64,000 nt of DNA, from the IMG/VR virus record IMGVR_UViG_3300029305_003442; one strand, given 5' to 3'. Numbering within the stretch: the first letter of the stretch is position 1; the number at the start of each line of letters is the position of its first letter. The notes beneath the pieces were generated by a model. It did no database searches. It was not told the DNA's origin and saw only the letters and a program-made list of their open reading frames with translations. The position numbers were made by a program, and so were the translations under genes. Positions 1 through 64,000 of the stretch are shown here, piece by piece. The DNA comes from a virus.

Positions 1-3000
1 ACTTTAGATACTTTAACATATTCAAGAAAAACAGAGCCCTTTATGGATAATGCTAAACGAATTGATTTGCGTTGGATACATAAAATGCCAGATGGTTCAT
101 TTAAATCAATTACTAAAGCAGATGCCGCAAATTATAATTTTAAAATTTAGTGGTATAGATATCAATTAGGTTCTCCATCATCTGACCAATATTCAGATAA
201 AGAGTGGATTTGGTTATCTGACCAAGAAACAGAAAATGGAAAAAATTATTATACAATTTAGGATGAAGATTGGTTAAATAATAATTAGCAATATAAAGGT
301 AGTGAAAAATATCCCGGTTTCTTTAACACTTGGTTAATTCCAGATGTAGCTTTAAGTACGGAAATGGTTAAAGCAATTATATTTTTTAATGGAAAACCAA
401 TTAGAAGTAATATTGTTATTTTAACAAATGAAAATGAAGTTGTAAGTCGTCCAACAGTAGATGCTTTAGAAGCACTTACAATTCATTGTAATAATGGATT
501 AGATGAAGCTGGGAATCCAATTTATTCTGAAAATTATTTAATTTATAATGAAGGTAATGAATTAATTGATGAATCTTAGGCAAAACAACCACGGCAATTT
601 GAATTAAAATTTGACCCAGAAGTTCCAACAGAAGATGATGAAACTGAAGGTTTAAAATATGCTAGATATGTGGAATGGCGCATTCCAAAAAAGAATACGA
701 TGATTGTAATGCCGCCAGATTATAAAGATAATAATGCTTTAGAAGATATTACAGACCCAAATTATTATATTATTAGACGTAATGGTGTTTTAAACGCAGA
801 TAATAAATATGTTGTTTATAACAAACAATCTTTTAGAATAGATAATTATTATTCTGCTGAAAAATCAAATAATACTGTTTAGTGTACTATTGAAAAAGAA
901 CCAAATACTTTTTATATAGCAACTGTTGATTTATTGTTTGGAGTTGCTGGTACTACTGGAACAGATACAACTTTAGTAATTAATTTTGATGATAGTAGTC
1001 TTGGAGCAATTGATTCTGCTATATCTGGTAATACAATTATTACTGCTAAATTATATGATAGTGAAAATAAAGATATTACACAAACAGTTATTAATCAAGA
1101 TTGTGTTTTTGAATGGAAATGGAAAGGTAAAGAAGAATATCCTCATGAAAAAATACAAATACTTTCTCCGGAAGATTATTCAAATGAATTAAAAGAACAA
1201 GTACAAAAAAATCAATGCGTTATTAGTAATACAAATAATCTACCTTTAGAACTTAATGAATGGAATATTCTTTAGTGTACTGTTACAGGATGGCAAGATT
1301 ATCCTTTAGTAGCTTATTTTGCTATTCCATTAAAAAGAGACCCTGATAATGCAGAAAAGCGCACTTTATTTATGGAGGGCGCCACAAGAATTATCTATGA
1401 TTCTGCTGGTACGCCTTCTTATTATAAAAATCCATATAAATTATTTTATTCTGAAGATATGACAGGAGAAAATCAAGAAGGTGAAATAGAAACTATTAAT
1501 CAAATTAATCAATATTTAGAAGATTAGGATATGATTAAAGATGATTATAGTATACGTTGGTAGCTTTCTTATCATCCAGATTTTTAGACTCTAAATTACT
1601 TACCTTCTATTGGAATTTCTAAAAATTATAATGATGGTTTTAATTATAATATTGGATTAAAAGCTATTAATGTATATGTTAAAGGTTGCGAAGATTATAT
1701 TACAATTAATTGTATAGATAAAAATGGAACTATATTATGGTCTTAGCCTTTATTAATTTTACAAAATAAATATCCATCATCTATGCTAAATAAATGGGAT
1801 GGTTCATTATCTATTGATGAAACGGAAAATGCTATTTTAGCAGCTAAAATTGCCGCAGGTAGTAAAGATTCTGAAAATAGATTTAGTGGTGTTATTATTG
1901 GTGATTGGGGCAATAAAAAAGAATATAAAGAAACTACTAATGCTTCTGTAGCGGAAATTGGAGTTTATGGTTTTCATGAAGGAGCTATGAGTTTTGGTTT
2001 CAAAGAAAGTGGAAAAGCTTTTATAGGTAAAGATACTCGCGGACGTATTCATTTTGATGGAAATGATGGTTCAATTTATTCTTCTGCTTGGATTGCTAAT
2101 TCAGAAGATAATCATAGAGGATTGTATTTGGATATTGATGATGGTAATATTCAAATGCGATAGGAGTATGGTTCTGCAAATATAACCACCTTTATACAAG
2201 TACCTGTAAATACTATTAATTTTAAATCTAATATATATTATGCTTTTCAAGAATATATATTAAGTAAAGAAGGATATAGTGCCAGTAAAACTTATTATGA
2301 ACCATATGGATATAAATTAGTTGATATTGAAGCCGGTGGATATGAACCTGGTATATATTATAAAAGAATAGAATCTTCATCTACTACTGGTTCTGGTGAT
2401 AATGCTGAAAATATTAAAATAACAGAATATGTTTTAGATAATGAATCTTTTAATCCAACTAAAAATTATTATTATGTATCTGCTTTTAAAGAAAGTTCAG
2501 TGAGTGCTTCTTCTTATTAGATTAATAAATATTATATTAAACAAGAGCCAAATAAAGATGAAGCAACAGGTCAAATTTTAATAAATTCATTGATTCCAAA
2601 AGAACAGACAACTTATTATAAACCTTTTTTAACTTATTATGAATAGACAGAAATTTCTCCTAATAAATATATTGATTTAGCAACTAGTTCTAATGAAACT
2701 GATTATAGAAACGTTTATCCTCTATCTATTGGATATGAAAAAAATGTTTATGAGCGTGCATTTAGAGTAAGTTGGGATGGAACTATTTATGTAGAAAATG
2801 GTGAATTTAATGGTGAAATTCATGCTACTTCTGGAACTTTAGGAGATTTGGAAGTAACAGGAACGCTTATAGGTGGAACAATTGTTGGTGGTGATATTTC
2901 TGGTGCTTGGATTAGTGGTAGTACTATTGAAGGTAGTAGAGTATACGCTGATGATTTAATCTGTTATAATGGTAATATTGCTGGTTGGCGCATTACTGAA

Positions 3001-4362
3001 AATTATTTAAGAAATAGTAATGGAACAATTGTTTTATATTCAGATGGTGAGCGTGGAGAATTGGCAAAATTTGGTGGATGGAAAGTTACTAAGCTTGGTT
3101 TTGAAAATCGTCTTGGAACTTATAAAGATGCGAATAATATTCGCACCACAAATAATTTTAGTTATTTAAAAGGCGGATTGATTAGTGGTAGTATTTTAGA
3201 TACGCCATCTGGAGGTATGCTTTTAGCTGGTAAATTTAAATTAGCTTAGAGTTTAAGCCCTGGTTTTGATACTAATACTGGTATTGGAAATTATTTGCTT
3301 ATTCCTGGCACTATTGGTGTTGTAATGTCTGATATTGAAACTAGTCCAGATGCACCAGAATATTATGGTATAGGATTAGAATATGGTGAACCTGTTAAAT
3401 CTTAGATAAAAGCTACAGCTGTTAATGTTGGTATGCGTTATGGAGTTAATCAATCTATATGGATTACTGATAAAACAATCGGTTTAGCATCTAATGATGG
3501 TGATTTGTCATTACATTCAAAAGATACTATTCATGAATATTCAGCTACAAATGTTAATATTGGTGTAAAAACTGGTTCAGGTAATAATGTTGAGTTATAT
3601 CCTTAGTTTGAATCTTATTATAATGGTGGATAGCAAACAGTAACATTAGGAATTTATGCCAATGATGCTATTACTATTGGTCCAGTAGAAAATGTAGGGG
3701 CTTCTTCTTGTAATTTAATTAGAATAGGAGAACAGTCTTTAACTATGGATATTGGAGCATGGACTACTAATTTAAATATTGGATAGAATGCATAGAATAT
3801 TAAAATAGGAGAATTTGCTAAAACTATCATAGAAATTGGTAGTTCGGTTCCAGAGATAAAACTTGGAAGTACTTCCACACCAAAAATAACTATTGGTAAT
3901 ACGGGAGCCGCTGTTACAATATAGAATAATTTGTTGACACCAAATTTATATATTACAAATGGTTTTGAAGCTATTGATGGTAATTATGCTGGAACTATAG
4001 TTATGAATCCTTCAGGTTTTTAGTTATAGGGCGGTTCCTTTACTTTAGGAAAAGATGGAGCTTCTGTTAGTGGAAATATTTATTATAATGGTTCTATTAA
4101 TCTTGAAAATGGATTTAATGTTACTAGTGGTTCAATAAATATTGGCGGCGGAGAAAATGAAGCAATATTTGGTTCTATATATTATTCTGGTAGTGTTAAT
4201 TTAGGTAATGGTTTATAGATAACTACTGGTGATTTAAATATTAAAGGTGGTAGTGCTACTTTTGATAATAATTTAGAAGTAAAAGGAACTGTAACTATTG
4301 GAAGCGGATTGACGGTTGCGGAAGGAGCTACTGTTACTGGAGTTTATGCTACTTTATTATGA
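1..4362 (+). CDS. Large tail-fibre-like virion protein, 5'-partial (starts upstream of window); TAG read as sense codon
   Basis: Frame 1 is open from nt 1 to TGA at 4360-4362; track ORFs 364-579, 670-882, 934-1275, 1783-2163, 2848-3249 are all in frame 1 separated only by TAG. C-terminal Gly-rich beta-repeat motifs (TGTLIGGTIVGGDISGAW; NIGGGENEAIFGSIYYSGSVNLGNG) typical of phage fibres. Confidence 0.6.
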
Positions 4363-4372
4363 GGTATAATAT

Positions 4373-5284
4373 ATGGCAACAATGAGTAAAATGACTTTAA
4401 TTAAACCTGTTGGTGATACAACAGTATCTTATGAAGGAGAATATATTAAAGATGAATATGGAACAGAATCTAAATCATCAGCCTCTAGCGGAGATAGAGT
4501 AAGACGAGAAAGAAATTTTGTAGCACAACGAAAAGGACCTATAGATGAATGGGATGATGGAACTACTGGAAATTATGCGCGAATTGAAGGTGGTAATGGC
4601 TCAGAAACCCAAACTTTATATGGAAGATATAGATATTAGTATAGAATTGGAAAATGGTATTGGAAAATTACACAATCATCTGAATTTAACGATCGTACTG
4701 GTACAGTAAGTTCTTTAAATGAAATTCCAGATGATTATACAACAACTTCTAATGGTAATAGATATACTTATACTTATACATGGGATTCTCGTACAATAAA
4801 AGATGGATATTGGAAAGATGATATAGATGAACCTTATGAAGATGAAAATGGAAATATTGTATAGCCAGAATGGATTGATACCAGCTATAAGGTTTATGAT
4901 TGGGAGGAATATTTACAAATAGAAACATTAACTATTGATTGGGATTCTTGGACTCCAGAATATACAAAAGAAGATATGAGTGTAGATTTTTATCCGCGTC
5001 CTAAAGAATTTTATTTTATTAATTGTGAACCAGGAAAGCAATGGAGAGTTGATTTAGGTCTTTAGACTTTAATTACTAATATTTATGAATTTCAAGAATA
5101 TGCTAATTAGTGGTAGGCTTGGAAAAAATAGGAGGAATATAGCAATACTCCATCATTTGATTCTCCACTTTCAGCTGCTAATATTAATTCAATTTATTCT
5201 TCTCTTGGTCATTCAGGAGGATATTCTTCAGGAAATGAAGTTAGAGCTAGTATATTTAAAGGATTGGAATCTATCATTAATTAA
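4373..5284 (+). CDS. Hypothetical virion-module protein (303 aa, about 6 in-frame TAG)
   Basis: ATG 4373 10 nt after upstream TGA; frame 2 open through TAGs to TAA 5282-5284. Confidence 0.5.
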
Positions 5285-5318
5285 TAAAAAAATAATTGAG
5301 ATAAAGGAGATATATATT

Positions 5319-5492
5319 ATGACTTATGAAGATATTCAAATATTAGTAAATATTTATAATACATTTTTAAGCGTTCATACATGTGGTGAAGATAGTTTTG
5401 CTATGACAGATTGTATGCGTGCTTTATATAAATTTATTGAAACTAAACAAAAGGAATATATAGAAAAGCAAAAAGAGAATAAGGAGGCTTAA
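5319..5492 (+). CDS. Small hypothetical protein (57 aa)
   Basis: AAGGAG 9 nt upstream of ATG 5319; ends TAA 5490-5492; stop overlaps next gene's SD. Confidence 0.45.
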   Translation: MTYEDIQILVNIYNTFLSVHTCGEDSFAMTDCMRALYKFIETKQKEYIEKQKENKEA

Positions 5493-5493
5493 T

Positions 5494-7740
5494 ATGAGCA
5501 AATTATATCCTCCAGTTATAGAGGGAATTATTCCAGCTTTTTATGCTAATGATGATGGGACAGCTAATTTAGTTGTCCCATTTTCTATGAATCCAACGGT
5601 TTCTTGGAATGAAGTTGGAAATATTAGATTACAATTAAAAACAGTTCAAAATTTAAATACTAGATTAGTTGATACTGGATATTATACAGATTATTCTCAA
5701 AAAGATAAAGTAATATTTTCTTTTACAGAGCAAGCAGTAAAAGAAAATTTAAATATTGGTTAGCATTATAAAGTATAGATAGCTTATCAAGATATTGATG
5801 GTGATGTCGGTTATTATTCTACTGTTGGTGTAACTAAATTTACAACAAAACCTACAATATATATTGAAAAATTAAATGAAGGAATAAAAAATTATCATCA
5901 GTATACTTATATTGGAGTATATTAGAATATTGATGATAAAACTGAAAAAGTTTATTCTTATGAATTTAATTTATATGATGAAAATGATAATTTAATTAAA
6001 GCATCTGGTGAATTAATTCATGACAATACTTAGAACACTTAGTTGGGTTCTTCTGAAGATAAATTTGATATTATGAATGATTTAGAAGAAGATAAAATTT
6101 ATTATTTGTAGTATAAAGTAACTACAATTAATGGATTAATTGAATATTCTCCTAAATATAAAATTGTCCAAAAGTAGAGTATTAATGTAGATATTGAAGG
6201 TAAATTGACTGCGGAAATAGATAATGAAAACGGGTGTGTGCGATTATTTATTAATACTGATAATTCAGTAATTGGTGATTTTAGTATTTTACGCTCTAGT
6301 ATTAAAGATAATTTTACTGAATGGCATGAACTATATAAATTTAGATTGTAGAGTCAATTAACACATAGTTTAGAATGGATTGATTTTAATGTAGAACATG
6401 GTGTAGAATATAAATATGCTTTATAGCAATTTAATTTGCATGGAATAAAATCAAATAAACAATTTTCTGTTAATATTATTCCATATTTAGAACATTCTTA
6501 TTTATATGATGGTGAGCGTTAGTTAAAAATTAAATTTAATCCTAAAGTTTCTTCTTTTAAAGATATTTTATTGGAACAAAAAACAAATACTATTGGTGGT
6601 AAATATCCTTTTATTTTTAGAAATGGAAATGTTTATTATAAAGAATTTCCAATATCAGGATTAATTTCATATCAAACAGATGAAGATTTTTTCTTTATTA
6701 AGCAATAGGAAGAATATAACCCAGTAACTGATTTAACTTATGAAAATATTAATAATGAAAAAGATTTTAAACTTGAAGTATTAAAATGGTTAAATAATGG
6801 AAAACCTAAACTATTTAAGTCGGCAACAGAAGGTAATTATATCGTAAGATTAATGAATGCGTCTTTGTCACCGACCGATTAGCTTGGCCGCATGCTCCAT
6901 ACTTTTAGTACAACTGCTTCTGAAATCGCAGATTATACATATAATAATTTATTAAAGTATAATATTGCGAGAATAAAAAATCCTATTTATTAGAATCTTA
7001 ATTGGAAAACTATTGATATTGCTACTGGATTAAGAGAAGATTATACTGTTAATTTTAATGAAAAAGAAATGTTATCTTTATTAATTGAGGATGGAACCCC
7101 AGAAGATTTAATTTTAATTATAAATGGTTAGAATTATGGTGATGCTAATCCAAATAATAATACATATATTGATAGTGACAGTAATGAAGTAGAAGAAGAA
7201 ACTGATGATGGATTAGATGATTCACATGAAAATACTTGGGTTGAAGGTGTCGGCACTAATAATTATGGTTTTATTGCTTAGTTAGATAAAAATGGTAAAT
7301 ATTATATAGATTTAAAAAACAATAATAAAATTACAGCAGTGCGTTTTATAGATAAATCAATTTAGCATAAAGGTTTATTAACATATGCTTATAATAATAT
7401 TGAAAAAAGTAATTTTGATTCAATTATTGATTATAGTTTAGAAAGTTTTTCAAATTCTTATGAAAATTAGATTTATGATATAATATCTGAAATTGAAGAT
7501 GAAAATACTACAATACAAAAAATTAATTATATTTATGCTACTGTAACTAGTTCCAATAGAGACACAACATTAAATTTTGATGGAAGAATAATTGATGTTA
7601 AAGATATTGGAGAATATAAGATGTATGATTTTGATAGAGTCAATTCTTTAATTTGCGGTGACGGACTTAGAGTTGATATTATGTGCGATATTCAAAAAGT
7701 TATTTATGAAGGAGGAGAAAATAATGAATCCTCTACTTGA
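5494..7740 (+). CDS. Virion structural protein (748 aa), tail/baseplate module, TAG-recoded
   Basis: AAGGAGG SD, ATG 5494; frame 1 open through about 20 TAG to TGA 7738-7740; 17-nt overlap with next gene. Confidence 0.6.
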
Positions 7741-10534
7741 TAAAGATTTTTTAATTAAATTAGATGAATAGATTAATAAAGAGGTTTATGTCAGATTAAT
7801 TACAATGACATATGATGAAGAACCTCTTGAATAGATTGAAGGTGTAGCGACCGGAGGTTCTATTAATATTGATGGAACCTCTGCGGTCCGCCGCACTTGC
7901 TCTATTAGTTTAGTTACTAAAGAATTAAATATTAATTAGTTTTATTGGGGCTTGAATAATAAGTTTAAAGTTGAAGTAGGATTATTAAATTTAATTGATA
8001 CCAGATATCCTGATATTATTTGGTTCCCGCAAGGAACATATATAATTACTAATTTTAATATTAATTATACTACTAATAATTTTACTATTAGTATTAGTGG
8101 CAAAGATAAAATGTGCTTATTAAATGGTGATATTGGTGGTAATTTAACAGCATCAATTGATTTTGGAGTTGAAGAATATGTAGATTTAAAAAATAATATT
8201 ACATATTATAATCATATTCCAATTAAAGATATTGTGCGTGAAGCAGTCCATACATATGCTAGAGAGCCTTACCATAATATTATTATTAATGATTTAGATG
8301 AAACAGCTGTTGAACTCTTGGAATATCGTGGTGATACTCCTTTATATTTATTATATAATGAAATAGCTGGTGTATATGAAAATTATATTTTAAATGGAGA
8401 TACGCCTTGCTGGATATTATATGAAGATAATAGTGTTAGTGAAGAGATTACTTTAGCCACAATTGAAAGTATTGGTGGTTCTTATGATTCTAGAGTAGAA
8501 CTTGCCCCGGATGAAAGCCGAGGAAGTAGTATAATTTTTGATAGTAATAAATTTCCAATATATAGAATTGCTAAAATAACATATGGTTAGACTGTTGGAT
8601 ATAGAGCAACTGATTTAACTTATGCTGGTGAATTAATTAGTAATACTGGAGATAGTTTGACTTCTATTTTAGATAAAATTATTCAAATGCTTGGTAATTA
8701 TGAATATTTTTATGATTTGGAAGGTAGATTTACGTTTTAGAGAAAAAAGACTTATTTACAAACTTCTTGGAATAATATAAAAAAAGTTGGTGATGAAGAA
8801 TATGCGGATAGCGCAGCATATACTTCATCTACTATCTATAATTTTACCGATAACAAATTAATCACATCTTTTTCTAATCAGCCAAATTTAACTAATTTAA
8901 AAAATGATTATTCTATTTGGGGAATGCGAAAAAGTATATCTGGTATTGATATTCCTATTCATTATAGATATGCGATTGATAAAAAACCAAAAGCATATAG
9001 AAAAATTACAGTTACTGAAGAAGATATTAGTGGTTATAATGCTGATAACCCTGAAACGCCAATGAAACCTACAGAATGGGAAACAATAGAAAATGCGCAA
9101 GTTTATCTATCTAAAGATTATGATTGGCGTGAATTAATTTATCAAATGGCTTTAGATTATTATGCTTATAATCAATTAGAGAATTTTACTGCTAAAATAA
9201 TTGAAGCAAATAAAGATTATGCTAATGAAACTGGAAGCTATTTAGATGGTACTACTGGATATGAATAGTATTATATTGATATATAGGGATTCTGGCGGCA
9301 ATTATATGACCCACAGTATAATGACCATCCAGAATATATATTACATAAAGATGAAATAAATAATGAATTTAGTTTAGACGAAGAAAAACCTCTTTATACT
9401 GTTGGTCATTATGTTAGAGTTAATGAAGAAGATGTTATAGATAGAAATTAGGTATTTACTTTATGGAAAAATTCAGAAACAAATAAATATGAATTACAAC
9501 CATTATTAAATGTATATCCTATAGATTTTGAAGGTTCATTTAAAACAGATGAAGATGGTAATTATTTACCTTCTGATACTTTCTATATTGCGAATATAAA
9601 TGGCACATTTTCACCTATTGCTTACGAAAAAAAACAATGGGTAGAGAAAGGCGAATTATATATAAAAAATCCTAATCAAAATGAAACTGATACACGAGAA
9701 TATATTTTATTAATTGATTCAATCTCTTCTATAGATTATCCTTTCTATGTATATAAAGATAAAGAAGAGAAAGATGGTATATAGGTTGATTTAATGATAG
9801 ATATTACCACAGAGGCAGATATTGAATTATAGTCACTTTATTATGATAGAGAGAGTAAAAAATATCAAAAATATTTAGTAAGAAATTATTTAGATATTAG
9901 TGGAACAAAAATTGTAGAAGGTTCTGTTCCTGATTATATTAAAATTAATTATTATGAAAAAGATGATAAATTTATTTCTAATGTAGATAATTCTGAAAAA
10001 TATGGAGAATATAAAAATTGGAATAAAATGATAATTGATGAACCTTCATCTTTAAATTTTTGGTTTGATTTTTTAGATGCTGAAAGTGAATTAGGGAAAT
10101 ATTCAGTTTCAATGATTGGAGATAGGACAAAAGTTATAAATGATAATACAATAACTGCGATATATTTTAGAGAGGTTCCTAATTTAATATTTACTACTTA
10201 TGAAGATTATAAGAAAAATAATTTAAAATTTATGTCTAGTTATTTACCAGTATTTGTTTAGAGTAATCTTGAAAGTTTGTTTAATATAAGCTCACAAGGT
10301 AAATCTGCAAAAGATGAATTAGATTAGTTACTTTATAATTATTCATATTGTATTGAAAATATAACAATTCAGGCTTTACCAATTTATTATTTGACTCCGA
10401 ATACAAGAATTTTTATTTCAGATAATGAAAGTCAGATTAATGGAGACTATATAGTTAGTAAAATTTCTCTTCCATTAACTTATAATGGAACGATGTCTAT
10501 TACTGCGACTAAAGCTCCAAAACGATTGCTTTAA
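7724..10534 (+). CDS. Large tail-associated structural protein (936 aa); N-terminal region reminiscent of Firmicute prophage tail hub/Tal proteins (low confidence)
   Basis: GGAGGAG SD, ATG 7724; track ORFs 7952-8590, 8924-9268, 10028-10261 all frame 2 joined by TAG; TAA 10532-10534. Motif GGSINIDGTSAVRRTCSISL near N-terminus. Confidence 0.55.
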
Positions 10535-10551
10535 TAGAAGGAGGAATTAAA

Positions 10552-10887
10552 ATGGCAAAAACTATTATGTAGTTTAGATATTATAATGAAACTGATAAAA
10601 CAAAAAATTATCCAAAAAATTTAGCAAAATCGCAATTAACATAGGGAAGTGTTTTTAAAGATTATTTACCTTTTACATATATGAAAATTTATGCTCCTAC
10701 TGGAACAAAATTTTTTTTAAATGGAAATAATAATTCTCCTATTTTGATTGGCACATCTGGAATATATGAATTAGACTTAGAAGGTATTGCTGAAATTACG
10801 AGTTTAAAATTTGATAATACTTCTATTGAGAATATTAACAATAATGAAAATAGTTATTTAACTATTGATGTTATTTGTAATAAATAA
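10552..10887 (+). CDS. Hypothetical protein (111 aa, 2 TAG)
   Basis: AGGAGG SD; ATG 10552; frame 1 to TAA 10885-10887. Confidence 0.5.
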
Positions 10888-10912
10888 AAATTATAAGAAA
10901 GGAAAATATTAA

Positions 10913-11941
10913 ATGGCAGATATTGTTTATAATTATGTAAAATTTATGCGCGGTACACCTACTGCGTTTAAAAATCTTGCCTCTAAGAATAAAGATACTT
11001 TATACTTTATTCATGAAGAAGATGCTATTACTGGTTAGCTTTATATTGGTGATATTTTAATTTCTGATAATTTAGAAAATGATAGTAGTGCTATAGTTGC
11101 TAAATTATCTGATTTAGAAGATGTAAATATTACTGGTGTTATTGATAAACAAGTTTTAGGTTATGATGCTAATACTGGTAAATGGATTCCTGTAACTTTA
11201 GAACAAGCTATTGATGTTGCTCCAATGATTGGTGCGACTGCTGATACTGATGGTATTGAAGGTCTTGTTCCTGCTCCAAAAGCTGGAGATGAAGGAAAAT
11301 TCTTGCGTGGTGATGGTACTTGGGCAGAAGCTTTAACAGAATCTGGTGAAACTATTACTATCATTCAAGAAGATGTTTCTAATTTAAAAGAGCTTTTAGG
11401 AGCTCCTGCTTCTGAATCAGAAACAGCAACGGGTATTTATTAGATTTTAGATACAAAAGCTAATACTTCAGATGTTGCTAATTTAATTGCTGCTGAAGTA
11501 GCAAAGTTAGACCATTTAAAAAGAATAACTGTTAATTCTATTGACGATATAGATATTTCAGCTGAAAATGCTGAAGAATATATCTATATGGTTCCATCTA
11601 ATGATTCAGAAGATAAAAATGCTTTTGAAGAATATATGGTAATTAATGGAAAACTTGAAAGATTAGGAACTTATTCTATTGGTTCAGTTGGTGAAGAAAA
11701 TTTAATTAATGCTATTAACACTAACGAATTTGTTATTTCAACTGATGGAACAAAAACTTTAAATTTATTAGAAGTTCCAGCTACAAAAATCGTTGATTTA
11801 GAAAATAATTCTACTTTCACTGTTTTATAGACAGAAGTTGGTACATTAACCACTGAATTAACATAGGTGAATACACGCGTAGCTAGTATTGAAGAAGCAA
11901 TTGCTGAATTACAAGAAAATTCTTCTTGGGGTTCTATTTAA
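10913..11941 (+). CDS. Tail fibre protein (342 aa)
   Basis: ATG 10913; frame 2 through TAGs to TAA 11939-11941; contains the widespread phage-fibre motif GLVPAPKAGDEGKFLRGDGTWAE. Confidence 0.6.
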
Positions 11942-11966
11942 TTTAATATAAAGGAGATAAAAAATT

Positions 11967-14096
11967 ATGGCTAACGTAATGTTTAAAAGAGGCCTATCTA
12001 CTGTCCTTCCTTGGAATAATGCGCAAGATGGTACTTTTTATTTAACTAGTGATACTAATAGATTATATGTTGGTAATGGTACAACTCTTGCTGAACTTAA
12101 TCGTTATGTAAAAACCGTTCAAACAATTAATGATTTAAGTAATTTAAATGCTCATGAAAATGATTTTGCTTATATTCTTGATAAGAATATTTTAGCAGTA
12201 TACGCACCAAATAAAGATAATTCTAATGTATTAGAATGGCATCAAGTAAATGTAAATACTAATACTGATACTTCTGTTACTGAAGTTTCTTTTAGTGATG
12301 GTACTGTTGTTGATGCTACTGATGATAGAGAAAAATCTATTAAAATTGATATGACTTTAATCCAAAAGAATAAAGATGTTCTTACTGGGGTTACAAGTGA
12401 TGCTGGTTCAATTACTCAATCTTTCTATATTCCAGCTTCTGCTTTCTCTACAATGGAAACTAATGCTGCTGTTACTGCCACTGTAAATGTAAGTGATGGT
12501 GTAGCTACCATTAAAAATACTGGCACTGGAGCCGCAGGTGAAGGCTTTACTGTTAGTGGTGGTACTAATATTACTATTAGTGGAGATAGCGCTGGTATTA
12601 CAATTACAAGTAGTGATACTACATATGATGTAAAAGTTGAAGGCACTGAAATTAGTTTAATTGATTCTAATGATAGTCAATCTATTACTAAAGTAAGTAT
12701 TGTAGGCGATAATGATTGGATTGAGACTTCTAATGAAAATGGTAATATTAAAATTACTCATGCTTCTAAAGAAGTTTCTAAACCAACAGCAGTTAACGGA
12801 GGAGAGCTTACAGAAGATAAAAAGTTCACTGTAATTACTGGTTTAACTGTTGATGATAATAATCATGTTACTGGTATTGCTACTACAGAATATGAAGCGA
12901 AAGATACAACCTATGCTCCTGAAATTGGTTTAAATAGTGATAAAGAATTATATGTGTCATTAGTAAATCAAGATGATTTGATTTGGGATTCAGAATCACT
13001 TGATATTTCTCATAAAATTACTATTGATGGCCAAGAATATAACGTAAAACCTGGAGATAATCTTGGTGAAATTTATTCTAAAGGTGAAATTGATAGACAA
13101 TTAAAAGCACTTAATGGTATGACTTATAAAGGTGTGGTCAATAGTGAATCTGAACTTCCAGATGTTGCGCATATTGGTGATACTTATAAAGTTGGCACAG
13201 CTTTTGATATGTCAATTAATGGCATTACCATCAATCTTAAAGTCGGAGATTTATTAATTGTTAATAATTCTGATGAAAATGATGATGGCCAAATAACTGC
13301 TGATATTGCATGGGATAGAATTGAATCTGGTGAAGCTGCTGATACTACTTATGATTTAACTGCTACTAATAATACCATTACTTTAACTGATAGTCATGGT
13401 GCAGCAGATATTATTCCAGTTTCTGGCGATGAAATTATTACTTTAACTGCATCTGATAATGAACTTATAGCAACTCATAAAGAATATGATGAAGCTACTG
13501 CCACTGATGGTGGTGACGAAACTATTAGTGCTGGTGGAACATTTACTGCTGTTACTGGTATTGCTACTGATGGTTTTGGTCATACTACTGGTTTTACTAC
13601 TAAAGATTTTACTATTCCAGGAGCCGATAAAGTTACTGCTGATGCTTCTCTTGTAAAACTTACTTTAAAAGATGCTAATGATGTTGAATAGGGTAGTATT
13701 GATTTAGATGCTGGTGCAGAATTAACTATTACTGGTACTTCTACTGATAGTAAAAATTTAGTAGCTACAATTGCTCATAATAAAGTAACTAAAAATAATA
13801 CAACTGGAACTGTTGCTCCTGTTCATGGTACTGGAACATTTGATGTTGTTGAAAGTGTTACCTATAATGATTATGGTCATGTAACTGGTGTAAAGACTAC
13901 AACAGTGACTCTTCCTGCTGAAACTACTTATTCAATTCATGGTGTGACTGCCGCAGATAATGTTGCTACTTGGGAATTAAAGAATAATTCTGATGAAGTA
14001 ATGGGTAATCCTATTGCAATTACTTCTAGTAGTTTAAAGGTTGCTACTAATGCTAGTTCCTAGGCTACTATTGAACTTGAATGGGGTTCATTTTAA
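11967..14096 (+). CDS. Tail fibre / receptor-binding-like protein (709 aa)
   Basis: AAGGAG SD; ATG 11967; N-terminus MFKRGLSTVLPW...GTFYLTSDTNRLYVGNG resembles the conserved prophage tail-fibre N-terminal domain; frame 3 through TAG 13689-13691 to TAA 14094-14096; followed by strong terminator. Confidence 0.6.
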
Positions 14097-14156
14097 TAAA
14101 TAAATTGGACAAATGATATTAGTTTCTTTGAAAGAAAATTGAAATTTAAAGAAGAA

Positions 14157-14195
14157 AAGGGATGAAGAATTAATTTCTTCATCCCTTATTTTAAT
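14157..14195 (+). terminator. Rho-independent terminator
   Basis: AAGGGATGAAGAA-ttaat-TTCTTCATCCCTT followed by ATTTTAATTT. Confidence 0.6.
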
Positions 14196-14217
14196 TTGTG
14201 CGAAAGGAGAAATTAAT

Positions 14218-17200
14218 ATGGGAAACAATGCTGTTTTTCGTGTTGCTCGTGGATTAGATGAAAAAATAAATCAATTACCGTATGATGATGGTAAAGTTTA
14301 TTTTGCTATTGATACTAAAAAAATTTATTTAGATGCGAATGAACAAAGAACACCAATGGGTGGAAATACTGGTATTTATTATGGTAAAGCCGATTTTACT
14401 GGTGAAATTGGACCAACTTTTATCTTTAAATTTGAAGATATTGATGGTGATAATTTACCTAATATTAATGATTTAATTTTAAATAGCGATGGTAGTTTCT
14501 ATAAAGTTATATAGATTTTAAATGAAGATGGTGAAATCTTTACCGAAAAATTAACAATTGCTGGTTCTGGTGGAGGAGGAGCTAATCCAGATGAACCTAG
14601 AGGAGAAATTAGTGTTGATATAAAATTTGATTCTACTGTAATTGTTGGTGAAAAAATTTTATTAAAAATTAAATTATTAGCAACAGATGCAGAGGGCCAA
14701 AATACTGGTGATGGCCGATATGAAATTAAATTATAGAATATATTAAAAAAGAGCGGTACTTTAATTAATTCTGCAGGAGAAGATGAAGCTATTGAAAATT
14801 TAATTGATATTACTGATTTGTGTGTATTACCTGGAGATTATACTTTTAGAGTGAATTGCTATGCAGATACTGGTAATCTTGAACCTGAAGTAGTACCAAG
14901 AAACATTAAAATTAAAGTAGTTAATTTTACTACTACTTGGAATTATACAGATACTACTATTAATAGTGTTTATTCTGATTTTACTATGACTTGGAGTACT
15001 AATGTTCAAGATGATAGTTATAGAGCTTATATTGTAATTGATGATATTTATCCTTTTGATATTAAAGGAACTTCACTACATATTGCAAAAGAAAATTTAG
15101 CTGATTATGGTTTAAAACATGGCGCTCATAAAATTGAATTACAATCTTTCGCTAAATTTGGTAATAGTTTAACTGAAAAATCAAGTAATAAGATTATAAA
15201 AAATGTAATCTTTTATGATAATGATCCAAATATAACAAATTATATTATTGCTTGTGATTTCTTTGAAACTAATGTATAGCAATATAATACAATTCAATTA
15301 CCAGTAATGATTTATCATGCAAGTAATATAAATGGTACAGCAACAATTACATTTAAAACAAATAATAAAGTAACTGAATTAACAAATTGTAAAAATTTAA
15401 CTAAATATATTTTTACTTATACTCCAGATAAAGCAGGATTTATTCCATTACAATTTTTAAGTGGTGGAACGACATTAGATTTAAATTTAAATGTAGAAGC
15501 TTTAGATATTAATGTTCAAGAAGTTTCTGGTTATGAATTTAAATTTAAAGCAACAGATTTTGCTAATGATGAAGAAGTTAAACAATGGACTTGTAAGAAT
15601 AAGCAAATTGAATTTTCTGAAAATTTTGACTGGATTAATGGCGGTTTAAAAAATGGAGATAATGATATCGGACCTTATTTTAGAATACAAGCTGGACATT
15701 GGATGAAAATTCCTTATAAACTTTTTGAAGAAGATTTAAAAAATACTGGTGCTTGTTTTAAAATGGTTTTTAAAGCTTATAATTGTAGAGATTATGATGC
15801 TACATTTATTAATTGTTTATCAAATGATAAAGGATTGGAAATGAAAGCATAGGGTGCTAATATCATATTAAATTCTAAAAAATCATTAAATACTCGTTAT
15901 TGTGAAGATACATATATTGAATATGAATTTGATATATGCAAATTTAATGAATCTAATAGAAGTGACCAATATTATACAATTTGGTTAGATGGTATACCTG
16001 CCAATGTTGATAATATGGGTATTACAGATTCATTTTTACAAGCTAATGCGCAAGATTTAATTATTGGTTCAGAAGATTGTGATGTATTTATTTATTTAAT
16101 TAAATTTTATAAAAAACATTTAACATTTAATGAACATTTATAGAATTTTATTATTGATGTACCAAATGCTAATGAAATTTTATCAAGATATGTACGTAAT
16201 GATATAATTCTTAAAGATTCTTATGGTAATGAATATATATCTCCTGAATTATTAGCTGAAAAAAATCCAGAATGTAATGTCTATTTGCTTGAAGTGCCAT
16301 ACATTCCAACTTCCAAAGATGATGTAAGTATTCCTAATCCAGATGATCCAAATAATCCTAATAAAGAATGTTGTACTTTTTCTCATTTAAAAGGTAGTAA
16401 AAATCATTTACGTGATTATAGTGGTGTTAAAGTACGCGCGCAAGGTACATCTTCAATGGACTATGGCATAGCGGCTTATAATATGGATATTAAATTTCCA
16501 GAAAAATGGAGTATGGATGAAGAAGCAATTCCAGTAAATTATATGAATATGAAAGTTAATGTTGCTTCTTGTGAAGGAGCAAATAATGCTTTAAATCAAG
16601 AATGGTATAATAGATATTAGCCATATAAAACTCAAAAACGTTTAGCTAATAAAAATGCTCGTGATACAATGGAATTTAAAAATGGCGTTGTATTTATTAA
16701 AGATAATAATACAAGTACAAATAGTGCTCCAACAAATAATAATGCTTTTGTTGAAATTGAAGGATATGTAAATAAACCTTATCATCGTATGTATTCTATT
16801 TGTAATTTAGGTAATTCAAAAAAGAATATAGATGTATTCCATGGTCAAGGTAATTAGTATGAGTGCTGTGTTGAAGTAAATGATAATAATACTAGCGGAC
16901 AACGTATGGTTTCACTTAATGGTTTTTATGAAGCTAATAAAGACTTAGGTGTTGAAGAACATGAAGTAGAATTAAATTTAAGTGATGATTTATTTGATGA
17001 AAACGGTTTTGTTAAACCAGGAGTTGATTGGGGAAAAACCTATGATGCCCAACTTGAAGGCAATGAAAATTTTACTGAAGAATAGAGATGGATTGATAAT
17101 AAAATGCTATGGAATAATGCAATAATAAAAGAAGGTATTTATGGTTTTAGATATTGCATTGATAAAGATGATTTTATTGCATCTGAAGAATTTCCTACTT

Positions 17201-20200
17201 ATGATGATTATGAATAGGAAATTAGTAATAGATTTTTAAGATTAGTTAGATGGTTTGTAAAAAATAATCCTTCTCAAGCTACTAACGCTCCATTAGAAAA
17301 TCCAATTGAATTTCCAACTTATATAATTAAAGGTATTAAAGAAACCGCTTATGCTAACTATAATGCTACTGAAATATTAGCTGGTACAGAAGTTAAAGAA
17401 GGACTTACATTTACAGTAGATTCTTCTGCCTATAGAGTTGCAAAAATGCTTAGAGAGAGTGAAAATTATTTAATTTTAGACTCTATTTTCTATCATTATA
17501 TTTTTATTGAACGACACAGTATGTTAGATAATGTTGCTAAGAACACGTTCTGGAATACTGAAGATGGTATTCATTGGGAATTAACTAAAAACTATGATAA
17601 TGATACAGCGGATGGAATTAATAATAGTGGACATTTAGCACTTGATTATGGCGTTGAAATTATGGATAATACAACTGATGGAAAAGAAATATTTAATGCT
17701 AGACCTTCATCATGGTTACATTTCGCACACGGATGTTTATCATTAAGAGAAAAAATGTATTCTGCATTATTTAATACAAAGGATGATACTAATGCTTGGT
17801 CTGCTAATAAATACTTAGAATTATTTGAAAGTTGGCAAAATGCTATTCCAGAAATTTGTTGGATTCAAGATTTTTATAGAAAATATTTTAGACCTAATGA
17901 TATTTATGGTGATGCATCTTATTTAGCGCGTTTAGCGAGTGGTAAAAAAACACATCAAAGAAAATAGTATGAACTTTATCAAGAACAATATCTTGATTCT
18001 GAATATAAAACATGTGCTAGACGTGGTGAAGCTATTTCCTGGCGTTCTATGTAGCCAAGTGATCCTGAAATTATGATTGATAATAAATATGTTTTAGGAG
18101 CTACTGTAAAAATGTATGCTGATGGATATTTTGCTATGGCTCTTGCTAATGGAGCTGGTACAGAAGAATCTGTAAATATTCATATAAGAGGTAAAAAAGG
18201 TTAGTTAATTAATTTCTCAAAATCTTAGGAAACAAATTTTAATGATGCGACTTGTTATATATATGGTCCAAGTTTATATCAAGAATTTATTCATGCTGAA
18301 TCAATATATCCTAGTTATATTACAGCTACAAATGCAACTAAATTAAGAAAATTTAGTCTTGAACCAATGTATAATAGTTAGAAAATTATGCTTAAAACTA
18401 GCTTATCTTTTGGAGATAATTTAGAAGAATTAATTTTAAAAGATTGTTTAAGTATTCTTGATGAAACTAGTGGAAAACCAACCAGTATTGACTTAAATTT
18501 AAAGAATTGTGTACGCTTAAAAAAGATTGATACAACTAATAGTACTTTATTTGCAAGTTATGAAATTGCAGATGGTGCTCCATTAGAAGAATTTTATATT
18601 CATCAACCAACTGGTTTATATTTATAGAATTTAAGATATTTAAATAAAAATAAATTCAATATTGAAAATTATGATTCATTAACATCTATTTAGATTAATA
18701 ATATTGATTATAATGATATTAATAGTATTGATATTTTAAATAATGTTTATAGACATAATAATTCAATTATATATAATTTAGAAAATGTAAAATGGAAGTT
18801 TAATAATGAAGATAATATCACCGATACTAATATTCCACTATTGGATTATTTGTTAACTCAATCATTAGCAATTGCTGGCAAAACGAAAGCTTTATCTTTA
18901 ACAGGTTCAGCAATTATACCATATGAAGCATATGATGGAATTAACTTATTAAGTTTATATGAAAAATATGGATTAGATTCTGGTGAAAAAGATAATACTT
19001 ATCCAAATTTAATTTTAAATTTCCTTGATAATAATGAAAATTCTAGATTATATACTATCAATATTGAAAATGGTGATGGTTAGATTGTTTGGACAAGATA
19101 GGTAGATAATTTTAATACATTAACAAATGAGATTTTATCCAATAGTGCTTTGGGAGCTTTTGACGCAACTGCTGCAATTGCTAAATCTTATAGCAATGAA
19201 TTTGTTTATAATTTTGCCAATTCTTGGGAATATATAATTAATAATGAAATTAAACCTATAGAACCATTAGATGAATAGGGAATGTATTAGTATTTAGATA
19301 TGTCTAAATTATAGAATGTTAATGAATCTAATATTACTATTCGTCCAGTATATATAACAGATACTCGTTATTATACAATTCAAATATATGATGTGTGGGG
19401 AGAAAAAATTCATGAAGCAAAAGTTGAATATTTAGCTTCTTTTGATGAAGTGCGTCCTCCAGTTCTTCCATTAATGAATGATTCTAATTTGGAATTAGAA
19501 AAGACATATTATTTAAAAGGATATGGAACTGTTAGAACTGATAATAGTATCATTAATGAACAAGATTGGAAAGCCACAGCTGATTTAATTTTATATACAA
19601 AATTTGAAGAAAAAAATGTATATGATATTGATTATTCTTCTTATTTAGATATAGATACAACTGGTACTGTATTAAATGGTTTAAAGAAAAATAAAAATGA
19701 TGAATATATTTATTAGGGGCAGAAAATTGTAATTCCAAAGTCTATTCAAACGATAGCAACTAAGGCTTTTGGTTTTGAACAAAACGATAAAGCACAAAGT
19801 AGTAAAACTAATTTAACAAAAGTTTTTTTTGAAACAAATAGTAATTTAATGTATATTAATAAAGCTGCTTTTGGTTATTCTAACCTTGAATATTTTGAAT
19901 TTGTTAATTCTATTGAAAGAATTGGTGAACAAGCTTTTAGAGGATGTAATTTATAGGCTATTAATTATAATGGTATATTAAAATTACCAACTTCTTTAAA
20001 ACAAATTGGTTAGCATGCTTTTAATAGTTCTTTCGGTTCAATAACATAGAATGTAGAATTATTCGTGCAGATCCCATCAACTATTATAGAAATAGATAGT
20101 TATGGTTTAGCTCACTGGGGACCAATAAAAGCTGATATTGCTATTGGTTCTTCCAATAGTTTTTCTAATTTAAGTTTAGAAAAAACTCAAGGTGGAGTAC

Positions 20201-20370
20201 CAATTATAAGTAGTAACTATGGTAATGATAAAGATATTTGTAATATTTATTTTTATACTAAAAATTATAAAGATAATAGCATTATTAATGGTATTCTTAT
20301 TGGTGAATTTTTTGATGATAAAAATTTAAGTAGTAATTATAATATTACTGTTCATTATATTGATTCGTGA
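14218..20370 (+). CDS. Giant virion protein (2050 codons, about 25 in-frame TAG) with central CotH-like (atypical kinase fold) domain and C-terminal BspA-type leucine-rich repeats
   Basis: GAAAGGAG SD; ATG 14218. All ten track ORFs 14218-20370 are frame 1, and every inter-ORF gap was translated and contains only TAG; TGA 20368-20370. CotH-like motifs: VKVRAQGTSSMDYGIAAYNMDIKF and FIERHSMLDNVAKNTFWNTEDGIHWELTKNYDNDTADG. LRR_5-like repeats: KAAFGYSNLEYFEFVNSIERIGEQAFRGC...LKQIGQHAF. Confidence 0.6.
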
Positions 20371-20379
20371 GGTAAGAAA

Positions 20380-20583
20380 ATGAAAAAAACAAAAATATAT
20401 ACTTATTTAGGTACAAATGGAACAATAACTTCTCCTATTCATTTAGAAAATATTTATAGTGTAGTAAAATATAATTTAATACCACAAGATGGTTATAAAT
20501 TAACTAATGATGGTATTAATTTTTATAACTATAAAGTTATAAGTGAAAATGAATTAGATCAATGGTATGAGGTTAAAGTTTAA
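20380..20583 (+). CDS. Small hypothetical protein (67 aa, no TAG)
   Basis: GAGGTAAGAAA SD, ATG 20380, TAA 20581-20583. Confidence 0.45.
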   Translation: MKKTKIYTYLGTNGTITSPIHLENIYSVVKYNLIPQDGYKLTNDGINFYNYKVISENELDQWYEVKV

Positions 20584-20588
20584 GGACA

Positions 20589-20612
20589 AAAATAATTAAA
20601 ATAAATTATTTT
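20589..20612 (+). terminator. Weak AT-rich hairpin (possible terminator of 20380-20583 gene)
   Basis: AAAATAATT-aaaata-AATTATTTT inverted repeat. Confidence 0.25.
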
Positions 20613-20637
20613 AATTGCATATAATATAGAAATAAAT

Positions 20638-20678
20638 ATTGATAGAGAATAATTTAAATTATTCTCTATCAATATAAT
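20638..20678 (+). promoter_or_regulatory. 36-bp perfect palindrome abutting a TATAAT -10 element, 23 nt upstream of gene 20701
   Basis: ATTGATAGAGAATAATTTAAATTATTCTCTATCAAT (20638-20673) then TATAAT 20673-20678; candidate operator/late promoter. Confidence 0.35.
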
Positions 20679-20700
20679 TCTATAGAAAGGATGAATATAA

Positions 20701-22605
20701 ATGATTACAAAAGTAACGGAACAAAATTCTGTAAAATATCAAAAATTATTCAGAGAAGCTGAAGAATTATTAAAAAGTACTGGTACTGAAGATATTGTAG
20801 TTGGAGAAACAATTGACGATTTATATGAATATTTTATTGCTTTTCCTTCAATCTTAAATGCGGCCGCTATTAAAGATGCTTCTGATGATAATAAAACTGG
20901 TGATCCTGAATATTACCAAAAGTATTTTACTATATTACCTTTAGATGAACCAGTATTTGAAATTAATGCTGATACTCGTGCGATTACAATTCCACAGCAA
21001 TTTAAAAGTATTGGTGTAACTGGTGATAATATTGCGGAAATTGTTTTCTTTTCTATTGATAGATTCTTTGATGCTGTTGATTTTGGTGCTCCTGAAATTG
21101 AAGCTGTAATTGAATGGCATCGTACTACCGGAGATAATCAAGATACTTATGTTGATAAAGCTTATATAAAAGAATTAACATTAAAAGAAAATAAAGTTTT
21201 AATTGGATGGGTTATTGATGAACGCATTACTGAAGAGCCTGGTACAATTGAATTTGCTGTAAGATTGGTTATGAAAGACGAAAAAAATGAAATTATTTAT
21301 AGTTTTAGTACATCAGCAGCAAAAGTAAATATTAATAAAACACTTAATTTTTATCCAGATGCTACTGAAATTGATAATACGGCGATTGCGCAAGTTAAAG
21401 CTCGTATTTTAGCAACTAATTCGCCTGATGTATCAAATGAAAATTCTTTAAATGCTCCAGCATATAATATTATAGAAGACGATGGTGATGAAATATCTAC
21501 AAATATTGATTCTATGGTTGATGATGAAGGAAAACCATTAACATATTCTTATACTTCTACTAATGATTTTTATGCCGATTTTAATGATGAAGATAATGCT
21601 TTAGTAGTAAATGTTAAAGCTAGAAGTACTAATGGTAATGGAGATGAACGTCTTCTTTATCGTTGGTTTAAATGGAATGAAAATGATAAAAACTGGCAAG
21701 CTTATCCTATTGGAGCTGTTGAAGCAGTTGATGGAAATCAAACTATTATTGATTCTATTGGTAAATTTAAATGTGTAGCAATAGATAATGTTGGTATTCG
21801 TAGAGCGACAAAAGATAGCCAAATTCTTCATATTCTTGGTCCATAGAAACCAGAAGTTAAAACTGCTGATGAAGGAGTTTATACTTCTATAATTTTAACC
21901 AATGAAGCAGATGGTATGGAATTAAATGTAAAACCAGGTCATGAAAATGATGTATTTTATGTTGATAATTATGATATTAATAATAAAACAAAATTATCTT
22001 ATGAATGGAAAAAGAGCAATAATCTTAATGATACTATTAAGATTGATATTGAAGATGCTTATGAACAAAAATATCAAGCAAAAGAAGAGGGCTATTATTA
22101 TGGTTATGCTATAACTTAGCGTAATTTAAAAATTGAAACATCTGATGAAGCTAGTATATATCGTGTAACTAAGCCTTTAATTCAACCTACTTTATAGTAT
22201 ACTGTATTAGGATTATAGAATGGTACTAATGGTAAAATTGGAGAAACTATTGAAATTGATTTTAGCACTTATGATGATGAAGGCAATGTATTAACAACTT
22301 ATGCTTATGATACAATTGATTATTAGTGGTATCGTTCTATGAATCAAAATCAAGGTGATAGTAGTTATCAAAAAGTTGAAGATGAAGACTATAATCAAGG
22401 ACATCTTACAGCTACTGATAGAAAAATTTTATTTACACCAAAAACTCCAGCAGCTTATAGAATTAAATTATTGGTTAAACGTAATGGATAGAGTATTCCT
22501 GAAAAAGATTTTGATGAAAATGATTCATCCACTTGGCCAATGTTAAATCAATTATAGACCAATGGAACTTATGATGAATTAACTATTTCAATGAGCATAG
22601 ATTAA
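20701..22605 (+). CDS. Virion-associated protein (634 aa) with Ig-like C-terminal region
   Basis: ATG 20701; 381 codons TAG-free, then frame 1 continues through 8 TAG (track ORF 21916-22119 same frame) to TAA 22603-22605. Confidence 0.55.
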
Positions 22606-22627
22606 TCAATAAAGGAGGTTATAAGAT

Positions 22628-23242
22628 ATGATAACCAATCCGGTTGATTATTACAATAAAATATTATAGATAAAAGATTTAAATAAACCTCAATATGCGC
22701 TTTTGCTTCCAACAGATGAAACAATTTATGATATTGATTTATCTACAAGAGAAGTTAAAGCACCTAAATTTTTAAGTTTACACAAAGATCATTATGCGGA
22801 AACCATTTATTTTAAAGTTGATAGATTTTTTGATAATATGGATTTAGCAGATACAGTTTGTACTATTTAGTATGTAAATGATGGTGTAAAAAAACTTACA
22901 GGTGAAGCTGATGCGGGTCGCATTTATTTAGTACCATTTTTTGATATTTTTACATATCGTGATGACAATAAAATGCTTATTCCTTGGCAAATTAGTGGTT
23001 TAGTAGCTAGAGCTCCTGGTAATATAACCTTTTCATTTAGATTTTATAAATTAAATGAAACAGGAGATTTTATTTATTGTTTAAATACTTCTCCTGCTAC
23101 AAGTAAAATTCTTAATGGATTAGATTTAAAACTTCCAGAAAATGATGAAGGTTATATGGAAGCAGGAATTGTAGATGATATTTATCATTAGATAGATATT
23201 GTGAGTAAAGCTACTGATTTATATTGGATTGAAGTTGAATAA
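22628..23242 (+). CDS. Hypothetical protein (204 aa) sharing a DRFFD-containing N-terminal domain with the preceding gene (paralog)
   Basis: AAAGGAGG SD; ATG 22628; frame 2 with track ORF 22973-23191; TAA 23240-23242; AETIYFKVDRFFDNMDLADTV vs AEIVFFSIDRFFDAVDFGAPE in 20701 gene. Confidence 0.5.
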
Positions 23243-23246
23243 AAAT

Positions 23247-23275
23247 TTGACATAAATAAAAATTTATGTTATAAT
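23247..23275 (+). promoter_or_regulatory. Perfect consensus sigma-70/sigma-A promoter
   Basis: TTGACA (23247-23252) - exactly 17 nt - TATAAT (23270-23275), 35 nt upstream of ATG 23310. Confidence 0.6.
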
Positions 23276-23309
23276 AATATAAAAGAAAAGAAAGGTTAGG
23301 TATTTAATT

Positions 23310-23615
23310 ATGGCAACTACTTTAACAATTAATTATTCTGTAAATGGAGTAGAAAAGAATCTTATATTAACTGAAATTACTAGATGTTCTGAAGATTTTA
23401 AATCTGAATATGTTTCTTTAAATATTTCTTGTAATGATATTGTTGAAAATAGTATTTTAGGTGAATTAATGAATTCTATAATTTCTGATATCATTTTTAT
23501 AGAAGACTCTGAAACTACCACTTTTACTAATTATACTCGTCTTTATAATATTAATCGTTCTTATAAAGGTGAAGGTTCTTCTTTAACTTTTAATTTAAGA
23601 GAATATTTTAATTAA
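23310..23615 (+). CDS. Hypothetical protein (101 aa, no TAG), first gene after consensus promoter
   Basis: Track ORF; TAA stop. Confidence 0.5.
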   Translation: MATTLTINYSVNGVEKNLILTEITRCSEDFKSEYVSLNISCNDIVENSILGELMNSIISDIIFIEDSETTTFTNYTRLYNINRSYKGEGSSLTFNLREYFN

Positions 23616-23651
23616 TTTATTAAATTAAAATGAATAAAGGAGGAATAATTT

Positions 23652-24821
23652 ATGGCAGCTGATGATAAAATATTAGCAACGTAGATTAGTACAAATTCTT
23701 CTTCCTGGTATCAAAGATTAAGAGCTATTTAGGCAAATAATAAAACAGGTATAGGCGGGTCTGCTTTATAGCAGACCGCCGACCCTGGTATCACTTCAGG
23801 AACGAAGATGACAGCAACACATATTAATAATTTTATTAATGCTTTAACAGCTTTAAAATCAAATGTATTTTTAGCTTATGCGGATTGGACTAATTATACT
23901 CCTTCTACTGTTTCTAGTGGTGGAAAAGCTAATGCTTCTACTACATAGACTAAAATTAATAATATGTTAACATCACTAGAAAGTATATGTAGTAATTGTT
24001 AGACATATAGTACAAATAGTTATTCTAATACTTGTTCAAATAATGCTACAACTAGTTATTCAACCTATTCGGAAAGTATTGATAAATATAATTATTCTAA
24101 TACATGTAAAACTACTTATAATTCCACAGAATCTACAAACTCTACTTGGAGTGAAAGCTGTAAAACAACTTCTAATAGTACTAATAGCTATTGTTCTGAT
24201 GCTAATTGTAGCGCTTATAGCGAGAATGAAACTTGTGCAGAATTTTATGTTGGTAATAGCACTTATTCTACAGATAGCACTAGCTCAAATTCTACTTATG
24301 GAGTTGGAGATTCTACTTAGGCAACAGATGCTACTTCTGTTTGTGCTACTTTATCAACTTATAATGATGAAATATCTTATAGTACAGATTGTAGTGATGG
24401 TTGTTGGGATTGTACTTTTCATTCTTATTGTCCTGCAGCTGAAGTAGCTACTTATAGCGTCGGAGAGTGTTCAACTAATGCTACTAATTCTGAAAATTCA
24501 ACAGAAGGAGTTTGTAGCACTTGTAGTACTAATTCTACTGATTTTTATTGTAATGAAAACTCTTGTACTGAACATACAAATAGAGGTACATATTCAAATC
24601 ATTCACAATGTAGTACTTATGGAAAAAACAGTACATATAATGATACTTGTCAAACTTGTGAGACTGATTCAACCACATCAAATACAACTTATACTTAGTC
24701 AAATTCTACATATACTAACACTAATGATGGTTATAGTACATATTCAAAAAAAGCTACATATGGAACATATACTAATACAAGTGGTAATTCAACATATTAG
24801 ACTTATACGGTAAAAAATTAA
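23652..24821 (+). CDS. Cys/Ser/Thr/Asn/Tyr-rich low-complexity protein (389 aa, 22 Cys, 9 in-frame TAG); candidate substrate of adjacent radical-SAM enzymes
   Basis: AAAGGAGG SD; ATG 23652; frame 3 verified codon by codon to TAA 24819-24821 with only TAG interruptions. Track ORFs 24043-24447 and 24478-24813 are other-frame shadows of this low-complexity gene. Confidence 0.6.
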
Positions 24822-24851
24822 TTGAAATGAGATAAAGGAGAAAATATTTTA

Positions 24852-26210
24852 ATGTTACAAGATAGAGAAACAATTATTTTATATACTACAGCAGTATGTA
24901 ATTTAAATTGTACTTATTGTTTTATTGATAAAAATCCAAGTTTAAAAAAGATAGATCAATGGCTTGATGATAGTTTTTTAAAAACTCCAGATTATTATTT
25001 TGAATATGCAAAAAAAGCCGTTTTACAAGAAAAACTAAAAGAAGTATAGATTTGGGGTGGAGAACCTTTTTTGGGTATGCATAGAGCCTATGCAACAATA
25101 GATAAATTTATTAATTATTTTCCAAATTTAAAAAATTTTATGACTTCTACAAATTTTGTATCTCATTGTTTTTTTGAAGAATTTTATGGACTTCTTGATA
25201 TTTTTAGAAAGCATCCAAATAGAAATTTTACATATAGTTTATAGTTATCATTAGATGGTGTAAAGGAAATAAATGATATTAATAGAGGTAATGGAGTTAC
25301 TGATCGTTTTATTATTAATTTTGAAAAATTTGTTAAAGAATTACAAACTTTATTACCAAACAATTTAACATTAAAAATGCATTTAAAGCCCACTATTGAT
25401 ACAAATTCTTTGAAAAAATTATAGACTAAAGAACAAGTTTTTGAACAATTTATCTTTTTTGAAAGCTTCAATGAAGTATATTTGAAATATAATAAAAAAA
25501 ATAATTTACTATTTTCACTTCCAATTCCTAATACAGCTTGCCCATCTCCTCATACTCAAGAAGATGGAATAATGTTTGCAAATTATTGTAAAATAACAAG
25601 AGAGCTTGAAAAAGAAAATAAAAATAATAAAATTTTTAAATTTTATAATAATATTACAAGCTTTACTCCAAGAAGAAAAATTCAATATGACAAACTTTCA
25701 TTATCAGGATATTGTCAAGGTCATTGTGGTAATGGAAAAAGAGCTATTGGTCTTTTACCTAACAATATGGTTTCTTGTTGTCATAATGGTTTTGTTGATT
25801 TGCTAGCTGAATATAAAAAGAATGTATTAACAAATAGTGAACATATGGATAATGTTACTATTGAAAAAAGTTTATTTAAAAATAAACGTAATACTTTAAT
25901 TTTCCCTTATGATAGTAAAGAATTTGAAATGTATCAAAAACAATTAGAAGTTTTTTATCAAAATGATGATACTGCCAAAATTTCTAATTGTGCTTCTTTA
26001 ATTAAATTATTGGCTGATTTTGAACAAATTGATAAAAAATATCAAGATAAAAAAGAAGCTGTTAAAGGTGCTTATTTTATTTTTAATACTACATCATATT
26101 GTGTTAGAGATAATTTAGGTGTGACTGGAAGCATCTATATGTATCCTGTTGGTTTAATTAAATTATTGCTAAATGGAGCTAGAGAATATATTGAGGAAGG
26201 ATGTAATTAA
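24852..26210 (+). CDS. Radical SAM / SPASM-domain enzyme #1 (452 aa, 3 in-frame TAG)
   Basis: AAAGGAG SD; CNLNCTYC (CxxxCxxC) at residues 16-23; IWGGEPFL; SLDGVKEINDINRG (anSME-like). C-terminal Cys cluster CPSPH...CQGHCGNGKRAIGLLPNNMVSCCHNGF consistent with SPASM/twitch auxiliary cluster. Track ORFs 24852-25049 and 25482-26210 share frame 3. Confidence 0.75.
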
Positions 26211-27599
26211 ATGGCAAAGTGTTTAAATTTTTAGGAAGAAAAAGATGTTATTTTATGGTCATTAATTAATGATACATTTGGAAGACTTTTTTCTAAAGAA
26301 AAAAAAGAAGATATTGAACATGATATGGGGTTAGAAATTTATATAACCCCTGAATGTAATTAGAATTGTTCTTATTGTTATTTATGTAAAAATGGTGATG
26401 AACTTTATCCTAAAGAATTAAGAAATCCTACAATAATTTTAAATAATTTAAAAATTATGTTAGATTATTGTATTGATAATAATTGGAATCCTGGAAGATT
26501 TGATTTTTTTTCTGGAGAAATTTGGGATACTGATTTAGGTTATAATGTTTTAAGCATTACAGAAGAAGCAATAGAAAGAGGTTTTCACCCTAGACTAATT
26601 GTAATTCCATCAAATTTTAGTTTTATTTTAAATGAAGAAGCTAAAAATAGAGTTGAAAAATTTATGGAAAAATGTAGACAATTTAATATAAAGCCATGTT
26701 GGTCTTGTTCTAATGATGGTTTATTGTTAGATTTAGAGACAAGACCATTTAATTCAGATGAATTAAATGCAAAAAAAGATACTGAAGATTATTATAAAAA
26801 ATTATTTGAATTTTGTAAAAAATGGAATTTAGGTTTTCATCCAATGGTGGCAGCACACGGAATTGAAAAATGGTCAGAAAATTTTTTATGGTGGATGTCA
26901 GAATTAAAGAAATATAAATTTGAAAGAAATTCTTCAATAATGTTTTTAGAAGTTAGAAACGATGATTGGACAGATGATAAAATTTATCATTATTTAAAAT
27001 ATTTAAATACTAGTATTAATTATTTAAATGATGAATGTATTAATTTAAATACATTGTCTTTTGAAGATTATGTTAGAAAAACTAATAAAAATATTAAATA
27101 CAATTATACACCTGTTATTTTAGAAAAATCAAGTTTATAGCCTGGATGCACTATTCATAGATCTTTAGTTATTCGTTTAGGTGATTTAGCAATAGTTCCT
27201 TGTCATAGAACTTCTTATGAAGAATTTATTATAGGACATTTTAAAGTAGAGAATAATAAAATTATAGGAGTTACAGCTAAAAATATTCAAATAATGAATT
27301 AGGTATGGCTAAATAATATGAGTGGTAATGCTAAATGCACTAATTGTCCTTATAGCAATTACTGTATGAAAGGATGTTATGGTTCTTAGTTTGAATCTAC
27401 TGGAGAATTATTATATCCAATAGAATCAGTATGCAATTTATATAAAGCAAGAGCAATATTTATTTTTTATAAATATTTAAAAATGGGTATTTATAGAGAA
27501 GATAATCCCGAGGATAAAAAATATTTTGATTTTATTCAATCAATTAAAGATACGAAGGAGTTTAAAAAATGGTACAAAATTGTTTAGGAATTGATTTAA
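26211..27599 (+). CDS. Radical SAM / SPASM-domain enzyme #2 (462 aa, 4-5 in-frame TAG)
   Basis: ATG immediately after upstream TAA (translational coupling); ITPECN(Q)NCSYCY CxxxCxxC; C-terminal CTIHRSLVIRLGDLAIVPCH...AKCTNCPYSNYCMKGCYG SPASM-like Cys motifs; frame 3 with track ORF 26457-27140; TAA 27597-27599 if TAG 27585 is read through. Confidence 0.7.
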
Positions 27600-28168
27600 T
27601 TAATATTTATGAAAATCTTATCATAAATGGATTAAATGTAGAATTAGCAAAAGATATTGAAAAATATTTGATTTATTTTTTAGACAATAACACTAATGAA
27701 AATTAGTTATTATTATATAATTTATTAAATATTTTAAAACGTCAATAGAATACATCAATTCTTCTAAATTTTTTAATTCAAGAAGTTGAATTAAAGTTAT
27801 TAAGATTAAGTTTTTCTAATAATGATATAAAAAATAATAAAGATTGTTATAATATTTCATCTTGTCAAAAAAATGAATCTAAAGAAGAATTAAAGAAAAT
27901 TTTAAAAGTAACTAATAAAGATTTATTCCCTCCAAAAGGGACTACAACTCGTATTATTAATAAAAGAAAAGAAGAAAATGAAGAACATGAATATGTTTTA
28001 GAGATAGATGATCAAGGTAATGTTTTAGAAATTTTAGAACATTATATAACAAAAAATGATGCAGATTCTATTGATATATTAAATGATTCTCCTTTAAGCA
28101 AACTTAAAGAAAAATATCTTAAAGAAGATAAAGAAAATAATTCTTTAACAGAAAATGATTTAGAATAA
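27569..28168 (+). CDS. Hypothetical helical protein (199 aa, 2 TAG) within rSAM cassette
   Basis: AAGGAG SD 27555-27560; ATG 27569; frame 2 to TAA 28166-28168. Confidence 0.45.
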
Positions 28169-28193
28169 TATTAATAATTTAAATATTTCTAAA

Positions 28194-29270
28194 ATGGGAT
28201 TAGGAATTATGCGTCATAATTCTAATCAACAATATACAAAACAACTAATAGAATATGCTTTAAATAATAAAATTAATTATTTTGAAGCTTGTGATTTCTA
28301 TTTACAAAACGCTTGTGAAATACGTCTTGGGGATGCTTTAAAATAGCATCCTCGGACTTCATATAAATTATGTGATAAACTTCCATTATCTACAATTCCT
28401 TATTTTATTCAAAAAAATAAAAATTGGAATTTAAATGATTATTTTAATAATCAATTAGCAAAATGTAGAACTGATTATTTTGATGTTTATTTGATTTAGG
28501 CTTTAGATGAACGTAATTTTAATTACTTGGAAAAATATCAAATTATTGATTTCTTTTTAAAACAAAAAGAACAAGGAAAAATTAAATTATTGGGTTTTTC
28601 TTTTCATGGAAAAGTTGATATTTTAAAAAAATTATTAGAAATGAAATGTTGGGATATCGTTTAGTTTCAATTAAATTATTATGATTGGATTTTAGGTGAG
28701 GCGAAAGAATTATATTTTTTAACAAAAGAATATGATTTACCTATTATTACAATGGGACCAACTAAAGGCGGATTATTAATAAATAATTTACCTAAAAAAT
28801 CATTAGATAGATTAAAAGAAAACAATATTAATCCAGTCTATTTATGTTATTCTTTTTTAGAAACTTTAGACAACGTTAAAATTATTTTATCAGGAGCAGA
28901 AACTTATGAAATGATTAAAGATAATTTAAATTATTTTGAAAATGAATCTCATAAATTAACTCCAGAAGAGTGGTAGCATATTAAACAAAATATTCAAGAT
29001 TATCAAGAATAGAGTTTAATTCAATGTACGGGATGTCGTTATTGTGTTCAAAGATGTCCTGCTAATTTACCAATAGATAAAATTTTTAAAGAATATAATA
29101 ATTTTATTCAATCTAAAGATTTATAGTCAAGAGAATTTTTATATTAGAATATTCATAGTTCTAACTCTACACAGAATTGTAAAAATTGTGGTCAATGTGT
29201 AAAAATTTGTCCGCAACATTTAAATATTCCAGAAATTTTTCATAAACAAATTTTCCCAGTAAGGAGATGA
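28194..29270 (+). CDS. Aldo/keto-reductase-family oxidoreductase fused to C-terminal 2x[4Fe-4S] ferredoxin domain (358 aa, 8 TAG)
   Basis: ATG 28194 in frame 3 with track ORF 28752-28976; C-terminal CTGCRYCVQRCP and CKNCGQCVKICP ferredoxin motifs; TGA 29268-29270. Confidence 0.6.
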
Positions 29271-29274
29271 AAAA

Positions 29275-29685
29275 ATGGTAGTATCTGAATTAGTAGCTAC
29301 AATTTTTCAAGTTTGTATAATTCCATTATTGGGTGTATTAACTACTTTTTTTGTAAAATGGGTTAATTCCAAAAGCGCAGAAATCTCAAATAAAATTGAT
29401 GATGAAACATTAAATAAATATTTAAATATGCTTACTGAAACAATTAATACTTGCGTTTTAGCAACCAATTAGACATATGTTGAAAGTTTAAAACAACAAG
29501 GAAAGTTTGATGCGGAAGCGCAGAAAGAAGCATTTAATTTAACTTGTTCAGCAGTAATGGATATTTTAAGTGAGGACGCAAAAGAATATTTAACTTCTGC
29601 TATTGGAGATTTACAAATTTATATTACAAAGAAAATTGAAGCTGAAGTACATACAAATAAAGTTACACCTTGTGTAAATCAATAA
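29275..29685 (+). CDS. Putative holin (136 aa; N-terminal TM helix then amphipathic region), LL-H/phiLC3-holin-like
   Basis: AAGGAG SD; MVVSELVATIFQVCIIPLLGVLTTFFVKW TM segment; one in-frame TAG 29470-29472; TAA 29683-29685; last gene before terminator. Confidence 0.5.
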
Positions 29686-29695
29686 AATAAATATA

Positions 29696-29735
29696 GGGGA
29701 ACCTTTAGTATAATCTAAAGGTTCCCCTTATTTTT
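29696..29735. terminator. Bidirectional rho-independent terminator between convergent holin (+) and LytTR regulator (-) genes
   Basis: GGGGAACCTTT-agtataatct-AAAGGTTCCCC with T-runs on both sides (TTATTTTT on +; TATATTTATTTT on -). Confidence 0.6.
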
Positions 29736-29742
29736 GTTTATA

Positions 29743-30447
29743 TTAAATTCTATTATAAGTAAGCCAACGTTCACGAATTAAATCATGAGATTTTTTGGGA
29801 AAATATAATACTTCATCATTTTCAAAAGTTAAATGGTCAGTATCAATAATCTTAATTTCACTTAAATTAATCAATAAACTTGGTGCTAAAAATAAAAATT
29901 GCGGATGTTGGTTCAATGGAGTTATTGCTTTTTCAAAAGATGAGCGCAATGACTAACCATCAAACATTGTTCCATTTTTTAAATGATAACATAAACAACG
30001 TTTTACAATGTTAATATAATTAACTTGACTTGAGCGTATTCTTCTTTCACCTTCCGCAGTTTTAATTACCAAACTATCTTCTCTTATCTCTTTTTTAATT
30101 ATATTAAATAATTCAAACAATTCTTCTTTTTCTATTGGTTTTAAAAAATAATGATCTGCATGCACTTTATAAGCAGGATAAGCGAGAGAAGGATCTTCTC
30201 CAATAAAAATAAAATAACTATTTGGGTCTATTTTATCCATGCGATGACTTAACTCATATAGATTTTCTGATGAATCAGTGTCCATAATATAAACATCAAA
30301 ACTTGCAGGAACAACAAGTAAATCTTCTGATTTATCAAAAATTGATACTTTTGCCACAGACTTAGATTCTATTAAATATTCTTGAATCATCTCACGCAAT
30401 TCATTTAAATATGTTTTGTTGTCATCATAAATAGCAATAGAGAGCAT
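29743..30447 (-). CDS. LytTR-family two-component response regulator (REC + LytTR DNA-binding domain; AgrA/ComE-like), orphan; one in-frame TAG at 29953-29955
   Basis: Track ORFs 29953-30447 and 29743-29949 are the same frame separated by TAG+1 codon; REC features (IAIYDDN, VYIMDTD, YFLKP) and LytTR pattern (IKTAEGERRIRSSQVNYINIVKRCLCYHLKNGT...FLFLAPSLLINLSEI); AAGGAGG SD. Confidence 0.7.
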
Positions 30448-30482
30448 ATTTAAACTCCTCCTTTAAAATTTTTTACAATATT

Positions 30483-30511
30483 ATTATAACATAAATTTGT
30501 GAGAAAATCAA
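30483..30511 (-). promoter_or_regulatory. Consensus sigma-A promoter for LytTR regulator gene (member of repeated promoter family)
   Basis: Minus strand TTGATT-17-TATAAT (fwd aatcaa 30506-30511 ... attata 30483-30488). Confidence 0.5.
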
Positions 30512-30759
30512 ATTTTTTTGTGTAAAAAGTGTAAAAAATTTTAATTTTTGAGTATTTGATTTTTAAATTTACTTTTTGACATTCGGATTTTAAAAATAAA
30601 ATTGTAATTTTGAAAAATTGAATAAAAATTGTAAGGATGAAAAATCAGACAAAAAATGTGTGAGTGTTTCTTGTTTAAAAATCTGAAACAATTTTTATAT
30701 AGTAATGGAAGGGTAAGAGAAAAATAAAAAAAATGAATAAATACCTTGGAGGTGAATAT

Positions 30760-31236
30760 ATGAATTATCAATATAATCAGTAGCAGGTGAGTCCACCGCA
30801 GAATTAGACGACTCAGCAGTATTCTTACCAACGACAAGTTCCTTATACTTCTGGAACTTGGAATGCGAGAGTCAGACCGGTTTCTTCAATTGAAGAAGTA
30901 AGAGCATCTTCAATTGATTTTGATGGCTCAATTTTTTATTTCCCAGATGTTGCTAATAAAAAAATCTATACTAAATTTATTAATTTAGATGGCTCTGTGG
31001 CAATTAATGTATATGAGTTAAAAGAAATGCCAACAGGTTAGGCAGCAGATTCATCTTACATTACAAGAGAAGAATTTGAAAACGTAATTATGTAGTTAAA
31101 AATGATGTATAATAATTCTTCTGCGCCTTCTACTCCAATAGAAGAATAGCAATAGGTATAGTAGTAGATGAATAGTAATTAGTTTGCGGCACCACCCGCA
31201 CAATAGCAACATAATGTTTCGCCATTACAATTTTAA
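30760..31236 (+). CDS. Gln-rich protein (158 aa, 11 TAG codons clustered in poly-Q tracts)
   Basis: GGAGGTG SD; ATG 30760; frame 1 verified to TAA 31234-31236; GAA-TAG-CAA-TAG-GTA-TAG-TAG-TAG-ATG and CAA-TAG-CAA runs. Confidence 0.55.
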
Positions 31237-31249
31237 GGAGGTATGAAGA

Positions 31250-31495
31250 ATGGCACAAGTTGATCCGAGACAATTAATAGCTATGATTAGAAATGGTCAA
31301 AATCCTCAACAACTTATGTTAAGTGTTTTAGAGACGATGCAAGATACTCCTTTTGGAGCCAATTTATTGAATCTCGCTCGCAATGGTTAGACTGCGGAGA
31401 TTGAAAAAATTGCTCGGAATATCACATCTCAAAGAGGTATGGATTATGATAAAGAGTTTAATGCCTTTAAACAATAGTTTTTTGGCTTTAAATAA
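31250..31495 (+). CDS. Small hypothetical protein (81 aa, 2 TAG)
   Basis: GGAGGT SD; ATG 31250; TAA 31493-31495. Confidence 0.45.
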
Positions 31496-31532
31496 ATAAA
31501 ATATTTTTTTTAATTAAAGGAGGGTTTCTTTT

Positions 31533-32327
31533 ATGTTTAATTCTAATGGTTACAGTTTGGCAGATATCGTTGCCGCAACAGGTGGCGGTAGAGAGAATTG
31601 CGGCGGCTTCGGCGGCTGGGGCGGAGATGGATGGTGGATTATCCTCTTATTCTTGCTCTGGGGTAACAACGGCTGGGGCGGCAATCAAGGTGGACGTGGA
31701 ACAGTTCGTGAAGAAATTGCTTATGGTTTTGATATGAACGGTTTAGAAAATAGCGTCCGTGGTGTTCAGCAAGGTATTTGTGATGGTTTCTATGCCATGA
31801 ATACTGGTATGTTAAATGGATTTAGTAACATTCAAAATACTCTATGTCAAGGTTTCTCTGGTATCAATCAAGGTACAGCTCAGTAGACATTTGATTTATC
31901 TACTCAGTTACATGGTATGGCAGCTGATAATGCGGCTTGTTGCTGCGAAACTCAGCGCGCTATTGAAAGAGGATTTGCTGAAACCAACTATAACATGGCA
32001 ACTCAAGCTTGCGATACTCGTAGAGCAATTGCTGATAGCACTCGTGATATTATTGACAGTAATAACGCAGGTGTTCGTTCTATTTTAGATTTCTTAACTC
32101 AGGATAAGATTGCTACTCTTACCGCAGAAAATCAGAGTCTAAAATTCGCAGCTTCTCAGGCAGCTCAGAACGCTTTCATTGCAGCTAATCAGGAAGCTCA
32201 AACCGCAGAACTTATTCGCAGACTTGATACCCCATGTCCTATTCCCGCTTATGTAGTTCCTAATCCTAATTGTTGCTATCCATCTTATGGATATGGGTAT
32301 GGCAACACTGGATGCTGCGGTGGTTAA
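31533..32327 (+). CDS. Gly/Trp-rich membrane protein with Cys-rich C-terminus (264 aa; GGFGGWGGDGWWIILLFLLWGNNGWGG ... CCYPSYGYGYGNTGCCGG); GC-rich codon usage
   Basis: AAAGGAGGG SD; track ORFs 31533-31886 and 31917-32327 same frame joined by one TAG. Confidence 0.55.
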
Positions 32328-32352
32328 TTAACAAAGGAGGTAAAAAATCTGT

Positions 32353-32772
32353 ATGGAAATTATTGCTAATGCTTTATAGACAGTTCCAGCAAATCAGACT
32401 GTTTATTTCACAGATACCGCCGTATGCGGTGGCCCATCTATGACTCATAGAGCTGGTAGTGGTTTAATTACTCTTAGAGGAATTACTAATCAATGTAGAG
32501 CAAGATTCCGCATCACTTTTGGAGCAAATATTGCTGTTCCAACAGGAGAAACAGTTGGACCAATTTCATTGGCTATTGCGATAGAGGGTGAACCTCTTCA
32601 AGCTACTATAATGATTGAAACACCAGCGGCTGTTGAAGAGTTCTCAAATGTTTCAAGAACTACCTTTATTGATGTTCCTCGTGGATGTTGTGTAAGTGTA
32701 AGTGTAAGAAATGTAAGTGATATTCCAGTAAATGTACAAAACGCAAACTTAATTGTTGAACGTGTTGCTTAA
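32353..32772 (+). CDS. C1q/TNF-like jelly-roll protein resembling BclA C-terminal / spore-appendage (DUF3992-like) domains (139 aa, 1 TAG)
   Basis: AAAGGAGG SD; ATG 32353 in frame with track ORF 32440-32772; alternating beta-strand pattern, CC pair near C-terminus (PRGCCVSVSVRNVS). Confidence 0.45.
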
Positions 32773-32790
32773 TGAAAGGAGGTCTTATAA

Positions 32791-33438
32791 ATGGAGAAAA
32801 GATTAGAACATATGAAAGAATCTTTAATGGCTTGCGTTGAAAGTCAATTAACTCATTTAGATACAGTTGATACTAAAGAATTAGGTGAAGCCATTGATAT
32901 GATTAAAGACCTTGAAGAAGCAATCTATTATTGTACTATTACAAAAGCAATGAAGGAACAGGATAAAGGAGAAAAAGAATCTCATAAATATTATCCAGTA
33001 ATGTATAATAGAGATATGGATAGAGATATGGGAAAAATGTATTATGAAAACCCAAATTATATGGGTGGTAATGATACAAAACGTCAATATTCATCTGGAA
33101 ATGGAGGAGGCAACTCCTCCTCCATGAGTAATTCTTCTGGAAGCGGAGGAGGTAATTCATCCTCTGGAAATACTGGTTCAAAACAATATAGTGAAACAGA
33201 ATATAATTTAATGCGCGACCAGCGTGAAGGACGTAGTCCTCAGTCGCGCCGCATGTATATGGAATCAAAAGAAATGCATTCAGATAAAGCAACTCAAATG
33301 CGTGAATTAGAAACTTATATGCAAGAGTTAACTCAAGATGTAGTTGAAATGGTTGAAGGTGCAACTGTTGAAGAAAAGCAGTATTTAAGTAAACGAGTAG
33401 CAGCTCTTGCAAACAAATTGGCTCAATTAAATGATTAA
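32791..33438 (+). CDS. Hypothetical protein (215 aa) with central Gly/Ser/Asn-rich linker; no TAG
   Basis: AAAGGAGG SD; track ORF. Confidence 0.5.
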   Translation: MEKRLEHMKESLMACVESQLTHLDTVDTKELGEAIDMIKDLEEAIYYCTITKAMKEQDKGEKESHKYYPVMYNRDMDRDMGKMYYENPNYMGGNDTKRQYSSGNGGGNSSSMSNSSGSGGGNSSSGNTGSKQYSETEYNLMRDQREGRSPQSRRMYMESKEMHSDKATQMRELETYMQELTQDVVEMVEGATVEEKQYLSKRVAALANKLAQLND

Positions 33439-33694
33439 CATTAATGGTGAACAATGGAGAGTGTTTTTAACCTCTCCATTTCACCCTGCTTTAAAACGCA
33501 GTGATGGTGCTTATACTCTAGGATGCTGTGATGATGTAACAAAAACAATTTATATAAGTAATGATGTAAGTGATAAATATTTAAAAAAAGTTTTATGCCA
33601 CGAACTCACTCACGCCGCAATGTTTAGCTACAACGTAGATTTGACTTATGAGCAAGAGGAAGTTCTCGCTGATATTATAGCAACATATGGATAG
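33431..33694 (+). CDS. Small HExxH metallopeptidase-like protein (87 aa; HELTHA), ImmA/IrrE- or SprT-like
   Basis: Track ORF; overlaps upstream stop; CHELTHAAMF motif. Confidence 0.45.
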   Translation: MININGEQWRVFLTSPFHPALKRSDGAYTLGCCDDVTKTIYISNDVSDKYLKKVLCHELTHAAMFSYNVDLTYEQEEVLADIIATYG

Positions 33695-33763
33695 GAAATT
33701 ATTCATATGGCAAATCTTCTCTTTAAGAGGTTAAAAGATGAAAGAGAAGAAGAAAGAAAAAAT

Positions 33764-33800
33764 GGGAGTATCTAATAATTTAGATACTCCCATTTTTTTT
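33764..33800 (+). terminator. Rho-independent terminator ending the + strand island
   Basis: GGGAGTATCTA-ataatt-TAGATACTCCC followed by TTTTTTTT. Confidence 0.6.
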
Positions 33801-33801
33801 G

Positions 33802-34239
33802 TTATATATTACAATCTCGTACTTCTAACTTCATCGCACTTTCATAATAATTTTTAGCTTGACCATTGCCGCCCAAAGAAGTATATAATTTATAAAATTC
33901 AGTTAATTGGTCATACTAGTCGGGAGTCATAAATCCTTGTCTAATAAATCCTTTGCATAATTGAACTAAACGGAAACGATAAGAAGAAATAATTAAATTC
34001 ATGTGATTCTTTTCTACTTGACCCACATTATAGATATAAGACCTTAATTCTTCAAGCTCCTATTGAATTGGTTCAATTTTACTGTCAATTGTTTCATTCA
34101 ATTTGTCAGTCTCTTGGTCTGCTAAAAGCTTTTTATAATTTTTCATTTGACTATGCATATATTTACAAAAAGCTAAAGCACCAGCAGAAATTAAACCAAA
34201 AATAATTTCAATGAAATGTTCAGTTAAAAAAGCTAACAT
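33802..34239 (-). CDS. Small membrane protein with N-terminal TM helix and coiled coil (145 aa, 2 TAG); BhlA/UviB/XhlA-like lysis-accessory candidate (low confidence)
   Basis: ATG 34239 (SD AAAGGGGA); frame verified to TAA 33802-33804; 438 nt = 146 codons. Confidence 0.4.
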
Positions 34240-34305
34240 TATAACAAATCCCCTTTCTTAAAATTTTTTCTCACACTATATCAATTTTAAGTAAGGGGAT
34301 TTTAT

Positions 34306-34797
34306 TTATTCAGACCAATCAAATGATTTTGCCTAAGAGTTTAGATACCAGTGACCAATACATATTGCGTCACTTTCATCTTCTGTAGCTTGTTTATTAT
34401 AAAGCGTTTTTATTAATAACTAAGCTTCTTTTTTCTACTCTGGACGAGTTCTACTTTTTATACCGATTTTACTTTTCCATACTGTAGCTAATACAGCTTC
34501 AACTGGTATATCTAATTCTACAATCAATTCATAAATAACACCAAATACTTCTGCTAATGTTTTAAAGGTTTGAACATTTCCTGTTACATTAGATTGAAGT
34601 TGTATATCTTCCATTATAACTTTATTAATAGAATAAGTATCAATTAATTGATGAACATTTTTTCTAATATTAAGCAATCTATCTCCTAAATCGGATTGAT
34701 TACAAGTAAAATGTCCATAATCAATTAATTGATTATCTTCAAATATAGCATATCCAGTTATTTTAGAAGACTAATCTAAAGATAAGATTCTGCTCAT
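34306..34797 (-). CDS. RuvC-like Holliday-junction resolvase (163 aa) with 4 in-frame TAG
   Basis: MSRILSLD(Q)SSKITGYAIFE N-terminus and DAICIGHWYL C-terminal motif; ATGA overlap with dut stop; track ORF 34435-34677 is its middle. Confidence 0.6.
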
Positions 34798-35489
34798 ACT
34801 GATTCAAAAACATCTGCTTTTAATCCAAGAGAATTAAAAACATCAAGTAATTTTTCATCAATTTTAATTTCGTTATTTAAATTAATTGATTGTAAAGAAG
34901 TAGAACCAAATCCGCCTGTTCGTAAGCCAATAGCTACATCATCTTCAATGGTATAATAAGGTTTAATAATTCCTTGACCAATAATATCTCCTCGTTTTAA
35001 TTGAATATCAAATGGAGATAAATTAATTAATTGAAAGAAAATTTCACCTTCATTATCAGGATTATTATAATAATCAGCGTCAATAATACCAACTCCATTA
35101 GCAAGAATAAGCCAATATTTTAAAGGAGTAGAAGACCGCACGCTTAATTCAAGATAAGTATTTGGAAGTAATTCACATTTCATTCCAGTAGAAACTAAAG
35201 AAGGTTTAATTTTTGATGCTTTAGTAACAGCGGCAACATCTTCAAGAGTATAAGGTTTACTCATCTTTTGCGCAAGCTCATATTCAGCCTTCTTCTTTTC
35301 TTCTGAGTCAATTACATTCTAATGTAATTGGAATAGTTCATATCTACCAAGCCAATTCAATTCTTCAGAACAAGATGGAATTATAATATCTTCAGCTACA
35401 ACAAAATCATATCCAGCGCTCTGTTCTGTTTTTCTAATTGGTAAAGGTAAATCAATATCATTAAATCTACTTACTTTTTCAAATTTCAT
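34794..35489 (-). CDS. dut: dUTPase with extended N-terminal region (231 codons, 1 in-frame TAG at 35319-35321)
   Basis: Motif 1 SAGYDF in upstream segment (ATG 35489), then GIIDADYYNNPDNEGEI, GDIIGQGII, RTGGFGSTS in track ORF 34794-35264; both segments same frame. Confidence 0.7.
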
Positions 35490-35734
35490 TATTCTACCTC
35501 ATAATTAATATTAACAAAACTTATCGGGTCTTTTTCATCATTGAAATGTTTGTTTAAAGTAACTTTATACCAACTATCAATAACTGCACCTTTAGATTTT
35601 CTTTCTTTAAATTCACTAGAATATTTTGCTAATGAAAATTCAGTAGCATTCTTAGCTTCATCAATAATTTCTTTTACTTCATTTTCATTATCTACTCTAT
35701 ATACTTCAATTGTACTTACAAGATATTTTGACAT
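35489..35734 (-). CDS. Hypothetical protein (81 aa)
   Basis: Track ORF; TAATG overlap with dut start. Confidence 0.45.
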   Translation of the reverse strand: MSKYLVSTIEVYRVDNENEVKEIIDEAKNATEFSLAKYSSEFKERKSKGAVIDSWYKVTLNKHFNDEKDPISFVNINYEVE

Positions 35735-35735
35735 T

Positions 35736-35996
35736 TTAATTTACCTCAATATTAATTTTTTTAGTATTATAATTTTTTACATTATACATTTGAATATCTT
35801 CAATAAAACCTTCAAGATATCCTTCATTACCATATAGGTGAATATTGTATATATCATATGTATAACAACTACTAACAATTACTTCTGCTAAATTATCAAT
35901 AGTTGTTGAAGCTATTTCTCGCTTACCATTATCATCATAAATAAATATATACTAATCAGTATTAAATAAATTAACTGAACTAACAATATAACTCAT
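35736..35996 (-). CDS. Hypothetical protein (86 aa, 1 TAG)
   Basis: ATG 35996 adjacent to upstream TAA; verified 87 codons to TAA 35736-35738. Confidence 0.4.
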
Positions 35997-35997
35997 T

Positions 35998-36396
35998 TTA
36001 TCCTCCATATGAAACCATTAAACCTTCACAATCAAATAAGCACATACATAAATTTTCATCTTCATTTGTCCGCACCCAAATTTCAATTGTATCAGAAGCT
36101 TCCATATAATCAACAGTAATAATCTTACCAATATCTAAAGCGCAAGTAAGAACTGCTTTTCCTTTATTTTCAAAATCCGATTCGTTTGCTTTTGGATAGA
36201 AAATAGTATAATAAGAAATTTCTTTACATAAAAGCATTAAATTTGAATAATTTTTCATTTTATCATTAATTAATTCAATATAAGGGTCTATATTATCTGC
36301 TATTGGAAGCTATGAAACAATAGATTTATTTAAATCATATAGATTCATAGAAATATTTCCATAATCTTTAGATTCTTTTTTTAAATTACACTTCAT
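35998..36396 (-). CDS. Hypothetical protein (132 aa, 1 TAG at 36310-36312)
   Basis: ATG 36396 with AAAGGAGA SD; in frame with track ORF 35998-36258. Confidence 0.45.
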
Positions 36397-36426
36397 TATT
36401 TATCTCCTTTTTTATTTTATATAATA

Positions 36427-36455
36427 ATTATATCATATTTTTTTATTTTTGTCAA
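36427..36455 (-). promoter_or_regulatory. Perfect consensus promoter TTGACA-17-TATAAT on minus strand (overlaps nrdG stop)
   Basis: fwd tgtcaa 36450-36455, attata 36427-36432. Confidence 0.55.
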
Positions 36456-36915
36456 GATAAATAATACGTTGATTGCGGCTTCCTCTCATAGGAAGTGTAA
36501 TGTCTCTTTCAGCTTCAATATAAGGTCCATCAATTAAACAAGTAATTAATTCTAAAATTTCTTTTATATTTGGATTATGAGGTAAATCATCGTAAGTATA
36601 CCCTGTCCATAAATAAATTTCTGTATCTGGTAATTTTTCTTTAACAGTTTTTATTACCAATAAAGTCAAAAAAGTATTTTCAGGACATAAAGGTTCTCCA
36701 CCCAAAATACTTAAAGAACGCTTAATACCATTAGCTTGAAGAGCTTCAATTATTTCATTAATTACATCAGTAGTAAATTCTAGTCCTCCGTCATAATCCC
36801 AAGTTTCGGGATTATGACAGCCAAGACAATGATGCGGACATCCTTGAGTATAGAAAGAAACTGATACACCAGTTGCCGCAGAAAAATCATTTTTAATTAA
36901 ACCTGCATATCGCAT
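36433..36915 (-). CDS. nrdG: Anaerobic ribonucleotide reductase activating protein (radical SAM)
   Basis: GCPHHCLGCHNPETW CxxxCxxC motif; 160 aa. Confidence 0.8.
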   Translation of the reverse strand: MRYAGLIKNDFSAATGVSVSFYTQGCPHHCLGCHNPETWDYDGGLEFTTDVINEIIEALQANGIKRSLSILGGEPLCPENTFLTLLVIKTVKEKLPDTEIYLWTGYTYDDLPHNPNIKEILELITCLIDGPYIEAERDITLPMRGSRNQRIIYLDKNKKI

Positions 36916-37544
36916 TATTCTTCCTCCTCTAAGTCTAAATCATGAACATCATCTGGATTAGCTACTTCGTAATAAAATATACATCTACAACTGGGATGAT
37001 ATGGTGGGAGATTAACATCTTCATCTGGCGGATATTCTCCGCCTTCACACATATCACATCCACTTTCAATTACTAATAAAGTAGCATTAATAGGTCTTTT
37101 ATTTTTCTTTACTGCATTTTCTACATTTTTAGTTTCTGTATTTAAAATTCTTTCAAATTTATAAACTAAATTATCTCTTATTTCTTTATAAGTTTTTTCT
37201 TTTAAAATATCTTGTCTTGTCTCTTCCCAAATTAAAGACAATCTATCTTGAATTGTTTTTCCATCTTCTTTATAAGTTAAATCAAAGATATTTTTGATAT
37301 TAAATTCTTCTACTTCTTCATATAATTTTTCTATATATTTACTTGTAATAAGATATGTTTCAGTTAATGATTCATAAAATAAATCTTCAATTTTTTTATA
37401 TGCTTTATCCCAAAGTTTAATATTAAAATTATTTGAATATTCTCTGACAGCTTTTAAAGATTTATTTATAATTTTTTCAAAATATTTATCTTTAGATTCG
37501 TCAATTAAATCTTCTAATTTAAGTATTTCTTTTCTGATACTCAT
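36915..37544 (-). CDS. Hypothetical protein (209 aa) inserted between nrdD and nrdG; C-terminal CxxC...HPSCRC zinc-binding motif reminiscent of Mu F/SPP1 gp7 C-terminus
   Basis: Track ORF; GCDMCEGGEYPPDEDVNLPPYHPSCRCIFY. Confidence 0.45.
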   Translation of the reverse strand: MSIRKEILKLEDLIDESKDKYFEKIINKSLKAVREYSNNFNIKLWDKAYKKIEDLFYESLTETYLITSKYIEKLYEEVEEFNIKNIFDLTYKEDGKTIQDRLSLIWEETRQDILKEKTYKEIRDNLVYKFERILNTETKNVENAVKKNKRPINATLLVIESGCDMCEGGEYPPDEDVNLPPYHPSCRCIFYYEVANPDDVHDLDLEEEE

Positions 37545-37549
37545 AACAA

Positions 37550-39841
37550 TTATCCATGTTTAACCCTTCGCTCTACCTCATCTTGTTTACCAAGGTTAAA
37601 AGCAGTTTTATAATTACCAGTTAAATAACCAGTAACTCTACGCAATTGTTGAATTTCTTTACTTCCGCATTCTGGACATTCATCATTAAATTCATCAGTA
37701 TATCCGCATTTAAGACAAGTATCATTTGGAACATTTACTGCGAAATAAGGAATATCTTTATCCATAGCATAATTTACTAAAATTTCTAATGCCTCAAGAT
37801 TATTTTTAATTCCACTATCCAATTCAACATAAGTAATACATCCAGCAGAAGAATAACAGGTTAATTGAGATTCAATATCAATTTTTTCAAATGGAGACAT
37901 CTCTATCCACACAGGTACATGCATAGAATTAGTAAAGAATTCTTTATCGGAAACATTCTCAATTACACCATATTTATCTTTAAATTTCTTTAAAGCAGTA
38001 TGACATAGGTTTTCCGCAGGTGAATAATAAACACCAAAATTTAATTTATATTCATTTTTAAATTGAGCACAACGAGTTTTAAACAATTCTTCAATTCGTT
38101 TTGCTAATTCCATTCCTTCTGGAGTAGTATGATTTTTTCCAATAAGAATTTGAAGCGTTTCAGCAAGACCTAATTGTCCAAGAGCAAGGGTACCATGCTT
38201 AAGAGCGGAACGTATTCCTTCTTCTGGAATATATCCTGCCATAAGTCCATTTTCATACATAAACTTAGCAGAATCAGGAGATTGACTACAAATCCATTCA
38301 AATCTTTCAATAAGCATATCTTTAGCATCATATATTGCTTTATCAAGAATTTCCATAAAAATATCTACAAGTTCAGTAGTATATTTATATTTATCTGTAA
38401 ATTGATTTTCCCACTCTTCTTTTGCTTCCATGGCTAATGTAGGAAGAATAATTGTTACAGGACAAATATTACCTCTACCATCTTTGAGTTGACCAAAACC
38501 ATTAATATCCCAACCATTTGCTGTGCGGCATCCCATCGTTGAGAAATAAGTTCTTGGGTCATTAATATCATATCCAGCATTACCAGACCAATCAACATTT
38601 GCGTAATTGGGATATAGTCTTTGAGCGGTTGATTTTAAAGCCAATTGGAATAAATCATAATTGGGGTCTCCAGGTTTACGATTTACACCTTTCATACATT
38701 GAAAGATTCCACAAGGGAAAATAGATGTTTTATGTAAAGCTCCAATACCTTCAATGGATACTTCAAGCAAAGCTTTAGTCACCATTCTACCTTCTGGTAA
38801 AGTACAAGTACCATAATTAATAGAAGTAAATGGCAACTGATTGCCTGAACGAGATTGAAGTGTATTAAGATTATGATACATTCCTTCTACGGCTTGATGT
38901 GTTTCTTTTTTTGTTTCAAATAGAGCTGCTTGACTTAAATATTTATCAAGATTAACAATATTACTAAAAGTGAAATCTTCATATTTAAGATTAAATTCTT
39001 TTAAATATTTTTCTTTATGATTTTCAACCCAATTATCTAATTCTTCATTTGGCATATCCAAAAGAGACAGAGCTAAAAATTCGTCAGTATGTTTTACATA
39101 TTCTAATACATAATGTTTAAAAAATGATTTGCGTATATAAGGCACCATGGTCCAGTCAATATGTGTCGCAGAAACACCACCAAATTGTTGTAAACTTTGT
39201 AATTGGAAAATAACCGCTACAAGCTGAAATGCTGTATTTACAGAACCTGCGGGACGCACATCTGTTTGTCTGGTATTAAATCCTTTAGCAAGCAAATCAT
39301 CAAAAGGAATAGATAAGCAATTATGTGAACCAACATAATAACTATTTAAGTCATGAATATAAATACGATTATTTAAATGATTTTCTCTTGCTTTTGGTGA
39401 TACAATAAAATCTAATGCTAATTGTTTCGTGACCACATCTCCAGCTTCACCTGTGCGGCCTCCAAAAGATGCTTCATCTACATTAGCATTTTGGTTTTGG
39501 ATATTTGTAGCATTTAATTTTTCTTTAACTGCGTCAATAAAATCATTTTCATAATGTCTAGCAACTTCTTTTTTATATCTATAACGAATATATTCTCTTG
39601 CTACATCACTGCGTTCAGAACGCATTAAATATTCTTCAACTTTATCTTGAACTTTTTCAACAGTAAATGGTTTATCTGAATTATGTACAGCATCTTTATA
39701 AATAGCTTCCGCTATATCAGCAGCTGTATCTGTTTCATAAAGTTTTCCATCAACTTCAAGAAAAGCTTTATTTATTGCGGTAATAATTTTACCTTTATTA
39801 AAAGGAACAAGTGTTCCATCTCTTTTATAAATTTGTACCAT
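37550..39841 (-). CDS. nrdD: Anaerobic (class III) ribonucleoside-triphosphate reductase
   Basis: 763 aa; C-terminal glycyl-radical region RRVTGYLTG; Cys-rich zinc ribbon CLKCGYTDEFNDECPECG; no in-frame TAG. Confidence 0.85.
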   Translation of the reverse strand: MVQIYKRDGTLVPFNKGKIITAINKAFLEVDGKLYETDTAADIAEAIYKDAVHNSDKPFTVEKVQDKVEEYLMRSERSDVAREYIRYRYKKEVARHYENDFIDAVKEKLNATNIQNQNANVDEASFGGRTGEAGDVVTKQLALDFIVSPKARENHLNNRIYIHDLNSYYVGSHNCLSIPFDDLLAKGFNTRQTDVRPAGSVNTAFQLVAVIFQLQSLQQFGGVSATHIDWTMVPYIRKSFFKHYVLEYVKHTDEFLALSLLDMPNEELDNWVENHKEKYLKEFNLKYEDFTFSNIVNLDKYLSQAALFETKKETHQAVEGMYHNLNTLQSRSGNQLPFTSINYGTCTLPEGRMVTKALLEVSIEGIGALHKTSIFPCGIFQCMKGVNRKPGDPNYDLFQLALKSTAQRLYPNYANVDWSGNAGYDINDPRTYFSTMGCRTANGWDINGFGQLKDGRGNICPVTIILPTLAMEAKEEWENQFTDKYKYTTELVDIFMEILDKAIYDAKDMLIERFEWICSQSPDSAKFMYENGLMAGYIPEEGIRSALKHGTLALGQLGLAETLQILIGKNHTTPEGMELAKRIEELFKTRCAQFKNEYKLNFGVYYSPAENLCHTALKKFKDKYGVIENVSDKEFFTNSMHVPVWIEMSPFEKIDIESQLTCYSSAGCITYVELDSGIKNNLEALEILVNYAMDKDIPYFAVNVPNDTCLKCGYTDEFNDECPECGSKEIQQLRRVTGYLTGNYKTAFNLGKQDEVERRVKHG

Positions 39842-39911
39842 TAATAAATCCTCCGAAAATATTAATTTGGGGCGACCCTATTATATTTAATAGTTGTTTT
39901 TTTATGGTTAA

Positions 39912-40466
39912 TTACTTCTGCCCAATGATGCTTAAAATTGTCTTTACGTTCTTCATTAAGTCTAATGTATTATCATTTTGTAATTCAATATATTCAAAAG
40001 GTAAATCTGAAAAATCTTTTTTATCAGTTCCATAACGTCTAACAATTTCATCAACATTTGGTTCATCTTCTCTATTTAATTGTCTTAAAAGTCTTTGTTT
40101 ATCAGAAGCTTTTATATAAAAAATAGTTACATCAATTTGAGGGTCTGATAGTAAAAATTCAACACGAGATGGGTCAAATACTCCTATATTTATAACATCT
40201 GAACGTAAACATTCATAATCAGTTCCATAAAACCAATCATTAAAAGTTGCCATTTCTACTAATTCATTATTAATAGCTTTTTGCGCAAATTGCTCTGGTG
40301 TTATAAAATAGTAATTAATACCTTCAATTTCATTATCTCTACGAGGACGTGTAGTATAACTAATAATAGAATGAACATCATTAGTATTTTCTAAAATCAT
40401 TCTTAATAATGTATCTTTACCAGAACCAGATTGCCCAATTAAAGCAATTATTTTATACTTCTTCAT
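39912..40466 (-). CDS. Guanylate-kinase-family nucleotide monophosphate kinase
   Basis: IALIGQSGSGKDTL P-loop; TTRPRRDNEIEGINYYFI guanylate-kinase signature. Confidence 0.6.
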   Translation of the reverse strand: MKKYKIIALIGQSGSGKDTLLRMILENTNDVHSIISYTTRPRRDNEIEGINYYFITPEQFAQKAINNELVEMATFNDWFYGTDYECLRSDVINIGVFDPSRVEFLLSDPQIDVTIFYIKASDKQRLLRQLNREDEPNVDEIVRRYGTDKKDFSDLPFEYIELQNDNTLDLMKNVKTILSIIGQK

Positions 40467-40692
40467 TTATGTCAATAGCCTCATCTTCATATTCATATTT
40501 TAATTGATTAGGTAATTCATTACGATAAAAAGTATATTTCCTTTTACAGGTAGGACAAAAATAAACATACTGTTCAGGATAAGTACATAAAACTTTACCA
40601 GTACTTTTTATTTCTTCATTACAATCTTCACAATAAAAGCTATCTATATAGATAGCTTTTACATATCGTCTTTTAATTTTCATCTTCTTCAA
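40453..40692 (-). CDS. Small zinc-ribbon protein (79 aa)
   Basis: CEDC...CPTC pairs. Confidence 0.4.
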   Translation of the reverse strand: MKKMKIKRRYVKAIYIDSFYCEDCNEEIKSTGKVLCTYPEQYVYFCPTCKRKYTFYRNELPNQLKYEYEDEAIDINEEV

Positions 40693-43180
40693 TTCCTCCT
40701 TGATAACGTTCCGAAGTTAATTTTAAATCAGTTTTATTTACAATTTCTTCAATTTTATACAACTGATGACCTGGCGTACTATTGTATTTTTTAACAATAA
40801 AATTATCTCCAGAACGAATACCCATAACCGCAATCATATTACCACGATTAAACCAAGATTTTTCTACAATCTTTTTAGTTCCATCAGGATTTTTGATAGA
40901 AATTTGTTTATCAAATAAAGAAAAATATTCTTTTCTAAATTTAACTTCTACAACTCCATGAGTTGTTAATAACGTTACTGTGCTTTTAACCTTATTTTTT
41001 GCTATACAGGTTCCGCAAATTTTATGAAGTTTAAACATATGAATTTCTTTTCCTCCACGAGCAAACACTTGGTCTACTATTGGTTCTTCTGGCAAAGCAA
41101 AGAAATCAACAAATCCATATTTATTATGATTTACATCAATTAATTCATGTTCGTGATAATAAAAACATAAAACTTCCATCTCCCAAGCAGAAATTGTACC
41201 TGAAGCATATTTCTCCCAATCTTCAAGAAAAACAGCATCATTTATTTTTACTAAGATTTCATCTTTATTTTCATTAATCCATGTTCTAAAAATATCCATC
41301 CAATTTTGATAAATTTTTTCCCATTGCTTAATATTCATAAAGAAAATTGTATCTTTTGTTATAATCAAATTATCACAATGTACTTCAATAAGAAAATTAA
41401 TAGCTCTTTCATCTAATTTATATAATTCATTATTAAATTTACAAATTGCTTTTAAATAACGATTAAATTCATATACTCTTCTTGCTAAAATTTGTTCTTC
41501 AGTTTCAGATGGAAGTAGATTATATTTAATTAATCCACCCATATTTTGTAGAGTAATTCTTTTTTTTCTATCGCAAGTTTCCCAAATATACCAAGCCATA
41601 CAAGTTTTACGTTCCATCATATCATCAAAAGCTCCACCCTTAATCAATGAAATCATAGCTTGCTTGCCTGGATTTACTTTATTCAAAAAATCTCGCGGAG
41701 ATACATAAGGTCTATGTTCAATGATAGATGCTACGACATCATCACCAACATTTAATAATCCTTTTAAACCAAAAAGAATTCTATTGTTCTCAGCATCTGG
41801 CGCAAAGCCATATTTAGATTTATTAATATTTGCTAAACTAACTTTAATACCAGCAGCTTGAATATCACCAATAGCTTTCGCAATTTTACCATAATCAGTA
41901 CTTGCGCCAGCTTCTTCATCAGTTGCGCCACTATTAACAATTAAACAAGCTGTATTCCAATAGATAGGATTAAATTTAGTTGCCAATAAAATTGTTTGAA
42001 TACCAACAAATGAATAAGGTAATGAATGATTTAAACTAAAAGCATATCCAAGTTGTGGAGCGACCGCAACTTCCCAGACATAATCTGCTATATTAGAATT
42101 TCCAATTTTTTCATACACTTGCGCTTTTAATTCCGGAATTTTTGACATCTGTTTTTTTGCTACTATTTTACGAGCAGCGTTTGCTTCACCTAAAGTAAAA
42201 TTAGCAACCTCCATCAAAATTTCCATCATTTGCTCTTGGATAGGACAGCAACCATAATATTTATCACAATGTTTATGCATTAACTCAATCATTTTTTCAG
42301 GCAAATGATTAAATTTCATTTCTTTATCAAAAATATTAATTCCTGATTTTTGAATGCGAGCATATCTATCTTGCTGACTTTCTTTACCTTTTTCAGACAT
42401 AAGTCTCATCATAGCATTTGCGGCAGTCATCTCTAAAGGATTTTGTGGTTTAAGTTTTTTCGCAATTGCTAATCCAACACCACCACTAAACTGAAATACA
42501 TCCAATATATCACCTGCGGCTAAATGATTCCAAATATAATTTTCAGATGTGTCAATTATTTCTGGATGAATATATTTATTATAAGTTTCTCTTAAACCAA
42601 TATTTTCAATTAAATTATCCTCATGTAACATTTCAAAACATTTAATAATTTTATCAGAAACTTCAGTTACAAGAAAATCATATTTAGTATCACCTGCTGC
42701 TTCCGCCGCATGTAAGTCAAAACAAGTAATTAAATCTCCATTTGGTGCTCTCATAAAAGATGCTGTATCAAATGGATTTTTATCATAAAGAATTACACCA
42801 GAAGCATGAATGCCACGTTTATTTACTAATCCCTCTATTGAAATGATAATATCAACCAATCCAGGATATTGATTAACTTCTTTTATAAAAGTTGTAACTG
42901 GTTTTCTATCTTTTTCTTCATCACCATATAATACTTCTGAAATAGACCATAAAAATCCACGTTCTTGAGGAATTAATGATGACATATATTGCGCTACATC
43001 TACATCTATTCCTTCTGGATATTCTTCACTTCTATAACCACGACAAGCTGTAAGAACAGCTGATTTAGTTCCTTCAGTTCCAAAAGTTGCTACCTGAACC
43101 AAACCAAATTCTCCACGTTCTTTACGAATTGCTTCAAAAATCGCTGGTCTTTTACTTGGAGCCAGGTCTATATCAATATC
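40673..43180 (-). CDS. dnaE: DNA polymerase III alpha (DnaE-type) exon 2 (835 aa; polymerase core), begins DIDIDLAPSKR...
   Basis: Reading frame of track ORF 40673-43102 is open upstream to 43180, where DIDID follows the exon-1 motif RFLNKERAELP; RGIHASGVIL palm motif; no TAG. Confidence 0.75.
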   Translation of the reverse strand, partial: DIDIDLAPSKRPAIFEAIRKERGEFGLVQVATFGTEGTKSAVLTACRGYRSEEYPEGIDVDVAQYMSSLIPQERGFLWSISEVLYGDEEKDRKPVTTFIKEVNQYPGLVDIIISIEGLVNKRGIHASGVILYDKNPFDTASFMRAPNGDLITCFDLHAAEAAGDTKYDFLVTEVSDKIIKCFEMLHEDNLIENIGLRETYNKYIHPEIIDTSENYIWNHLAAGDILDVFQFSGGVGLAIAKKLKPQNPLEMTAANAMMRLMSEKGKESQQDRYARIQKSGINIFDKEMKFNHLPEKMIELMHKHCDKYYGCCPIQEQMMEILMEVANFTLGEANAARKIVAKKQMSKIPELKAQVYEKIGNSNIADYVWEVAVAPQLGYAFSLNHSLPYSFVGIQTILLATKFNPIYWNTACLIVNSGATDEEAGASTDYGKIAKAIGDIQAAGIKVSLANINKSKYGFAPDAENNRILFGLKGLLNVGDDVVASIIEHRPYVSPRDFLNKVNPGKQAMISLIKGGAFDDMMERKTCMAWYIWETCDRKKRITLQNMGGLIKYNLLPSETEEQILARRVYEFNRYLKAICKFNNELYKLDERAINFLIEVHCDNLIITKDTIFFMNIKQWEKIYQNWMDIFRTWINENKDEILVKINDAVFLEDWEKYASGTISAWEMEVLCFYYHEHELIDVNHNKYGFVDFFALPEEPIVDQVFARGGKEIHMFKLHKICGTCIAKNKVKSTVTLLTTHGVVEVKFRKEYFSLFDKQISIKNPDGTKKIVEKSWFNRGNMIAVMGIRSGDNFIVKKYNSTPGHQLYKIEEIVNKTDLKLTSERYQGGIEEDEN

Positions 43181-44362
43181 CGTTTATTGGACTATATTTT
43201 TCATAATGACTTACTAAGAGCATTTTACTTCAGTCATTACTAGAACATCTTTCAGACGGTGCTTATCTCCGCCTTACATAAATAGTCTCTACACATTTAA
43301 TCTTATTTTTCTATTTGTTTCCAATAATAGCCTTTATATAAAGTTCCATTTTTAATCGCTTTATCTAATTGAGTGTGTCCTTTCATTCCTAAGAATTGTA
43401 AGACTGCGGTTTTAGCATTAAATATTTGAATTAAATTGTAATTTTCATCATACATTTCAATTCGTTTTCCATTTAATGCTTGATTACCACTTTTACCATA
43501 CATACCATTTTTTTCGCCAGCGGTTTTACCTTTACTATTTACAGACATTTTCTACTTAGACTCTTCTGTATGTTTTTTACCATACATTCCATTATTAGAA
43601 CCTTTTGTTTTTTCACTCATTTTTTGTTTAAACTCTTCAGTTCTATAAGGAGAGTTGTCTCTTTCAAATTCTGCCCAATAAGATAAAAATGCTTTAGTTT
43701 TTTCACTATGGTATTTTCCATACATTCCATTATTCTTACCACGATTTACTTCACTTAATTTTCGGCACAAAACTTCTTTTTCTTCTGGTGTATATCCTGC
43801 GGTAGTGTTTCCTCCACAACCGCCCTCATGAATATTATAAAACAATGGATTTGATGTGGCATTATATAAGGCAATAAATTGTTTTTCTTTTTCACTATTT
43901 TCTAAATCATTTTTAGAAACAAATAAAATGGACTTTGTAAAACAGTCTTTTCCATATTTGGCAATTTCTTTTTTCAATTCTTTTCCGCTGCCTAAATATG
44001 AATCATCTAATTCTCCATAATGTTTTCCGATATATTTCATACCATTTATATTATTAGTAGTTAAATAAATATAATGTTGTTTCATTTAAACAACCCCCTT
44101 TCATATATATTTAACTTTTAGAATTAGACAATGACCTGACTTTGTCCAAGATTTTTAGCACGGTATTCCCAATCTAACCTTTTTTAGGTCATAGGGTCTC
44201 TTAGTCAGTTGATTCGCATTTATATAACATAAATCTTATTTCGCTGATACCGTTAGCCTGCGGTTACTCGTCTCGCCGGTCGGATGACCGGGCCGCCGCA
44301 GACACCCATTAAGCAATGGTTAATGTTCTTTTTTTACAACTGCCCAATATCAATATTAGACT
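43181..44362 (-). ncRNA. Group I self-splicing intron (about 1182 nt) in dnaE, carrying a homing-endonuclease ORF
   Basis: 5' exon ends ...GAACUGCCU (44363); intron-internal guide GGGCAGUU (44345-44338) pairs with AACUGCCU giving U.G at the splice site; intron ends with G (43181) before exon-2 GAUAUUGAU; GC-rich structured segment 44150-44330 and 43200-43300 flanks the ORF. Confidence 0.65.
43303..44085 (-). CDS. Intron-encoded GIY-YIG homing endonuclease with NUMOD3-like repeats and C-terminal DNA-binding region; in-frame TAG at 43552-43554
   Basis: YIYLTTNNINGMKYIGKH GIY-YIG motif; repeated NNGMYGK(K/Y)H; track ORFs 43552-44085 and 43303-43548 are in the same frame separated by TAG + one codon. 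Confidence 0.7.
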
Positions 44363-45733
44363 AGGCAGTTCGGCTCTCTCTTTATTTAAAAATCTCCAAT
44401 AAGGGAGACCCCAACGAATTGGGTCAAGTTGAGTAATACCAAGCAAATAATTTGAAAGAAAACCGGTCGCAGAACCTCGTCCAGGTCCAACAATTGAACC
44501 GCATTCCCAAAACAAATCAATATAATGTTTAAAAGTATTGAAATAAGCGAAAAGACAATCATCAAGTTTTTCTCCAATAAACTTAATTACATCTGCCTCA
44601 ATTTCAATACGATTAATATATTCTTCATTAAATAAATTTTTATTTATTAATTCTTGTAGACATTCATTAATCCAATATCTTTCTTGAGATTCATCAGATA
44701 TTAAAAGTGATTTAATAATCGGCCAATTAGTATCTAATTCATCTTTTAATGAATTATTAATACCAAAATAAGATAAAGTTTTAGGATAATCTTTTACTTT
44801 TACTTTTGGAATAATTTGTTTTCTTTCAATTGAATAAAATTCAATTTTATTTTTTATTTCATTTGTATTATTTAAAATCCATTCTGAAATATCATCATCT
44901 TGATAAGCATATGTTAATAATTCTTTAGCTTCATTATAATCCATTAAACGAGCAAATTCATAAAATGAATCAACTTCTCGTTCTCCACCTTTAGAATTTA
45001 AATAAGCTTTATGAACCCATCTATCTTGACTTGTATAATAATGAGCATCAGTTCCTGCGACTAATTTAATTCCAAAAGATTGAGAAATAGAGTATAATTT
45101 TTTATTAACCAATACTTGGTCTTTTGTAGTTGCTGGGGCGCATTCTAAATAGAAATCATCACCAAATAATTCAAGACAATAATTAATAAAATCAATTATT
45201 TTTGAATAATATACTTTCATTGTTTCCATGTCTTGAACTTCTTCAGCTAAACAAAATTGTAATAAATTTGATGATAATTCTCCACCAAGACAAGCTGTTG
45301 TAGCTATTAAATGTCCTTTATATTTATTAACAATAGTTGATAATTCTTTTTTTAAAACTGGAACTCTTTCCATTTTTCTATCAACATATAAATTATACCA
45401 AGCTATTGAACTTAATTCTTTTAATGCCATATAACCAATTTTATCTTTGGCAATTAAAATAAAGTGATAATATTTTTGACCACTACTTCTATCATCTGTT
45501 AAATAAATTTCATTACCAAGTGCAATTGTAAAATCTGGATTTGTCTCTCTCAATTTCTTAGCATATTGATTTACTTCCATGTGCGCAGATAAACATTCAT
45601 GGTCTGTAATTGCTATACCGTTTAAACCCAATTCAATTGCTTTATCAATTAAATCTTTAGGTCTATTTATACAATCAAGTAAGCGAATATTTGAATACAT
45701 TGTATGATTATGACAATTAAAATAACTGTTCAT
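44363..45733 (-). CDS. dnaE: DNA polymerase III alpha (DnaE-type) exon 1 (457 codons; PHP domain)
   Basis: MNSYFNCHNHTMYS...GIAITDHE PHP motifs; WRFLNKERAELP at exon end; track ORF 44309-45733 runs on into intron for 17 codons. Confidence 0.75.
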
Positions 45734-45770
45734 ATATATTCACTCTCCATTTTTATTTTTTCATATAAAT

Positions 45771-45799
45771 ATTATACCATATTTTATATGAAAAATCAA
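45771..45799 (-). promoter_or_regulatory. Promoter-family member upstream of dnaE (TTGATT-17-TATAAT)
   Basis: fwd aatcaa 45794-45799, attata 45771-45776. Confidence 0.5.
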
Positions 45800-45990
45800 G
45801 TTGTATATTCTTGAAGTACAGAAGCTAATGTACGCCTAAAATCTTCATTTCTTTGAACTCGTAATTTTAAATCATCCATTTCAGCTTTTTCTTTATCTAA
45901 TTGTTTTGCCATAGCTAATAATGAATGAGCGGCTGCTTCTAAATCGCGAGCAGCTTGTGTTAAGTTTTTTGAAGTTTCGTTTTCATCCAT
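45796..45990 (-). CDS. Small hypothetical protein (64 aa)
   Basis: Track ORF. Confidence 0.35.
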   Translation of the reverse strand: MDENETSKNLTQAARDLEAAAHSLLAMAKQLDKEKAEMDDLKLRVQRNEDFRRTLASVLQEYTT

Positions 45991-45993
45991 AGA

Positions 45994-47184
45994 TTAACTA
46001 CTCCTTATTAATACTAATTTATCTTTAGCTCTTGTGATTGCTGTATATAACCATTTTTGATGTTCTTCTTTATTGAATGGAAATCTTTCTTCAAATACTA
46101 AAACTTTATTCCATTCACTACCTTGTGCTTTATGACAGGTAATAGCATAAGCATATGCAAAATCATATGGTGGCTCTAAATCACAATTTTTATTTTTTTT
46201 CATTTTATATATTTCAATTGGAGTTAATGTTGAAGTATTATTAACTAAATAATTATAATCAATTGGAATATTCATAAAAGTATCATCTTCAAAATCCATA
46301 TGAGTCATCATATATTCAATTGGTGCCGTTCTAATATATCTAAATGTATATTTATTTTGTTTAAAAAAAGAATCTATTGTTCCAATAGAGCCATTTGTGA
46401 GTGGCCAATTTCCATTAGCAGAATAGAATTCCCAATGATTAGATAGACTGATAATCTTATCTCCGACACATGGCTCTGGGCCATATCCCTTTTTTTCTCT
46501 AATAAAATTATTTATGTAATTTCTTGTATCATTAGTGGCGCAAAGAATTTGGTCTGCCCAATCATACATTCCAGTACAAATTTCGTTTTTAGAAAATAAT
46601 TTTACTTGTTCTCCTAATGCTTGAAAGCTACTTAAAGGCTTACCCTCTCTTACATGCATTGATAGTCTAATAATTTCACTATCTTGCGCTTGCCGCATAA
46701 TTTCATCAAGAAAAATATGCGGATTATCTAATACATGATTATTGTCTTCTGGATTTACAGGTGGTAACTGGCCGGGGTCGCCGCAAGCTAATACATATAT
46801 TTTATGACTTAATAACAAATCCCACATAGGCTTAGGTAACATAGATACTTCATCAACAACAATTACTTTATAAGCATCTTCTAAGTTTTTCCGTGGTTCA
46901 TGAATAAACTTTCCACTTGGTAATTGTTTAGAATAATAAAGTAATTTATGCGCAGTAGTAGCATTATAGCATCCTTTTTGTTTAAGAACAGTAGCTGCTT
47001 TACCAGTAAAAGCTATATAACAAACTTCAGTTACTGGGTCTACTGGTAAAGCTGAAATAATATATTTAATTAAAGTACTTTTACCACTACCAGCATATCC
47101 TGAAATTATAGTATATGGTTCTTTATCAAAATATCTTTTAATAGAAATAGTTAAACCTTCTGTTTGTTTATTTGTTAATATCAT
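45994..47184 (-). CDS. RecD/Dda-like SF1 DNA helicase
   Basis: GYAGSGKST Walker A; VVDEVSM; C-terminal ITCHKAQGSEW. Confidence 0.7.
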   Translation of the reverse strand: MILTNKQTEGLTISIKRYFDKEPYTIISGYAGSGKSTLIKYIISALPVDPVTEVCYIAFTGKAATVLKQKGCYNATTAHKLLYYSKQLPSGKFIHEPRKNLEDAYKVIVVDEVSMLPKPMWDLLLSHKIYVLACGDPGQLPPVNPEDNNHVLDNPHIFLDEIMRQAQDSEIIRLSMHVREGKPLSSFQALGEQVKLFSKNEICTGMYDWADQILCATNDTRNYINNFIREKKGYGPEPCVGDKIISLSNHWEFYSANGNWPLTNGSIGTIDSFFKQNKYTFRYIRTAPIEYMMTHMDFEDDTFMNIPIDYNYLVNNTSTLTPIEIYKMKKNKNCDLEPPYDFAYAYAITCHKAQGSEWNKVLVFEERFPFNKEEHQKWLYTAITRAKDKLVLIRSS

Positions 47185-47186
47185 TT

Positions 47187-47420
47187 TTAATCCTCTTTAT
47201 TATTTACATGAGCATGTACTAATTGTTCTAAACAATTATAAAAGTGCATTTTTTGAGTTTCTGCTTGATTATGTTCTTGTTCATAATCATGACTACGCTC
47301 TGCTTTTAATCTAGCAACTTCGTCACAGAGAATAGCATATCTAAAATAAATGCTATCAAAACCAAAATCTAATCTATCTTTATATAAATTTTCTAATGCT
47401 TTTTCCTCTATTGTAATCAT
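47187..47420 (-). CDS. Small hypothetical protein (77 aa)
   Basis: Track ORF. Confidence 0.35.
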   Translation of the reverse strand: MITIEEKALENLYKDRLDFGFDSIYFRYAILCDEVARLKAERSHDYEQEHNQAETQKMHFYNCLEQLVHAHVNNKED

Positions 47421-47776
47421 AAGTTAAACTCCTTTATAAAATTTTCGTACCATTTATCAATTTGCTCAAAAATTTCTAAATCACTTTTTTCTTTTGGTTT
47501 CTCGGTCTCAGCTTCCAACACCGGCCGGAGCAATTTTTCCTCCATTAAATAGACAGTATTCATTATATGGTCATATGTAAGCAATTTATTTTCAGTATCA
47601 TTAATCCTAGCATCTAAATTTCTCACCTAATCTTCTATTGTGTCTATACGACCGTAACGACCAAGTGCTTTAACTATATCTGTAACTTCATATAATGAAA
47701 TTCTATATTTATCTTCAAATTGATTTTCAAACCATGTGAAATTATCTTCACCAAGCTTTATTTGAGTTTGTATCAT
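47417..47776 (-). CDS. Hypothetical protein (119 aa, 1 TAG)
   Basis: ATG 47776; in frame with track ORF 47417-47626. Confidence 0.4.
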
Positions 47777-47815
47777 AAATATATTTACCCCTCACTTATT
47801 ATTATTTCTATATAT

Positions 47816-47844
47816 ATTATATCATATTTTTTTATAAAAATCAA
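47816..47844 (-). promoter_or_regulatory. Promoter-family member (TTGATT-17-TATAAT)
   Basis: fwd aatcaa 47839-47844, attata 47816-47821. Confidence 0.5.
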
Positions 47845-47846
47845 AA

Positions 47847-47869
47847 AGGGAAGATTTTATTCTTCCCTT
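47847..47869 (-). terminator. Hairpin terminator immediately upstream of promoter
   Basis: AAGGGAAGA-ttttat-TCTTCCCTT, T-run on minus strand. Confidence 0.4.
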
Positions 47870-48687
47870 ACAAAATATTCATATGCTTTTAAAGCATTTG
47901 TTTTTCTTACAGAATAATAAGCAGAATTGCAACGTTCATAACTTTTAGCAAAAGCTAGTGCTACTTCTTGAGCATCTTGTAATGCTAAAAACTTTTCATA
48001 TGAAAAATCTTTTTGATAAGCGCGCCCAAAAGTATTAATTTCATATTCAATAGTATCTCTTAAAAAATCACATTGCTCTTGTAAACTTCCACCCACAATA
48101 GAACTATAATATGTGGTATTCCATTGGCACATTCCATAATGAACTTTGCCACCATATAGCCAATATTGAATATCTAAAGTATTACCTCCAACTTCAGCCA
48201 TTATATTTCCTAAAATACCAGCAATTACATAATTATTATATCCTAAATTTTTTAAATATAACCAAATTTCTGTTGCTACTGGATAATCTGTTTTTCTTTC
48301 TAACCAGAAATTATAATCATTTGTATATTTAGTATATAATTCATGTGCTTCTTCCCATTCTCTTTTGGCTAATTGAATAATTAAATGATTATCTTCATAT
48401 CTAAGAGCCCGAGCCATTTCTGCCATTTGATGAGCAATTTCTTTTTTATCCTGATAGTAAGAAATTTTTGTTGTTAAAATTTCTAAATCATCGGTTTCAA
48501 TATATTCATGTGGAATAGTTTTTTCTGTTGAATATACTGGTTCACATTCTTCAGCCGGTACATCAGCTACACAAGTTGAAACTGGTGATAATATAATTGG
48601 TTCATCAGCTTTAATTAAAGTAGTATTTGGATTTATGTGAAAGAAAATAGATAAAGTTAAAGTGAATACAATAATATATTTTTTCAT
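47857..48687 (-). CDS. Secreted lysozyme-like protein (signal peptide MKKYIIVFTLTLSIFF; tail-tip-lysozyme-like motif AGILGNIMAEVGG ... GMCQWN); candidate endolysin
   Basis: Internal ATG 48687 with AGGAGA SD chosen over track start 48816, which overlaps the RecJ-like gene. Confidence 0.5.
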   Translation of the reverse strand: MKKYIIVFTLTLSIFFHINPNTTLIKADEPIILSPVSTCVADVPAEECEPVYSTEKTIPHEYIETDDLEILTTKISYYQDKKEIAHQMAEMARALRYEDNHLIIQLAKREWEEAHELYTKYTNDYNFWLERKTDYPVATEIWLYLKNLGYNNYVIAGILGNIMAEVGGNTLDIQYWLYGGKVHYGMCQWNTTYYSSIVGGSLQEQCDFLRDTIEYEINTFGRAYQKDFSYEKFLALQDAQEVALAFAKSYERCNSAYYSVRKTNALKAYEYFVREE

Positions 48688-48725
48688 AATTTTTCTCCTA
48701 ATATTTCTATTAGGTCTATCGTGTT

Positions 48726-50297
48726 TTAAAAATAGTATGTTTGTTTTCCTGTAATTTCGTAATCTTCTATAATAATTTGCGGACTTACAATACCATTCCA
48801 AATATTTCGCTCGCATTTGCCAACGATATTAATTGTTACACAACCTAAATTAGAATATAAAGATTCATATTCTTCTTTAGACGACCTGAATTTAATTAAA
48901 CTCATCCCATTTGGAAGTGTAATCTTTAGAGTAGGATTTTTATCTTCAGACATTAACTTTAAATTTTCATTATTAATTTTAATATTTTCAATCGCAATTA
49001 ATGGTTCTTCTACTCCTTGACCCCAAATTGTTTTTAAGTTGGCTAATTCTAAAACATCATTAACATTCATGTCATTATGATTAAAAATATAATCAACTTT
49101 ATAACTAGGGATAAACTCAAAATCCTTTAAATTATCATTAGCATATTCAATAAACTTATCAATTCTATCATTTGTAAAAGCGCATCCAAAGGCTTGAGCA
49201 TGACCTTCCGCAAATTCGTCAAGATGGCTTGATATAATAAATTCTCTAAAATTATCAAATTTAGAATTACTTAAACCTCTACCAGAACCTTCCCAAGAAT
49301 TATCATCTTGTTCATTTAAAAGTAATACTGGCTTTTGATATTTAGACATTAATTGATTTGCGATTAAGCCTGTTAAATTCTTATCAATAGAATATTTTTT
49401 TGGTAATTGAATTACTAAAATTTTATTTTTTAAAAGATTTTGTTCTTGAATGAGATTTTCAATTATTTCCAAGCTCGTGTCTCTTGCTTTAGTTTGTCTA
49501 TTTTTAATATTAGAGCAATTACGACAAGCTTGTTCTACCCTTGTCTCTGTTTGACCTTGACATCCACGCTTAGTTGAAGAAATCATTTTATAACCTAAAT
49601 GGTCTAACATAGATTCAAATAGAATTAGCTTTTCATTTTGCGTGCCAACCCGAATGGTTGCGTTGACATAAGGAGCAATATAAAAAGCTATACCGAATGG
49701 TGTTAACTCACCTTTTAATGAAAAGGCTTGTTTATCTACCATTCCTTTAAAAAATGGATTACGAACTTGTTTAATACCACATCTAATTAAATGTGTAGTT
49801 TCAAAATCTCGTAAATCCATCATATCTGCTACCATACCAAGAGCAACTAAATCAAGAAATTGATTAGCATAATCTACATCTAAAAGTTCATCAATATATG
49901 AACAAAATTTATAAACCATACCAACACCAGACAGTGATTTTGTAGGATAATCACATAGTTGATTATTAATTACGCAGGCATCTTCACATTCATATTCAGC
50001 TTCATGATGGTCAATAACTAATACATCTATATTTTTAGATTTTAATTCTTTACATTCATCATAGCTATTGGAACTAGAATCTGGAGCAATAACTAATTTA
50101 ATGTTATTAGTAATAGTTTCTGGAATTATACCATGCTGTTTTCCAGTATGTAATCTATAGTAGATATGATTTGACACAAAAGATGGAAATAAACAATTTA
50201 AATAGTTTATAAGAGCGGCAGCGCTTGTGAAGCCATCAGCATCACTATCTACTTGAATCATTATATCATCATTTTGTGCTATATGTTTAATAAGCAT
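48726..50297 (-). CDS. RecJ-like DHH-family ssDNA exonuclease
   Basis: DSDADGFTSAA and VIDHHEA DHH motifs. Confidence 0.65.
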   Translation of the reverse strand: MLIKHIAQNDDIMIQVDSDADGFTSAAALINYLNCLFPSFVSNHIYYRLHTGKQHGIIPETITNNIKLVIAPDSSSNSYDECKELKSKNIDVLVIDHHEAEYECEDACVINNQLCDYPTKSLSGVGMVYKFCSYIDELLDVDYANQFLDLVALGMVADMMDLRDFETTHLIRCGIKQVRNPFFKGMVDKQAFSLKGELTPFGIAFYIAPYVNATIRVGTQNEKLILFESMLDHLGYKMISSTKRGCQGQTETRVEQACRNCSNIKNRQTKARDTSLEIIENLIQEQNLLKNKILVIQLPKKYSIDKNLTGLIANQLMSKYQKPVLLLNEQDDNSWEGSGRGLSNSKFDNFREFIISSHLDEFAEGHAQAFGCAFTNDRIDKFIEYANDNLKDFEFIPSYKVDYIFNHNDMNVNDVLELANLKTIWGQGVEEPLIAIENIKINNENLKLMSEDKNPTLKITLPNGMSLIKFRSSKEEYESLYSNLGCVTINIVGKCERNIWNGIVSPQIIIEDYEITGKQTYYF

Positions 50298-50487
50298 TTT
50301 AGCTCCATTATTAATATTTTTAATTAAAGAAGGAGATAAAATGTCATTATCAGTTGTATTGAGGTAATGCTATACCTCTGCCAGAGGAATTCCTCTATTT
50401 GTTAATACTCTCTATACCGCAGTTAATTTTATTTTTTGTGGAATAGATGAATCTATAAGCTTATATTCCATATTTATCACTCCTATT

Positions 50488-50790
50488 TTAATAGAAATTA
50501 TAAGCAGTAAAAGGAGGAGCGCTTGTACTAGGTCTAATGATATTATGTCTTATTTCTACTGGAATATTATTATCTATATAAGATATATTACATTTAACGC
50601 CACGACTTAATTCAGTAGCTTTTTTTACCATCCAGTAATCGCCATTAGTAAAATGTACTTCATATTTATATTTATTACATTGTACATCTTCAATAATATT
50701 TTCACCATAATATCGTACATAACTGTCTATAATTTCAGTTAATTTATTACAAGCATATTCAAATGTATTTCCCCAAACTATACCTTTCAT
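50488..50790 (-). CDS. Hypothetical protein (100 aa)
   Basis: Track ORF, ATGA overlap with primase stop. Confidence 0.4.
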   Translation of the reverse strand: MKGIVWGNTFEYACNKLTEIIDSYVRYYGENIIEDVQCNKYKYEVHFTNGDYWMVKKATELSRGVKCNISYIDNNIPVEIRHNIIRPSTSAPPFTAYNFY

Positions 50791-51887
50791 AAAATTATTC
50801 TCTCCTTAAACAATTGTAAAAATTTATCCATTCCTTCATCTATTGGACTTGCTTTATAATTAGTTATCATATTTTTATCAAAAATAAATGAAATATTTAC
50901 AAAATTCTTATATTTAGAATATAATTGTAATAAATTCTTTTTTAAGTGTTTAAATTCATCATCGCCTATTTGTTGAAATTGTCTGTCAAAAGCAACAATA
51001 ATTTCTTGCACTCCCATTTCTATTAATAATTGAATTTGATAAGATGAAATACTACTACCACAACAAGAAACACTAATATCATTTTCTTCACCGAAATAAG
51101 AACGATATAAAAGATTAGATTTTTCGCCTTCAAACACAATAGCTTTTTTCATAATTTTAATATTATCTTTACTGTGATTTAAATTGTATAAATTCATTCC
51201 AAGAGGATGATTATATAACTGTTTATTAACTTTAATTGGCCTATATTTTCCATATCGTTCAGCATCATCGGCGCAAAGTGTGCGGCCGCGCAGCCCCACG
51301 AATCTATTATCTTTATCAAAATGAGGAATCGTGATTTGGTCGCCTCCTGGATAATAACCAATACGAGCATTTTTCATTGTCTCTAAACTAATTCCTTCTT
51401 TAATCCAAGGACTAATTATTACATTATAATTAAATCTATCAAGAATATTATTATCATATTCTTTTAAAATAATATTATTAGTTTTTAATTCAATTTCTTG
51501 AATTCGTTCATAATTAGAAAAATATTTCCAATCTTCTAAATCAGATTGATTATCTTCTTCTATAGAACCAGAAATACCAAATTTTTGAGCAATCCAACGA
51601 ATAGCATCATTTAAATCAAATACTTGATTATGTTGAATTTTCATAATTTTTATAACTAATTCAAAAATATCAAAATAAGCATCACAACCAGTATAACATT
51701 TAAATAAATTACTATTTTCATAATAATATAATTTTCTACTTCCTTCTCCGGGGTAATTATGGCAAATGGTGGAGGATAAAATGCCAAAATTTGAATATTC
51801 TGGTTCTCCTCCCCATTCTTGTAATAAATCATATATATTATGAATTGTTAAATTATCTCTAATTTCATTCTTATCAAATACTATCAT
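50787..51887 (-). CDS. DNA primase (zinc-binding CHC2-type finger + TOPRIM)
   Basis: CHNYPGEG...KCYTGCDAYFDIFE; IVFEGEKS / VAFDRQ. Confidence 0.65.
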   Translation of the reverse strand: MIVFDKNEIRDNLTIHNIYDLLQEWGGEPEYSNFGILSSTICHNYPGEGSRKLYYYENSNLFKCYTGCDAYFDIFELVIKIMKIQHNQVFDLNDAIRWIAQKFGISGSIEEDNQSDLEDWKYFSNYERIQEIELKTNNIILKEYDNNILDRFNYNVIISPWIKEGISLETMKNARIGYYPGGDQITIPHFDKDNRFVGLRGRTLCADDAERYGKYRPIKVNKQLYNHPLGMNLYNLNHSKDNIKIMKKAIVFEGEKSNLLYRSYFGEENDISVSCCGSSISSYQIQLLIEMGVQEIIVAFDRQFQQIGDDEFKHLKKNLLQLYSKYKNFVNISFIFDKNMITNYKASPIDEGMDKFLQLFKERIIL

Positions 51888-52060
51888 TAAAAAGTTAATA
51901 CGCGGGTAACAGGTCTAAGAAGACCATATTGCTCATTGACTACCTTACAAAGATATTCATTAGGACGCATTTTCTTATCAAGCCCATCACGACTTCTTAA
52001 AAGTTCCTTAGCTAATTCTTCAGGCATCTTATACTCAAAATAAGCATTCTTGTTTTCCAT
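51887..52060 (-). CDS. Small hypothetical protein (57 aa)
   Basis: GAGGT SD; ATG 52060 to TAA 51887-51889. Confidence 0.3.
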   Translation of the reverse strand: MENKNAYFEYKMPEELAKELLRSRDGLDKKMRPNEYLCKVVNEQYGLLRPVTRVLTF

Positions 52061-52074
52061 AATTATTACCTCTC

Positions 52075-53616
52075 TTATTCATTATATTCAAAAGCTGATT
52101 CTTCATCTAATTTAATTTTGATATCTTTCATATCTATTAATTCATAATCATATGAAGTACAAAACATAGGTTGAATTCTACAACAACCCAAATCTGCTTT
52201 ACACCATAAATAAACACCTTTATAACGTCCTCGTCTATTTTTATAAACAGACAATTTAATTGTGGGTTTATCAAAAACATTAGTTGCTAAAATTGTTTCT
52301 AAAGCTTGAATATCTTCTTCTTTTACATTTAATAAAATCGCACCCACGTCAATTTTATCGGCAATTGCTTTAGCACCTCTCAGTAATGTTTGGTCTGGAG
52401 TTTTTGATTCGGCAAAATCACCATTTAACTGCGTTGCTGACATAATAAACACTCCATATTGATTACAAATATCTTTTAATCGTGTAGATAACATAAATAA
52501 AATATTATCTTCACGCAATTTAATACCGCCACTTCTTCGCGTTATTTCTTCAAGAATTTTTAAACTTGTATGAATATAGTCATGAAAAATATAATATACA
52601 TCATGGTCACGAATATTTCTTTTAATTGTATTTTCTACATCTTTTAAAGAAAAATCTGGCAATTCTTCTACATAAAGTGGAGCATTAGATAAGATTTTAG
52701 CTGCTTCTAAAACCCTTTCTTCTTCATTACCATCATATTGACCATTTAAAATATGCTCTTCATTAACATTAGATATAAAAGCTAACATCATAGTTTGAAC
52801 TTCTTCAAGTTCCTGTTCTGTTGTAATGAACAATACTGGTCTATTAACACCACAACTAATCCATCCAAAAGATTCATCATAAATTTTATTACAAGCAATA
52901 TAACAAGCATCAGCTATCATACTTCTTGTTTTTCCAACACCTGTAGCTGCTGAACGCAAATAAAATTTTTTTAATCTTGCTCCACGAGTAACTGTATTAA
53001 TCAATGGTCCATATAATGGAACACCAACTTCTGGATGTTGTTTAAATTTATCAATCAATTCAAAAATTCCATCGGCGGCTTGACTGGCTTCTCCATCACT
53101 ATCATCCACATATTGAAGTCTAATATTATCAATTTTTTTATCAACTTGGTCAGCAATCTCTTCAAGATTTACATTATCCAACCAATCTTCTTGAATTTGT
53201 TTCTTTTTTACATCAAGAATATTATTTGGGTCATATAAATCAGAAATATCAATGCCGCAATTATCATAAGCTCTTAAAAGAGTGAACTTTTTTAATCTAT
53301 TATAATAATAATCAAATGTTGAACTCATACAAGTTTCAGCAGCTTTTAAAATCCACTCTTCACCTTTTTGTTGTTTATATATTGCCGCACTTTTTGGTCT
53401 ATTGGATAGAAAATCTGATATATTTTCTAATGTAATTTTTTTTGCTCCCAATTCATAAATTTTATAAATTGCTCCAAAAATTATACGATGGAATTCATCT
53501 GGAAAATCTTCATCTGTAATAATATATTTATCAGTAAAATCTAAAATTTGCGGTGTATTATATACACATCCAATTACTTGAATAATTGCTTGTATATCTA
53601 CATATTGTGATGCCAT
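52075..53616 (-). CDS. DnaB-family replicative helicase
   Basis: N-terminal DnaB-like helical domain; ATGVGKT Walker A; 513 aa; no TAG. Confidence 0.7.
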   Translation of the reverse strand: MASQYVDIQAIIQVIGCVYNTPQILDFTDKYIITDEDFPDEFHRIIFGAIYKIYELGAKKITLENISDFLSNRPKSAAIYKQQKGEEWILKAAETCMSSTFDYYYNRLKKFTLLRAYDNCGIDISDLYDPNNILDVKKKQIQEDWLDNVNLEEIADQVDKKIDNIRLQYVDDSDGEASQAADGIFELIDKFKQHPEVGVPLYGPLINTVTRGARLKKFYLRSAATGVGKTRSMIADACYIACNKIYDESFGWISCGVNRPVLFITTEQELEEVQTMMLAFISNVNEEHILNGQYDGNEEERVLEAAKILSNAPLYVEELPDFSLKDVENTIKRNIRDHDVYYIFHDYIHTSLKILEEITRRSGGIKLREDNILFMLSTRLKDICNQYGVFIMSATQLNGDFAESKTPDQTLLRGAKAIADKIDVGAILLNVKEEDIQALETILATNVFDKPTIKLSVYKNRRGRYKGVYLWCKADLGCCRIQPMFCTSYDYELIDMKDIKIKLDEESAFEYNE

Positions 53617-53630
53617 TAAACATCATCCTC

Positions 53631-54146
53631 CTATTCTTCATCCAAAAACGTAAATAATTTTCTTTTTGGCTTAATTTTTCGTTTTGGAATTGGAATAATT
53701 ATTTCTTGTACTTCCGGCACATATTCTTTAATTACTTTATTTTCATTTTTTTGTTTAGCTTCCCATAAGCTATAATAATAATTAAAAGCATTTTGATACA
53801 CATATGGAACTATACCTATACCACCATTTGCTTTTTCAATATCACCATTTTTAACTTCATAATGATAAACTAATGCTTTTTGAATTCCAGAATATGTATA
53901 TTTATAATTATTTATATATTCATTAATTTGTTTACGAATACGAGCATCCACATATGAAATATTAAATAATTTCATAATATAATTTTCTAAATCATTTTTT
54001 TCTTTTTCAAGTTGTTCTTGTTCTTTTTGCTTTAAATCAAAACAATTTTTATGAGCATACCGACGAGAACTAGTATTTATATATTGTTCTGTATTAGCAT
54101 CAAATTGCTAACCGCAAATAGAACATTTTACTAAATGTTTAGCCAT
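53631..54146 (-). CDS. Hypothetical protein (171 aa, N-terminal CSICG zinc motif, 1 TAG at 54108-54110)
   Basis: ATG 54146 with GAAAGGAG SD; in frame with track ORF 53631-53975. Confidence 0.4.
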
Positions 54147-54181
54147 TGAATACTCCTTTCATTTTTATATTTTATATAAAT

Positions 54182-54210
54182 ATTATACCATATTTTTATA
54201 TAAAAATCAA
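54182..54210 (-). promoter_or_regulatory. Promoter-family member (TTGATT-17-TATAAT)
   Basis: fwd aatcaa 54205-54210, attata 54182-54187. Confidence 0.5.
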
Positions 54211-54236
54211 GGCAAGATTTTTCAACCTTGCCTTTT
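54209..54236 (-). terminator. Hairpin terminator directly upstream of promoter
   Basis: AAGGCAAG-atttttcaac-CTTGCCTT. Confidence 0.35.
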
Positions 54237-54243
54237 ATATTTA

Positions 54244-55233
54244 TTAACCAAGTAATTCGTCTTTAATTTCCAAAACAATCAAATGAATAAATTCAGCTTG
54301 GTCTCTAGTTGTTTCAGCAATTTTCTTACCCTTACCAAGATATTTATCAATAATCTGAGTAATACGAGGACCAAAGAAATTGGGGTCTTTATTCATTAAA
54401 TCACCGACAATAGCTTGGAATTCAGCCATAAGAGCATCGTAATCATATTCATTAAGAATTACATCAGCATTTCTCTCATTTGTAACATAAGCATTGTTGG
54501 TTGCGGCGGCTTCCTTATCAATAGCCTCAGTAAGAGCAGCGGTAAGTGCGTCATAAGTAAAATCAATTTCAGAAGCAATATACTTAAAACGACAACCACA
54601 GCGGACACTATTATCACTAGAACGAAGCGTTAATACCATACGAGTATTTCCGTTATCATCAACTTTAGGATGCGCATAACCAATAATGTCACTCATATTT
54701 TCAATAATAGCAAGAGCAGAAGACTGGATAGAAGAACCAATTTGCTGATATTCTTTAGAATTCTGCGGAGAAATTGTCTTTTCTTTATCATGAGAAATAA
54801 ATACTACCGCATAACCCAATTGAGTTAAAGTTCTAAAAACATCTTCAAATTCTTTCTTATACTTAGACCAACCATTGGTACTCCAACCGCCATCACCAAT
54901 ATTTTCAATACCAAGCTGATTACAGATATATTTCTGACAGCATTCAGCAGCAATATCGGCAGTATCAACAATAATACTCTTATAAACTTCCTTTACTTCT
55001 GGCCTCTTTAATTCACGAACTACCTACTTCATATCGCCCCAGCTAGTAATATCCTGAGCGATTACACCAGGTAGAGCATTATATCCTCGCTCAAAAGCAA
55101 GAAGTAGTGCTCCAGGCATCTTTGAGCCAAATGTGGTTTTACCACACTTGGCAGGCCCATAAATAAAGGTAATATAGCCACTCAAATCGCGGCTTACTTT
55201 GTGAGGAGTCAAACCTAAAAGATTAATAGCCAT
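54244..55233 (-). CDS. Sak4-like RecA-family ATPase (AAA_24), ssDNA-annealing/recombination; 1 TAG at 55024-55026
   Basis: ITFIYGPAKCGKTT Walker A; track ORFs 55024-55233 and 54244-54819 are the same frame (990 nt). Confidence 0.6.
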
Positions 55234-55253
55234 TTTTAATTACCTCCATTTAA

Positions 55254-56186
55254 TTAAAACTTAAAAGTATCATTAGAAGCAGCCTGCGGAATCGCATTCT
55301 GACTAGCCTTATATTCTTCCTGACGCTGCTTAACAGTAGCCAGATAAGTTTCACGAGCAGCCATTGCTTCCTTCAATTCAGTAGCAGTAATACCACTATC
55401 ATCATCCCAAAGATAAGGCTCCTTGGCAGCACCAGTAATTACAAAATCACGATGAGAAGTAGGCGTTTCCTTAACGAGAGTATCACCAAACGCAGATTCC
55501 TCAGTAGTCTTTTTTACAATAGTTTCAGAAATCTAACGACCCCAAATCTTTGTAAACACAGGATTACTCTTAGAAGCATTCAAATCTTCAAAATAATTCA
55601 TTGCATTAGGATTAAGTGCAGTAAATTCAAAAGGAAGAAGTGCCTTACTAAAATCAAAAATATAACCCTTAACAACTACCTTTTCAGGCTGCTCCTTTTC
55701 AGGATTTGCTTCAATACGTGCCGCACCCTCAATAAGCATATCGCATTCAAAAGTATTGCGAGTCTTTTCATCTTCTGCCAAACTATCAGTAAGATGTACA
55801 AAACCGCCTTCATTGCGCTTAGCACTTACCAATTCATCTGTTCCATTTCTATTGGAATAAAATTCATTCAGTCCAAGAGCAGAATCAATTCTTACCTTAC
55901 CTGCCTTATCAGGACCATCCTTCATATAAGTTCCAATAGCACCATCAATAATTGCTTTAAGAGTTGTATAGGTGGCATTCGGAGAACCCTTCTTTGTAGT
56001 TGCAGTTACATATGAAAAATGAACAGGAACAACATTAGTTACTGCGTTATCAGTTGCTACACTCAAAGTACCGGAAATAAATTCAGTTCCAGGATTCTTA
56101 GACTGCTTTCCAGAAACCTTAACTTCAAGAGCGTGTTCATAAATAATACCTTCAATATGTGTCTTATTAATAAGATTAGCTTTCAT
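55254..56186 (-). CDS. Putative ssDNA-binding protein (SSB/DUF2815-like), 310 aa, 1 TAG
   Basis: Track ORF 55533-56186 continues in frame past TAG for 92 codons to TAA; acidic DDDSG tail region; adjacent to Sak4. Confidence 0.4.
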
Positions 56187-56217
56187 AATTTAATTTTCTC
56201 CTTAATTAATACATTTT

Positions 56218-56583
56218 TTAATTAATTTCAATATTTTTTCCATTTTCAGTTAAAGAATAAATTGTGGGGTCTTGACCTACTTTTTCTACAAAGCCATCTG
56301 TTACAAGTTTTCTCATAGCTCCTGAAACTGTTTTTGAAGAAATAAAAAGTCCTTCTCCAATATCCTTTGCTTTCCAATTTTCAGTATCAAGATTATCTTT
56401 CATATACTGAAGAACAAGTTTACCATTGTCTGTAAACATTGGCTTCTCAGTTACCTCAATATTTTTAAATACTTTCCAATAAGCCAATGCTTCTTCGTTC
56501 ATTGGAGTAGGATATGCTTCAATTGCCATTTCAACATACTTAATAAATTCTGCTTTTTTAGACATTTTAAAACTCACTTTCAA
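56218..56583 (-). CDS. Hypothetical winged-helix-like protein (121 aa)
   Basis: Track ORF. Confidence 0.4.
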   Translation of the reverse strand: MKVSFKMSKKAEFIKYVEMAIEAYPTPMNEEALAYWKVFKNIEVTEKPMFTDNGKLVLQYMKDNLDTENWKAKDIGEGLFISSKTVSGAMRKLVTDGFVEKVGQDPTIYSLTENGKNIEIN

Positions 56584-56609
56584 ATTATCTTTTTTAATTT
56601 TCTATAAAT

Positions 56610-56638
56610 ATTATATCATATTTTTTTATAAAAATCAA
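56610..56638 (-). promoter_or_regulatory. Promoter-family member (TTGATT-17-TATAAT)
   Basis: fwd aatcaa 56633-56638, attata 56610-56615. Confidence 0.5.
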
Positions 56639-57463
56639 TTAAGAGTTTTTTAATTCATCAATAAAGATAAATTGTTGAGCATATGGAAGTGAGCGAGCCA
56701 TTTTAATAAAACTTTCAGTTATAAAATCATCTCCATCGCCAGACCATTCAGTTAATTTGTGAAATCTACGCTGACTAGGAGAGCACATTGCATAAGCATT
56801 TTCATATGTGAATGTACAAGTGCGTGTTTGAAGCCATGCTTGAGAATTCCATCTAACTAATTCTTTCCAATATCTTTTATCATTTGTATCATTATATCGC
56901 TGACGTAAAAATTCAAGAAATGGAATTAAATGATTCTCTGCCATTAAGGCAATATCTGTATCTTCAATTTGAGGATTATAATCATCAGTTTCAAAGCAGT
57001 CAATTGTAATTGGTTTGCTCGTAAGTTTATGCATAGTGCTTGTTGAATTAGCTACCGTTCCTACTTTGTAGGTGTCATATTCTTTCCACCAATATAGAGG
57101 AGCAGTAATGTCAACACAAACCATGATTTGCCGCATAAATTTACGGTGTTCAGAACCTGCTTTAATCAAAGTTTGCGCAAGTTTCATATCTTTTGGTCCA
57201 ATAGCAGCATATTCATAAAGACCTCTATCTTCATATATAACTACATCTTTTAAAAATTTATCTAAATCTACAGAAGTAATAGTAGAACATTGTAATTCTT
57301 CATTGTAATTATGCTTATTTAAGACATCGGTTGCTACATCTACTACATTATCCCAATTACCTAAACCAAACTAACTATCACTTAAATGCCAAGACTCTTT
57401 AGGGTTGCGCATTCCACGCAGTGCGCCTTCAAAATTAAATACTCTAATATTTTCAAATTTCAC
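56639..57463 (-). CDS. ThyX-like (flavin-dependent thymidylate synthase family) protein, 274 aa, GTG start, 1 TAG at 57371-57373; RHR motif not evident
   Basis: GSEHRKFMRQIMV...APLYWWKEY resembles the ThyX core (ETPFEHIVFTF...APIFVARQW) but the RHRxxS signature is replaced. Confidence 0.35.
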
Positions 57464-57465
57464 TG

Positions 57466-57768
57466 TTAATCATCCTCACTTAAAGTATATCCAGCAATAG
57501 AATTTTTATAACAATAATGTTGAGTTAAACGTTTCATAAACATTTCTAATTCATCAATATAAAAAATTTTATCTTCTTCCCATTCATCTAAATGGTCTTC
57601 AATAAAATCTGAATAAGAAACAAATTCAATACCAATGATACCATAAGCTTTAGCCTTTTCACTTAAAGCAATTGGATTTGCGCAAATAATTGCGCCATTT
57701 GTTTCTTTTGCTTTAAGCATAAGCTTTTTTGTCTTTCCACTTCCGCGGGAATCAATAACTCTAAACAT
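57466..57768 (-). CDS. Hypothetical protein (100 aa)
   Basis: Track ORF. Confidence 0.4.
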   Translation of the reverse strand: MFRVIDSRGSGKTKKLMLKAKETNGAIICANPIALSEKAKAYGIIGIEFVSYSDFIEDHLDEWEEDKIFYIDELEMFMKRLTQHYCYKNSIAGYTLSEDD

Positions 57769-57769
57769 A

Positions 57770-58759
57770 TTATTTGTTACCTCGTGTCATATTATAACCA
57801 AATGTTTCACTTTGATAATATTTAATCCAAAATTTTTCTTTTTCATTAAGTTGCGTTCTATCACATTCTTCAAGAATTTCAAAAGAGAAATTTTCTACTT
57901 TATCACTTTTCATAGCAGTATATAATTTATTGTTTGAACCATCAATACCTAAACCAGCTTTAATATGTGTTTTAAATCTATCAGCAATATTAACTGATTG
58001 TCCTATATAACACATTTGATTATTTAAATTAGTAATTTTATAAATACCAATTTTATTTTCTGTACCTATTAATCTGCCAATTAAATCACTTGTAGGTTTT
58101 TCATAATAAGTTTTCCAAATAATTTTATTTAATGGTTCTTCATTTCTTAAATAAGGAATTATTGAACGCAATTTTTCAATTTCATTTTTATCTGTATCAG
58201 ATAATTGTATTTTATAAAATTCTTTTTTATTGTTTTCTTCTAAAGTTCTTTTATTCGCTTGAATAGCCGCATTTACAATAGAAGTCTAATCATTAATTTT
58301 TTGTTCCAAAAGAGATAAAGTATCCTAATGCTATTTTATAGTTTCTGCGGTTTGCTGCGCAAGTTCTTCCATTAAATTAAAATATTCTTCTTCACATTGC
58401 TTTTTATTCTTTTCAAATTCAATTCGCATATTTTCAGTAGATAATTCAAATTCTTTTTCCGCAATCTATTTACTTTGTTTATAAATAACTTCTCCAGCTT
58501 GCTTTGCCTATTCTTCAATTAACATAATACTTTTCTATGTCTCTTCTCTTTTGGATTCTAAAAATTTTATATTTCCTTTTAAATTTAAAGAATCTAATTT
58601 TAATGATTGATTTTCATTTGTCAATATTTCATTTTCTTTTTGTAATTCTTCGTTTTTAAATGCTATTTCTTTATTATAAGTAATATTTTTTTTACCTTTT
58701 AATAAATAAAAACAAAGCATTCCAAATAGAAAACTTAAAATACATAAAAATATTGTCAT
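57770..58759 (-). CDS. TM-anchored coiled-coil protein with C-terminal GIY-YIG nuclease domain (329 aa, 6 in-frame TAG)
   Basis: Track ORFs 58535-58759 (TM + coiled coil) and 57770-58171 (IGIYKITNLNNQMCYIGQSVNIADRFKTH) are in one frame (990 nt); intervening 122 codons verified open except TAG. Confidence 0.5.
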
Positions 58760-58814
58760 ATTTTAGAAAAATTAAGGGATAGATGTTTAGTCTATCCCTA
58801 TATTTATATTATAA

Positions 58815-59084
58815 TTATTCTGCTTCCTCAGCATCAGGGTCAAAACTCATACCTGCAGGAGTAAGGGACAAGAACTTAACTGCCTTGTGAGTACCATCAT
58901 CCAACTCAATTTCAGCAGGAGTACGAAGACCAAGACCCTTTCTCTGGATAGCAGAGGTAAAAATGCCATCTACCTAACGCTTTTCAATACCAAGTGCCTC
59001 TGCAACATCAGCAGCAGTAACATTAGCACCATTAACTTCCTTCAAATAATTAAGAACCTTCTTAGAATTTTCCTTCATAGCCAT
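58815..59084 (-). CDS. Hypothetical protein (89 aa, 1 TAG), GC-richer
   Basis: AGGAGA SD; ATG 59084; verified to TAA 58815-58817. Confidence 0.4.
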
Positions 59085-59161
59085 AATAGTAAAATCTCCT
59101 TTAAATTATAAATATTTTTTTAATTTTAAATTTTTTAATTAAGCTTTTTGCTTATGTAAAT

Positions 59162-59190
59162 ATTATACCAAAAAATTTTTTAAATGTCAA
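59162..59190 (-). promoter_or_regulatory. Perfect consensus promoter TTGACA-17-TATAAT (minus)
   Basis: fwd tgtcaa 59185-59190, attata 59162-59167. Confidence 0.5.
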
Positions 59191-59383
59191 ATTTTTTTGA
59201 CGATAAAATCTCTTGAACCATTTCATCAATAATGGTCATATCTTCAAGTTTATCTACATGACTTGATAGATTAAAAATTTCTGCTTCTGCTTTTTTTACT
59301 TTTTGTGGGTCATTACTATTTTGAATAATCCATTCAGCTTTAGCAATTTTATTTGCGAGATTTTTACGTTCTTTATTTTTCAT
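59180..59383 (-). CDS. Small hypothetical protein (67 aa)
   Basis: Track ORF; GGAAGAA SD. Confidence 0.4.
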   Translation of the reverse strand: MKNKERKNLANKIAKAEWIIQNSNDPQKVKKAEAEIFNLSSHVDKLEDMTIIDEMVQEILSSKKFDI

Positions 59384-59414
59384 AAAATTTTCTTCCTTAA
59401 TCTTTACTATATAT

Positions 59415-59443
59415 ATTATATCATAAATTTTTTAAAAAGTCAA
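59415..59443 (-). promoter_or_regulatory. Promoter-family member (TTGACT-17-TATAAT)
   Basis: fwd agtcaa 59438-59443, attata 59415-59420. Confidence 0.5.
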
Positions 59444-59454
59444 AAAATTTTGAT

Positions 59455-61407
59455 TTATTTTAAAAAATTTTTTTCAAATTCTTCTTCCGTAATAATCGGA
59501 ATACCAAGCTTTTGAGCAGATTGATTTTTTCCAGTAGTAGAAGCAATATCATTATTAATTAAATAACTTGTATTTTTGCTTACACTATCCATTACTTTTC
59601 CGCCCATATTTTCAATAATTAATTTTAAATCATCACGTTTTTTATAATTATTTAATTTACCAGTAATAACAAACTTTAATCCATCGCAAGTTTTTTCAAT
59701 TTCTTCATTAATTATAGTATTTTGAATTGGAGGACAAATATATTTTTCATATATTTCATCTGCTTCACTATAATCAAAATTCCAAATAGCTAAAGTTTTT
59801 GATTCCGCAAAACCATCTAATTTAGAAAAATCAAATTTTTCATTTATCATATTCCTAAAGTTTAAATAAGTAGAACATTTCTCTATTAAAATTTTAGCTA
59901 CAGAATTTCCAATAAGAGGAATACCAAGAGCAGATATAAAAGAAACATCATCACATATCTTAGCTTCTTCAATCGCATTTAAGATTTTATCCACAGAAGC
60001 GATTCCAAAACCTGGTTTTTCAATCCATTCATCTCTATAATCTTTTAATGTAAAAATATCTTTTATATTTTCAATCCAATTCCAATCAATTAATTTTTCT
60101 AAAGTAGCTTTAGACAAACCTTTAATATTTAAACCTTTTTTTGAACAAAAATGGTCTAATTTATTAAGAAATTTACCTTCACAATTAAGATTATTACATA
60201 CTAATACAGTGGAACAATTTTCTGTAACTGTAATAGTTTCTCCACCACAAATAGGACATTGTCTTGGAATATCAATAATTAAATCTTGAATATAACAATT
60301 ATCACTTTTTTCTGCTCGTTCAATTTGAGGAATAATCATATTTCTTTTAGAAACCCAAATTTTTTGATATACTTGCGGCATATCACCTAAAGTTTCTTTA
60401 AGAATACTAAGATTATGAAGATTTGCTCTTTCCACCATTGTACCATCAATTTCTACTGGATTAAATACTGCTACTGGTGTTAATACTCCTGTACGACCCA
60501 TTGTATATTCAATATTTAATAATGAGGTTTCATATTCTTCATCATAGAATTTAAATGCCATAGCATTTTTAAAATGGTGGTCAGTAGCTCCTAAACTTTT
60601 TCCATATTCAATATCATTAAATTTAAAAACTATTCCATCAATAGGATAATTTAAATGATGTGCGGCTTCAATAATTTCATCATCAATTGTTTCCCAATTG
60701 AAATCATTGTCATATCTATAAGGAACAATAGAAAAATTTAAAAAAGATAATTTTTTTAATTTTTCTGATAATAATTTAATATCATTAAAACCTTCAATAA
60801 CATCCCAAGCAATAAAACATAAATTACGTTTAGCACATTCTTTGGAATCAAGTAATCTAATACTACCTGCCGCAAAATTACGAGGATTTTTATACATTGT
60901 TTTAAATAATTCATTAAAAGTATCAAGAGGGCAAATAATTTCTCCATCAACAATTAACTCATCTTTATAATCAATATATTTAGGGATATTATCAACAACC
61001 CAAGCATTATGAGTTATATCTTCTCCCTCAACTCCATTACCACGAGTTTCTGCGGAAACCAATTTACCATTTAAATATCGTAATGAACAAGTTAAACCAT
61101 CCATCTTAAACATACATAAATAATTTTTATTTTGTTTAAGAAAATTTTTAATTACATTAATATCTTTAGTCTTATCAAGTGAAAGCATTAAATGATTATG
61201 TTTAACTTTTTTTAATTCATTTATTACATTATAAACGATTTTTTGTGTGGGTGAATCATCATAAATAATTCCAGTCTTTTCTTCTAAATGAATTAATTCA
61301 AAAAACTTATCATCATATTCTTTATCAGAAATAGTTGGATGACCTTCATCATATTCTTTTGTTCTGGCATTTAAATAATCAATCAATTCTCTGATAATTA
61401 ATTCCAT
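59455..61407 (-). CDS. ligA: NAD-dependent DNA ligase
   Basis: 650 aa; adenylation KMDG motif (CMFKMDGLT), OB/Zn/HhH and C-terminal BRCT-like region; no TAG. Confidence 0.8.
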   Translation of the reverse strand: MELIIRELIDYLNARTKEYDEGHPTISDKEYDDKFFELIHLEEKTGIIYDDSPTQKIVYNVINELKKVKHNHLMLSLDKTKDINVIKNFLKQNKNYLCMFKMDGLTCSLRYLNGKLVSAETRGNGVEGEDITHNAWVVDNIPKYIDYKDELIVDGEIICPLDTFNELFKTMYKNPRNFAAGSIRLLDSKECAKRNLCFIAWDVIEGFNDIKLLSEKLKKLSFLNFSIVPYRYDNDFNWETIDDEIIEAAHHLNYPIDGIVFKFNDIEYGKSLGATDHHFKNAMAFKFYDEEYETSLLNIEYTMGRTGVLTPVAVFNPVEIDGTMVERANLHNLSILKETLGDMPQVYQKIWVSKRNMIIPQIERAEKSDNCYIQDLIIDIPRQCPICGGETITVTENCSTVLVCNNLNCEGKFLNKLDHFCSKKGLNIKGLSKATLEKLIDWNWIENIKDIFTLKDYRDEWIEKPGFGIASVDKILNAIEEAKICDDVSFISALGIPLIGNSVAKILIEKCSTYLNFRNMINEKFDFSKLDGFAESKTLAIWNFDYSEADEIYEKYICPPIQNTIINEEIEKTCDGLKFVITGKLNNYKKRDDLKLIIENMGGKVMDSVSKNTSYLINNDIASTTGKNQSAQKLGIPIITEEEFEKNFLK

Positions 61408-61440
61408 AATAAAATCCTTTATGATTTATTTTCTATATAT

Positions 61441-61469
61441 ATTATATAATATTTTTTTAAAAATATCAA
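61441..61469 (-). promoter_or_regulatory. Promoter-family member (TTGATA-17-TATAAT) upstream of ligA
   Basis: fwd tatcaa 61464-61469, attata 61441-61446. Confidence 0.45.
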
Positions 61470-61482
61470 TATAAGGAAGCTA

Positions 61483-61755
61483 TTAAGCTTCCTTATAAAT
61501 TCCATATTTCATATCCTCTAATAATTGTTTATAAAAATTACAAAATGGAGAATCTGAAAAAGATATAACACTATCATTTATAAATAAAATACCTTTTATA
61601 TTAGCATTCCCATTTGTAATAGTTACAGATTCTGAAGTAATATATTTATTTTTTATTTCTAAAAAAGAAATATCGTCTTTGTAATTAGGACAATTGTCTT
61701 CCCACAAATCTAAAATATGACGAAAATCTTTATTTGTATAAATTATTTTTATCAT
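61483..61755 (-). CDS. Hypothetical protein (90 aa)
   Basis: Track ORF; stop lies in hairpin AAGGAAGCT-atta-AGCTTCCTT. Confidence 0.35.
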   Translation of the reverse strand: MIKIIYTNKDFRHILDLWEDNCPNYKDDISFLEIKNKYITSESVTITNGNANIKGILFINDSVISFSDSPFCNFYKQLLEDMKYGIYKEA

Positions 61756-61757
61756 TT

Positions 61758-64000
61758 TTATACTTTACTCACTGAAATAATTTTATTATTTTTGATAATT
61801 TGATTACCAACTGAAACCCTTCCAAGAGTTGGAATTTCATTAGATTTTATACAAATTGAATTTTTATCACCGCAGATTAAAATGTTATCTTCATTAGATA
61901 ACAAGGCGGCCGCAGATACAAAACCTGTCGTTGTGGTAGGTTTATAACATAACAAACCTTTACCACCCTTCTTTTGGATAGGAGTTTCACTAATTAAGTA
62001 TTTTTTACCTAATCCATTTTCAGTAAAGATAGCAATCATATCTTTTTCATCTCTAATGACAAGAGTAGTAATTACATTATCATCTTTACTTAAATTAATT
62101 CCTTTAACTCCTTGAGTTATGCGTCCCATAGCTCCAACTTCCATAGAATTAAATTTAATTGTATAACCATTTTTCGTGACAATAATGACAGGTTCATCTT
62201 TAATTAAATTGACAGAAACTAATTCATCATCATCTTTAATATTAATTGCCGCAATTCCACTCTTTTTTGAAGTTTTAATATATTCGTCAAGCGCAGTTTT
62301 CTTTACTAAGCCATTCTTTGTCGTAAATAATACATATTTAGCATCAGTATCTCTATAAATAGAATAAATTACTGTAGGATTTTCATTTGGTTCCATTGTA
62401 ACCAAAGACTTAATAGATTGACCTTTTGCCGTATTATTTCCAACAGGAATATCGTTAACTAATAAACGATACATTCTTCCTTTATCAGTAAAAATCATTA
62501 GAGAATCAATTGTATTAGTGCGGATTACCATTGAAGTAATATCATCTTGCGTGCGCACTCCTACACCATTTCTTCGTTGTGTACGGAAAGAAGAACTAGG
62601 AACTCTTTTAATTAAGCCACTTTCTGTCATAACAACTACACATTTTTCAGGCTCAACAAATTCAATTTCTTTTTCTTCTTTATTTTCAGAAATATTATTT
62701 AACTTTGTCCTTCTGGCATCACCATATGCGTCCCGCAAAGAAGATATTTTTTTAATTAATATTCCATCACGATAAGATTTATTTCCAATAATACGATTAC
62801 ATTCTTCAATAAAAATTTCCTTTTCTTGCTTCTCTTGGATAAGTTCATTTTTATCAATACGAGTTAATTTTACTAATTTCATATCTAAAATAGCATCTGC
62901 TTGAATTTCATCTATATTCAAGAAAGAAACAAGACTTGTACGAGCAATATTTTTATTTTCTGAATTTTTAATTAATTTAATTACTTCATCAATTTTATCA
63001 ATAGCAATAATTAAACCTTCAATAATATGTAATCTTTTTTCAGCTTTATCTTTATCAAAATATGTGGCATTAAGTAATACATCTTCTTGATGAATTACAT
63101 AATATTTAATTAAATCATAAAGAGAACAAAGCTTTGGTGTTCCATTTACAATAAAATTCATATTAAATGATAGAGTTGTCTGTAAATCAGTTAAAGCAAA
63201 TAATTTACTTAAAGCAGTTTGGATACATCCTTCATCTTTTACTGTGAATACAAGTCTATTAATACCAACTGATGATTCATCATCAAAATCAATAATACTT
63301 TTTTCAAGTTCTTCAATATTATCGTTAATTTGTTCTTTAATTTTATTTCTATATGTTCTATATGGAATTGAATTAAAAATAATTTTATTATTTTCAATTT
63401 CATAATCACCACGAACTTTTAACGAAACATTTGATTTACCAGTAGCATATGCTGAACGCACTTCTTTAATATTGATGATTTGACCTCCTAAAGGAAAATC
63501 CGGTCCAGGAATATCTTTCATTAATTCATCAATATTAATATTTCCTTCATTTTCAATATAATGAATAATAGCATTACAAACTTCTGTTAAATTATGAGGA
63601 AGTGAATTGTGTGCCATTGAAATACCAATAGCCTGTCTACCATTACAAAGAGCATTTGGGAATAAACCAGGAAGAACTACAGGCTCCATAAATTCACCAT
63701 TATAAGTCTCTTTTTCTGGAATAACTTTCTTTTTATAATCATTCATCATTAAATCAGTATATAAAGAAGGTTTTGCTTCAGTATATCTGGATGATGCTAC
63801 CATATCATTAGATTCTTGAGTTCCTAATGAACCTTGTCCTTTAACAAGTGGATATCTCATTAAAAACTCTTGTGACATTTTACATAAGACTCCATAACAA
63901 GAAATATCACCATGAAAATATGATGTTGCTAACGTGCTACCAACGATAGCATTACATTTCTTTGTTTTTCCTTTAGAATCCATTTTAAGATAATCTTCCA
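61758..64000 (-). CDS. Type IIA topoisomerase A subunit (GyrA/ParC / T4 gp52-like), N-terminus beyond window end
   Basis: YFHGD, MRYPLVKGQGSLG, GRQAIGISMAHNSLPHNL motifs; frame open upstream of 63983 to window edge. Confidence 0.75.
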   Translation of the reverse strand, partial: EDYLKMDSKGKTKKCNAIVGSTLATSYFHGDISCYGVLCKMSQEFLMRYPLVKGQGSLGTQESNDMVASSRYTEAKPSLYTDLMMNDYKKKVIPEKETYNGEFMEPVVLPGLFPNALCNGRQAIGISMAHNSLPHNLTEVCNAIIHYIENEGNINIDELMKDIPGPDFPLGGQIINIKEVRSAYATGKSNVSLKVRGDYEIENNKIIFNSIPYRTYRNKIKEQINDNIEELEKSIIDFDDESSVGINRLVFTVKDEGCIQTALSKLFALTDLQTTLSFNMNFIVNGTPKLCSLYDLIKYYVIHQEDVLLNATYFDKDKAEKRLHIIEGLIIAIDKIDEVIKLIKNSENKNIARTSLVSFLNIDEIQADAILDMKLVKLTRIDKNELIQEKQEKEIFIEECNRIIGNKSYRDGILIKKISSLRDAYGDARRTKLNNISENKEEKEIEFVEPEKCVVVMTESGLIKRVPSSSFRTQRRNGVGVRTQDDITSMVIRTNTIDSLMIFTDKGRMYRLLVNDIPVGNNTAKGQSIKSLVTMEPNENPTVIYSIYRDTDAKYVLFTTKNGLVKKTALDEYIKTSKKSGIAAINIKDDDELVSVNLIKDEPVIIVTKNGYTIKFNSMEVGAMGRITQGVKGINLSKDDNVITTLVIRDEKDMIAIFTENGLGKKYLISETPIQKKGGKGLLCYKPTTTTGFVSAAALLSNEDNILICGDKNSICIKSNEIPTLGRVSVGNQIIKNNKIISVSKV

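What the first reader, a model, noticed from the sequence alone, without database searches (positions are those of the whole stretch)
31250..33700. GC-rich cargo island with Gly/Trp/Cys-rich membrane protein and BclA-C/C1q-like jelly-roll protein
GC content jumps from about 27% to about 45-60% over 31250-33450 (for example 31601-31660 is roughly 60% GC by count), with GC-rich codon choice, implying foreign origin. The genes are unusual for a phage: a 264-aa protein with GGFGGWGGDGWW-TM-GNNGWGG and CCYPSYGYGYGNTGCCGG; a 139-aa jelly-roll protein resembling BclA C-terminal / spore-appendage (DUF3992) domains with a CC pair; a Q-rich protein upstream; an HExxH peptidase-like protein. The giant tail protein also carries a CotH-like domain. 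Together these suggest spore-surface or adhesin-like cargo, or mimicry of host spore-surface proteins. Alternatively they could be divergent fibre-tip domains.
Basis: partly seen in the sequence, partly recalled or inferred. Interest (0 to 1): 0.65.

Follow-up and report, generated by a model that had tools for sequence, protein, structure and literature searches.

The report
Conserved phage knob-and-stalk late operon
The GC-rich patch is not foreign cargo but a six-gene late operon native to this stop-codon-recoded phage, whose core (a cysteine-rich helical protein plus a free-standing BclA/C1q-like knob) is very common in gut phages and has no known function.

Summary
The GC rise is real but overstated. 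Positions 31250-33700 are 37.5% GC against 27.7% elsewhere, with a 300-bp peak of 45%. The genes exist as described only if TAG is read as glutamine, which homologues justify.

The block is one operon, gA-gF (30760-33775), bounded by terminators. It is syntenic with its holin and downstream neighbour in about 30 related phages. The gC-gD pair is adjacent in 93 of 94 loci and is GC-richer than its surroundings in almost all of them, whatever the genome GC. About two-thirds of the excess comes from amino-acid composition and one-third from codon choice. Foreign origin is therefore not supported.

The 264-aa protein gC has relatives in Bacteroides, Edwardsiella and T1-like coliphages. Hosts of related phages include non-sporulators, so spore mimicry is unlikely. 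No CotH domain was found.

My favoured mechanism, at low confidence, is a cysteine-locked helical stalk (gC) whose proline/cysteine tail docks on the gD trimer, built late with helper proteins and a small zinc protease.

The parts
29275..29685 (+). Holin-like gene (136 aa). It is the conserved upstream neighbour of the operon.
   Evidence: phrog_13712 'holin', E=1e-31. It precedes gA in 28+ related loci.
29695..29728 (.). Bidirectional intrinsic terminator hairpin after the holin. It marks the upstream boundary.
   Evidence: 14-bp stem with 7 GC pairs and a T-run; inverted repeat I3.
29743..30447 (-). Receiver-domain-like regulator gene (234 aa), divergent from gA. It is a variable insertion at the holin|gA junction.
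   Evidence: Pfam Response_reg is sub-threshold at E=2e-4. phrog_8810, E=2e-20. Outside this phage's own contigs it is present only in L017, L033 and L042. Most relatives have 50-280 bp between holin and gA.
30448..30759 (.). AT-rich intergenic region between the divergent regulator and gA. It is the presumed promoter region of the operon.
   Evidence: Read directly from the sequence. It contains promoter-like hexamers, but no more than chance would give.
30760..31236 (+). gA: 158-aa protein with Gln-rich termini and a small beta-rich central domain. It has 11 in-frame TAG codons.
   Evidence: The family has 818 clusters with no name or Pfam. It is homologous to c1/phrog_21718 of 40-kb temperate phages (hhalign 96%, E=2.8e-9).
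31250..31495 (+). gB: 81-aa helical Gln-rich protein ending in FFGFK. It has 2 TAG codons.
   Evidence: It is syntenic in about 40 loci. There are no family hits.
31533..32327 (+). gC: 264-aa protein. It has a conserved N-terminus, a Gly/Trp-rich segment with a 10-residue hydrophobic core (WWIILLFLLW), about 165 helical residues with 11-residue periodicity (GF every 11 residues), a CCC motif, and a Pro/Cys-rich tail. It has 1 TAG codon.
   Evidence: phrog_16490, E=7e-57. At least 8000 clusters, all unnamed. Helices at 68-115 and 123-232. Periodicity of 3.6-3.67. CCC is conserved in 89-90 of 93 loci. Kyte-Doolittle 19-residue maximum is 1.09.
32353..32772 (+). gD: 139-aa free-standing BclA-CTD/C1q/TNF-type jelly roll with an invariant CC pair at residues 112-113. 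It has 1 TAG codon at codon 9.
32791..33438 (+). gE: 215-aa protein with helical ends and a Gly/Ser/Asn-rich disordered middle. It is a candidate scaffold or assembly factor.
   Evidence: It is syntenic in about 40 loci. Family hits are only weak.
33431..33775 (+). gF: 114-aa HExxH (HELTH) zincin-like protein. Its start overlaps the gE stop. It has 1 TAG codon.
   Evidence: phrog_1233, E=8e-18. Pfam DUF6782, Peptidase_M78 and SprT-like all fall just below their cut-offs.
33755..33800 (.). Bidirectional terminator hairpin where the late (+) and the - strand transcription units converge. It marks the downstream boundary.
   Evidence: 19-20 bp perfect stem plus T-runs.
33802..34239 (-). Conserved convergent neighbour gene (145 aa, phrog_4105/4257, unknown function).
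   Evidence: It lies in the same position and orientation in 21+ related loci.

Best explanation
The GC-rich patch is a native, vertically conserved late operon (gA-gF, 30760-33775) of a TAG->Gln-recoded phage. It sits at the far end of the late (tail-holin) region and is bounded by terminators.

Composition. The GC excess is a by-product of what the operon encodes. About two-thirds comes from amino-acid composition (more Gly, Ala and Arg, fewer Lys and Ile). About one-third comes from a mild GC3 preference shared across the family.

Core. The core trio gA-gC-gD is widespread in gut and rumen Firmicutes phages. Proposed mechanism (inferred, not shown):
1. gC forms an oligomeric, probably trimeric, helical stalk built on 11-residue repeats and stapled by its CCC motif.
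2. gC is anchored through its N-terminal Gly/Trp hydrophobic segment, most likely at the membrane of the infected cell and less likely in a virion socket.
3. The conserved Pro/Cys-rich C-terminal tail of gC (TPCPIPAYVVPNPNCC) docks into the inter-subunit clefts of the trimeric C1q/TNF-type knob gD. This would resemble the way proline-rich exosporium leader peptides dock on ExsF/BxpB. The tail would then be locked through gD's invariant CC pair.
4. gA, gB and gE (low-complexity, helical) act as assembly or scaffold factors. gF, a small zincin, matures one of them.
5. The resulting knob-and-stalk complex acts late in infection as an accessory function in egress, envelope interaction or adhesion, not as the primary receptor-binding protein.
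For: Shown:
- The operon is bounded by terminators at 29695-29728 and 33755-33800.
- The order holin-gA-gB-gC-gD-gE-gF-(g33802 reversed) is conserved in about 30 loci from 60-200 kb phages. gC-gD are adjacent in 93 of 94 loci.
- GC of gC+gD exceeds the rest of the locus in about 90 of 93 loci and tracks genome GC from 0.35 to 0.61.
- Decomposition of the excess gives an amino-acid effect of +0.061 and a codon effect of +0.033. Elevated GC3 of gB, gC and gE is shared across 30 relatives. The same codon effect appears in the Sak4-like and phrog_2367 genes elsewhere in the window.
- The operon holds 16 in-frame TAG codons. Those in gC and gD align with Gln in homologues. This implies long residence in a recoded genome and late expression.
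- gD is always free-standing and its CC pair is invariant.
- gC has long helices, 3.6-3.67 periodicity, a conserved CCC and a nearly invariant P/A/Y/V/P tail.
- gA is homologous to c1 of small temperate phages, where the order c1-x-gC-gD recurs next to the integrase.
- A peptidase recurs in the module: gF here, an HExxH protein in the Bacteroides phage, and in the 40-kb phages the c2 protein, which looked papain-like to me by eye (untested).

Precedent for tail-into-cleft docking: the ExsF/F-Anchor peptide crystal structure, in which a proline-kinked leader lies in the trimer interface cleft (PMC12357932).
Against: - No direct evidence exists that gC and gD interact. No multimer model could be run.
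- The monomer model of gC is poor (pLDDT 52).
- The hydrophobic core is only 10 residues long (Kyte-Doolittle 1.09, below the usual 1.6 for a transmembrane helix), and it is weak in the enterobacterial homologues.
- gD has no signal peptide, so an extracytoplasmic knob would need lysis or holin action to be exposed.
- Disulfide locking is questionable in the cytoplasm and in anoxic habitats. The cysteines could bind metal instead.
- Outside Firmicutes only gC is detectably conserved, so gC can work without gD.
- gB/c7 and gE/c3 equivalence rests on position and composition only (hhalign 12% and 3%).
- The helper roles of gA, gB, gE and gF are pure inference.
Confidence: 0.45

Rival explanations
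1. Virion accessory fibre. gC is a trimeric fibre shaft attached to the tail or head by its conserved N-terminus. gD is its separately encoded knob. Together they bind a conserved ligand such as a cell-wall glycan or a gut mucin glycan.
Against: A conserved Gly/aromatic hydrophobic segment is unusual in a virion fibre. gC and gD are 60-85% identical across phages of very different hosts and GC content, unlike receptor-binding proteins. None of about 60 sampled coliphage records annotates the gene as a virion or structural protein. In the Seuratvirus fusion the gC-like part lies C-terminal to the region that matches the extreme C-termini of tail-fibre families. By my reading of its SDRDLK-type motif, that region is an auto-cleaving intramolecular chaperone, so the gC-like part would be cut off the mature fibre. 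This was not tested. In Bas07 the gene carries an in-frame TAA. In Firmicutes phages a lysis cassette and a terminator separate it from the tail genes.
Confidence: 0.22
2. Membrane-acting late function without a structural role. gC inserts via its glycine-zipper or fusion-peptide-like segment and uses amphipathic 11-residue-repeat helices to act on the cell envelope. It would serve as a lysis or egress accessory, as a holin regulator, or in superinfection exclusion and anti-readsorption. gD would be a co-factor.
For: The operon directly follows the holin in 28+ loci. The N-terminal hydrophobic segment is conserved in position and reaches Kyte-Doolittle 1.73 in the Bacteroides homologue. The 3.67 periodicity is, from general knowledge, typical of membrane-surface amphipathic helices. 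The location at the end of the late operon, and the apparent dispensability in Bas07, fit accessory or exclusion genes.
Against: There is no homology to holins, spanins, Sie proteins or any PADLOC defence family. Most hosts are monoderm, so a spanin-type inner/outer membrane fusion is unnecessary. T1-like phages, from my recollection of the literature and not checked here, already encode a unimolecular spanin. Six co-conserved genes including a C1q-like trimer is elaborate for exclusion. The heavy TAG load means there is no expression before the late phase, which rules out prophage-expressed immunity in this phage.
Confidence: 0.23
3. One reading: a horizontally acquired GC-rich cargo island encoding spore-surface or exosporium-like proteins, or mimics of host spore-surface proteins.
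For: Local GC and GC3 are elevated. The gD fold is closest to the exosporium proteins BclA, F-BclA and BxpB/ExsF. The operon products are rich in Cys and Gln and include a Gly/Tyr-rich tail, which to my eye resembles spore coat or exosporium composition.
Against: The block is syntenic in about 30 related phages, and its GC excess is universal and scales with genome GC. It contains recoded TAG codons. There are no flanking repeats, integrase or tRNA. There are no Pfam or NCBIfam hits to BclA_C, DUF3992, the exosporium leader, GerQ or CotH. gD has no collagen-like stalk. Homologues occur in phages of Butyrivibrio fibrisolvens, Selenomonadaceae, Bacteroides uniformis, Edwardsiella and E. coli, which do not sporulate.
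Confidence: 0.04

Closest known systems
BclA C-terminal domain, F-BclA CTD and BxpB/ExsF (C1q/TNF superfamily proteins of the Bacillus exosporium)
   Different: Sequence identity is only 9-18%. There is no Pfam PF18573 hit, no collagen-like stalk and no exosporium leader. The gene is phage-encoded and occurs in phages of non-sporulating hosts. The invariant CC pair and the partnership with a Cys-rich helical protein are not features of the exosporium proteins.
Phage and predator fibre knobs with a TNF-like fold (cyanophage A-1(L)/A4 tail fibre, PRD1 P5, Sf6 needle knob, lactococcal phage 1358 RBP, Bdellovibrio Bd2439 fibre tip)
   Different: Those knobs are C-terminal domains of long fibre polypeptides and vary with host range. 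gD is always a separate 135-160-aa protein and is unusually conserved (60-84% identity across thousands of variants).
phrog_9288 proteins of T1-like (Drexlerviridae), Seuratvirus and Eiauvirus coliphages, and gene 36 of Bacteroides phage C3_41T2LP. All are of unknown function and are annotated variously as 'putative sugar-binding protein', 'lateral tail fiber chaperone' or 'outer capsid protein/viral fiber'.
   Same: They are homologous to gC: HMM E=1e-13 for eiAU gp08 and 2e-27 for the Bacteroides protein. The architecture matches: a Gly-rich hydrophobic N-terminal segment, a helical region with QGF(A/S)G and CCC(E/D) motifs, and a Pro/Cys-rich tail. They also sit at the distal end of the late operon.
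   Different: The hydrophobic core is shorter or weaker. The downstream partners (phrog_9157, 8329, 7239) show no detectable similarity to gD, gA or gE. They follow the lateral tail fibre gene rather than a holin.
Ena1A/Ena1B endospore appendage subunits (DUF3992)
   Same: They are small jelly-roll proteins with paired cysteines used for inter-subunit cross-links (from general knowledge of the family).
Spanins (Rz-type i-spanin) and class I viral fusion proteins (functional analogy only)
   Same: There is an N-terminal hydrophobic, Gly-rich segment followed by long helices with conserved cysteines. The gene lies next to lysis genes and is expressed late.
   Different: There is no sequence similarity and no lipoprotein partner. 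Periodicity is hendecad rather than heptad. Hosts are mostly monoderm, and the hydrophobic core is too short for a canonical transmembrane helix.

Membership tests
BclA_C (Pfam PF18573) / BclA-type exosporium glycoprotein | Significant match to the family HMM | tested here: not met
   Pfam scan of gD at E<=1 gave no family. A profile of 61 homologues against PDB sequences gave no hit at E<=10.
BclA_C (Pfam PF18573) / BclA-type exosporium glycoprotein | C1q/TNF-like jelly-roll fold | tested here: met
BclA_C (Pfam PF18573) / BclA-type exosporium glycoprotein | N-terminal exosporium leader plus a collagen-like GXY stalk preceding the domain | tested here: not met
   gD is 139 aa and begins directly with beta strands. 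All 150 best representatives of 845 clusters are 83-196 aa. NCBIfam found no exosporium-leader hit.
DUF3992 / Ena endospore appendage subunits | HMM match and Ena-type fold with an N-terminal Cys connector | tested here: not met
   There is no Pfam hit at E<=1. No Ena structure is among the top structural matches.
C1q/TNF structural superfamily | Ten-strand jelly roll superposing on C1q/TNF domains | tested here: met
C1q/TNF structural superfamily | Trimeric assembly | not testable with these tools
   Only monomer prediction was available. The trimer is inferred from the fold.
Horizontally acquired genomic island / moron | Atypical composition relative to the host genome | tested here: met
   GC 0.375 against 0.277, the highest window in the 64 kb. 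However, two-thirds of the excess is explained by amino-acid composition.
Horizontally acquired genomic island / moron | Patchy presence: absent from close relatives at the same junction | tested here: not met
   The same gene order between holin and g33802 is found in about 30 related loci.
Horizontally acquired genomic island / moron | Mobility signatures (flanking direct repeats, integrase or transposase, tRNA) | tested here: not met
   Only short AT-rich chance repeats and terminator hairpins were found. There is no tRNA. None of the six products has a recombinase hit.
Horizontally acquired genomic island / moron | Composition reflects a donor rather than the gene family | tested here: not met
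   The gC+gD GC excess recurs in about 90 of 93 loci and scales with each genome's own GC. The GC3 pattern is shared by 30 relatives.
CotH kinase-like domain (claimed for the giant protein 14218-20370) | Match to Pfam CotH | tested here: not met
   Only LRR_5 (E=1e-13) was found, at both E<=1e-3 and E<=1.
Zincin-type metallopeptidase (gF) | HExxH motif and a family HMM above the cut-off | tested here: inconclusive
   HELTH is present. Pfam DUF6782 scores 24.0 bits against a cut-off of 27, and Peptidase_M78 scores 21.7 against 22. phrog_1233 matches at E=8e-18, and phrog_13742 'peptidase' at E=6e-6.
Two-component spanin (i-spanin-like gC) | Canonical N-terminal transmembrane helix, a periplasmic coiled coil, an outer-membrane lipoprotein partner and a diderm host | tested here: not met
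   The Kyte-Doolittle 19-residue maximum is 1.09. Periodicity is 3.67, not 3.5. No partner with a lipobox was seen when I read the operon proteins. Hosts are mostly Clostridia or Bacilli.
Known anti-phage defence systems | Match to PADLOC models | tested here: not met
   No hits for gA-gF or c2 at E<=0.01.
TAG->Gln recoded phage (genetic code 15) | In-frame TAG codons in long ORFs that align with Gln in homologues | tested here: met

The most novel reading that the evidence does not exclude
The gC family (phrog_16490 and phrog_9288) is conserved from T1-like coliphages and a Bacteroides phage to thousands of gut Firmicutes phages. It may define an unrecognised, phylum-spanning late function of siphophage-like viruses. 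This would be a cysteine-stapled, hendecad-repeat stalk anchored in the infected cell's membrane. In Firmicutes phages it would carry a free-standing C1q/BclA-like trimer. It would act on the envelope at egress, or block readsorption of progeny. On this reading it is a non-virion machine, not a tail part or a moron.
Probability: 0.2. Interest if true: 0.75.

Novelty: new variant of a known kind. Interest (0 to 1): 0.42.

Why it matters
As flagged (foreign, spore-mimicking cargo), the finding does not hold, and that part is ordinary.

What remains is a very abundant and strongly conserved block of phage dark matter. gC and gD each have at least 8000 clusters at 90% identity, with no name, no Pfam family and no paper found. 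The pair keeps a fixed gene order across phages of 28-56% GC.

gC has homologues in genetically tractable T1-like coliphages, including one BASEL phage with a natural nonsense mutation. Its function could therefore be tested directly by knock-out, virion proteomics and topology mapping.

The case is also a caution. In AT-rich recoded phages, a GC 'island' can arise purely from the amino-acid make-up and codon bias of conserved genes.

Tried and rejected
- Family scans. Pfam, NCBIfam and PADLOC scans of all six proteins gave nothing above cut-off. PHROGs gave only 'unknown function' families for gC, gD, gF and their small-phage counterparts.
- PDB sequence search. Profile searches of PDB sequences with the gC and gD alignments gave no hit at E<=10.
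- Structure of gC. The AF2 monomer model is too poor (pLDDT 52) for fold search. The afdb50 library was unavailable.
- Second GC-rich patch. I looked for a capsid or scaffold identity for 54244-56186. It is a Sak4-like annealase plus phrog_2367.
- Links between module versions. HMM and hhalign comparisons tried to connect gB, gE and gF to c7, c3 and c5 of small phages, and to the partners of gC-like genes in Bacteroides, Edwardsiella and T1-like phages. Only gA=c1 was supported.
- Flanking repeats. Only chance-level AT-rich matches were found. One is an 18-nt 17/18 repeat at 29269 and 33756, which I estimated to be near chance expectation.
- Promoter scan. It was not above shuffled expectation.
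- Literature. Searches on BclA/C1q in prophages, CAjan virion proteomics, Ceridwen, and Drexlerviridae tail-fibre chaperones found no study of these genes.
- Endolysin. No endolysin could be identified in the window, so the relation of the operon to the lysis enzyme remains open.
Full report

The window averages 27-28% GC. The flagged stretch 31250-33700 is 37.5% GC. It lies within the GC-richest 2.45-kb stretch of the whole 64 kb (maximum 0.377 at 31101; all windows mean 0.281, sd 0.029). The 60-nt example (31601-31660) is exactly 60% GC. However, 300-bp windows peak at 0.45 and most lie between 0.33 and 0.43. The jump is therefore real but about half as large as stated. A second patch of similar GC (54244-56186, 0.39) exists on the other strand.

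**2. The genes can only be read with TAG as a sense codon.**

A standard-code ORF list breaks the '264-aa' protein into 117 and 136 aa and truncates the '139-aa' protein to 110 aa. Reading TAG as Gln gives long uninterrupted ORFs across the + strand, for example 1439 aa with 23 TAGs and 2050 aa with 25 TAGs.

- TAG makes up 130 of 321 Gln codons in the + strand late genes but only 25 of 304 in the - strand replication genes.
- The TAG at codon 9 of the 139-aa protein falls on an invariant Gln in 61 homologues. Ten related loci carry a stop at the same codon.
- The TAG in the 264-aa protein aligns with Gln in its nearest relatives.
- A public 71-kb contig of the same phage was independently called with products of 158, 81, 264, 139, 215 and 114 aa.
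- No tRNA lies in the window.

**3. Anatomy.**

Six co-oriented genes form one unit:

| Gene | Coordinates | Length | Description |
|---|---|---|---|
| gA | 30760-31236 | 158 aa | Gln-rich ends, 11 TAGs |
| gB | 31250-31495 | 81 aa | helical, Gln-rich |
| gC | 31533-32327 | 264 aa | see section 7 |
| gD | 32353-32772 | 139 aa | see section 6 |
| gE | 32791-33438 | 215 aa | helical ends, Gly/Ser/Asn-rich middle |
| gF | 33431-33775 | 114 aa | HELTH motif; start overlaps the gE stop |

. A strong bidirectional terminator follows the upstream holin-like gene (29695-29728). Another closes the unit (33755-33800), where the + and - strand transcription units converge. Between the holin and gA lies a divergently oriented receiver-domain-like gene (29743-30447). 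It is present in only a minority of relatives.

**4. The block is native, not foreign.**

The 264-aa and 139-aa proteins match PHROGs of unknown function at E=7e-57 and 5e-58. Each has at least 8000 clusters at 90% identity in public data, none named.

- In 94 loci fetched from GenBank phages, MAGs and IMG/VR, gC and gD are adjacent in 93.
- The full order holin-gA-gB-gC-gD-gE-gF-(convergent g33802) recurs in about 30 loci from 60-200 kb phages, many of them also TAG-recoded.
- In 40-kb temperate phages the order is c2-c1-c7-gC-gD-c3-c5 followed by the integrase. c1 is homologous to gA (hhalign 96%, E=2.8e-9).
- No flanking repeats, recombinase or tRNA mark the block.

**5. Why it is GC-rich.**

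The GC of gC+gD exceeds the rest of the locus in about 90 of 93 loci. It moves with the genome, from 0.35 in 29%-GC phages to 0.61 in 56%-GC phages.

In this window the six genes are 0.373 GC against 0.279 for the other genes. Recoding their amino-acid sequences with the background codon usage already gives 0.340. The amino-acid make-up therefore explains +0.061: Gly 8.1 vs 5.6%, Ala 8.1 vs 5.1%, Arg 4.9 vs 2.9%, Lys 3.7 vs 7.7%, Ile 5.9 vs 9.0%. Codon choice explains +0.033.

The codon component is largest in gC (+0.062). It is matched by the Sak4-like annealase, phrog_2367 and two small genes elsewhere in the window. Higher GC3 in gB, gC and gE than in holin or g33802 is shared by 30 relatives. 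This is a property of the gene family (constraint, and perhaps expression level), not a donor signature.

**6. The 139-aa protein gD.**

With a 61-sequence alignment, AlphaFold2 gives pLDDT 87 and pTM 0.80, with all-beta structure.

- Foldseek against the PDB ranks F-BclA CTD (9h38), BxpB (8d02), BclA CTD (1wck) and ExsFA (7r1m) first, with TM 0.67-0.78.
- In BFVD the best matches are free-standing 135-142-aa proteins of uncultured gut phages, some already labelled 'BclA protein'.

There is no sequence-level membership. Pfam and NCBIfam find nothing at E<=1, and a profile search of PDB sequences finds nothing at E<=10. The family has 845 clusters at 50% identity, and the 150 best are all 83-196 aa, so gD is never the tip of a long polypeptide. 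The Cys112-Cys113 pair is invariant in 94 of 94 loci.

**7. The 264-aa protein gC.**

Conserved features are:

- an N-terminal MFN..GYSL(S/A)DIAAVTG segment;
- a Gly/Trp/Asn-rich segment around a 10-residue hydrophobic core;
- an invariant run of GF every 11 residues (85/86, 96/97, 107/108);
- a CCC motif, conserved in 89-90 of 93 loci;
- the block ILDFLTQDKIATLTAENQSLKFAASQ;
- a TPCPxPAYVVPNPNCCY tail followed by a variable Cys-containing end.

The monomer model is poor (pLDDT 52) but predicts helices at 68-115 and 123-232. Hydrophobicity is periodic at 3.6-3.67 residues, not 3.5. None of 2000 shuffles reached the observed value for 68-115, and 0.15% did for 123-175. The best 19-residue Kyte-Doolittle mean is 1.09 (family range 0.77-1.43), below the usual threshold for a membrane helix. 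The label 'membrane protein' is therefore plausible but not established.

**8. The gC family reaches beyond Firmicutes.**

- Gene 36 of Bacteroides phage C3_41T2LP is a full-length homologue (HMM E=2e-27). It has a longer hydrophobic core (Kyte-Doolittle 1.73). It is followed by a 180-aa protein with a C-terminal CC, a small Arg/Asp/Tyr-rich protein and an HExxH peptidase.
- Edwardsiella phage eiAU gp08 (E=1e-13) and phrog_9288 of T1-like, Seuratvirus, Sashavirus and PY100-type coliphages share the Gly-rich N-terminus, the QGF(A/S)G and CCC(E/D) motifs and a Pro/Cys tail. They lie directly after the lateral tail fibre gene at the end of the late operon.
- In Seuratvirus KurtStettler the domain is fused in frame after a tail-fibre C-terminal region. 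That region matches the extreme C-termini of many tail-fibre PHROGs and carries an SDRDLK-type motif, which I take to be an intramolecular-chaperone autocleavage site. That reading was not tested.
- In BASEL phage JakobBernoulli the gene is split by an in-frame TAA where homologues have Gln.

The partners of gC in these phages show no detectable similarity to gA, gD or gE.

**9. What this excludes.**

- *Spore-surface cargo or mimicry is unlikely.* The pair is carried by a phage isolated on non-sporulating Butyrivibrio fibrisolvens and occurs in Selenomonadaceae contigs. gC relatives occur in phages of Bacteroides and Enterobacterales.
- *A primary receptor-binding tip is unlikely.* gD is free-standing and is 53-84% identical across the fetched phage loci (39-49% in the most distant MAG loci), across phages of very different hosts.
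- *Known defence systems do not match*.
- *The CotH claim for the 2050-aa protein fails.* Only BspA-type leucine-rich repeats are found.

**10. Most likely mechanism (inference).**

The recurring pair consists of a helical, Cys-rich protein with a conserved proline-kinked tail and a free-standing C1q-type trimer. This parallels the way exosporium fibres attach. In the ExsF/F-Anchor crystal structure, a proline-rich leader peptide lies in the clefts between ExsF subunits (PMC12357932).

I propose the following:

- gC oligomerises into a stalk stapled at the CCC ring.
- Its tail docks on the gD trimer and is locked through the invariant CC pair, by disulfide or by metal.
- gA, gB and gE assist assembly, and gF matures a component.
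- The heavy TAG load places expression in the late phase.

Where the complex sits is unresolved. The conserved hydrophobic segment, the hendecad amphipathic helices, the position after the holin, the lack of any 'structural' annotation in about 60 coliphage records and the nonsense allele in Bas07 all favour a cell-envelope-associated accessory role. The fibre-knob fold and the tail-fibre adjacency or fusion in coliphages favour an accessory virion fibre. My estimates are:

| Claim | Probability |
|---|---|
| The block is native and conserved | about 0.9 |
| gC and gD form a knob-and-stalk complex | about 0.5 |
| Location: membrane-anchored | about 0.35-0.4 |
| Location: virion-borne | about 0.2-0.25 |

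**11. Novelty and verdict.**

The flagged 'foreign spore-like cargo island' is not supported. What is there is an uncharacterised but extremely common phage module. All its families are listed as unknown function, and I found no paper about it. The knob fold is a known kind. The free-standing, CC-bearing knob paired with a Cys-rich hendecad protein is a new variant. Interest is moderate. The main value is that the gC family is testable in T1-like coliphages.

Noticed in passing
whole window; e.g. 43-4362, 14218-20370, 30760-31236: The phage uses TAG as a Gln codon (genetic code 15). TAG makes up 40% of Gln codons in the + strand late genes but 8% in the - strand replication genes. No suppressor tRNA lies in the window. 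Many relatives carrying the same operon also appear to be recoded.
   Followed up: partly
23652-29270 (+): A cassette sits between the tail genes and the holin. It has a 389-aa Cys/Ser/Thr-rich low-complexity protein; a radical SAM ORF (24852-26210, PF04055); a second ORF with a Cys-rich CxxxCxxC-type motif and no Pfam hit (26211-27599); a 199-aa ORF; and an aldo-keto reductase fused to a 4Fe-4S dicluster domain (28155-29270). It may be a peptide- or virion-modification cassette.
   Followed up: no
29743-30447 (-): A receiver-domain-like gene (weak PF00072 hit, phrog_8810) is inserted between the holin and gA and is divergent from the operon. Outside this phage's own contigs it is found in only 3 of the related loci. 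Most relatives have a gap of 50-280 bp here.
   Followed up: partly
54244-56186 (-), also 58815-59084 and 47417-47776: A second GC-rich patch encodes a Sak4-like ssDNA annealing protein and a phrog_2367 protein. Their GC3 and CAG usage are elevated to the same degree as in gC. Codon-level GC enrichment is therefore not unique to the flagged region.
   Followed up: partly
14218-20370 (+): The 2050-aa tail-region protein has BspA-type leucine-rich repeats (LRR_5, E=1e-13) near its C-terminus and no CotH domain. It is a candidate host-recognition protein.
   Followed up: partly
L097 (Escherichia phage JakobBernoulli) 4827-5531; L098 (KurtStettler) 3981-5513: In the T1-like BASEL phage Bas07, the gC-like gene (phrog_9288) is annotated as two ORFs because of an in-frame TAA where homologues have Gln. 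In Seuratvirus Bas22 the same domain is fused to the C-terminal region of a tail-fibre-like protein, which I took to be an intramolecular-chaperone-type region.
   Followed up: partly
34306-43102 (-): The replication and nucleotide-metabolism arm encodes RuvC, a dUTPase-like protein, the anaerobic ribonucleotide reductase NrdD with its radical SAM activase, guanylate kinase and a PolIII-alpha-type polymerase. This is consistent with a strictly anaerobic host and a virulent lifestyle. No integrase was seen.
   Followed up: no
whole window: No recognisable endolysin was found next to the holin-like gene or among the ORFs scanned. These were most, but not all, of the + strand ORFs and only some of the - strand ORFs. 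The window does not coincide with the 71-kb public contig, so the enzyme may lie outside it.
   Followed up: partly
L084 7679-8410 and other 40-kb phage loci: In small temperate phages the module is preceded by a sigma-70 region-4-like small protein (phrog_3512/1190) and by a 125-aa protein of unknown function (phrog_3754) that looked papain-like to me. A peptidase of some kind thus recurs with the module.
   Followed up: partly

What the first reader, a model, noticed from the sequence alone, without database searches (positions are those of the whole stretch)
33802..58759. TAG distribution is bimodal among minus-strand genes
The large replication enzymes (NrdD, NrdG, DnaE exons, DnaB, primase, RecD-like, RecJ-like, LigA, GyrA-like, guanylate kinase) contain zero in-frame TAG. 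Some core functions do require TAG read-through for their conserved C-terminal domains: dUTPase (1 TAG), RuvC-like (4) and Sak4-like (1). The SSB-like gene (1), ThyX-like gene (1), the homing endonuclease (1), the membrane GIY-YIG (6) and several small proteins (1-2 each) also need read-through. This suggests an early TAG-free gene set translated by the unmodified host, and a second wave of 'middle' functions (recombination, resolution, dUTP sanitation) gated by suppressor availability.
Basis: seen in the sequence. Interest (0 to 1): 0.5.

Follow-up and report, generated by a model that had tools for sequence, protein, structure and literature searches.

The report
Uneven amber-codon use in phage replication genes
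This is the replication arm of an uncultured SPbeta-like phage that reads the stop codon TAG as glutamine; TAG is kept out of the core replication enzymes and concentrated in a few DNA-cutting and membrane genes, which is a gene-by-gene version of an already described phage strategy.

Summary
On the minus strand (33802-63998) 15 of 36 genes carry 25 in-frame TAG codons. The TAG-free genes hold 66% of the codons, against 36% expected by chance (p<5e-5). No gene ends in TAG. One count is wrong: RecJ-like has two in-frame TAGs, not zero.

The distribution is graded rather than bimodal. Across about 280 related loci the share of glutamine-type codons written as TAG runs without a gap:
- Core replisome: 0-4% (GyrA, DnaE, primase, LigA).
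- DnaB, NrdD, Dda, Sak4, dUTPase and YorF: 6-7%.
- RecJ and the membrane protein g1: 22-23%.
- Membrane-anchored GIY-YIG nuclease: 36%.
- RuvC: 50%.

So dUTPase, Sak4 and the "SSB-like" gene do not differ from the "early" enzymes. Their single TAGs are lineage-specific. Only RuvC, the GIY-YIG gene, g1 and RecJ (in relatives) are consistently TAG-rich.

Eight copies of one host-type promoter precede both TAG-free and TAG-rich units, so any timing difference would have to arise in translation. That step is inferred. No suppressor tRNA lies in the roughly 81 kb I could reach, and there are no expression data.

Standard-code early genes and recoded late genes are published for other phages (Borges et al.). 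This is a new member of a known kind.

The parts
33802..34239 (-). g1, 145-aa protein with an N-terminal hydrophobic segment (phrog_4105/4257); 2 TAG (34060-34062, 33916-33918)
   Evidence: In relatives 23% of Gln-type codons are TAG.
34306..34797 (-). g2, RuvC-like Holliday junction resolvase; 4 TAG (residues 9, 121, 126, 155), 2.45 per 100 codons
   Evidence: PF02075 at 1e-09 and phrog_159 at 7.5e-23, both spanning all the TAGs. At least one TAG in 28 of 28 recoded lineages; TAG fraction 0.50.
34794..35489 (-). g3, dUTPase; 1 TAG (residue 57, 35319-35321)
   Evidence: PF00692 and phrog_135; the PHROG match covers residues 15-213 and spans the TAG. In relatives TAG is present in only 21% of lineages.
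35489..36396 (-). g4 (0 TAG), g5 (1 TAG, 35952-35954) and g6 (1 TAG, 36310-36312), small hypothetical genes
36422..36455 (-). Host-type (sigma-A-like, extended -10) promoter, TTGACA-17-TATAAT with TG, upstream of unit g6-g1
36433..39841 (-). g7 NrdG, g8 hypothetical, g9 NrdD; 0 TAG
   Evidence: phrog_626 and phrog_487. In relatives NrdD carries 0-9 TAG.
39912..40683 (-). g10 guanylate kinase and g11 hypothetical; 0 TAG
   Evidence: phrog_1815.
40673..43180 (-). DnaE-type polymerase, C-terminal part (exon 2 begins at 43180 with DIDIDL); 0 TAG in 836 codons
   Evidence: phrog_12219 at 2e-174; sequence read.
43181..44362 (-). 1182-nt insertion splitting dnaE, probably a group I intron. It carries the GIY-YIG/NUMOD3 homing endonuclease g13 (43303-44085) with 1 TAG (43552-43554).
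   Evidence: Exon junction ELP|DIDIDL, U before the 5' junction and G at the 3' end. PF07460, PF01541 and phrog_314. No Rfam match.
44363..45733 (-). DnaE-type polymerase, N-terminal part (exon 1); 0 TAG
   Evidence: phrog_405 and phrog_7513.
45766..45799 (-). Promoter copy upstream of dnaE exon 1
45994..47184 (-). g15, Dda/RecD-like helicase; 0 TAG
   Evidence: phrog_325 at 4.5e-98.
47417..47776 (-). g16, hypothetical; 1 TAG (47627-47629)
47811..47869 (-). Terminator-like hairpin (47846-47869) followed by a promoter copy (47811-47844)
47857..48687 (-). g17, protein with an N-terminal hydrophobic leader and a Phage_lysozyme2 domain; 0 TAG
   Evidence: PF18013 at 1.1e-15. TAG fraction 2.5% in relatives.
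48726..50471 (-). g18, RecJ-like exonuclease; 2 TAG (residues 20 and 34).
   Evidence: phrog_2484 match over residues 1-576. AGGAG ribosome-binding site and conserved N-terminus. Relatives carry up to 18 TAG; TAG fraction 0.22.
50488..53616 (-). g19 hypothetical, g20 primase, a 57-aa ORF, g21 DnaB-like helicase; 0 TAG
   Evidence: phrog_47 and phrog_19.
53616..54146 (-). g22, YorH-family protein; 2 TAG (residues 13 and 172)
   Evidence: phrog_4680; PF26927 on the identical gene in L001.
54177..54234 (-). Terminator-like hairpin (54209-54234) and a promoter copy (54177-54210)
54244..56565 (-). g23 Sak4-like AAA_24 (1 TAG, 55024-55026), g24 YorF family (1 TAG, 55533-55535), g25 winged-helix regulator-like (0 TAG)
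   Evidence: PF13479 at 1.3e-39 and phrog_124; PF27337 in L001.
56605..56638 (-). Promoter copy upstream of g25
57770..58759 (-). g28: N-terminal hydrophobic segment, helical linker, C-terminal GIY-YIG nuclease. 6 TAG, all upstream of the nuclease domain (residues 75-158; domain 237-323).
   Evidence: PF01541 at 1.4e-09. At least one TAG in 30 of 30 lineages; TAG fraction 0.36.
58775..58799 (-). Terminator-like hairpin directly upstream of g28. No canonical promoter copy precedes g28.
58815..59383 (-). g29 (1 TAG, 58974-58976) and g30 (0 TAG), each behind its own promoter copy (59157-59190 and 59410-59443)
59455..61407 (-). g31, NAD-dependent DNA ligase; 0 TAG. Promoter copy at 61436-61469, terminator-like hairpin at 61470-61497.
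   Evidence: phrog_3869 at 3.8e-154.
61483..63998 (-). g32 hypothetical and g33 GyrA (cut by the window end); 0 TAG
   Evidence: phrog_551. GyrA has 0 TAG in 20 of 20 lineages.
33755..33800 (.). Bidirectional terminator-like hairpin (20-bp stem) between the converging plus-strand and minus-strand modules
1..33775 (+). Comparison set: plus-strand tail and other late-type module. 146 TAG in 10,717 codons (1.36 per 100; 37% of Gln-type codons).

Best explanation
The window comes from an uncultured phage with a large genome (one carrying contig is 99 kb). Its replication genes resemble those of SPbeta-like phages of Firmicutes, and it decodes TAG as glutamine.

Within the minus-strand replication and nucleotide-metabolism arm, TAG use is a graded, gene-family-specific property with three rough levels:
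1. The replisome core (DnaE, GyrA and GyrB, primase, LigA, and largely DnaB, NrdD and Dda) is kept essentially TAG-free. It can therefore be made by the unmodified host translation system.
2. Accessory genes (dUTPase, Sak4, YorF, YorH, g26 and small ORFs) carry occasional single TAGs. These come and go between lineages and mark no special class.
3. A few genes carry TAG loads as high as late genes. They are RuvC resolvase, a membrane-anchored GIY-YIG nuclease, the membrane protein g1, RecJ in relatives, and an Amidase_2 lysin-like gene just beyond the window.

The same host-type promoter precedes both TAG-free and TAG-rich units. The most likely mechanism is therefore translational: TAG-rich ORFs terminate prematurely until a phage amber suppressor tRNA-Gln accumulates. 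That would postpone or attenuate DNA-cutting and envelope-acting proteins relative to the replisome.

Shown: the recoding, TAG = Gln, the non-random and clade-conserved ranking of families, and the shared promoter class.
Inferred: the temporal gating and the existence and timing of the suppressor.
For: Recoding and amino-acid identity:
- Coding coverage rises from 0.73 to 1.07 with TAG as sense, and TAG is never a terminator.
- Conserved columns in relatives hold only Gln or TAG. Q is the commonest residue opposite window TAGs.

Late versus replication arm:
- 1.36 against 0.26 TAG per 100 codons, or 37% against 8% of Gln-type codons.

Heterogeneity inside the arm:
- p<5e-5.
- Clade-derived family rates fit the window far better than a uniform rate (deviance 30 against 66).

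Clade ranking from about 280 loci, dereplicated at 90% identity with recoding status judged leave-one-out:
- RuvC 0.50, GIY-YIG 0.36, g8 0.30, g30 and g19 0.29, g1 0.23, RecJ 0.22.
- DnaB, Sak4, NrdD, Dda, dUTPase and YorF 0.06-0.07.
- LigA 0.04, primase 0.03, DnaE 0.01-0.02, GyrA 0.

Confounders checked:
- Sequence divergence does not explain the ranking (rho -0.24, p=0.2). GyrA, LigA and Dda are as divergent as RuvC yet nearly TAG-free.
- Length alone does not explain it. Late ORFs of 1,453 and 2,075 codons carry 23 and 25 TAGs, and a giant ORF of at least 2,843 codons upstream carries 63.

Other support:
- Eight copies of one promoter motif, all on the minus strand and all intergenic (0.09 expected), precede the TAG-free units (LigA; DnaE to NrdG) and the TAG-rich unit g6-g1 alike.
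- Beyond the window on the same strand, the Amidase_2 gene has 11 TAGs while RNase H, GyrB and GyrA have none.
- The same TAG counts recur in independent assemblies from several samples.
- Literature: recoded late and lysis genes, 'variable' recoding of replication genes, and a preferentially recoded intron endonuclease inside an early gene. TAG presence in NrdG, dUTPase and PhoH genes varies among TAG-recoded gut phages whose wider group includes phages of Enterococcus and Enterocloster.
Against: - No suppressor tRNA, release factor or aminoacyl-tRNA synthetase was found in the window or in the extra 9.6 kb and 7.4 kb reachable at its two ends. The code-switch machinery, and hence its timing, is unobserved.
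- There are no transcript or protein timing data. The promoters and terminators are consensus predictions only.
- The representatives used in the family-level Fisher tests are not phylogenetically independent, so those p-values are inflated. The effect sizes are the more reliable guide.
- Some relatives carry many TAGs even in NrdD (9), DnaB (12), primase (8) and Dda (8). TAG-freeness of 'early' enzymes is therefore a tendency, not a rule.
- Unit g28-g26 lacks the canonical promoter and sits behind a hairpin, so for that unit transcription could also differ.
- TAG fraction falls with gene length across families (rho -0.47, p=0.01). A cost-of-readthrough model would also predict this.
Confidence: 0.55

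Rival explanations
1. It proposes a discrete 'middle' class of recombination, resolution and dUTP-sanitation genes (Sak4, SSB-like, RuvC, dUTPase, ThyX-like). Each is gated by needing read-through, in contrast with a TAG-free 'early' class.
For: - The window's counts are as stated, except for RecJ.
- RuvC is TAG-rich in every recoded relative.
- The unit g6-g1, which holds dUTPase and RuvC, has 1.07 TAG per 100 codons, close to late genes.
Against: - In relatives dUTPase, Sak4 and YorF carry TAG in only 21-43% of lineages. Their TAG fraction (6-7%) equals that of DnaB, NrdD and Dda and lies below the module mean.
- Their TAGs are at non-conserved positions.
- Without g1, RuvC and the GIY-YIG gene, the window no longer correlates with the clade.
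- The family TAG fractions form a continuum with no gap.
- The 'ThyX' and 'SSB' labels are unsupported.
Confidence: 0.12
2. No regulatory role. Once a suppressor exists, CAR-to-TAG changes drift in wherever they are tolerated. Purifying selection against imperfect read-through removes them from long, highly needed proteins. The pattern would then be a by-product of read-through cost, not a timing device.
For: - TAG positions turn over extensively. TAG occurs at 44 different columns in the 163-aa RuvC, 120 columns in the GIY-YIG protein and 76 in RecJ, and few are shared widely.
- TAG fraction falls with gene length (rho -0.47, p=0.01).
- Lineages differ widely in how far TAG has spread into replication genes.
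- The single TAGs are lineage-specific.
Against: - Very long late ORFs tolerate 23-63 TAGs, so length-dependent cost alone cannot keep DnaE or GyrA at 0-2%.
- RuvC and the GIY-YIG gene use TAG for 36-50% of Gln-type codons. That equals or exceeds the late genes sampled (pooled 21% in relatives, 37% in the window) and suggests a positive preference.
- Divergence rate does not predict TAG fraction.
Confidence: 0.28
3. Artefact. The TAGs are genuine stops, so the gene models are wrong and the genes are split or decayed. Alternatively they are assembly errors.
For: - Standard-code gene callers do split these genes; see the JGI calls.
- For g22 the second TAG lies only 5 codons from the end, so that one could be a real stop.
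Against: - Profile matches and ortholog alignments run straight across the TAGs.
- TAG alternates only with Gln at invariant columns.
- No gene terminates in TAG.
- The identical sequence recurs in independent assemblies.
Confidence: 0.02

Closest known systems
Stop-codon recoding as a late-gene and lysis timer in gut phages (Borges et al., bioRxiv 10.1101/2021.08.26.457843; crAss-like, Lak, Agate, Jade and other clades)
   Same: - Late-type (tail) genes are heavily recoded here, as is a lysin-like gene just beyond the window.
- Replication genes are mostly in the standard code, and recoding in the replication machinery is 'variable'.
- A homing endonuclease inside an intron of an early gene carries in-frame stops.
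- A family-level preference for the recoded codon over CAA and CAG exists.
   Different: - This lineage is a different one: a large TAG-recoded phage with an SPbeta-like replication module. The TAG-recoded gem clades of that paper (Garnet, Amethyst, Topaz) are 22-34 kb.
- The families most biased here are RuvC resolvase, a membrane-anchored GIY-YIG nuclease and RecJ inside the replication arm. Those families are not reported as preferentially recoded there.
- No code-change module was found next to the genes examined.
phAss-1 / 'Phassvirus' group of TAG-recoded gut phages (Babkin et al. 2023, PMC10607447)
   Same: - Large genomes (about 133-138 kb), TAG read as Gln, and a very long tape-measure-type ORF.
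[quoted passage not shown]
- Presence of TAG in NrdG, dUTPase, holin and PhoH genes differs between close species. That matches the lineage-specific single TAGs seen here.
   Different: - GC content differs (about 44% there, 28% here).
- No close nucleotide similarity to any GenBank phage: megablast found only a 76% match over NrdD.
- phAss-1 has 2-3 tRNA-Sup(CTA) genes and 28-36 tRNAs. None lies in the 81 kb examined here.
- That paper did not analyse TAG load by gene class.
SPbeta-like phages (Bacillus SPbeta and phi3T; Enterococcus EF5 and VRE9)
   Same: - The DnaB-like helicase is 39% identical to YorI.
- YorF and YorH family domains are present.
- From my knowledge of SPbeta gene names, the set resembles yorF-yorL: AAA_24 protein, helicase, primase, RecJ-like exonuclease and DnaE-type polymerase. 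I did not test the gene order.
   Different: - In Babkin et al. [quoted passage not shown] I did not check the cultured SPbeta-like genomes myself.
- Identity is only about 39%.
- The window phage additionally carries gyrase, LigA and NrdDG.
Code 15 (TAG read as Gln) in crAss-like phages, shown by metaproteomics (Peters et al. 2022, PMC9523058)
   Same: The same reassignment is inferred here from columns that hold only Q or TAG.
   Different: There are no proteomic data for this lineage, and the host phylum differs (Bacteroidota there; Firmicutes inferred here).

Membership tests
TAG-to-Gln (code 15) recoded phage | In-frame TAG inside conserved protein-coding genes, with homology continuing on both sides | tested here: met
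   Pfam and PHROG matches and ortholog alignments span the TAGs in RuvC, dUTPase, Sak4, RecJ, the GIY-YIG gene and tail genes.
TAG-to-Gln (code 15) recoded phage | Coding density rises markedly when TAG is read as sense, and TAG is not used as a terminator | tested here: met
   Coverage by ORFs of at least 100 aa rises from 0.73 to 1.07. All modelled genes end in TAA or TGA.
TAG-to-Gln (code 15) recoded phage | TAG aligns with glutamine in homologs | tested here: met
   Columns that hold only Q or TAG in the GIY-YIG and RecJ families. Q is the commonest partner of window TAGs.
TAG-to-Gln (code 15) recoded phage | Phage-encoded amber suppressor tRNA (anticodon CUA) | tested here: inconclusive
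   No tRNA in the window or in the 9.6 kb and 7.4 kb beyond it. The genome is larger than that: one contig that carries it is 99 kb. Only one tRNA(CUA) was seen in 278 related loci (L111).
Recoding-as-timer model (standard-code early genes, recoded late genes) | Late-type and lysis genes enriched in the recoded codon, replication genes depleted | tested here: met
   1.36 against 0.26 TAG per 100 codons. The Amidase_2 lysin-like gene has 11 TAGs. The replisome core is at 0-4% of Gln-type codons across the clade.
Recoding-as-timer model (standard-code early genes, recoded late genes) | Code-change machinery encoded in the standard code and expressed before the recoded genes | not testable with these tools
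   The machinery was not located and no expression data exist.
Recoding-as-timer model (standard-code early genes, recoded late genes) | Delayed appearance of proteins whose genes contain the recoded codon | not testable with these tools
   This needs time-resolved proteomics or ribosome profiling of an infected host.
   dUTPase has TAG in 21% of lineages, Sak4 in 43% and YorF in 34%, against NrdD 65%, NrdG 50% and DnaB 32%. TAG fractions are equal at 6-7%.
Group I intron with GIY-YIG homing endonuclease (the dnaE split) | Insertion interrupts a conserved motif so that the exons join in frame; U before the 5' splice site and G at the intron's 3' end; endonuclease ORF inside | tested here: met
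   ELP|DIDIDL junction; T at 44363; G at 43181; GIY-YIG/NUMOD3 ORF at 43303-44085.
Group I intron with GIY-YIG homing endonuclease (the dnaE split) | Recognisable group I ribozyme core | tested here: not met
   No Rfam hit at gathering score or at E<=1. The ORF insertion may defeat the model, so the fold remains unverified.
SPbeta-like replication module | Homologs of YorF, YorG (AAA_24), YorH, YorI (DnaB), YorJ (primase), YorK (RecJ-like) and YorL (DnaE-like) in one co-oriented block | tested here: met
   PF27337 YorF, PF13479 and PF26927 YorH. YorI at 39% identity. PHROG calls for primase, RecJ and DnaE. Gene order versus SPbeta itself was not aligned.

The most novel reading that the evidence does not exclude
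TAG load acts as a per-gene translational safety catch on DNA-cutting and membrane-acting proteins that sit inside host-transcribed early operons. The proteins concerned are RuvC resolvase, a membrane-anchored GIY-YIG nuclease, RecJ, the intron endonuclease and a small membrane protein. The phage could then co-transcribe them with its replisome but withhold their synthesis until the suppressor tRNA accumulates. Amber codon density would serve as an evolvable, graded delay or attenuation dial, not just an early/late switch.
Probability: 0.3. Interest if true: 0.5.

Novelty: new member of a known kind. Interest (0 to 1): 0.3.

Why it matters
The case shows that in a TAG-recoded phage the split between standard-code and recoded genes does not follow module or strand boundaries. 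It operates gene by gene inside co-oriented arrays that share one promoter type, and the ranking of gene families is conserved across a large uncultured clade.

If the translational-delay reading holds, amber density could be used to predict expression order and toxic or late functions in uncultured phages. It would also extend the known preferential recoding of lysis genes and an intron endonuclease to resolvases and other nucleases.

There is a practical point too. Annotation pipelines that apply one code per genome or per block will mis-call genes such as RuvC, RecJ and the GIY-YIG nuclease that are interleaved with standard-code genes.

Tried and rejected
- Suppressor tRNA. ARAGORN found nothing in the window, in the 9.6 kb upstream or in the 7.4 kb downstream recovered from metagenome contigs. 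Across 278 related loci only one tRNA(CUA) turned up, in a distant locus.
- Close annotated relatives. Megablast against GenBank phages gave only a 76% match over NrdD to Thomasclavelia phages.
- Rfam, on the whole window and on the dnaE insertion. No hit.
- 'ThyX-like' and 'SSB-like' labels. No Pfam or PDB sequence support. Structure prediction was not attempted because ortholog alignments from loci may not be submitted.
- Sequence divergence as the cause of TAG load. Rejected (rho -0.24, p=0.2).
- Gene length as the sole cause. Rejected because very long late ORFs are TAG-rich.
- A separate promoter class for the TAG-containing genes. Not found: the same 34-nt motif precedes both kinds of unit. 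Only unit g28-g26 lacks it.
- A tail-protein search, meant to test whether TAG-free relatives are recoded in their late genes. It returned mostly other contigs, so for many TAG-free relatives the coding status is unresolved. L121 has no TAG even in its late-gene orthologs.

Full report
**What the window is.** The 64-kb window has 28% GC and two converging gene arrays that meet at a bidirectional hairpin at 33755-33800.
- ORFs of at least 100 aa cover 0.73 of the sequence under the standard code and 1.07 with TAG as sense.
- The plus-strand array (1-33775) encodes tail-type and other late-type proteins.
- The minus-strand array (33802-63998) encodes NrdD and NrdG, guanylate kinase, a split DnaE-type polymerase, a Dda/RecD-like helicase, RecJ-like exonuclease, primase, DnaB, YorH/Sak4/YorF-family proteins, LigA, GyrA, dUTPase and RuvC.
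- The nearest cultured relatives are SPbeta-like phages of Bacillus and Enterococcus, at 39% identity in the DnaB/YorI helicase. No GenBank phage is close at the nucleotide level.
- The identical sequence occurs in several independent metagenome assemblies, one on a 99-kb contig.

**Checking the observation.** I modelled 33 minus-strand genes plus three small gap ORFs.
- 25 in-frame TAGs fall in 15 genes.
- The zeros are right for NrdD, NrdG, DnaE, DnaB, primase, Dda, Gmk, LigA and GyrA.
- RecJ-like is wrong. It has TAGs at residues 20 and 34. They lie downstream of an ATG with an AGGAG site and within an N-terminus conserved in the orthologs aligned; in the 23 relatives compared the first TAG aligns with Glu in all. 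The phrog_2484 match covers residues 1-576.
- The labels 'ThyX-like' and 'SSB-like' have no Pfam or PDB sequence support.

**Is it more than chance?**
- The late arm has 146 TAG in 10,717 codons (1.36 per 100; 37% of Gln-type codons).
- The replication arm has 25 in about 9,450 (0.26 per 100; 8%).
- Within the replication arm, TAG-free genes hold 66% of the codons against 36% under random allocation (0 of 20,000 simulations). The result survives removal of the GIY-YIG gene and RuvC (p=0.003).
- No gene ends in TAG.

**Which amino acid.** Relatives show columns that hold only Gln or TAG: GIY-YIG column 254 (Q 35 / TAG 13), and RecJ columns 326, 314 and 171. Q is the commonest residue opposite window TAGs. 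This matches published TAG-to-Gln recoding (PMC9523058; PMC10607447).

**Comparative test of the interpretation.** I collected 278 related loci from IMG/VR using DnaB, a tail protein, NrdD and a Sak4 alignment as queries.
- I called ORFs with TAG as sense and matched them to the window's proteins.
- I kept loci that showed at least two TAGs in other families, so that recoding status was judged leave-one-out.
- I dereplicated orthologs at 90% identity.

The fraction of Gln-type codons written as TAG, by family:

| Families | TAG fraction |
|---|---|
| RuvC (at least one TAG in 28 of 28 lineages) | 0.50 |
| Membrane GIY-YIG (30 of 30) | 0.36 |
| g8, g30, g19 | 0.29-0.30 |
| g1 | 0.23 |
| RecJ (up to 18 TAGs) | 0.22 |
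| Gmk | 0.20 |
| NrdG | 0.13 |
| g26 | 0.12 |
| YorH | 0.09 |
| YorF, dUTPase, DnaB, Sak4, NrdD, Dda | 0.06-0.07 |
| LigA | 0.04 |
| Primase, g17 | 0.03 |
| DnaE | 0.01-0.02 |
| GyrA (0 of 20 lineages) | 0 |

- The scale is continuous, not bimodal.
- NrdD carries 1-9 TAGs in 65% of lineages.
- The window's per-gene density correlates with the clade mean (rho 0.42, p=0.02) only through g1, RuvC and the GIY-YIG gene. Without them rho is 0.18, p=0.38.
- A Poisson model using clade family rates fits the window much better than a uniform rate (deviance 30 against 66).
- TAG positions turn over heavily. TAG occurs at 44 different columns in the 163-aa RuvC.
- Caveat: the representatives are not phylogenetically independent, so the Fisher p-values are inflated.

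**Confounders.**
- Divergence does not predict TAG fraction (rho -0.24, p=0.2). GyrA, LigA and Dda are as divergent as RuvC.
- TAG fraction does fall with length (rho -0.47, p=0.01). However, late ORFs of 1,453, 2,075 and at least 2,843 codons carry 23, 25 and 63 TAGs. Length alone therefore cannot explain TAG-free replisome genes.

**Transcription signals.** A 34-nt motif, TTGAY-N15-TKN-TATAATAWWTA, fits a host sigma-A-type promoter with an extended -10.
- It occurs eight times, always on the minus strand and always intergenic, against 0.09 expected.
- With four terminator-like hairpins it divides the arm into units.

| Unit | TAG per 100 codons |
|---|---|
| LigA | 0 |
| g30 | 0 |
| g29 | 1.12 |
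| g28-g26 | 0.99 |
| g25-g23 | 0.27 |
| g22-g17 | 0.20 |
| g16-g15 | 0.19 |
| DnaE to NrdG | 0.03 |
| g6-g1 | 1.07 |

- The best copy of the promoter (12 of 12 matches plus TG) drives g6-g1, which ends in RuvC and g1.
- The same promoter class therefore precedes both TAG-free and TAG-rich units.
- Only g28-g26 lacks a copy, and it sits behind a hairpin.
- These are consensus predictions, not measurements.

**Beyond the window.** On the same strand an Amidase_2 lysin-like gene has 11 TAGs and PhoH has 1. RNase H, GyrB and GyrA have none. No tRNA lies in the window or in the extra 9.6 kb and 7.4 kb reached, so the suppressor is unlocated.

**Interpretation.** The data fit a graded, family-specific tolerance of dependence on an amber suppressor.
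- The replisome core is kept readable by the naive host.
- Accessory genes pick up and lose occasional TAGs.
- A few genes have late-like TAG loads: RuvC, the membrane GIY-YIG nuclease, RecJ in relatives, a small membrane protein, and the lysin-like gene.
- The intron endonuclease carries a single TAG here. It recalls the recoded intron endonuclease reported for Agate phages, though I have too few orthologs (two representatives) to rank it.

Because the promoter class is shared, the likely mechanism is translational delay or attenuation until the suppressor accumulates. That step is inference. The main rival is that the pattern is a by-product of read-through cost and drift, with no timing function. 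The TAG fraction of RuvC and the GIY-YIG gene, at or above that of late genes, argues for a positive preference but does not prove it.

**Relation to what is known.** Borges et al. (bioRxiv 10.1101/2021.08.26.457843) already described:
- recoded structural and lysis genes;
- standard-code or 'variably' recoded replication genes;
- family-level preference tests;
- a preferentially recoded intron endonuclease in an early gene.

Babkin et al. (PMC10607447) described large TAG-recoded gut phages related to phages of Enterococcus and Enterocloster. In those phages TAG presence in NrdG, dUTPase and PhoH genes differs between species.

The present case is a new member of that kind, in a different lineage. 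It adds the detail that RuvC and a membrane-anchored GIY-YIG nuclease are the most strongly recoded families inside the replication arm. Interest is modest.

Noticed in passing
window 36422-36455, 45766-45799, 47811-47844, 54177-54210, 56605-56638, 59157-59190, 59410-59443, 61436-61469 (all minus strand): Eight near-identical 34-nt promoter-like elements (TTGAY-N15-TKN-TATAATAWWTA, sigma-A type with extended -10). All are intergenic in the replication arm, against 0.09 expected by chance. Several sit directly after terminator-like hairpins.
   Followed up: partly
window 43181-44362 (minus strand): dnaE is split by a 1182-nt insertion carrying a GIY-YIG/NUMOD3 endonuclease. The exons join as ELP|DIDIDL, with U before the 5' junction and G at the 3' end, as in group I introns. 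Rfam gives no hit.
   Followed up: partly
window 23649-29270 (plus strand): A 390-aa ORF very rich in Ser, Thr, Cys and Asn (23649-24821) is followed by an ORF matching a radical-SAM PHROG (24831-26210). A second Cys-rich ORF (26211-27599) and a Cys-motif-rich ORF (28149-29270) follow; neither was clearly annotated. This could be a peptide or protein modification cassette inside the late arm.
   Followed up: no
window 29743-30462 (minus strand) and 30463-30732: A lone antisense gene sits inside the plus-strand arm (phrog_8810; by eye it looks like a response-regulator receiver domain with a DNA-binding domain; 1 TAG). Next to it is a 270-nt AT-rich intergenic region. It may be a regulator of late genes.
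   Followed up: no
window 30706-31236 (plus strand): A Gln-rich small protein has 11 TAGs in 176 codons, including three consecutive TAG codons at 31159-31167. This is the densest amber use in the window.
   Followed up: partly
window 47857-48687 (minus strand): A protein with an N-terminal hydrophobic leader and a Phage_lysozyme2 domain sits inside the replication arm. It is TAG-free here and strongly TAG-depleted in relatives (2.5%). The Amidase_2 lysin-like gene beyond the window has 11 TAGs. A cell-wall enzyme apparently kept in the 'early-readable' set is unexpected.
   Followed up: partly
window 23283-23615 (plus strand) and 23243-23282: A TAG-free 110-aa gene inside the TAG-rich late arm has its own promoter-like sequence of the same type (TTGACA...TGTTATAAT).
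   Followed up: no
L283 2-8530 (about 9.6 kb upstream of the window start): A giant ORF of at least 2,843 codons carries 63 in-frame TAGs. By size it resembles a tape-measure gene. It precedes the 1,817-codon ORF that runs into the window.
   Followed up: no
L191, L133, L147 and other related loci: Relatives differ greatly in how far TAG has spread into replication genes. At one extreme there is none anywhere (L121, L122, L124). At the other there are 9 TAGs in NrdD and 4 in DnaE (L191), or 8 in Dda (L133). In L120, L142 and L143, RuvC is the only replication-arm ortholog detected with TAG, as if it were the first to be recoded.
   Followed up: partly
window 51887-52060, 45796-45990, 47187-47420 (minus strand): Three small ORFs (57, 64 and 77 aa) with ribosome-binding sites fill gaps that looked intergenic. 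All are TAG-free.
   Followed up: partly

What the first reader, a model, noticed from the sequence alone, without database searches (positions are those of the whole stretch)
43181..44362. dnaE split by a group I intron
DnaE-type Pol III alpha is encoded in two pieces, 44363-45733 and 40673-43180. The first ends ...RFLNKERAELP and the second begins DIDIDLAPSKR..., together restoring the conserved RvSMPDIDIDF motif. There is no start or SD at the second piece. The intervening 1182 nt has a P1 helix (exon AACUGCCU pairing with internal GGGCAGUU, with U.G at the 5' splice site), a terminal G before exon 2, GC-rich structured segments, and a homing-endonuclease ORF.
Basis: partly seen in the sequence, partly recalled or inferred. 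Interest (0 to 1): 0.7.

Follow-up and report, generated by a model that had tools for sequence, protein, structure and literature searches.

The report
Group I intron splitting phage dnaE
The DNA polymerase III alpha gene of this uncultured phage is interrupted by a 1,182-base group I intron that carries its own homing-endonuclease gene: an ordinary kind of mobile element, though its ribozyme belongs to an oddly built family that the standard Rfam model does not recognise.

Summary
DnaE is encoded in two pieces on the minus strand, 44363-45733 and 40673-43180. Joining them gives a seamless Pfam match, and 75 of 80 related phage contigs carry exactly this junction (...AELP|DIDID...) uninterrupted. 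The 1,182-nt insert (43181-44362) is a group I intron. It has an 8-bp P1 with U.G at the 5' splice site, an 11-12 bp P10, a terminal G, and a P3/P7 pseudoknot core with T4-like IA2 sequence elements. Two relatives carry ORF-less 304-310-nt versions at the same site. Across five same-site introns, 99% of predicted pairs hold and 20 pairs show compensatory changes. A 260-aa GIY-YIG/NUMOD3 homing endonuclease sits in the P6 loop. Its single in-frame TAG aligns with Gln in all four orthologs, and the phage reads TAG as sense in its plus-strand genes. Rfam RF00028 gives no hit, although it scores the T4 nrdD intron at 105 bits. The family has two extra hairpins between P3 and P4, and this version has no P2 and no P9. 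Verdict: interpretation supported. This is a new member of a known kind with a structurally unusual ribozyme. Splicing itself is inferred, not shown.

The parts
44363..45733 (-). dnaE exon 1 (457 aa: PHP domain plus first part of the Pol III alpha NTPase domain). Its last 8 nt, AACUGCCU (44363-44370), form the 5' strand of P1.
   Evidence: Pfam PHP 5.9e-25 and PF07733 profile positions 9-102. 75 intron-less homologs.
43181..44362 (-). Group I intron, 1,182 nt. It starts AGUCUAAU... and ends ...CAAUAAACG.
   Evidence: Boundaries are fixed by the intron-less alleles. Structure and covariation.
44338..44357 (-). Internal guide region. AAUAUUGAUAUU (44346-44357) is the intron strand of P10. GGGCAGUU (44338-44345) is the 3' strand of P1.
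   Evidence: P1 is 8/8 paired in 5 sequences. P10 is 12 columns, 98% paired, with one compensatory A-U to G-C change between intron and exon 2. L093 keeps 9 bp.
44322..44329 (-). P3 5' strand, AGAACAUU. It follows an A-rich linker (44330-44337), and there is no P2.
   Evidence: It pairs with 43242-43249. Two compensatory pairs within the same-site set, and different sequences in every related intron.
44256..44319 (-). Two extra hairpins between P3 and P4. Hairpin a is 44306-44319, the linker is GUGU, and hairpin b is 44256-44303. Hairpin b carries a window-specific 36-nt GC-rich extension at 44262-44297.
   Evidence: RNAalifold predicts both, and hairpin b has 2 compensatory pairs. Both are present in all family members at other sites and genes. 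Absent from the T4 nrdD intron.
44160..44253 (-). P4 (ACGGU 44249-44253 / ACCGU 44160-64) enclosing P5 and a long P5 extension (44165-44248). The Q-like element AAUACCGUGCUAAA follows.
   Evidence: P4 invariant; P5 sub-helices covary. The Q element resembles T4 AAUCCGUUGCUAAAU.
43299..44153 (-). P6 (AAUCUU 44148-44153 / AAGAUU 43299-43304), with the endonuclease cassette in its loop.
   Evidence: The ORF-less relatives close this helix with GGAA (L031) or a 2-nt loop (L084). L093 has a different 9-bp P6.
43303..44085 (-). GIY-YIG / NUMOD3 homing-endonuclease gene, 260 aa, with an in-frame TAG at 43552-43554. The SD-like AAAGGGGG lies at 44094-44101. The stop codon UAA overlaps the P6 3' strand.
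   Evidence: Pfam SegE_GIY-YIG 26.6 bits (cut-off 25) and NUMOD3 4.3e-18. The TAG aligns with CAA (Gln) in 4/4 orthologs, and the C-terminal 81 aa are conserved.
43282..43298 (-). J6/7 (AAAUGUGUAGA) and the P7 5' strand GACUAU (43282-43287).
   Evidence: P7 is identical to T4 nrdD (GACUAU/AUAGUC). Invariant in all family members.
43254..43274 (-). P7.2-like hairpin, AGGCGG-AGAUAAGCA-CCGUCU. There is no P7.1 in this version.
   Evidence: 3 compensatory pairs. Counterpart of T4 GGGUC-AAGC-GACCC followed by GAAAC.
43242..43249 (-). P3 3' strand, GAUGUUCU.
43203..43240 (-). P8 hairpin, 9 bp.
   Evidence: 5 of 9 pairs show compensatory changes.
43181..43202 (-). J8/7 (GAAAAAU), P7 3' strand AUAGUC (43190-43195), and a 9-nt tail CAAUAAACG ending in the terminal G (43181). 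There is no P9.
   Evidence: The tail is 7-14 nt and A-rich in all same-site introns.
40673..43180 (-). dnaE exon 2 (835 aa). It begins DIDIDLAPSK, and its first 11 nt, GAUAUUGAUAU, form the exon strand of P10.
   Evidence: Pfam PF07733 profile positions 103-259, finger and HHH_6 domains. tblastn.

Best explanation
A mobile group I intron interrupts dnaE between the codons for Pro457 and the first Asp of the DIDID motif. Its core resembles the IA2 phage introns such as T4 td and nrdD.

Inferred mechanism:
1. dnaE is transcribed as one pre-mRNA.
2. The intron's guide sequence GGGCAGUU pairs with the end of exon 1 to form P1, with U.G at the cleavage site.
3. An external guanosine bound in P7 attacks that bond.
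4. The adjacent guide segment AAUAUUGAUAUU holds the start of exon 2 (P10).
5. The terminal G enters the P7 site and the exons are ligated. This restores a 1,292-aa DnaE.

The P6 loop carries a GIY-YIG/NUMOD3 endonuclease gene with its own ribosome-binding site. Its product would cut intron-less dnaE alleles of co-infecting relatives, and repair would copy the intron in (homing).

The endonuclease needs TAG to be read as Gln, as the phage's plus-strand (presumably late) genes do. It may therefore only be made once suppression is active.

Shown: gene anatomy, boundaries, conserved and covarying RNA structure, presence/absence polymorphism of the intron and of the ORF, and TAG aligned with Gln. 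Inferred: catalysis, homing, and the timing of endonuclease synthesis.
For: - Junction: the Pfam match is seamless across it.
- Intron-less alleles: 75 of 80 related loci lack the intron at exactly this point.
- Same-site introns: 7 more were found in other contigs. Two are ORF-less (L031 310 nt, L084 304 nt), so the ribozyme and the ORF are separable modules.
- Independent fold prediction: RNAalifold predicts P1, P3, P4, P5, P6, P7.2 and P8 on its own.
- Covariation with P7 and P10 added: 99.1% of 439 cells pair, against 29-42% when partners are slid. 20 pairs have changes on both sides, against 0-3 when slid. 0 of 500 shuffles reach the observed score.
- The more diverged L093 keeps every helix with different sequences.
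- Related introns at other sites and genes keep the same helices with different sequences.
- P10 covaries between intron and exon 2.
- The core elements line up with the T4 nrdD intron read from AF158101, which RF00028 certifies.
- My own model of the 3' domain has its best hit in the 16-kb T4 locus exactly on that core, at E = 0.076.
- Endonuclease: GIY-YIG/NUMOD3, and its TAG aligns with Gln codons.
- All intron-containing alleles share GAACTGCCT, and none of the 75 intron-less ones does. This is as expected from co-conversion or selection for P1.
- The sequence is identical in four independent assemblies.
Against: - There is no Rfam RF00028 hit at E<=10 on the window, the ORF-less homolog or other family members, although the model works on T4.
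- P4 and P7 never vary, so covariation neither supports nor contradicts them.
- There is no P2, P7.1 or P9, and two hairpins sit where J3/4 is normally three nucleotides. Activity of such a core has not been demonstrated.
- The link to T4 through my model is weak (15 bits).
- The fold z-score is modest at -2.2.
- There are no transcript data.
Confidence: 0.92

Rival explanations
1. The gene is really split. A free-standing GIY-YIG endonuclease gene has inserted into dnaE, and the two halves are translated separately and assemble, as reported for some split genes in T4-like phages.
For: Gene callers in public assemblies call piece 2 as its own ORF of 809 or 770 aa. A TTG at 43102 is preceded by GGAG 8 nt upstream.
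Against: That TTG lies 27 codons inside the conserved sequence. A product starting there would lack the DIDID motif, which holds catalytic aspartates of Pol III alpha (established knowledge). The GGAG is part of the conserved ERGEFG coding sequence. A stop codon lies two codons before exon 2. About 335 nt of the insert outside the ORF are conserved and covary as RNA helices, which a simple gene insertion does not predict. ORF-less inserts of 304-310 nt at the same site still split the gene.
Confidence: 0.03
2. It is a decayed intron that no longer splices, so dnaE is a pseudogene in this lineage.
For: There is no P9 or P2 and no Rfam hit.
Against: Every helix is intact in the window copy. Compensatory changes show continuing selection on the structure. 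Both exons are full length with no stop codons or frameshifts. No other replicative polymerase appeared among the window genes examined. The identical sequence recurs on 24 contigs from several samples.
Confidence: 0.03
3. It is a 'fractured gene': the DnaE halves are joined at the protein level by a split intein, with an endonuclease gene between them (Dassa et al. 2009, PMC2677866, listed).
For: DnaE is the classic host of split inteins, and an endonuclease gene does lie between the halves.
Against: The exon 1 frame runs only 17 codons into the insert. Exon 2 is preceded by only two codons after a stop. Only PHP and DNA_pol3_alpha hit the 474-aa product, with no Hint/intein domain. The extein +1 residue would be Asp, not Cys/Ser/Thr.
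Confidence: 0.01
4. It is another class of intervening sequence, such as a group II intron.
For: None specific.
Against: There is no reverse-transcriptase ORF. The insert has no GUGYG start or AY end. Rfam lists no group II hit. The guide-sequence pairing and terminal G are group I features.
Confidence: 0.01

Closest known systems
T4 td intron with I-TevI (group IA2)
   Same: A phage gene for DNA precursor or replication functions is split by a group I intron that has P7.2-type peripheral helices. A GIY-YIG endonuclease ORF sits in the P6-region loop with its own ribosome-binding site. The td layout is recalled from memory. The core comparison here was made against T4 nrdD.
   Different: The host gene is dnaE. 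There is no P2, P7.1 or P9. Two extra hairpins lie between P3 and P4. The endonuclease has NUMOD3 repeats, shows no detectable sequence match to any solved structure, and contains a recoded TAG.
T4 nrdD (sunY) intron with I-TevII
   Same: P7 is identical (GACUAU/AUAGUC). The Q element, P6 context, J6/7, P7.2 plus GAAA(C/G), P3', P8 and J8/7 follow the same order and have similar sequences. There is no P2. It is the best hit of my model R1 in the T4 locus.
   Different: T4 has P3 directly followed by UAAA and P4, and it has P7.1 and P9-P9.2, with the ORF downstream of the core. RF00028 scores it at 105 bits and gives nothing for the window intron.
Recoded intron endonuclease in 'Agate' phages (Borges et al., bioRxiv 10.1101/2021.08.26.457843)
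   Same: A group I intron endonuclease sits inside an early gene of a stop-codon-recoded gut phage and carries in-frame recoded stops. The authors propose that this delays endonuclease production until late in infection.
   Different: There the recoded codon is TGA (Trp) and usage is statistically enriched. Here it is a single TAG (Gln) among 9 Gln codons. In some relatives dnaE itself carries 1-6 TAGs, so the gating argument is weaker.
Intron-rich uncultured gut phages (zeta crAss-like phages, PMC7886860; Jug phages, PMC12880540)
   Same: Essential genes, including polymerases and nrdD, are split by group I introns with HNH, GIY-YIG or LAGLIDADG endonucleases, often together with alternative coding. 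Splicing was confirmed by metatranscriptomes for Jug phages.
   Different: Those phages use PolA or PolB, or are 360-400 kb. This phage clade (contigs up to ~200 kb) uses DnaE, and its nearest isolate homolog is Bacillus SPbeta YorL at 40% identity.

Membership tests
Group I intron | P1: the end of the 5' exon pairs with an internal guide sequence, with a U.G wobble at the splice site | tested here: met
   AACUGCCU/GGGCAGUU is 8/8 paired with a terminal U.G in all 6 same-site introns. Family members at other sites have different P1 sequences that also end in U.G (L021 GGCGUU/GACGCC, L085 GCCGAU/GUCGGC).
Group I intron | The last intron nucleotide is G (omega-G) | tested here: met
   G at 43181. 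All same-site introns end in G, with the boundary fixed by intron-less alleles.
Group I intron | P10: the guide region pairs with the start of the 3' exon | tested here: met
   11-12 bp. An A-U to G-C compensatory change is seen in L031 and L093.
Group I intron | P3/P7 pseudoknot with P8 between P3' and P7' | tested here: met
   P3 has 2 compensatory pairs in the same-site set and a different sequence in each related intron. P8 has 5 compensatory pairs. P7 is invariant and identical to T4.
Group I intron | P4-P5-P6 domain with conserved P/Q-type sequences | tested here: met
   P4 ACGGU/ACCGU is invariant. P5 sub-helices and P6 covary. The Q element AAUACCGUGCUAAA compares with T4 AAUCCGUUGCUAAAU.
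Group I intron | Short J3/4 linking P3 directly to P4 | tested here: not met
   Two hairpins (44256-44319) lie between the P3 5' strand and the UAA that precedes P4. This is conserved in all family members and absent in T4.
Group I intron | P9 / P9.0 after P7' | tested here: not met
   Only 9 nt (CAAUAAACG) follow P7'. Family members at the site 27 nt upstream do have a P9 hairpin.
Group I intron | Match to Rfam RF00028 at or above the gathering score | tested here: not met
   No hit at E<=10. Positive controls: T4 nrdD 105 bits and L088 104 bits. This is a detection criterion, not a structural definition.
Group I intron | Guanosine-dependent self-splicing | not testable with these tools
   Requires in vitro transcription and splicing, or RNA-seq.
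Subgroup IA2 (T4-like) | P7.1 and P7.2 between P7 and P3' | tested here: inconclusive
   A P7.2-like hairpin is present and covaries. P7.1 is absent here but present in related L021, L053 and L088 introns.
GIY-YIG homing endonuclease | N-terminal GIY-YIG catalytic domain plus a DNA-binding module | tested here: met
   SegE_GIY-YIG 26.6 bits (cut-off 25). Generic GIY-YIG 21.6-22.7 bits (cut-off 22.6). NUMOD3 65 bits.
GIY-YIG homing endonuclease | Site-specific cleavage of the intron-less allele | not testable with these tools
   Candidate targets are listed.
TAG-to-Gln recoded phage (code 15-like) | In-frame TAG in conserved genes aligning with Gln, and a suppressor tRNA | tested here: inconclusive
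   ORF coverage of 1-30000 rises from 56% to 98% when TAG is read as sense. TAG aligns with CAA in the endonuclease, in 4 of 4 orthologs at the window position. No tRNA was found in the window or in 53 related loci.

The most novel reading that the evidence does not exclude
The intron belongs to an uncatalogued structural subgroup of IA-type group I introns that is common in TAG-recoded gut phages. Members were found at dnaE sites 1 and 2, probably at a third dnaE site (L002, weak model hit), in nrdD and in other genes. The subgroup is defined by a conserved two-hairpin module (a-GUGU-b) inserted into J3/4. In the dnaE version there is also no P2, P7.1 or P9, and a very long P10 compensates. 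Endonuclease synthesis is tied to late infection through a recoded TAG. If this reading is correct, current covariance models undercount introns in such phages.
Probability: 0.3. Interest if true: 0.5.

Novelty: new member of a known kind. Interest (0 to 1): 0.35.

Why it matters
For annotation: dnaE in this phage clade should be annotated as one spliced gene of 1,292 aa. Public gene calls currently list three or four separate ORFs.

For methods: a family of phage group I introns is missed completely by RF00028, even in its 310-nt ORF-less form. Intron counts in uncultured phages that rely on that model are therefore too low.

For biology: the locus offers a compact natural set for studying homing in uncultured phages. 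It includes intron-less alleles, intron without ORF, and intron with ORF, with at least four insertion sites in one gene. It also gives another case where an intron endonuclease inside a TAG-free replication gene depends on stop-codon suppression.

Tried and rejected
1. An alternative core 5' of the ORF, with P7 as CUGACU/AGUCAG and P3 as GGGUGUCU/AGAGACCC, looked plausible by eye. I rejected it because AGUCAG lies inside the endonuclease cassette, which the ORF-less L031 and L084 introns lack.

2. Rfam scans were negative for this family: gathering threshold on the whole window, E<=10 on the region, E<=10 on the ORF-less homolog, and gathering on 9 related loci.

3. blastn of the intron against 50,697 phage records found only a 51-nt NUMOD3-coding match in Klebsiella phages.

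4. My 3'-domain covariance model with default filters did not reach T4. With filters off, the T4 nrdD core was the top hit but only at E = 0.076.

5. The GC-rich insert has no exact match in IMG/VR.

6. The endonuclease has no significant sequence match in the PDB.

7. No suppressor tRNA was found in the window or in 53 related loci.

8. Literature searches for a P3.1/P3.2-type insertion and for a dnaE group I intron in phages found nothing specific.

9. A scan of 185,579 species genomes for the P4-P5-Q pattern gave only three MAG contigs.

10. crAss-like affiliation was considered and dropped, because those phages use PolA or PolB.

Full report
**The observation**

The minus strand between 40673 and 45733 encodes a DnaE-type polymerase in two pieces. 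Piece 1 (44363-45733, 457 aa) carries the PHP domain and PF07733 profile positions 9-102. Piece 2 (40673-43180, 835 aa) starts at profile position 103 and continues through the finger and HhH domains. The junction is therefore seamless at the level of the protein family.

I fetched 80 related loci from IMG/VR with piece 1 as query and located both pieces in each by tblastn. In 75 loci, residue 457 of piece 1 directly abuts residue 1 of piece 2, reading FLNKERAELP|DIDIDLAPSK.

An in-frame TAA lies two codons before exon 2. The first possible start is a TTG 27 codons inside it. A product starting there would lack the DIDID motif, which holds catalytic aspartates in Pol III alpha (established knowledge). 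The same 1,182 nt occur without any difference in four independent assemblies from JGI and ENA.

**Relatives at the same site**

Pattern scans and the protein-based scan found seven more introns at exactly this position:

| Locus | Length | ORF |
|---|---|---|
| L031 | 310 nt | none |
| L084 | 304 nt | none |
| L043 | 1,155 nt | endonuclease |
| L089 | 1,136 nt | endonuclease |
| L090 | 1,137 nt | endonuclease |
| L093 | 1,157 nt | endonuclease (more diverged) |
| L091 | partial | not determined |

The ORF-less copies join ...GUGCUAAAAAUC directly to GAUUAAAUGUGUAGAGACUAU... through a 4- or 8-nt loop. This shows that the endonuclease cassette, about 845 nt, sits in the loop of one hairpin (P6). 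It also ruled out a first candidate core that I had drawn upstream of the ORF.

All intron-containing alleles share the exon sequence GAACTGCCT. None of the 75 intron-less alleles has it; they differ at synonymous positions. Co-conversion during homing, or selection for P1 pairing, would produce this pattern.

**Structure**

RNAalifold on five cores with the ORF removed predicted P1, P3, two hairpins, P4, P5 with an extension, P6, a P7.2-like hairpin and P8, without guidance from me. I added the two pairings it cannot draw, P7 and P10, and counted pairs:

- 99.1% of 439 cells form standard pairs, against 29-42% when the 3' partners are slid by 1-3 columns.
- 20 pairs show changes on both sides, against 0-3 in the slid controls.
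- No shuffle out of 500 reaches the observed covariation score.
- Compensatory pairs per helix: P3 2, hairpin b 2, P7.2 3, P8 5.
- P10 has one compensatory pair, between an intron base and a synonymous exon 2 position.

P1, P4 and P7 never vary, which says nothing either way. The more diverged L093 keeps every helix with new sequences, for example P3 AGAACGUG/UGCGUUCU and P8 GCAAUAUCU/AGAUAUUGU. The single-sequence fold of the window core recovers the same helices, with z = -2.2.

**Is it a group I intron?**

The order of elements is that of a group I ribozyme:

1. P1, with U.G at the splice site.
2. The guide region, which also forms P10.
3. P3 5' strand.
4. P4-P5-P4'.
5. P6.
6. J6/7.
7. P7 5' strand.
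8. P7.2.
9. P3 3' strand.
10. P8.
11. J8/7.
12. P7 3' strand.
13. Terminal G.

I read the T4 nrdD (sunY) intron from AF158101 for a direct comparison.

| Element | T4 nrdD intron | Window intron |
|---|---|---|
| Q, P6 context, J6/7 and P7 5' strand | CAAUCCGUUGCUAAAU-CAGC-AGUA-GCUG-UAAAUGCCCAAC-GACUAU | GAAUACCGUGCUAAA-AAUCUU[ORF]AAGAUU-AAAUGUGUAGA-GACUAU |
| P7.2, linker and P3 3' strand | GUA-GGGUC-AAGC-GACCC-GAAAC-GGCAGA | GUA-AGGCGG-AGAUAAGCA-CCGUCU-GAAA-GAUGUUC |
| J8/7 and P7 3' strand | AAGAUAUAGUC | AAAAUAUAGUC |

A covariance model that I built from the 3' domain of the six same-site introns finds family members at other sites and genes. With filters off, its best hit in the 16-kb T4 locus falls exactly on the nrdD intron core. 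That hit is weak, at 15 bits and E = 0.076.

**The negative Rfam result**

RF00028 gives no hit in any of four scans:

- at the gathering threshold on the whole window;
- at E<=10 on 43100-44450;
- at E<=10 on the 310-nt ORF-less L031 intron;
- at the gathering threshold on nine related loci that hold family members.

The model itself works. It scores the T4 nrdD intron at 105 bits, and a different, canonical intron in L088 at 104 bits. The miss therefore reflects real departures from the consensus:

- Two hairpins (a, b), joined by a conserved GUGU, lie between the P3 5' strand and the UAA that precedes P4. T4 has only UAAA there.
- P5 carries an extension of about 80 nt.
- There is no P2 and no P7.1.
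- Only 9 nt follow P7', so there is no P9.

The a-GUGU-b module is conserved, with covarying stems, in related introns in several places: 27 nt upstream in dnaE (L021, L053, L056), in an nrdD-like gene (L083), and in other genes (L085, L088, L081). I did not find this layout in the papers I could search. I could not test the published subtype models.

**The endonuclease**

The ORF 43552-44085 matches SegE-type GIY-YIG and NUMOD3. It is followed in the same frame by TAG, one codon, and an 81-aa ORF. Read through, the product is 260 aa.

In an alignment with the four orthologous intron ORFs, the window TAG aligns with CAA (Gln) in all four. The region after it is well conserved. The orthologs carry their own TAGs at other positions, two of which align with Gln in the window.

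The whole window points the same way. Treating TAG as sense raises ORF coverage of 1-30000 (plus strand, tail-like and other genes) from 56% to 98%. Those genes hold 2-25 in-frame TAGs each. The minus-strand replication genes hold none (GyrA, ligase, DnaB, RecJ, RecD-like helicase, DnaE, NrdD).

Across the 80 relatives, DnaE has no TAG in 55 and 1-6 in 25, and almost never TAA or TGA. No suppressor tRNA was found in the sequence at hand.

Borges et al. described the same situation with TGA in Agate phages and proposed that it delays endonuclease synthesis. Here that remains a hypothesis resting on a single codon.

**Rivals**

- Separate translation of the two halves is contradicted by the stop codon before exon 2, by the loss of the catalytic motif from any internal start, and by about 335 nt of non-coding insert that evolves as paired RNA.
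- A split-intein arrangement is excluded by the ORF anatomy and the absence of Hint domains.
- A dead intron is unlikely, given intact helices, compensatory evolution, intact exons and recurrence across samples.
- Nothing suggests a group II intron.

**Context and novelty**

The nearest DnaE in isolated phages is Bacillus SPbeta YorL at 40% identity. crAss-like phages use PolA or PolB.

Group I introns with homing endonucleases in phage polymerase and ribonucleotide reductase genes are well known (PMC3984707). They are abundant in uncultured gut phages, and splicing there has been confirmed by metatranscriptomics (PMC7886860, PMC12880540).

The finding is therefore a correct call of a known kind of element in a new host gene and phage clade. 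Two modestly interesting aspects remain: a ribozyme architecture that RF00028 cannot see, and a recoded endonuclease gene. Splicing, homing and timing are inferred, not shown.

Noticed in passing
window 1-30000 (+ strand) versus 30000-64000 (- strand): The plus-strand genes are open only if TAG is read as an amino acid. ORF coverage rises from 56% to 98%, with 2-25 in-frame TAGs per gene. The minus-strand replication genes contain none. The phage appears to use TAG-to-Gln recoding in one gene block only.
   Followed up: partly
window 43552-43554 (-): The in-frame TAG inside the intron endonuclease gene aligns with CAA (Gln) in all four orthologs. Public gene calls split the gene into 177 + 81 aa in some assemblies and give 260 aa in others.
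   Followed up: yes
window 44262-44297 (-): A 36-nt insert of about 70% GC (GGCGGCCCGGUCAUCCGACCGGCGAGACGAGUAACC) extends hairpin b of the intron. It is absent from all other same-site introns and has no exact match in IMG/VR, but it is identical in four assemblies of this lineage. Its function is unknown.
   Followed up: partly
L021 7338-8318, L053, L056; L029 and L070 (exon 2 aa ~46); L002/3/4/8/27/29/43/62/72 (exon 2 aa 378-383): Relatives carry further insertions of about 1-1.2 kb at three other dnaE positions. The one 27 nt upstream is a member of the same intron family with its GIY-YIG ORF in the P8 loop. The one at aa 378-383 gives a weak hit to my model (L002 3686-3815).
   Followed up: partly
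L088 1892-2566 (-): A canonical RF00028 group I intron (104 bits) lies immediately next to a member of the atypical family within one gene of a related phage.
   Followed up: no
L083 1-250 (-): A member of the same intron family interrupts an nrdD-like gene after ...HALCNAG in a 238-kb viral contig. The window's own nrdD (37550-39841) is uninterrupted.
   Followed up: no
window 24831-26210 and 28149-29270 (+): A radical SAM enzyme gene and an aldo/keto reductase gene with a 4Fe-4S dicluster domain lie in the TAG-recoded block, next to tail-like genes.
   Followed up: no
window 43254-43274 (-) and homologs: The 9-nt loop of the P7.2-like hairpin (AGAUAAGCA) is almost invariant across same-site introns while its stem covaries. 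This suggests a tertiary contact.
   Followed up: no
L099-L101 (genome contigs): The P4-P5-Q pattern of the family occurs in only three of 185,579 species genomes. All three are MAG contigs, labelled Eubacteriales, Christensenellaceae and Mycoplasmatota. This may hint at Bacillota hosts or at mis-binned phage contigs.
   Followed up: no

What the first reader, a model, noticed from the sequence alone, without database searches (positions are those of the whole stretch)
43303..44085. Intron homing endonuclease gene itself requires TAG read-through
The GIY-YIG/NUMOD3 catalytic part (177 aa) and the C-terminal DNA-binding part (81 aa) are in one frame separated by TAG-AAA-ATG. Under the standard code the nuclease would be truncated or made as two pieces. 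Under the phage code a full-length I-TevI-like enzyme of about 260 aa is made. This may restrict full-length endonuclease activity to the recoded phase.
Basis: partly seen in the sequence, partly recalled or inferred. Interest (0 to 1): 0.5.

Follow-up and report, generated by a model that had tools for sequence, protein, structure and literature searches.

The report
Amber-recoded intron homing endonuclease gene
A selfish DNA-cutting enzyme gene sits inside a self-splicing intron of a gut phage's DNA polymerase gene and carries one in-frame TAG, which this phage reads as an amino acid, so the full enzyme can only be made once the phage's altered genetic code is active; the same idea is already published for TGA-recoded phages.

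Summary
On the minus strand, 44085..43303 is one frame: 177 codons, TAG (43554..43552), AAA, ATG, 79 more codons, then TAA.

The window is a 28% GC phage. Its plus-strand tail/structural block holds at least 127 in-frame TAGs. The replication block around dnaE holds none.

The ORF lies in a 1182-nt group I intron (44362..43181). The intron splits dnaE just before the catalytic DIDID motif.

The two halves are one protein:
- A NUMOD3 motif and a predicted helix straddle the TAG.
- The ATG after it is the invariant Met of that motif.
- Homologs, including standard-code Bacillus phage G gp330, are contiguous.
- The closest relatives have CAA (Gln) at codon 178.
- Relatives in other TAG-recoded phages carry in-frame TAGs at 17 different columns, with conserved sequence downstream.

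Across related loci the endonuclease gene uses TAG far more often than the dnaE exons that host it.

The proposed timing role is plausible but unproven. It was already proposed by Borges et al. for a TGA-recoded intron endonuclease in Agate phages. The closest relatives have no TAG in this gene, so the TAG is not obligatory. I class this as a new member of a known kind, of moderate interest.

The parts
43303..44085 (-). Full homing endonuclease reading frame: 260 codons plus TAA, with one in-frame TAG at codon 178
   Evidence: Searches give the sequence and translation. PHROG 314 (homing endonuclease) E 3e-34 over residues 1-225. Identical 260-aa database entry P0001, called with TAG as Gln.
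43552..43554 (-). In-frame TAG, codon 178, most likely read as Gln
   Evidence: One search shows the codon. Codon 178 is CAA in 10 of 22 distinct related loci, including the 95% and 87-88% relatives, and TAG independently in L094. It lies in predicted helix 174-182 and inside the Pfam NUMOD3 match 149-181.
43801..44085 (-). GIY-YIG catalytic domain, about residues 1-95
   Evidence: Pfam GIY-YIG residues 3-76, E 2.8e-4, 21.6 bits, just under the 22.6 cut-off. Foldseek to the I-TevI catalytic domain 1MK0/1LN0, probability 1.00, target TM-score 0.66.
43543..43641 (-). Second NUMOD3 motif (residues 149-181), which straddles the TAG. Further GxNNGMYGK copies lie at about residues 116-124 and 189-198.
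   Evidence: Pfam NUMOD3 E 4e-18, best stretch 149-181 covering profile positions 5-37 of 37. A family profile aligns residues 148-189 to the I-TevI DNA-binding domain 1I3J, E 0.029.
43306..43473 (-). C-terminal compact DNA-binding-like module, about residues 205-260
   Evidence: AlphaFold2 model: strand-strand-helix-helix-strand over residues 208-258, pLDDT 83-90. Foldseek gives weak matches to the I-HmuI C-terminal region (1u3e, probability 0.90) and to the DNA-binding protein 8b6e (probability 0.99). Low dN/dS against relatives, 0.06-0.19.
44094..44101 (-). Shine-Dalgarno sequence AAAGGGGG, 8 nt upstream of the endonuclease ATG
   Evidence: Most genes in the window have AAGGAG-type sites. 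No such site precedes the ATG at codon 180.
43181..44362 (-). Group I intron (1182 nt) carrying the endonuclease ORF. 277 nt lie 5' of the ORF and 122 nt lie 3' of it.
   Evidence: Exon ends restore ...WRFLNKERAELP|DIDIDLAPS... in frame. P1 pairing shows 6 co-varying exon/guide combinations, all 8 of 8 paired, with U.G at the splice site. G is the last intron base in 21 of 21 relatives. No Rfam hit.
44338..44345 (-). Internal guide sequence GGGCAGUU, which pairs with the last 8 exon bases AACUGCCU (44363-44370) to form P1
44363..45733 (-). dnaE exon 1 (PHP domain and start of the Pol III alpha core, 457 codons), with no in-frame TAG
40673..43180 (-). dnaE exon 2 (begins DIDIDL; finger and HhH domains), with no in-frame TAG

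Best explanation
The frame 44085..43303 is a single gene for an I-TevI-like GIY-YIG homing endonuclease of 260 aa. It has an N-terminal GIY-YIG nuclease, three NUMOD3 helices and a small C-terminal DNA-binding module. It is carried in a loop of a group I intron that interrupts the phage's dnaE (Pol III alpha) gene immediately before the catalytic DIDID motif.

The phage belongs to the gut phages that read TAG as a sense codon, most probably Gln (code 15). They use TAG heavily in structural genes and avoid it in replication genes. Codon 178 is such a TAG.

While the host's standard decoding prevails, ribosomes starting at the gene's own Shine-Dalgarno site stop at codon 178. They release a 177-aa fragment that lacks the third NUMOD3 and the DNA-binding module, and this fragment is presumably inactive for site-specific cleavage. 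Once TAG is decoded, the full enzyme is made and can cut intron-less dnaE alleles in co-infecting relatives.

What is shown here:
- the anatomy of the gene and its junction;
- that the two halves are one protein;
- the intron;
- genome-wide TAG recoding;
- Gln at the homologous codon in relatives;
- enrichment of TAG in this endonuclease family relative to its host gene.

What is inferred:
- the amino acid inserted at TAG;
- the early/late timing;
- that the truncated product is inactive;
- any selective benefit. One candidate benefit is keeping ribosomes off the ribozyme core so that dnaE mRNA splices, as is known for I-TevI.
For: Recoding. Treating TAG as sense raises ORF coverage from 47 to 68.6 kb. 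The plus-strand genes at 1-29685 hold 127 in-frame TAGs, which is 17-67% of Gln-type codons in most of them. The replication block 36433-47196 holds 0 of 88, apart from the endonuclease gene at 1 of 9. One plus-strand protein matches a PHROG tail family.

One protein. The NUMOD3 match 149-181 and the PHROG 314 match 1-225 cross the TAG. M180, S181 and K177 are invariant family residues, so the ATG is part of the motif and not a new start. Predicted helix 174-182 spans the TAG. A family profile aligns across the TAG to the I-TevI DNA-binding domain 1I3J. Phage G gp330 is contiguous.

Meaning of TAG. Codon 178 is CAA in the 95%, 88% and 87% relatives and in 10 of 22 loci.

Family pattern. In-frame TAGs occur at 17 alignment columns in related genes, with conserved sequence downstream. 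dN/dS is 0.05-0.2 on both sides of codon 178. TAG share of TAG+CAA+CAG is 33/189 in the endonuclease gene versus 11/772 in the dnaE exons. Using one representative per lineage it is 23/123 versus 10/561, and 8 lineages are higher against 1 lower.

Intron.

Precedent. Borges et al. report a preferentially TGA-recoded group I intron endonuclease in an early gene of Agate phages and propose the same delay. Translation of I-TevI must be delayed for td intron splicing (review PMC3073962).
Against: No suppressor tRNA or other code-change gene is present in the 64-kb window, or in about 7 kb beyond its right end. The decoding agent is therefore unseen.

The TAG allele is an almost clonal recent lineage. 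Only 3 substitutions separate its two variants, so selection on the C-terminal part since the TAG arose cannot be measured.

One TAG among 9 Gln-type codons is not significantly different from the surrounding early genes. My own Fisher calculation from the counts gives about p = 0.09.

The closest relatives, apparently also recoded, have no TAG in this gene. The TAG is therefore not required for the element to persist and may be a neutral synonymous change.

Pooled enrichment counts are not phylogenetically independent. Residues aligned with TAG across the family are E > Q > K, which fits Gln but does not prove it.
Confidence: 0.75

Rival explanations
1. Neutral recoding without regulation. 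The TAG is simply a synonymous Gln codon that drifted into a gene with no need for early expression. The enzyme is still made full-length late in infection, but the TAG has no adaptive timing role.
For: The nearest relatives (95% and 87-88% identity) have CAA at codon 178 and no TAG anywhere in the gene. TAG positions differ between lineages. The TAG allele is recent and clonal. Other non-structural genes in the minus-strand block also carry occasional TAGs.
Against: Across lineages the endonuclease gene uses TAG about 13-fold more often than the dnaE exons on the same pre-mRNA, with 8 lineages higher against 1 lower. A second GIY-YIG gene in the replication block also has 6 TAGs while its neighbours have none. 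Borges et al. found a statistically preferential recoding of an intron endonuclease family in Agate phages.
Confidence: 0.3
2. Decaying gene. The TAG is a nonsense mutation in a homing endonuclease gene that is being lost, as often happens once an intron is fixed in a population.
For: Homing endonuclease genes do commonly degenerate (established knowledge). The allele is recent, so no purifying selection can be demonstrated since the TAG arose. No suppressor tRNA was seen.
Against: TAG is a sense codon at least 127 times in this same window. The rest of the gene is intact, with no frameshift, and dN/dS against relatives is 0.05-0.13. Going from CAA to TAG needs two substitutions, most simply through CAG, as expected for a synonymous path. 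Relatives tolerate up to 7 in-frame TAGs while keeping the protein sequence conserved.
Confidence: 0.08
3. Two-piece enzyme. The 177-aa nuclease part and the 81-aa DNA-binding part are made separately. Translation terminates at TAG and re-initiates at the ATG 3 nt downstream, and the pieces work together or have separate roles.
For: The TAG-AAA-ATG spacing would permit termination-reinitiation. Gene callers using the standard code report an 81-aa ORF.
Against: That ATG encodes the invariant Met of the NUMOD3 motif, which is present whether or not a TAG precedes it. No Shine-Dalgarno site precedes it, whereas most genes here, including the endonuclease start, have a strong one. The break would fall inside a predicted helix. 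No homolog is split there.
Confidence: 0.05

Closest known systems
Preferentially TGA-recoded group I intron endonuclease in an early gene of Agate-clade phages (Borges et al., bioRxiv 10.1101/2021.08.26.457843)
   Same: In both cases a homing endonuclease gene sits inside a self-splicing intron in an early or replication gene of a stop-codon-recoded gut phage. The gene carries in-frame recoded stops while its host gene avoids them. The inferred consequence is the same: no endonuclease until the code switch. One relative of the present family (L091/L009/L010) is itself TGA-recoded, with TGA aligned to Trp in both the endonuclease gene and dnaE.
   Different: Here the recoded codon is TAG (Gln), not TGA (Trp). 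The host gene is identified as dnaE, with the insertion site mapped to the active-site motif. This particular genome has only one recoded codon. Whether this phage belongs to the Agate clade could not be tested.
I-TevI in the phage T4 td group I intron
   Same: Both have a GIY-YIG nuclease joined by a long linker with a NUMOD3-type minor-groove helix to a small C-terminal DNA-binding domain. In both, the ORF lies in an intron loop and ends just upstream of the P7 core strand. For I-TevI, translation is kept late, and early translation impairs splicing (PMC3073962). A hairpin around the start codon is predicted here too.
   Different: Sequence similarity to I-TevI is weak (profile E 0.029). There are three NUMOD3 copies and no evident zinc finger. 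The proposed delay mechanism is an in-frame recoded stop, not a late promoter plus a hairpin that hides the ribosome-binding site. The target gene is dnaE, not td.
Bacillus phage G gp330, a homing endonuclease lying between DnaE-like gene pieces gp329 and gp331
   Same: It is the closest annotated homolog: 45.7% identity over residues 5-255, E 1e-55. It is also lodged inside a split dnaE-like polymerase gene.
   Different: It is in a standard-code phage and has no in-frame stop. It sits at a different position in the polymerase gene, after about 766 residues instead of 457 (the 766-residue figure is my own calculation from the coordinates).
TAG-recoded (code 15) gut phages such as crAss-like, Lak, Jade and Sapphire
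   Same: These phages show the same division: TAG-rich structural and lysis genes alongside TAG-poor replication genes.
   Different: This window has a DnaE-type polymerase and Shine-Dalgarno-rich starts. No suppressor tRNA is visible in the 64 kb.

Membership tests
GIY-YIG homing endonucleases (I-TevI-like) | N-terminal GIY-YIG catalytic domain | tested here: met
   The motifs YIYLT...MKYIGKH are present. Pfam GIY-YIG scores E 2.8e-4 (21.6 bits, 1 bit under the gathering score), and PHROG 314 scores E 3e-34. Foldseek to the I-TevI catalytic domain 1MK0 gives probability 1.00.
GIY-YIG homing endonucleases (I-TevI-like) | Linker with NUMOD3-type DNA-binding helix or helices, contiguous with the nuclease | tested here: met
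   Pfam NUMOD3 scores E 4e-18 (65 bits against a cut-off of 20.4), in 2 stretches, the best at residues 149-181, which crosses codon 178. Homologs are contiguous.
GIY-YIG homing endonucleases (I-TevI-like) | C-terminal sequence-specific DNA-binding domain | tested here: inconclusive
   A confident compact fold is predicted at residues 208-258. Matches to solved structures are only weak: I-HmuI 1u3e at E 0.8 and probability 0.90, and 8b6e at E 0.14.
GIY-YIG homing endonucleases (I-TevI-like) | Cleaves the intron-less allele near the insertion site | not testable with these tools
   This needs purified protein and an intron-less dnaE substrate.
Group I self-splicing intron | P1 helix between the 5' exon end and an internal guide, with U.G at the splice site | tested here: met
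   Six distinct exon/guide combinations across 20 loci are all 8 of 8 paired, and U.G is invariant.
Group I self-splicing intron | Terminal G, and exon ligation that restores the host reading frame | tested here: met
   G precedes GATAT in 21 of 21 loci. The junction gives ...RAELP|DIDIDL..., the conserved Pol III alpha active-site motif. The spliced DnaE is 1291 aa with no stops.
Group I self-splicing intron | Conserved catalytic core (P3-P9) recognisable by a covariance model | tested here: not met
   Rfam gave no hit at the gathering threshold or at E up to 10. A GACUAU/AUAGUC pair of candidate P7 strands, and hairpins with compensatory changes, are visible by eye in the related sequences but were not modelled. 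The large ORF insertion may explain the miss.
Group I self-splicing intron | Self-splicing activity | not testable with these tools
   This needs in vitro transcription and splicing, or RNA-seq across the junction.
TAG-recoded (code 15) phage | Many in-frame TAGs in otherwise intact conserved genes, with TAA/TGA as the stops | tested here: met
TAG-recoded (code 15) phage | Phage-encoded suppressor tRNA(CUA) or other code-change machinery | tested here: inconclusive
   ARAGORN found no tRNA in the window, in L182 (about 7 kb beyond the right end) or in 12 related loci. The rest of the genome was not available.
TAG-recoded (code 15) phage | TAG decoded as Gln | tested here: inconclusive
   Codon 178 and several other TAG columns align mainly with CAA (Gln) in relatives, but E and K are also common. 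No proteomic data are available.
Recoded intron endonuclease in an early gene (Borges et al.) | The endonuclease gene uses the recoded stop preferentially relative to its host gene | tested here: met
   At family level the share is 23/123 versus 10/561 (one representative per lineage, Fisher 2e-11, not independent), with 8 lineages higher against 1 lower. In this window alone the figures are 1/9 versus 0/37 in dnaE, which is not significant.

The most novel reading that the evidence does not exclude
The in-frame recoded stop acts as an early-phase ribosome barrier that benefits both the phage and the selfish element. The endonuclease ORF ends about 15 nt before the candidate P7 core strand of the ribozyme. 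Stopping ribosomes at codon 178, or at other TAGs in relatives, would keep them off the core while dnaE pre-mRNA must splice to make the replicative polymerase. The code switch would then license homing only late, when co-infecting genomes are present. On this reading, stop-codon recoding would be a general device by which mobile endonuclease genes are timed, including the second GIY-YIG gene at 57770-58762 with 6 TAGs. It would replace the late promoter and RBS hairpin used by T4 I-TevI.
Probability: 0.25. Interest if true: 0.6.

Novelty: new member of a known kind. Interest (0 to 1): 0.35.

Why it matters
This is a clean, mapped example in which a mobile endonuclease gene inside an early essential gene depends on the phage's late genetic code. 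The intron boundaries, the insertion at the polymerase active site, the exact recoded codon and a Gln codon in sister alleles are all defined.

It extends a published observation on TGA-recoded Agate phages to TAG recoding. It also shows that the same intron/endonuclease family moves among TAG-recoded, TGA-recoded and apparently standard-code phages.

Practically, standard-code annotation splits this gene into 177-aa and 81-aa products, and public databases hold both versions.

It also offers a simple experimental handle, TAG versus CAA at one codon, to test whether recoding really times protein production in such phages.

Tried and rejected
1. Rfam scans of the whole window and of 43100-44450 at E up to 10 found no group I intron model hit. 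The intron call therefore rests on P1 covariation, the terminal G and the exon junction.

2. A tRNA search of the window, of 12 related loci and of two extended loci found nothing. I could not walk further along the genome because only proteins encoded in the window may be looked up.

3. A test for selection within the TAG-bearing lineage had no power. The alleles are 100% or 99.4% identical, with 1 synonymous and 2 non-synonymous differences.

4. Megablast of 40000-48000 against GenBank phages gave no match, so the phage itself is not in that collection.

5. A single-sequence search of the PDB gave only a spurious ArfA hit. A family profile was needed to reach I-TevI.

6. A first look-up of the ligase gene failed because I supplied the stop-to-stop frame. 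It was repeated with the correct start.

7. The promoter scan found no more sigma-70-like sites than in shuffled sequence and no terminator, so there is no evidence for a separate promoter for the endonuclease gene.

8. Considered and rejected: a sequencing or assembly artefact (identical in many independent assemblies), and a split two-gene enzyme (see rival explanations).

Full report
**Observation.** On the minus strand, 44085..43303 is one reading frame. It holds 177 codons (MKQHYIYL...KKHTEESK), then TAG at 43554..43552, then AAA, then ATG. The ATG opens 81 codons (MSVNSKGK...YYWKQIEK) that end in TAA. The allele is not an assembly error. A 1451-nt stretch covering the intron and exon ends is 100% identical in 9 full-length and 2 partial contigs from different samples and pipelines (JGI, ENA, Logan). 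Three further contigs are 99.4% identical and also have the TAG.

**Genomic setting.** The window has 28% GC. Treating TAG as a sense codon raises total ORF length (ORFs of at least 100 aa) from 47.1 to 68.6 kb and the longest ORF from 837 to 2076 codons. TGA as sense does much less. The plus-strand genes between 1 and 29685 carry 127 in-frame TAGs, typically 17-67% of TAG+CAA+CAG. The minus-strand replication block 36433-47196 has 0 TAG against 88 CAA/CAG, apart from the gene in question at 1 TAG against 8 CAA. That block includes the NrdD-type anaerobic reductase and its activase, guanylate kinase, dnaE and a helicase. One plus-strand protein matches a PHROG tail family. Gene starts have strong AAGGAG-type Shine-Dalgarno sites. 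This is the published pattern of TAG-recoded gut phages: structural and lysis genes recoded, replication genes variably so (Borges et al., bioRxiv 10.1101/2021.08.26.457843). No tRNA gene is present in the window, or in about 7 kb beyond its right end.

**The intron.** The gene lies between two pieces of a DnaE-type polymerase. The first is 45733..44363 (PHP domain and start of the Pol III alpha core). The second is 43180..40673 (finger and HhH domains). Joining them gives ...WRFLNKERAELP|DIDIDLAPSKRP..., an uninterrupted 1291-aa protein. From general knowledge of E. coli DnaE (...PDFDVDF..., catalytic Asp401/Asp403), the junction falls just before the active-site aspartates. That is a typical target for a homing element.

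The last eight exon bases AACUGCCU pair with GGGCAGUU at intron positions 18-25, with U.G at the splice site. Across 20 related loci there are six different exon/guide combinations, for example AACUCGGU/GCCGAGUU and AGUUACCU/GGGUAACU. All are 8 of 8 paired and keep the U.G. In 21 of 21 loci the intron ends in G directly before GATAT. Hairpins in the 3' part show compensatory changes by eye. Rfam gives no hit, possibly because of the 783-nt ORF insertion. I therefore call it a group I intron of 1182 nt (44362..43181) on P1 covariation, the terminal G and the exon junction, not on a core model. The ORF has its own Shine-Dalgarno site (AAAGGGGG, 44101..44094). It ends about 15 nt upstream of a GACUAU...AUAGUC pair, the candidate P7. 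This arrangement resembles I-TevI in the T4 td intron (PMC3073962).

**Are the two halves one protein?** Several lines say yes.
- With Gln placed at codon 178, Pfam NUMOD3 (E 4e-18) has its best stretch at residues 149-181, and PHROG 314 (homing endonuclease, E 3e-34) covers 1-225. Both cross the TAG.
- The local sequence HTEESK-x-KMSVNSKG is the NUMOD3 consensus. K177, M180 and S181 are invariant in a 25-sequence family alignment. The ATG is therefore the motif's conserved Met and not a new start codon. No Shine-Dalgarno site precedes it.
- An AlphaFold2 model (mean pLDDT 74.5) places helix 174-182 across the TAG. It predicts a confident compact module at residues 208-258.
- Foldseek matches the N-terminal part to the I-TevI catalytic domain (1MK0, probability 1.00). 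It matches the C-terminal module weakly to I-HmuI (1u3e, probability 0.90).
- A family profile aligns residues 148-189 to the I-TevI DNA-binding domain 1I3J (E 0.029).
- Standard-code Bacillus phage G gp330, itself lodged in a split dnaE-like gene, aligns to residues 5-255 in one piece (45.7% identity, E 1e-55). 228 phage records cover at least 80% of the query in one place.
- Of the 120 best database homologs, 115 span the junction. The only 177-aa entries (P0105, P0107) are this same allele called under the standard code.

**What does TAG stand for?** At the DNA level, codon 178 is CAA in 10 of 22 distinct related loci. These include the nearest relatives at 95% (L164-166) and 87-88% (L082, L167-169) protein identity. 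It is TAG again, independently, in the distant L094. CAA to TAG needs two changes, most simply through CAG, which is a synonymous path under code 15. Across the family, TAG occurs in frame at 17 columns within the aligned protein. It sits opposite E, Q and K most often, and opposite mostly Q at columns 178, 220 and 239. This fits Gln but does not prove it.

**Is the downstream part still a gene?** Pairwise dN/dS between the window and relatives is 0.05-0.20 for residues 1-177 and 0.06-0.19 for residues 179-260. The TAG lineage itself is nearly clonal, so selection since the TAG arose cannot be measured. The stronger argument is comparative. Related genes in other recoded phages carry 1 to 7 in-frame TAGs at different places, with the protein sequence conserved after each.

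**Is the endonuclease gene recoded more than its host gene?** All 22 related loci have the gene at the same dnaE site. Counting TAG against CAA+CAG gives 33/189 in the endonuclease genes and 11/772 in the dnaE exons. With one representative per lineage the figures are 23/123 and 10/561 (Fisher 2e-11). Nine of the ten dnaE TAGs come from a single locus, L008. Eight lineages have a higher share in the endonuclease gene and one has a lower share. These counts are not phylogenetically independent. For this window alone, 1/9 against 0/37 is not significant. The closest relatives have no TAG in the gene although nearby ORFs contain TAGs, so the TAG is not obligatory.

**Mechanism.** In the early phase the intron is transcribed as part of the dnaE pre-mRNA. 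Under host decoding, a ribosome starting at the endonuclease's own site would stop at codon 178. That yields a nuclease plus two NUMOD3 helices, without the third NUMOD3 or the C-terminal DNA-binding module. By analogy with I-TevI, whose affinity and specificity reside in the C-terminal domain (general knowledge), this fragment should not cut specifically. Once TAG is decoded, the 260-aa enzyme is made. A possible benefit is that ribosomes are kept away from the ribozyme core while the polymerase mRNA must splice. For I-TevI, premature translation causes a splicing defect (Gibb and Edgell 2010, as summarised in PMC3073962). A hairpin enclosing the start codon is also predicted (z = -2.6). These steps are inferred, not shown.

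**Comparison with what is known.** Borges et al. report that in TGA-recoded Agate phages a group I intron endonuclease inserted in an early gene is one of three families preferentially recoded. They state that in-frame stops should prevent its production until late in infection. The present case is the TAG counterpart. One member of the same endonuclease/intron family (L091, L009, L010) sits in a TGA-recoded phage, with TGA aligned to Trp in both the endonuclease gene and dnaE. Others (L011, L095, L098) show no recoding in 20 kb. I could not test whether this phage belongs to the Agate clade.

**Verdict.** The finding is a well-defined new example of a published phenomenon, so novelty is modest. 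Interest is 0.35.

Noticed in passing
window 57770-58762 (-): A second GIY-YIG gene lies in the replication block: 329 aa, with an N-terminal transmembrane and coiled-coil part and a C-terminal GIY-YIG domain (Pfam E 1.4e-9; PHROG homing endonuclease families). It has 6 in-frame TAGs (30% of Gln-type codons) while neighbouring genes have none. Standard-code gene callers split it into fragments of 61, 32 and 133 aa (L184).
   Followed up: partly
L167-L169 (about 3860-5690 in L167/L168); also L003, L004, L089, L094: Close relatives carry further interruptions of dnaE downstream of the shared intron. In L168/L169 one is a second intron-like insert with a 285-aa GIY-YIG ORF. The polymerase gene is a hotspot for mobile elements, and intron content differs between near-identical phages.
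   Followed up: no
L091 = L009/L010/L092 (HEG codon 96; dnaE ...PF*RYLN...): This relative appears to be TGA-recoded, not TAG-recoded. An in-frame TGA aligns with Trp in the endonuclease gene and another in dnaE, and TGA-as-sense gives the largest ORF gain. The same intron/endonuclease family therefore spans phages with different recodings.
   Followed up: partly
window 44060-44110 (-): A predicted RNA hairpin pairs GUUGUUU (just after the Shine-Dalgarno site) with AAACAAC (codons 2-4), enclosing the endonuclease AUG (MFE -18.2 kcal/mol, z = -2.6). [quoted passage not shown] The pairing is kept in several relatives but not in all.
   Followed up: partly
window 24831-27599 and 28149-29270 (+): Two adjacent radical-SAM-like proteins with CxxxCxxC motifs are followed by a protein with 4Fe-4S-type Cys clusters. 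They sit in the TAG-rich block next to a Ser/Thr/Asn/Cys-rich low-complexity ORF (23649-24821). This may be a peptide-modification cassette within the late region.
   Followed up: no
window 34306-34803 (-): A RuvC-like resolvase (Pfam E 1.8e-10) has 4 in-frame TAGs, which fits a late (DNA packaging stage) function despite lying on the minus strand.
   Followed up: no
window 44312-44362 (-): The dnaE exon 1 frame runs 17 codons into the intron before a TAA. This is the usual in-frame stop soon after a group I 5' splice site that keeps exon-translating ribosomes out of the ribozyme.
   Followed up: no
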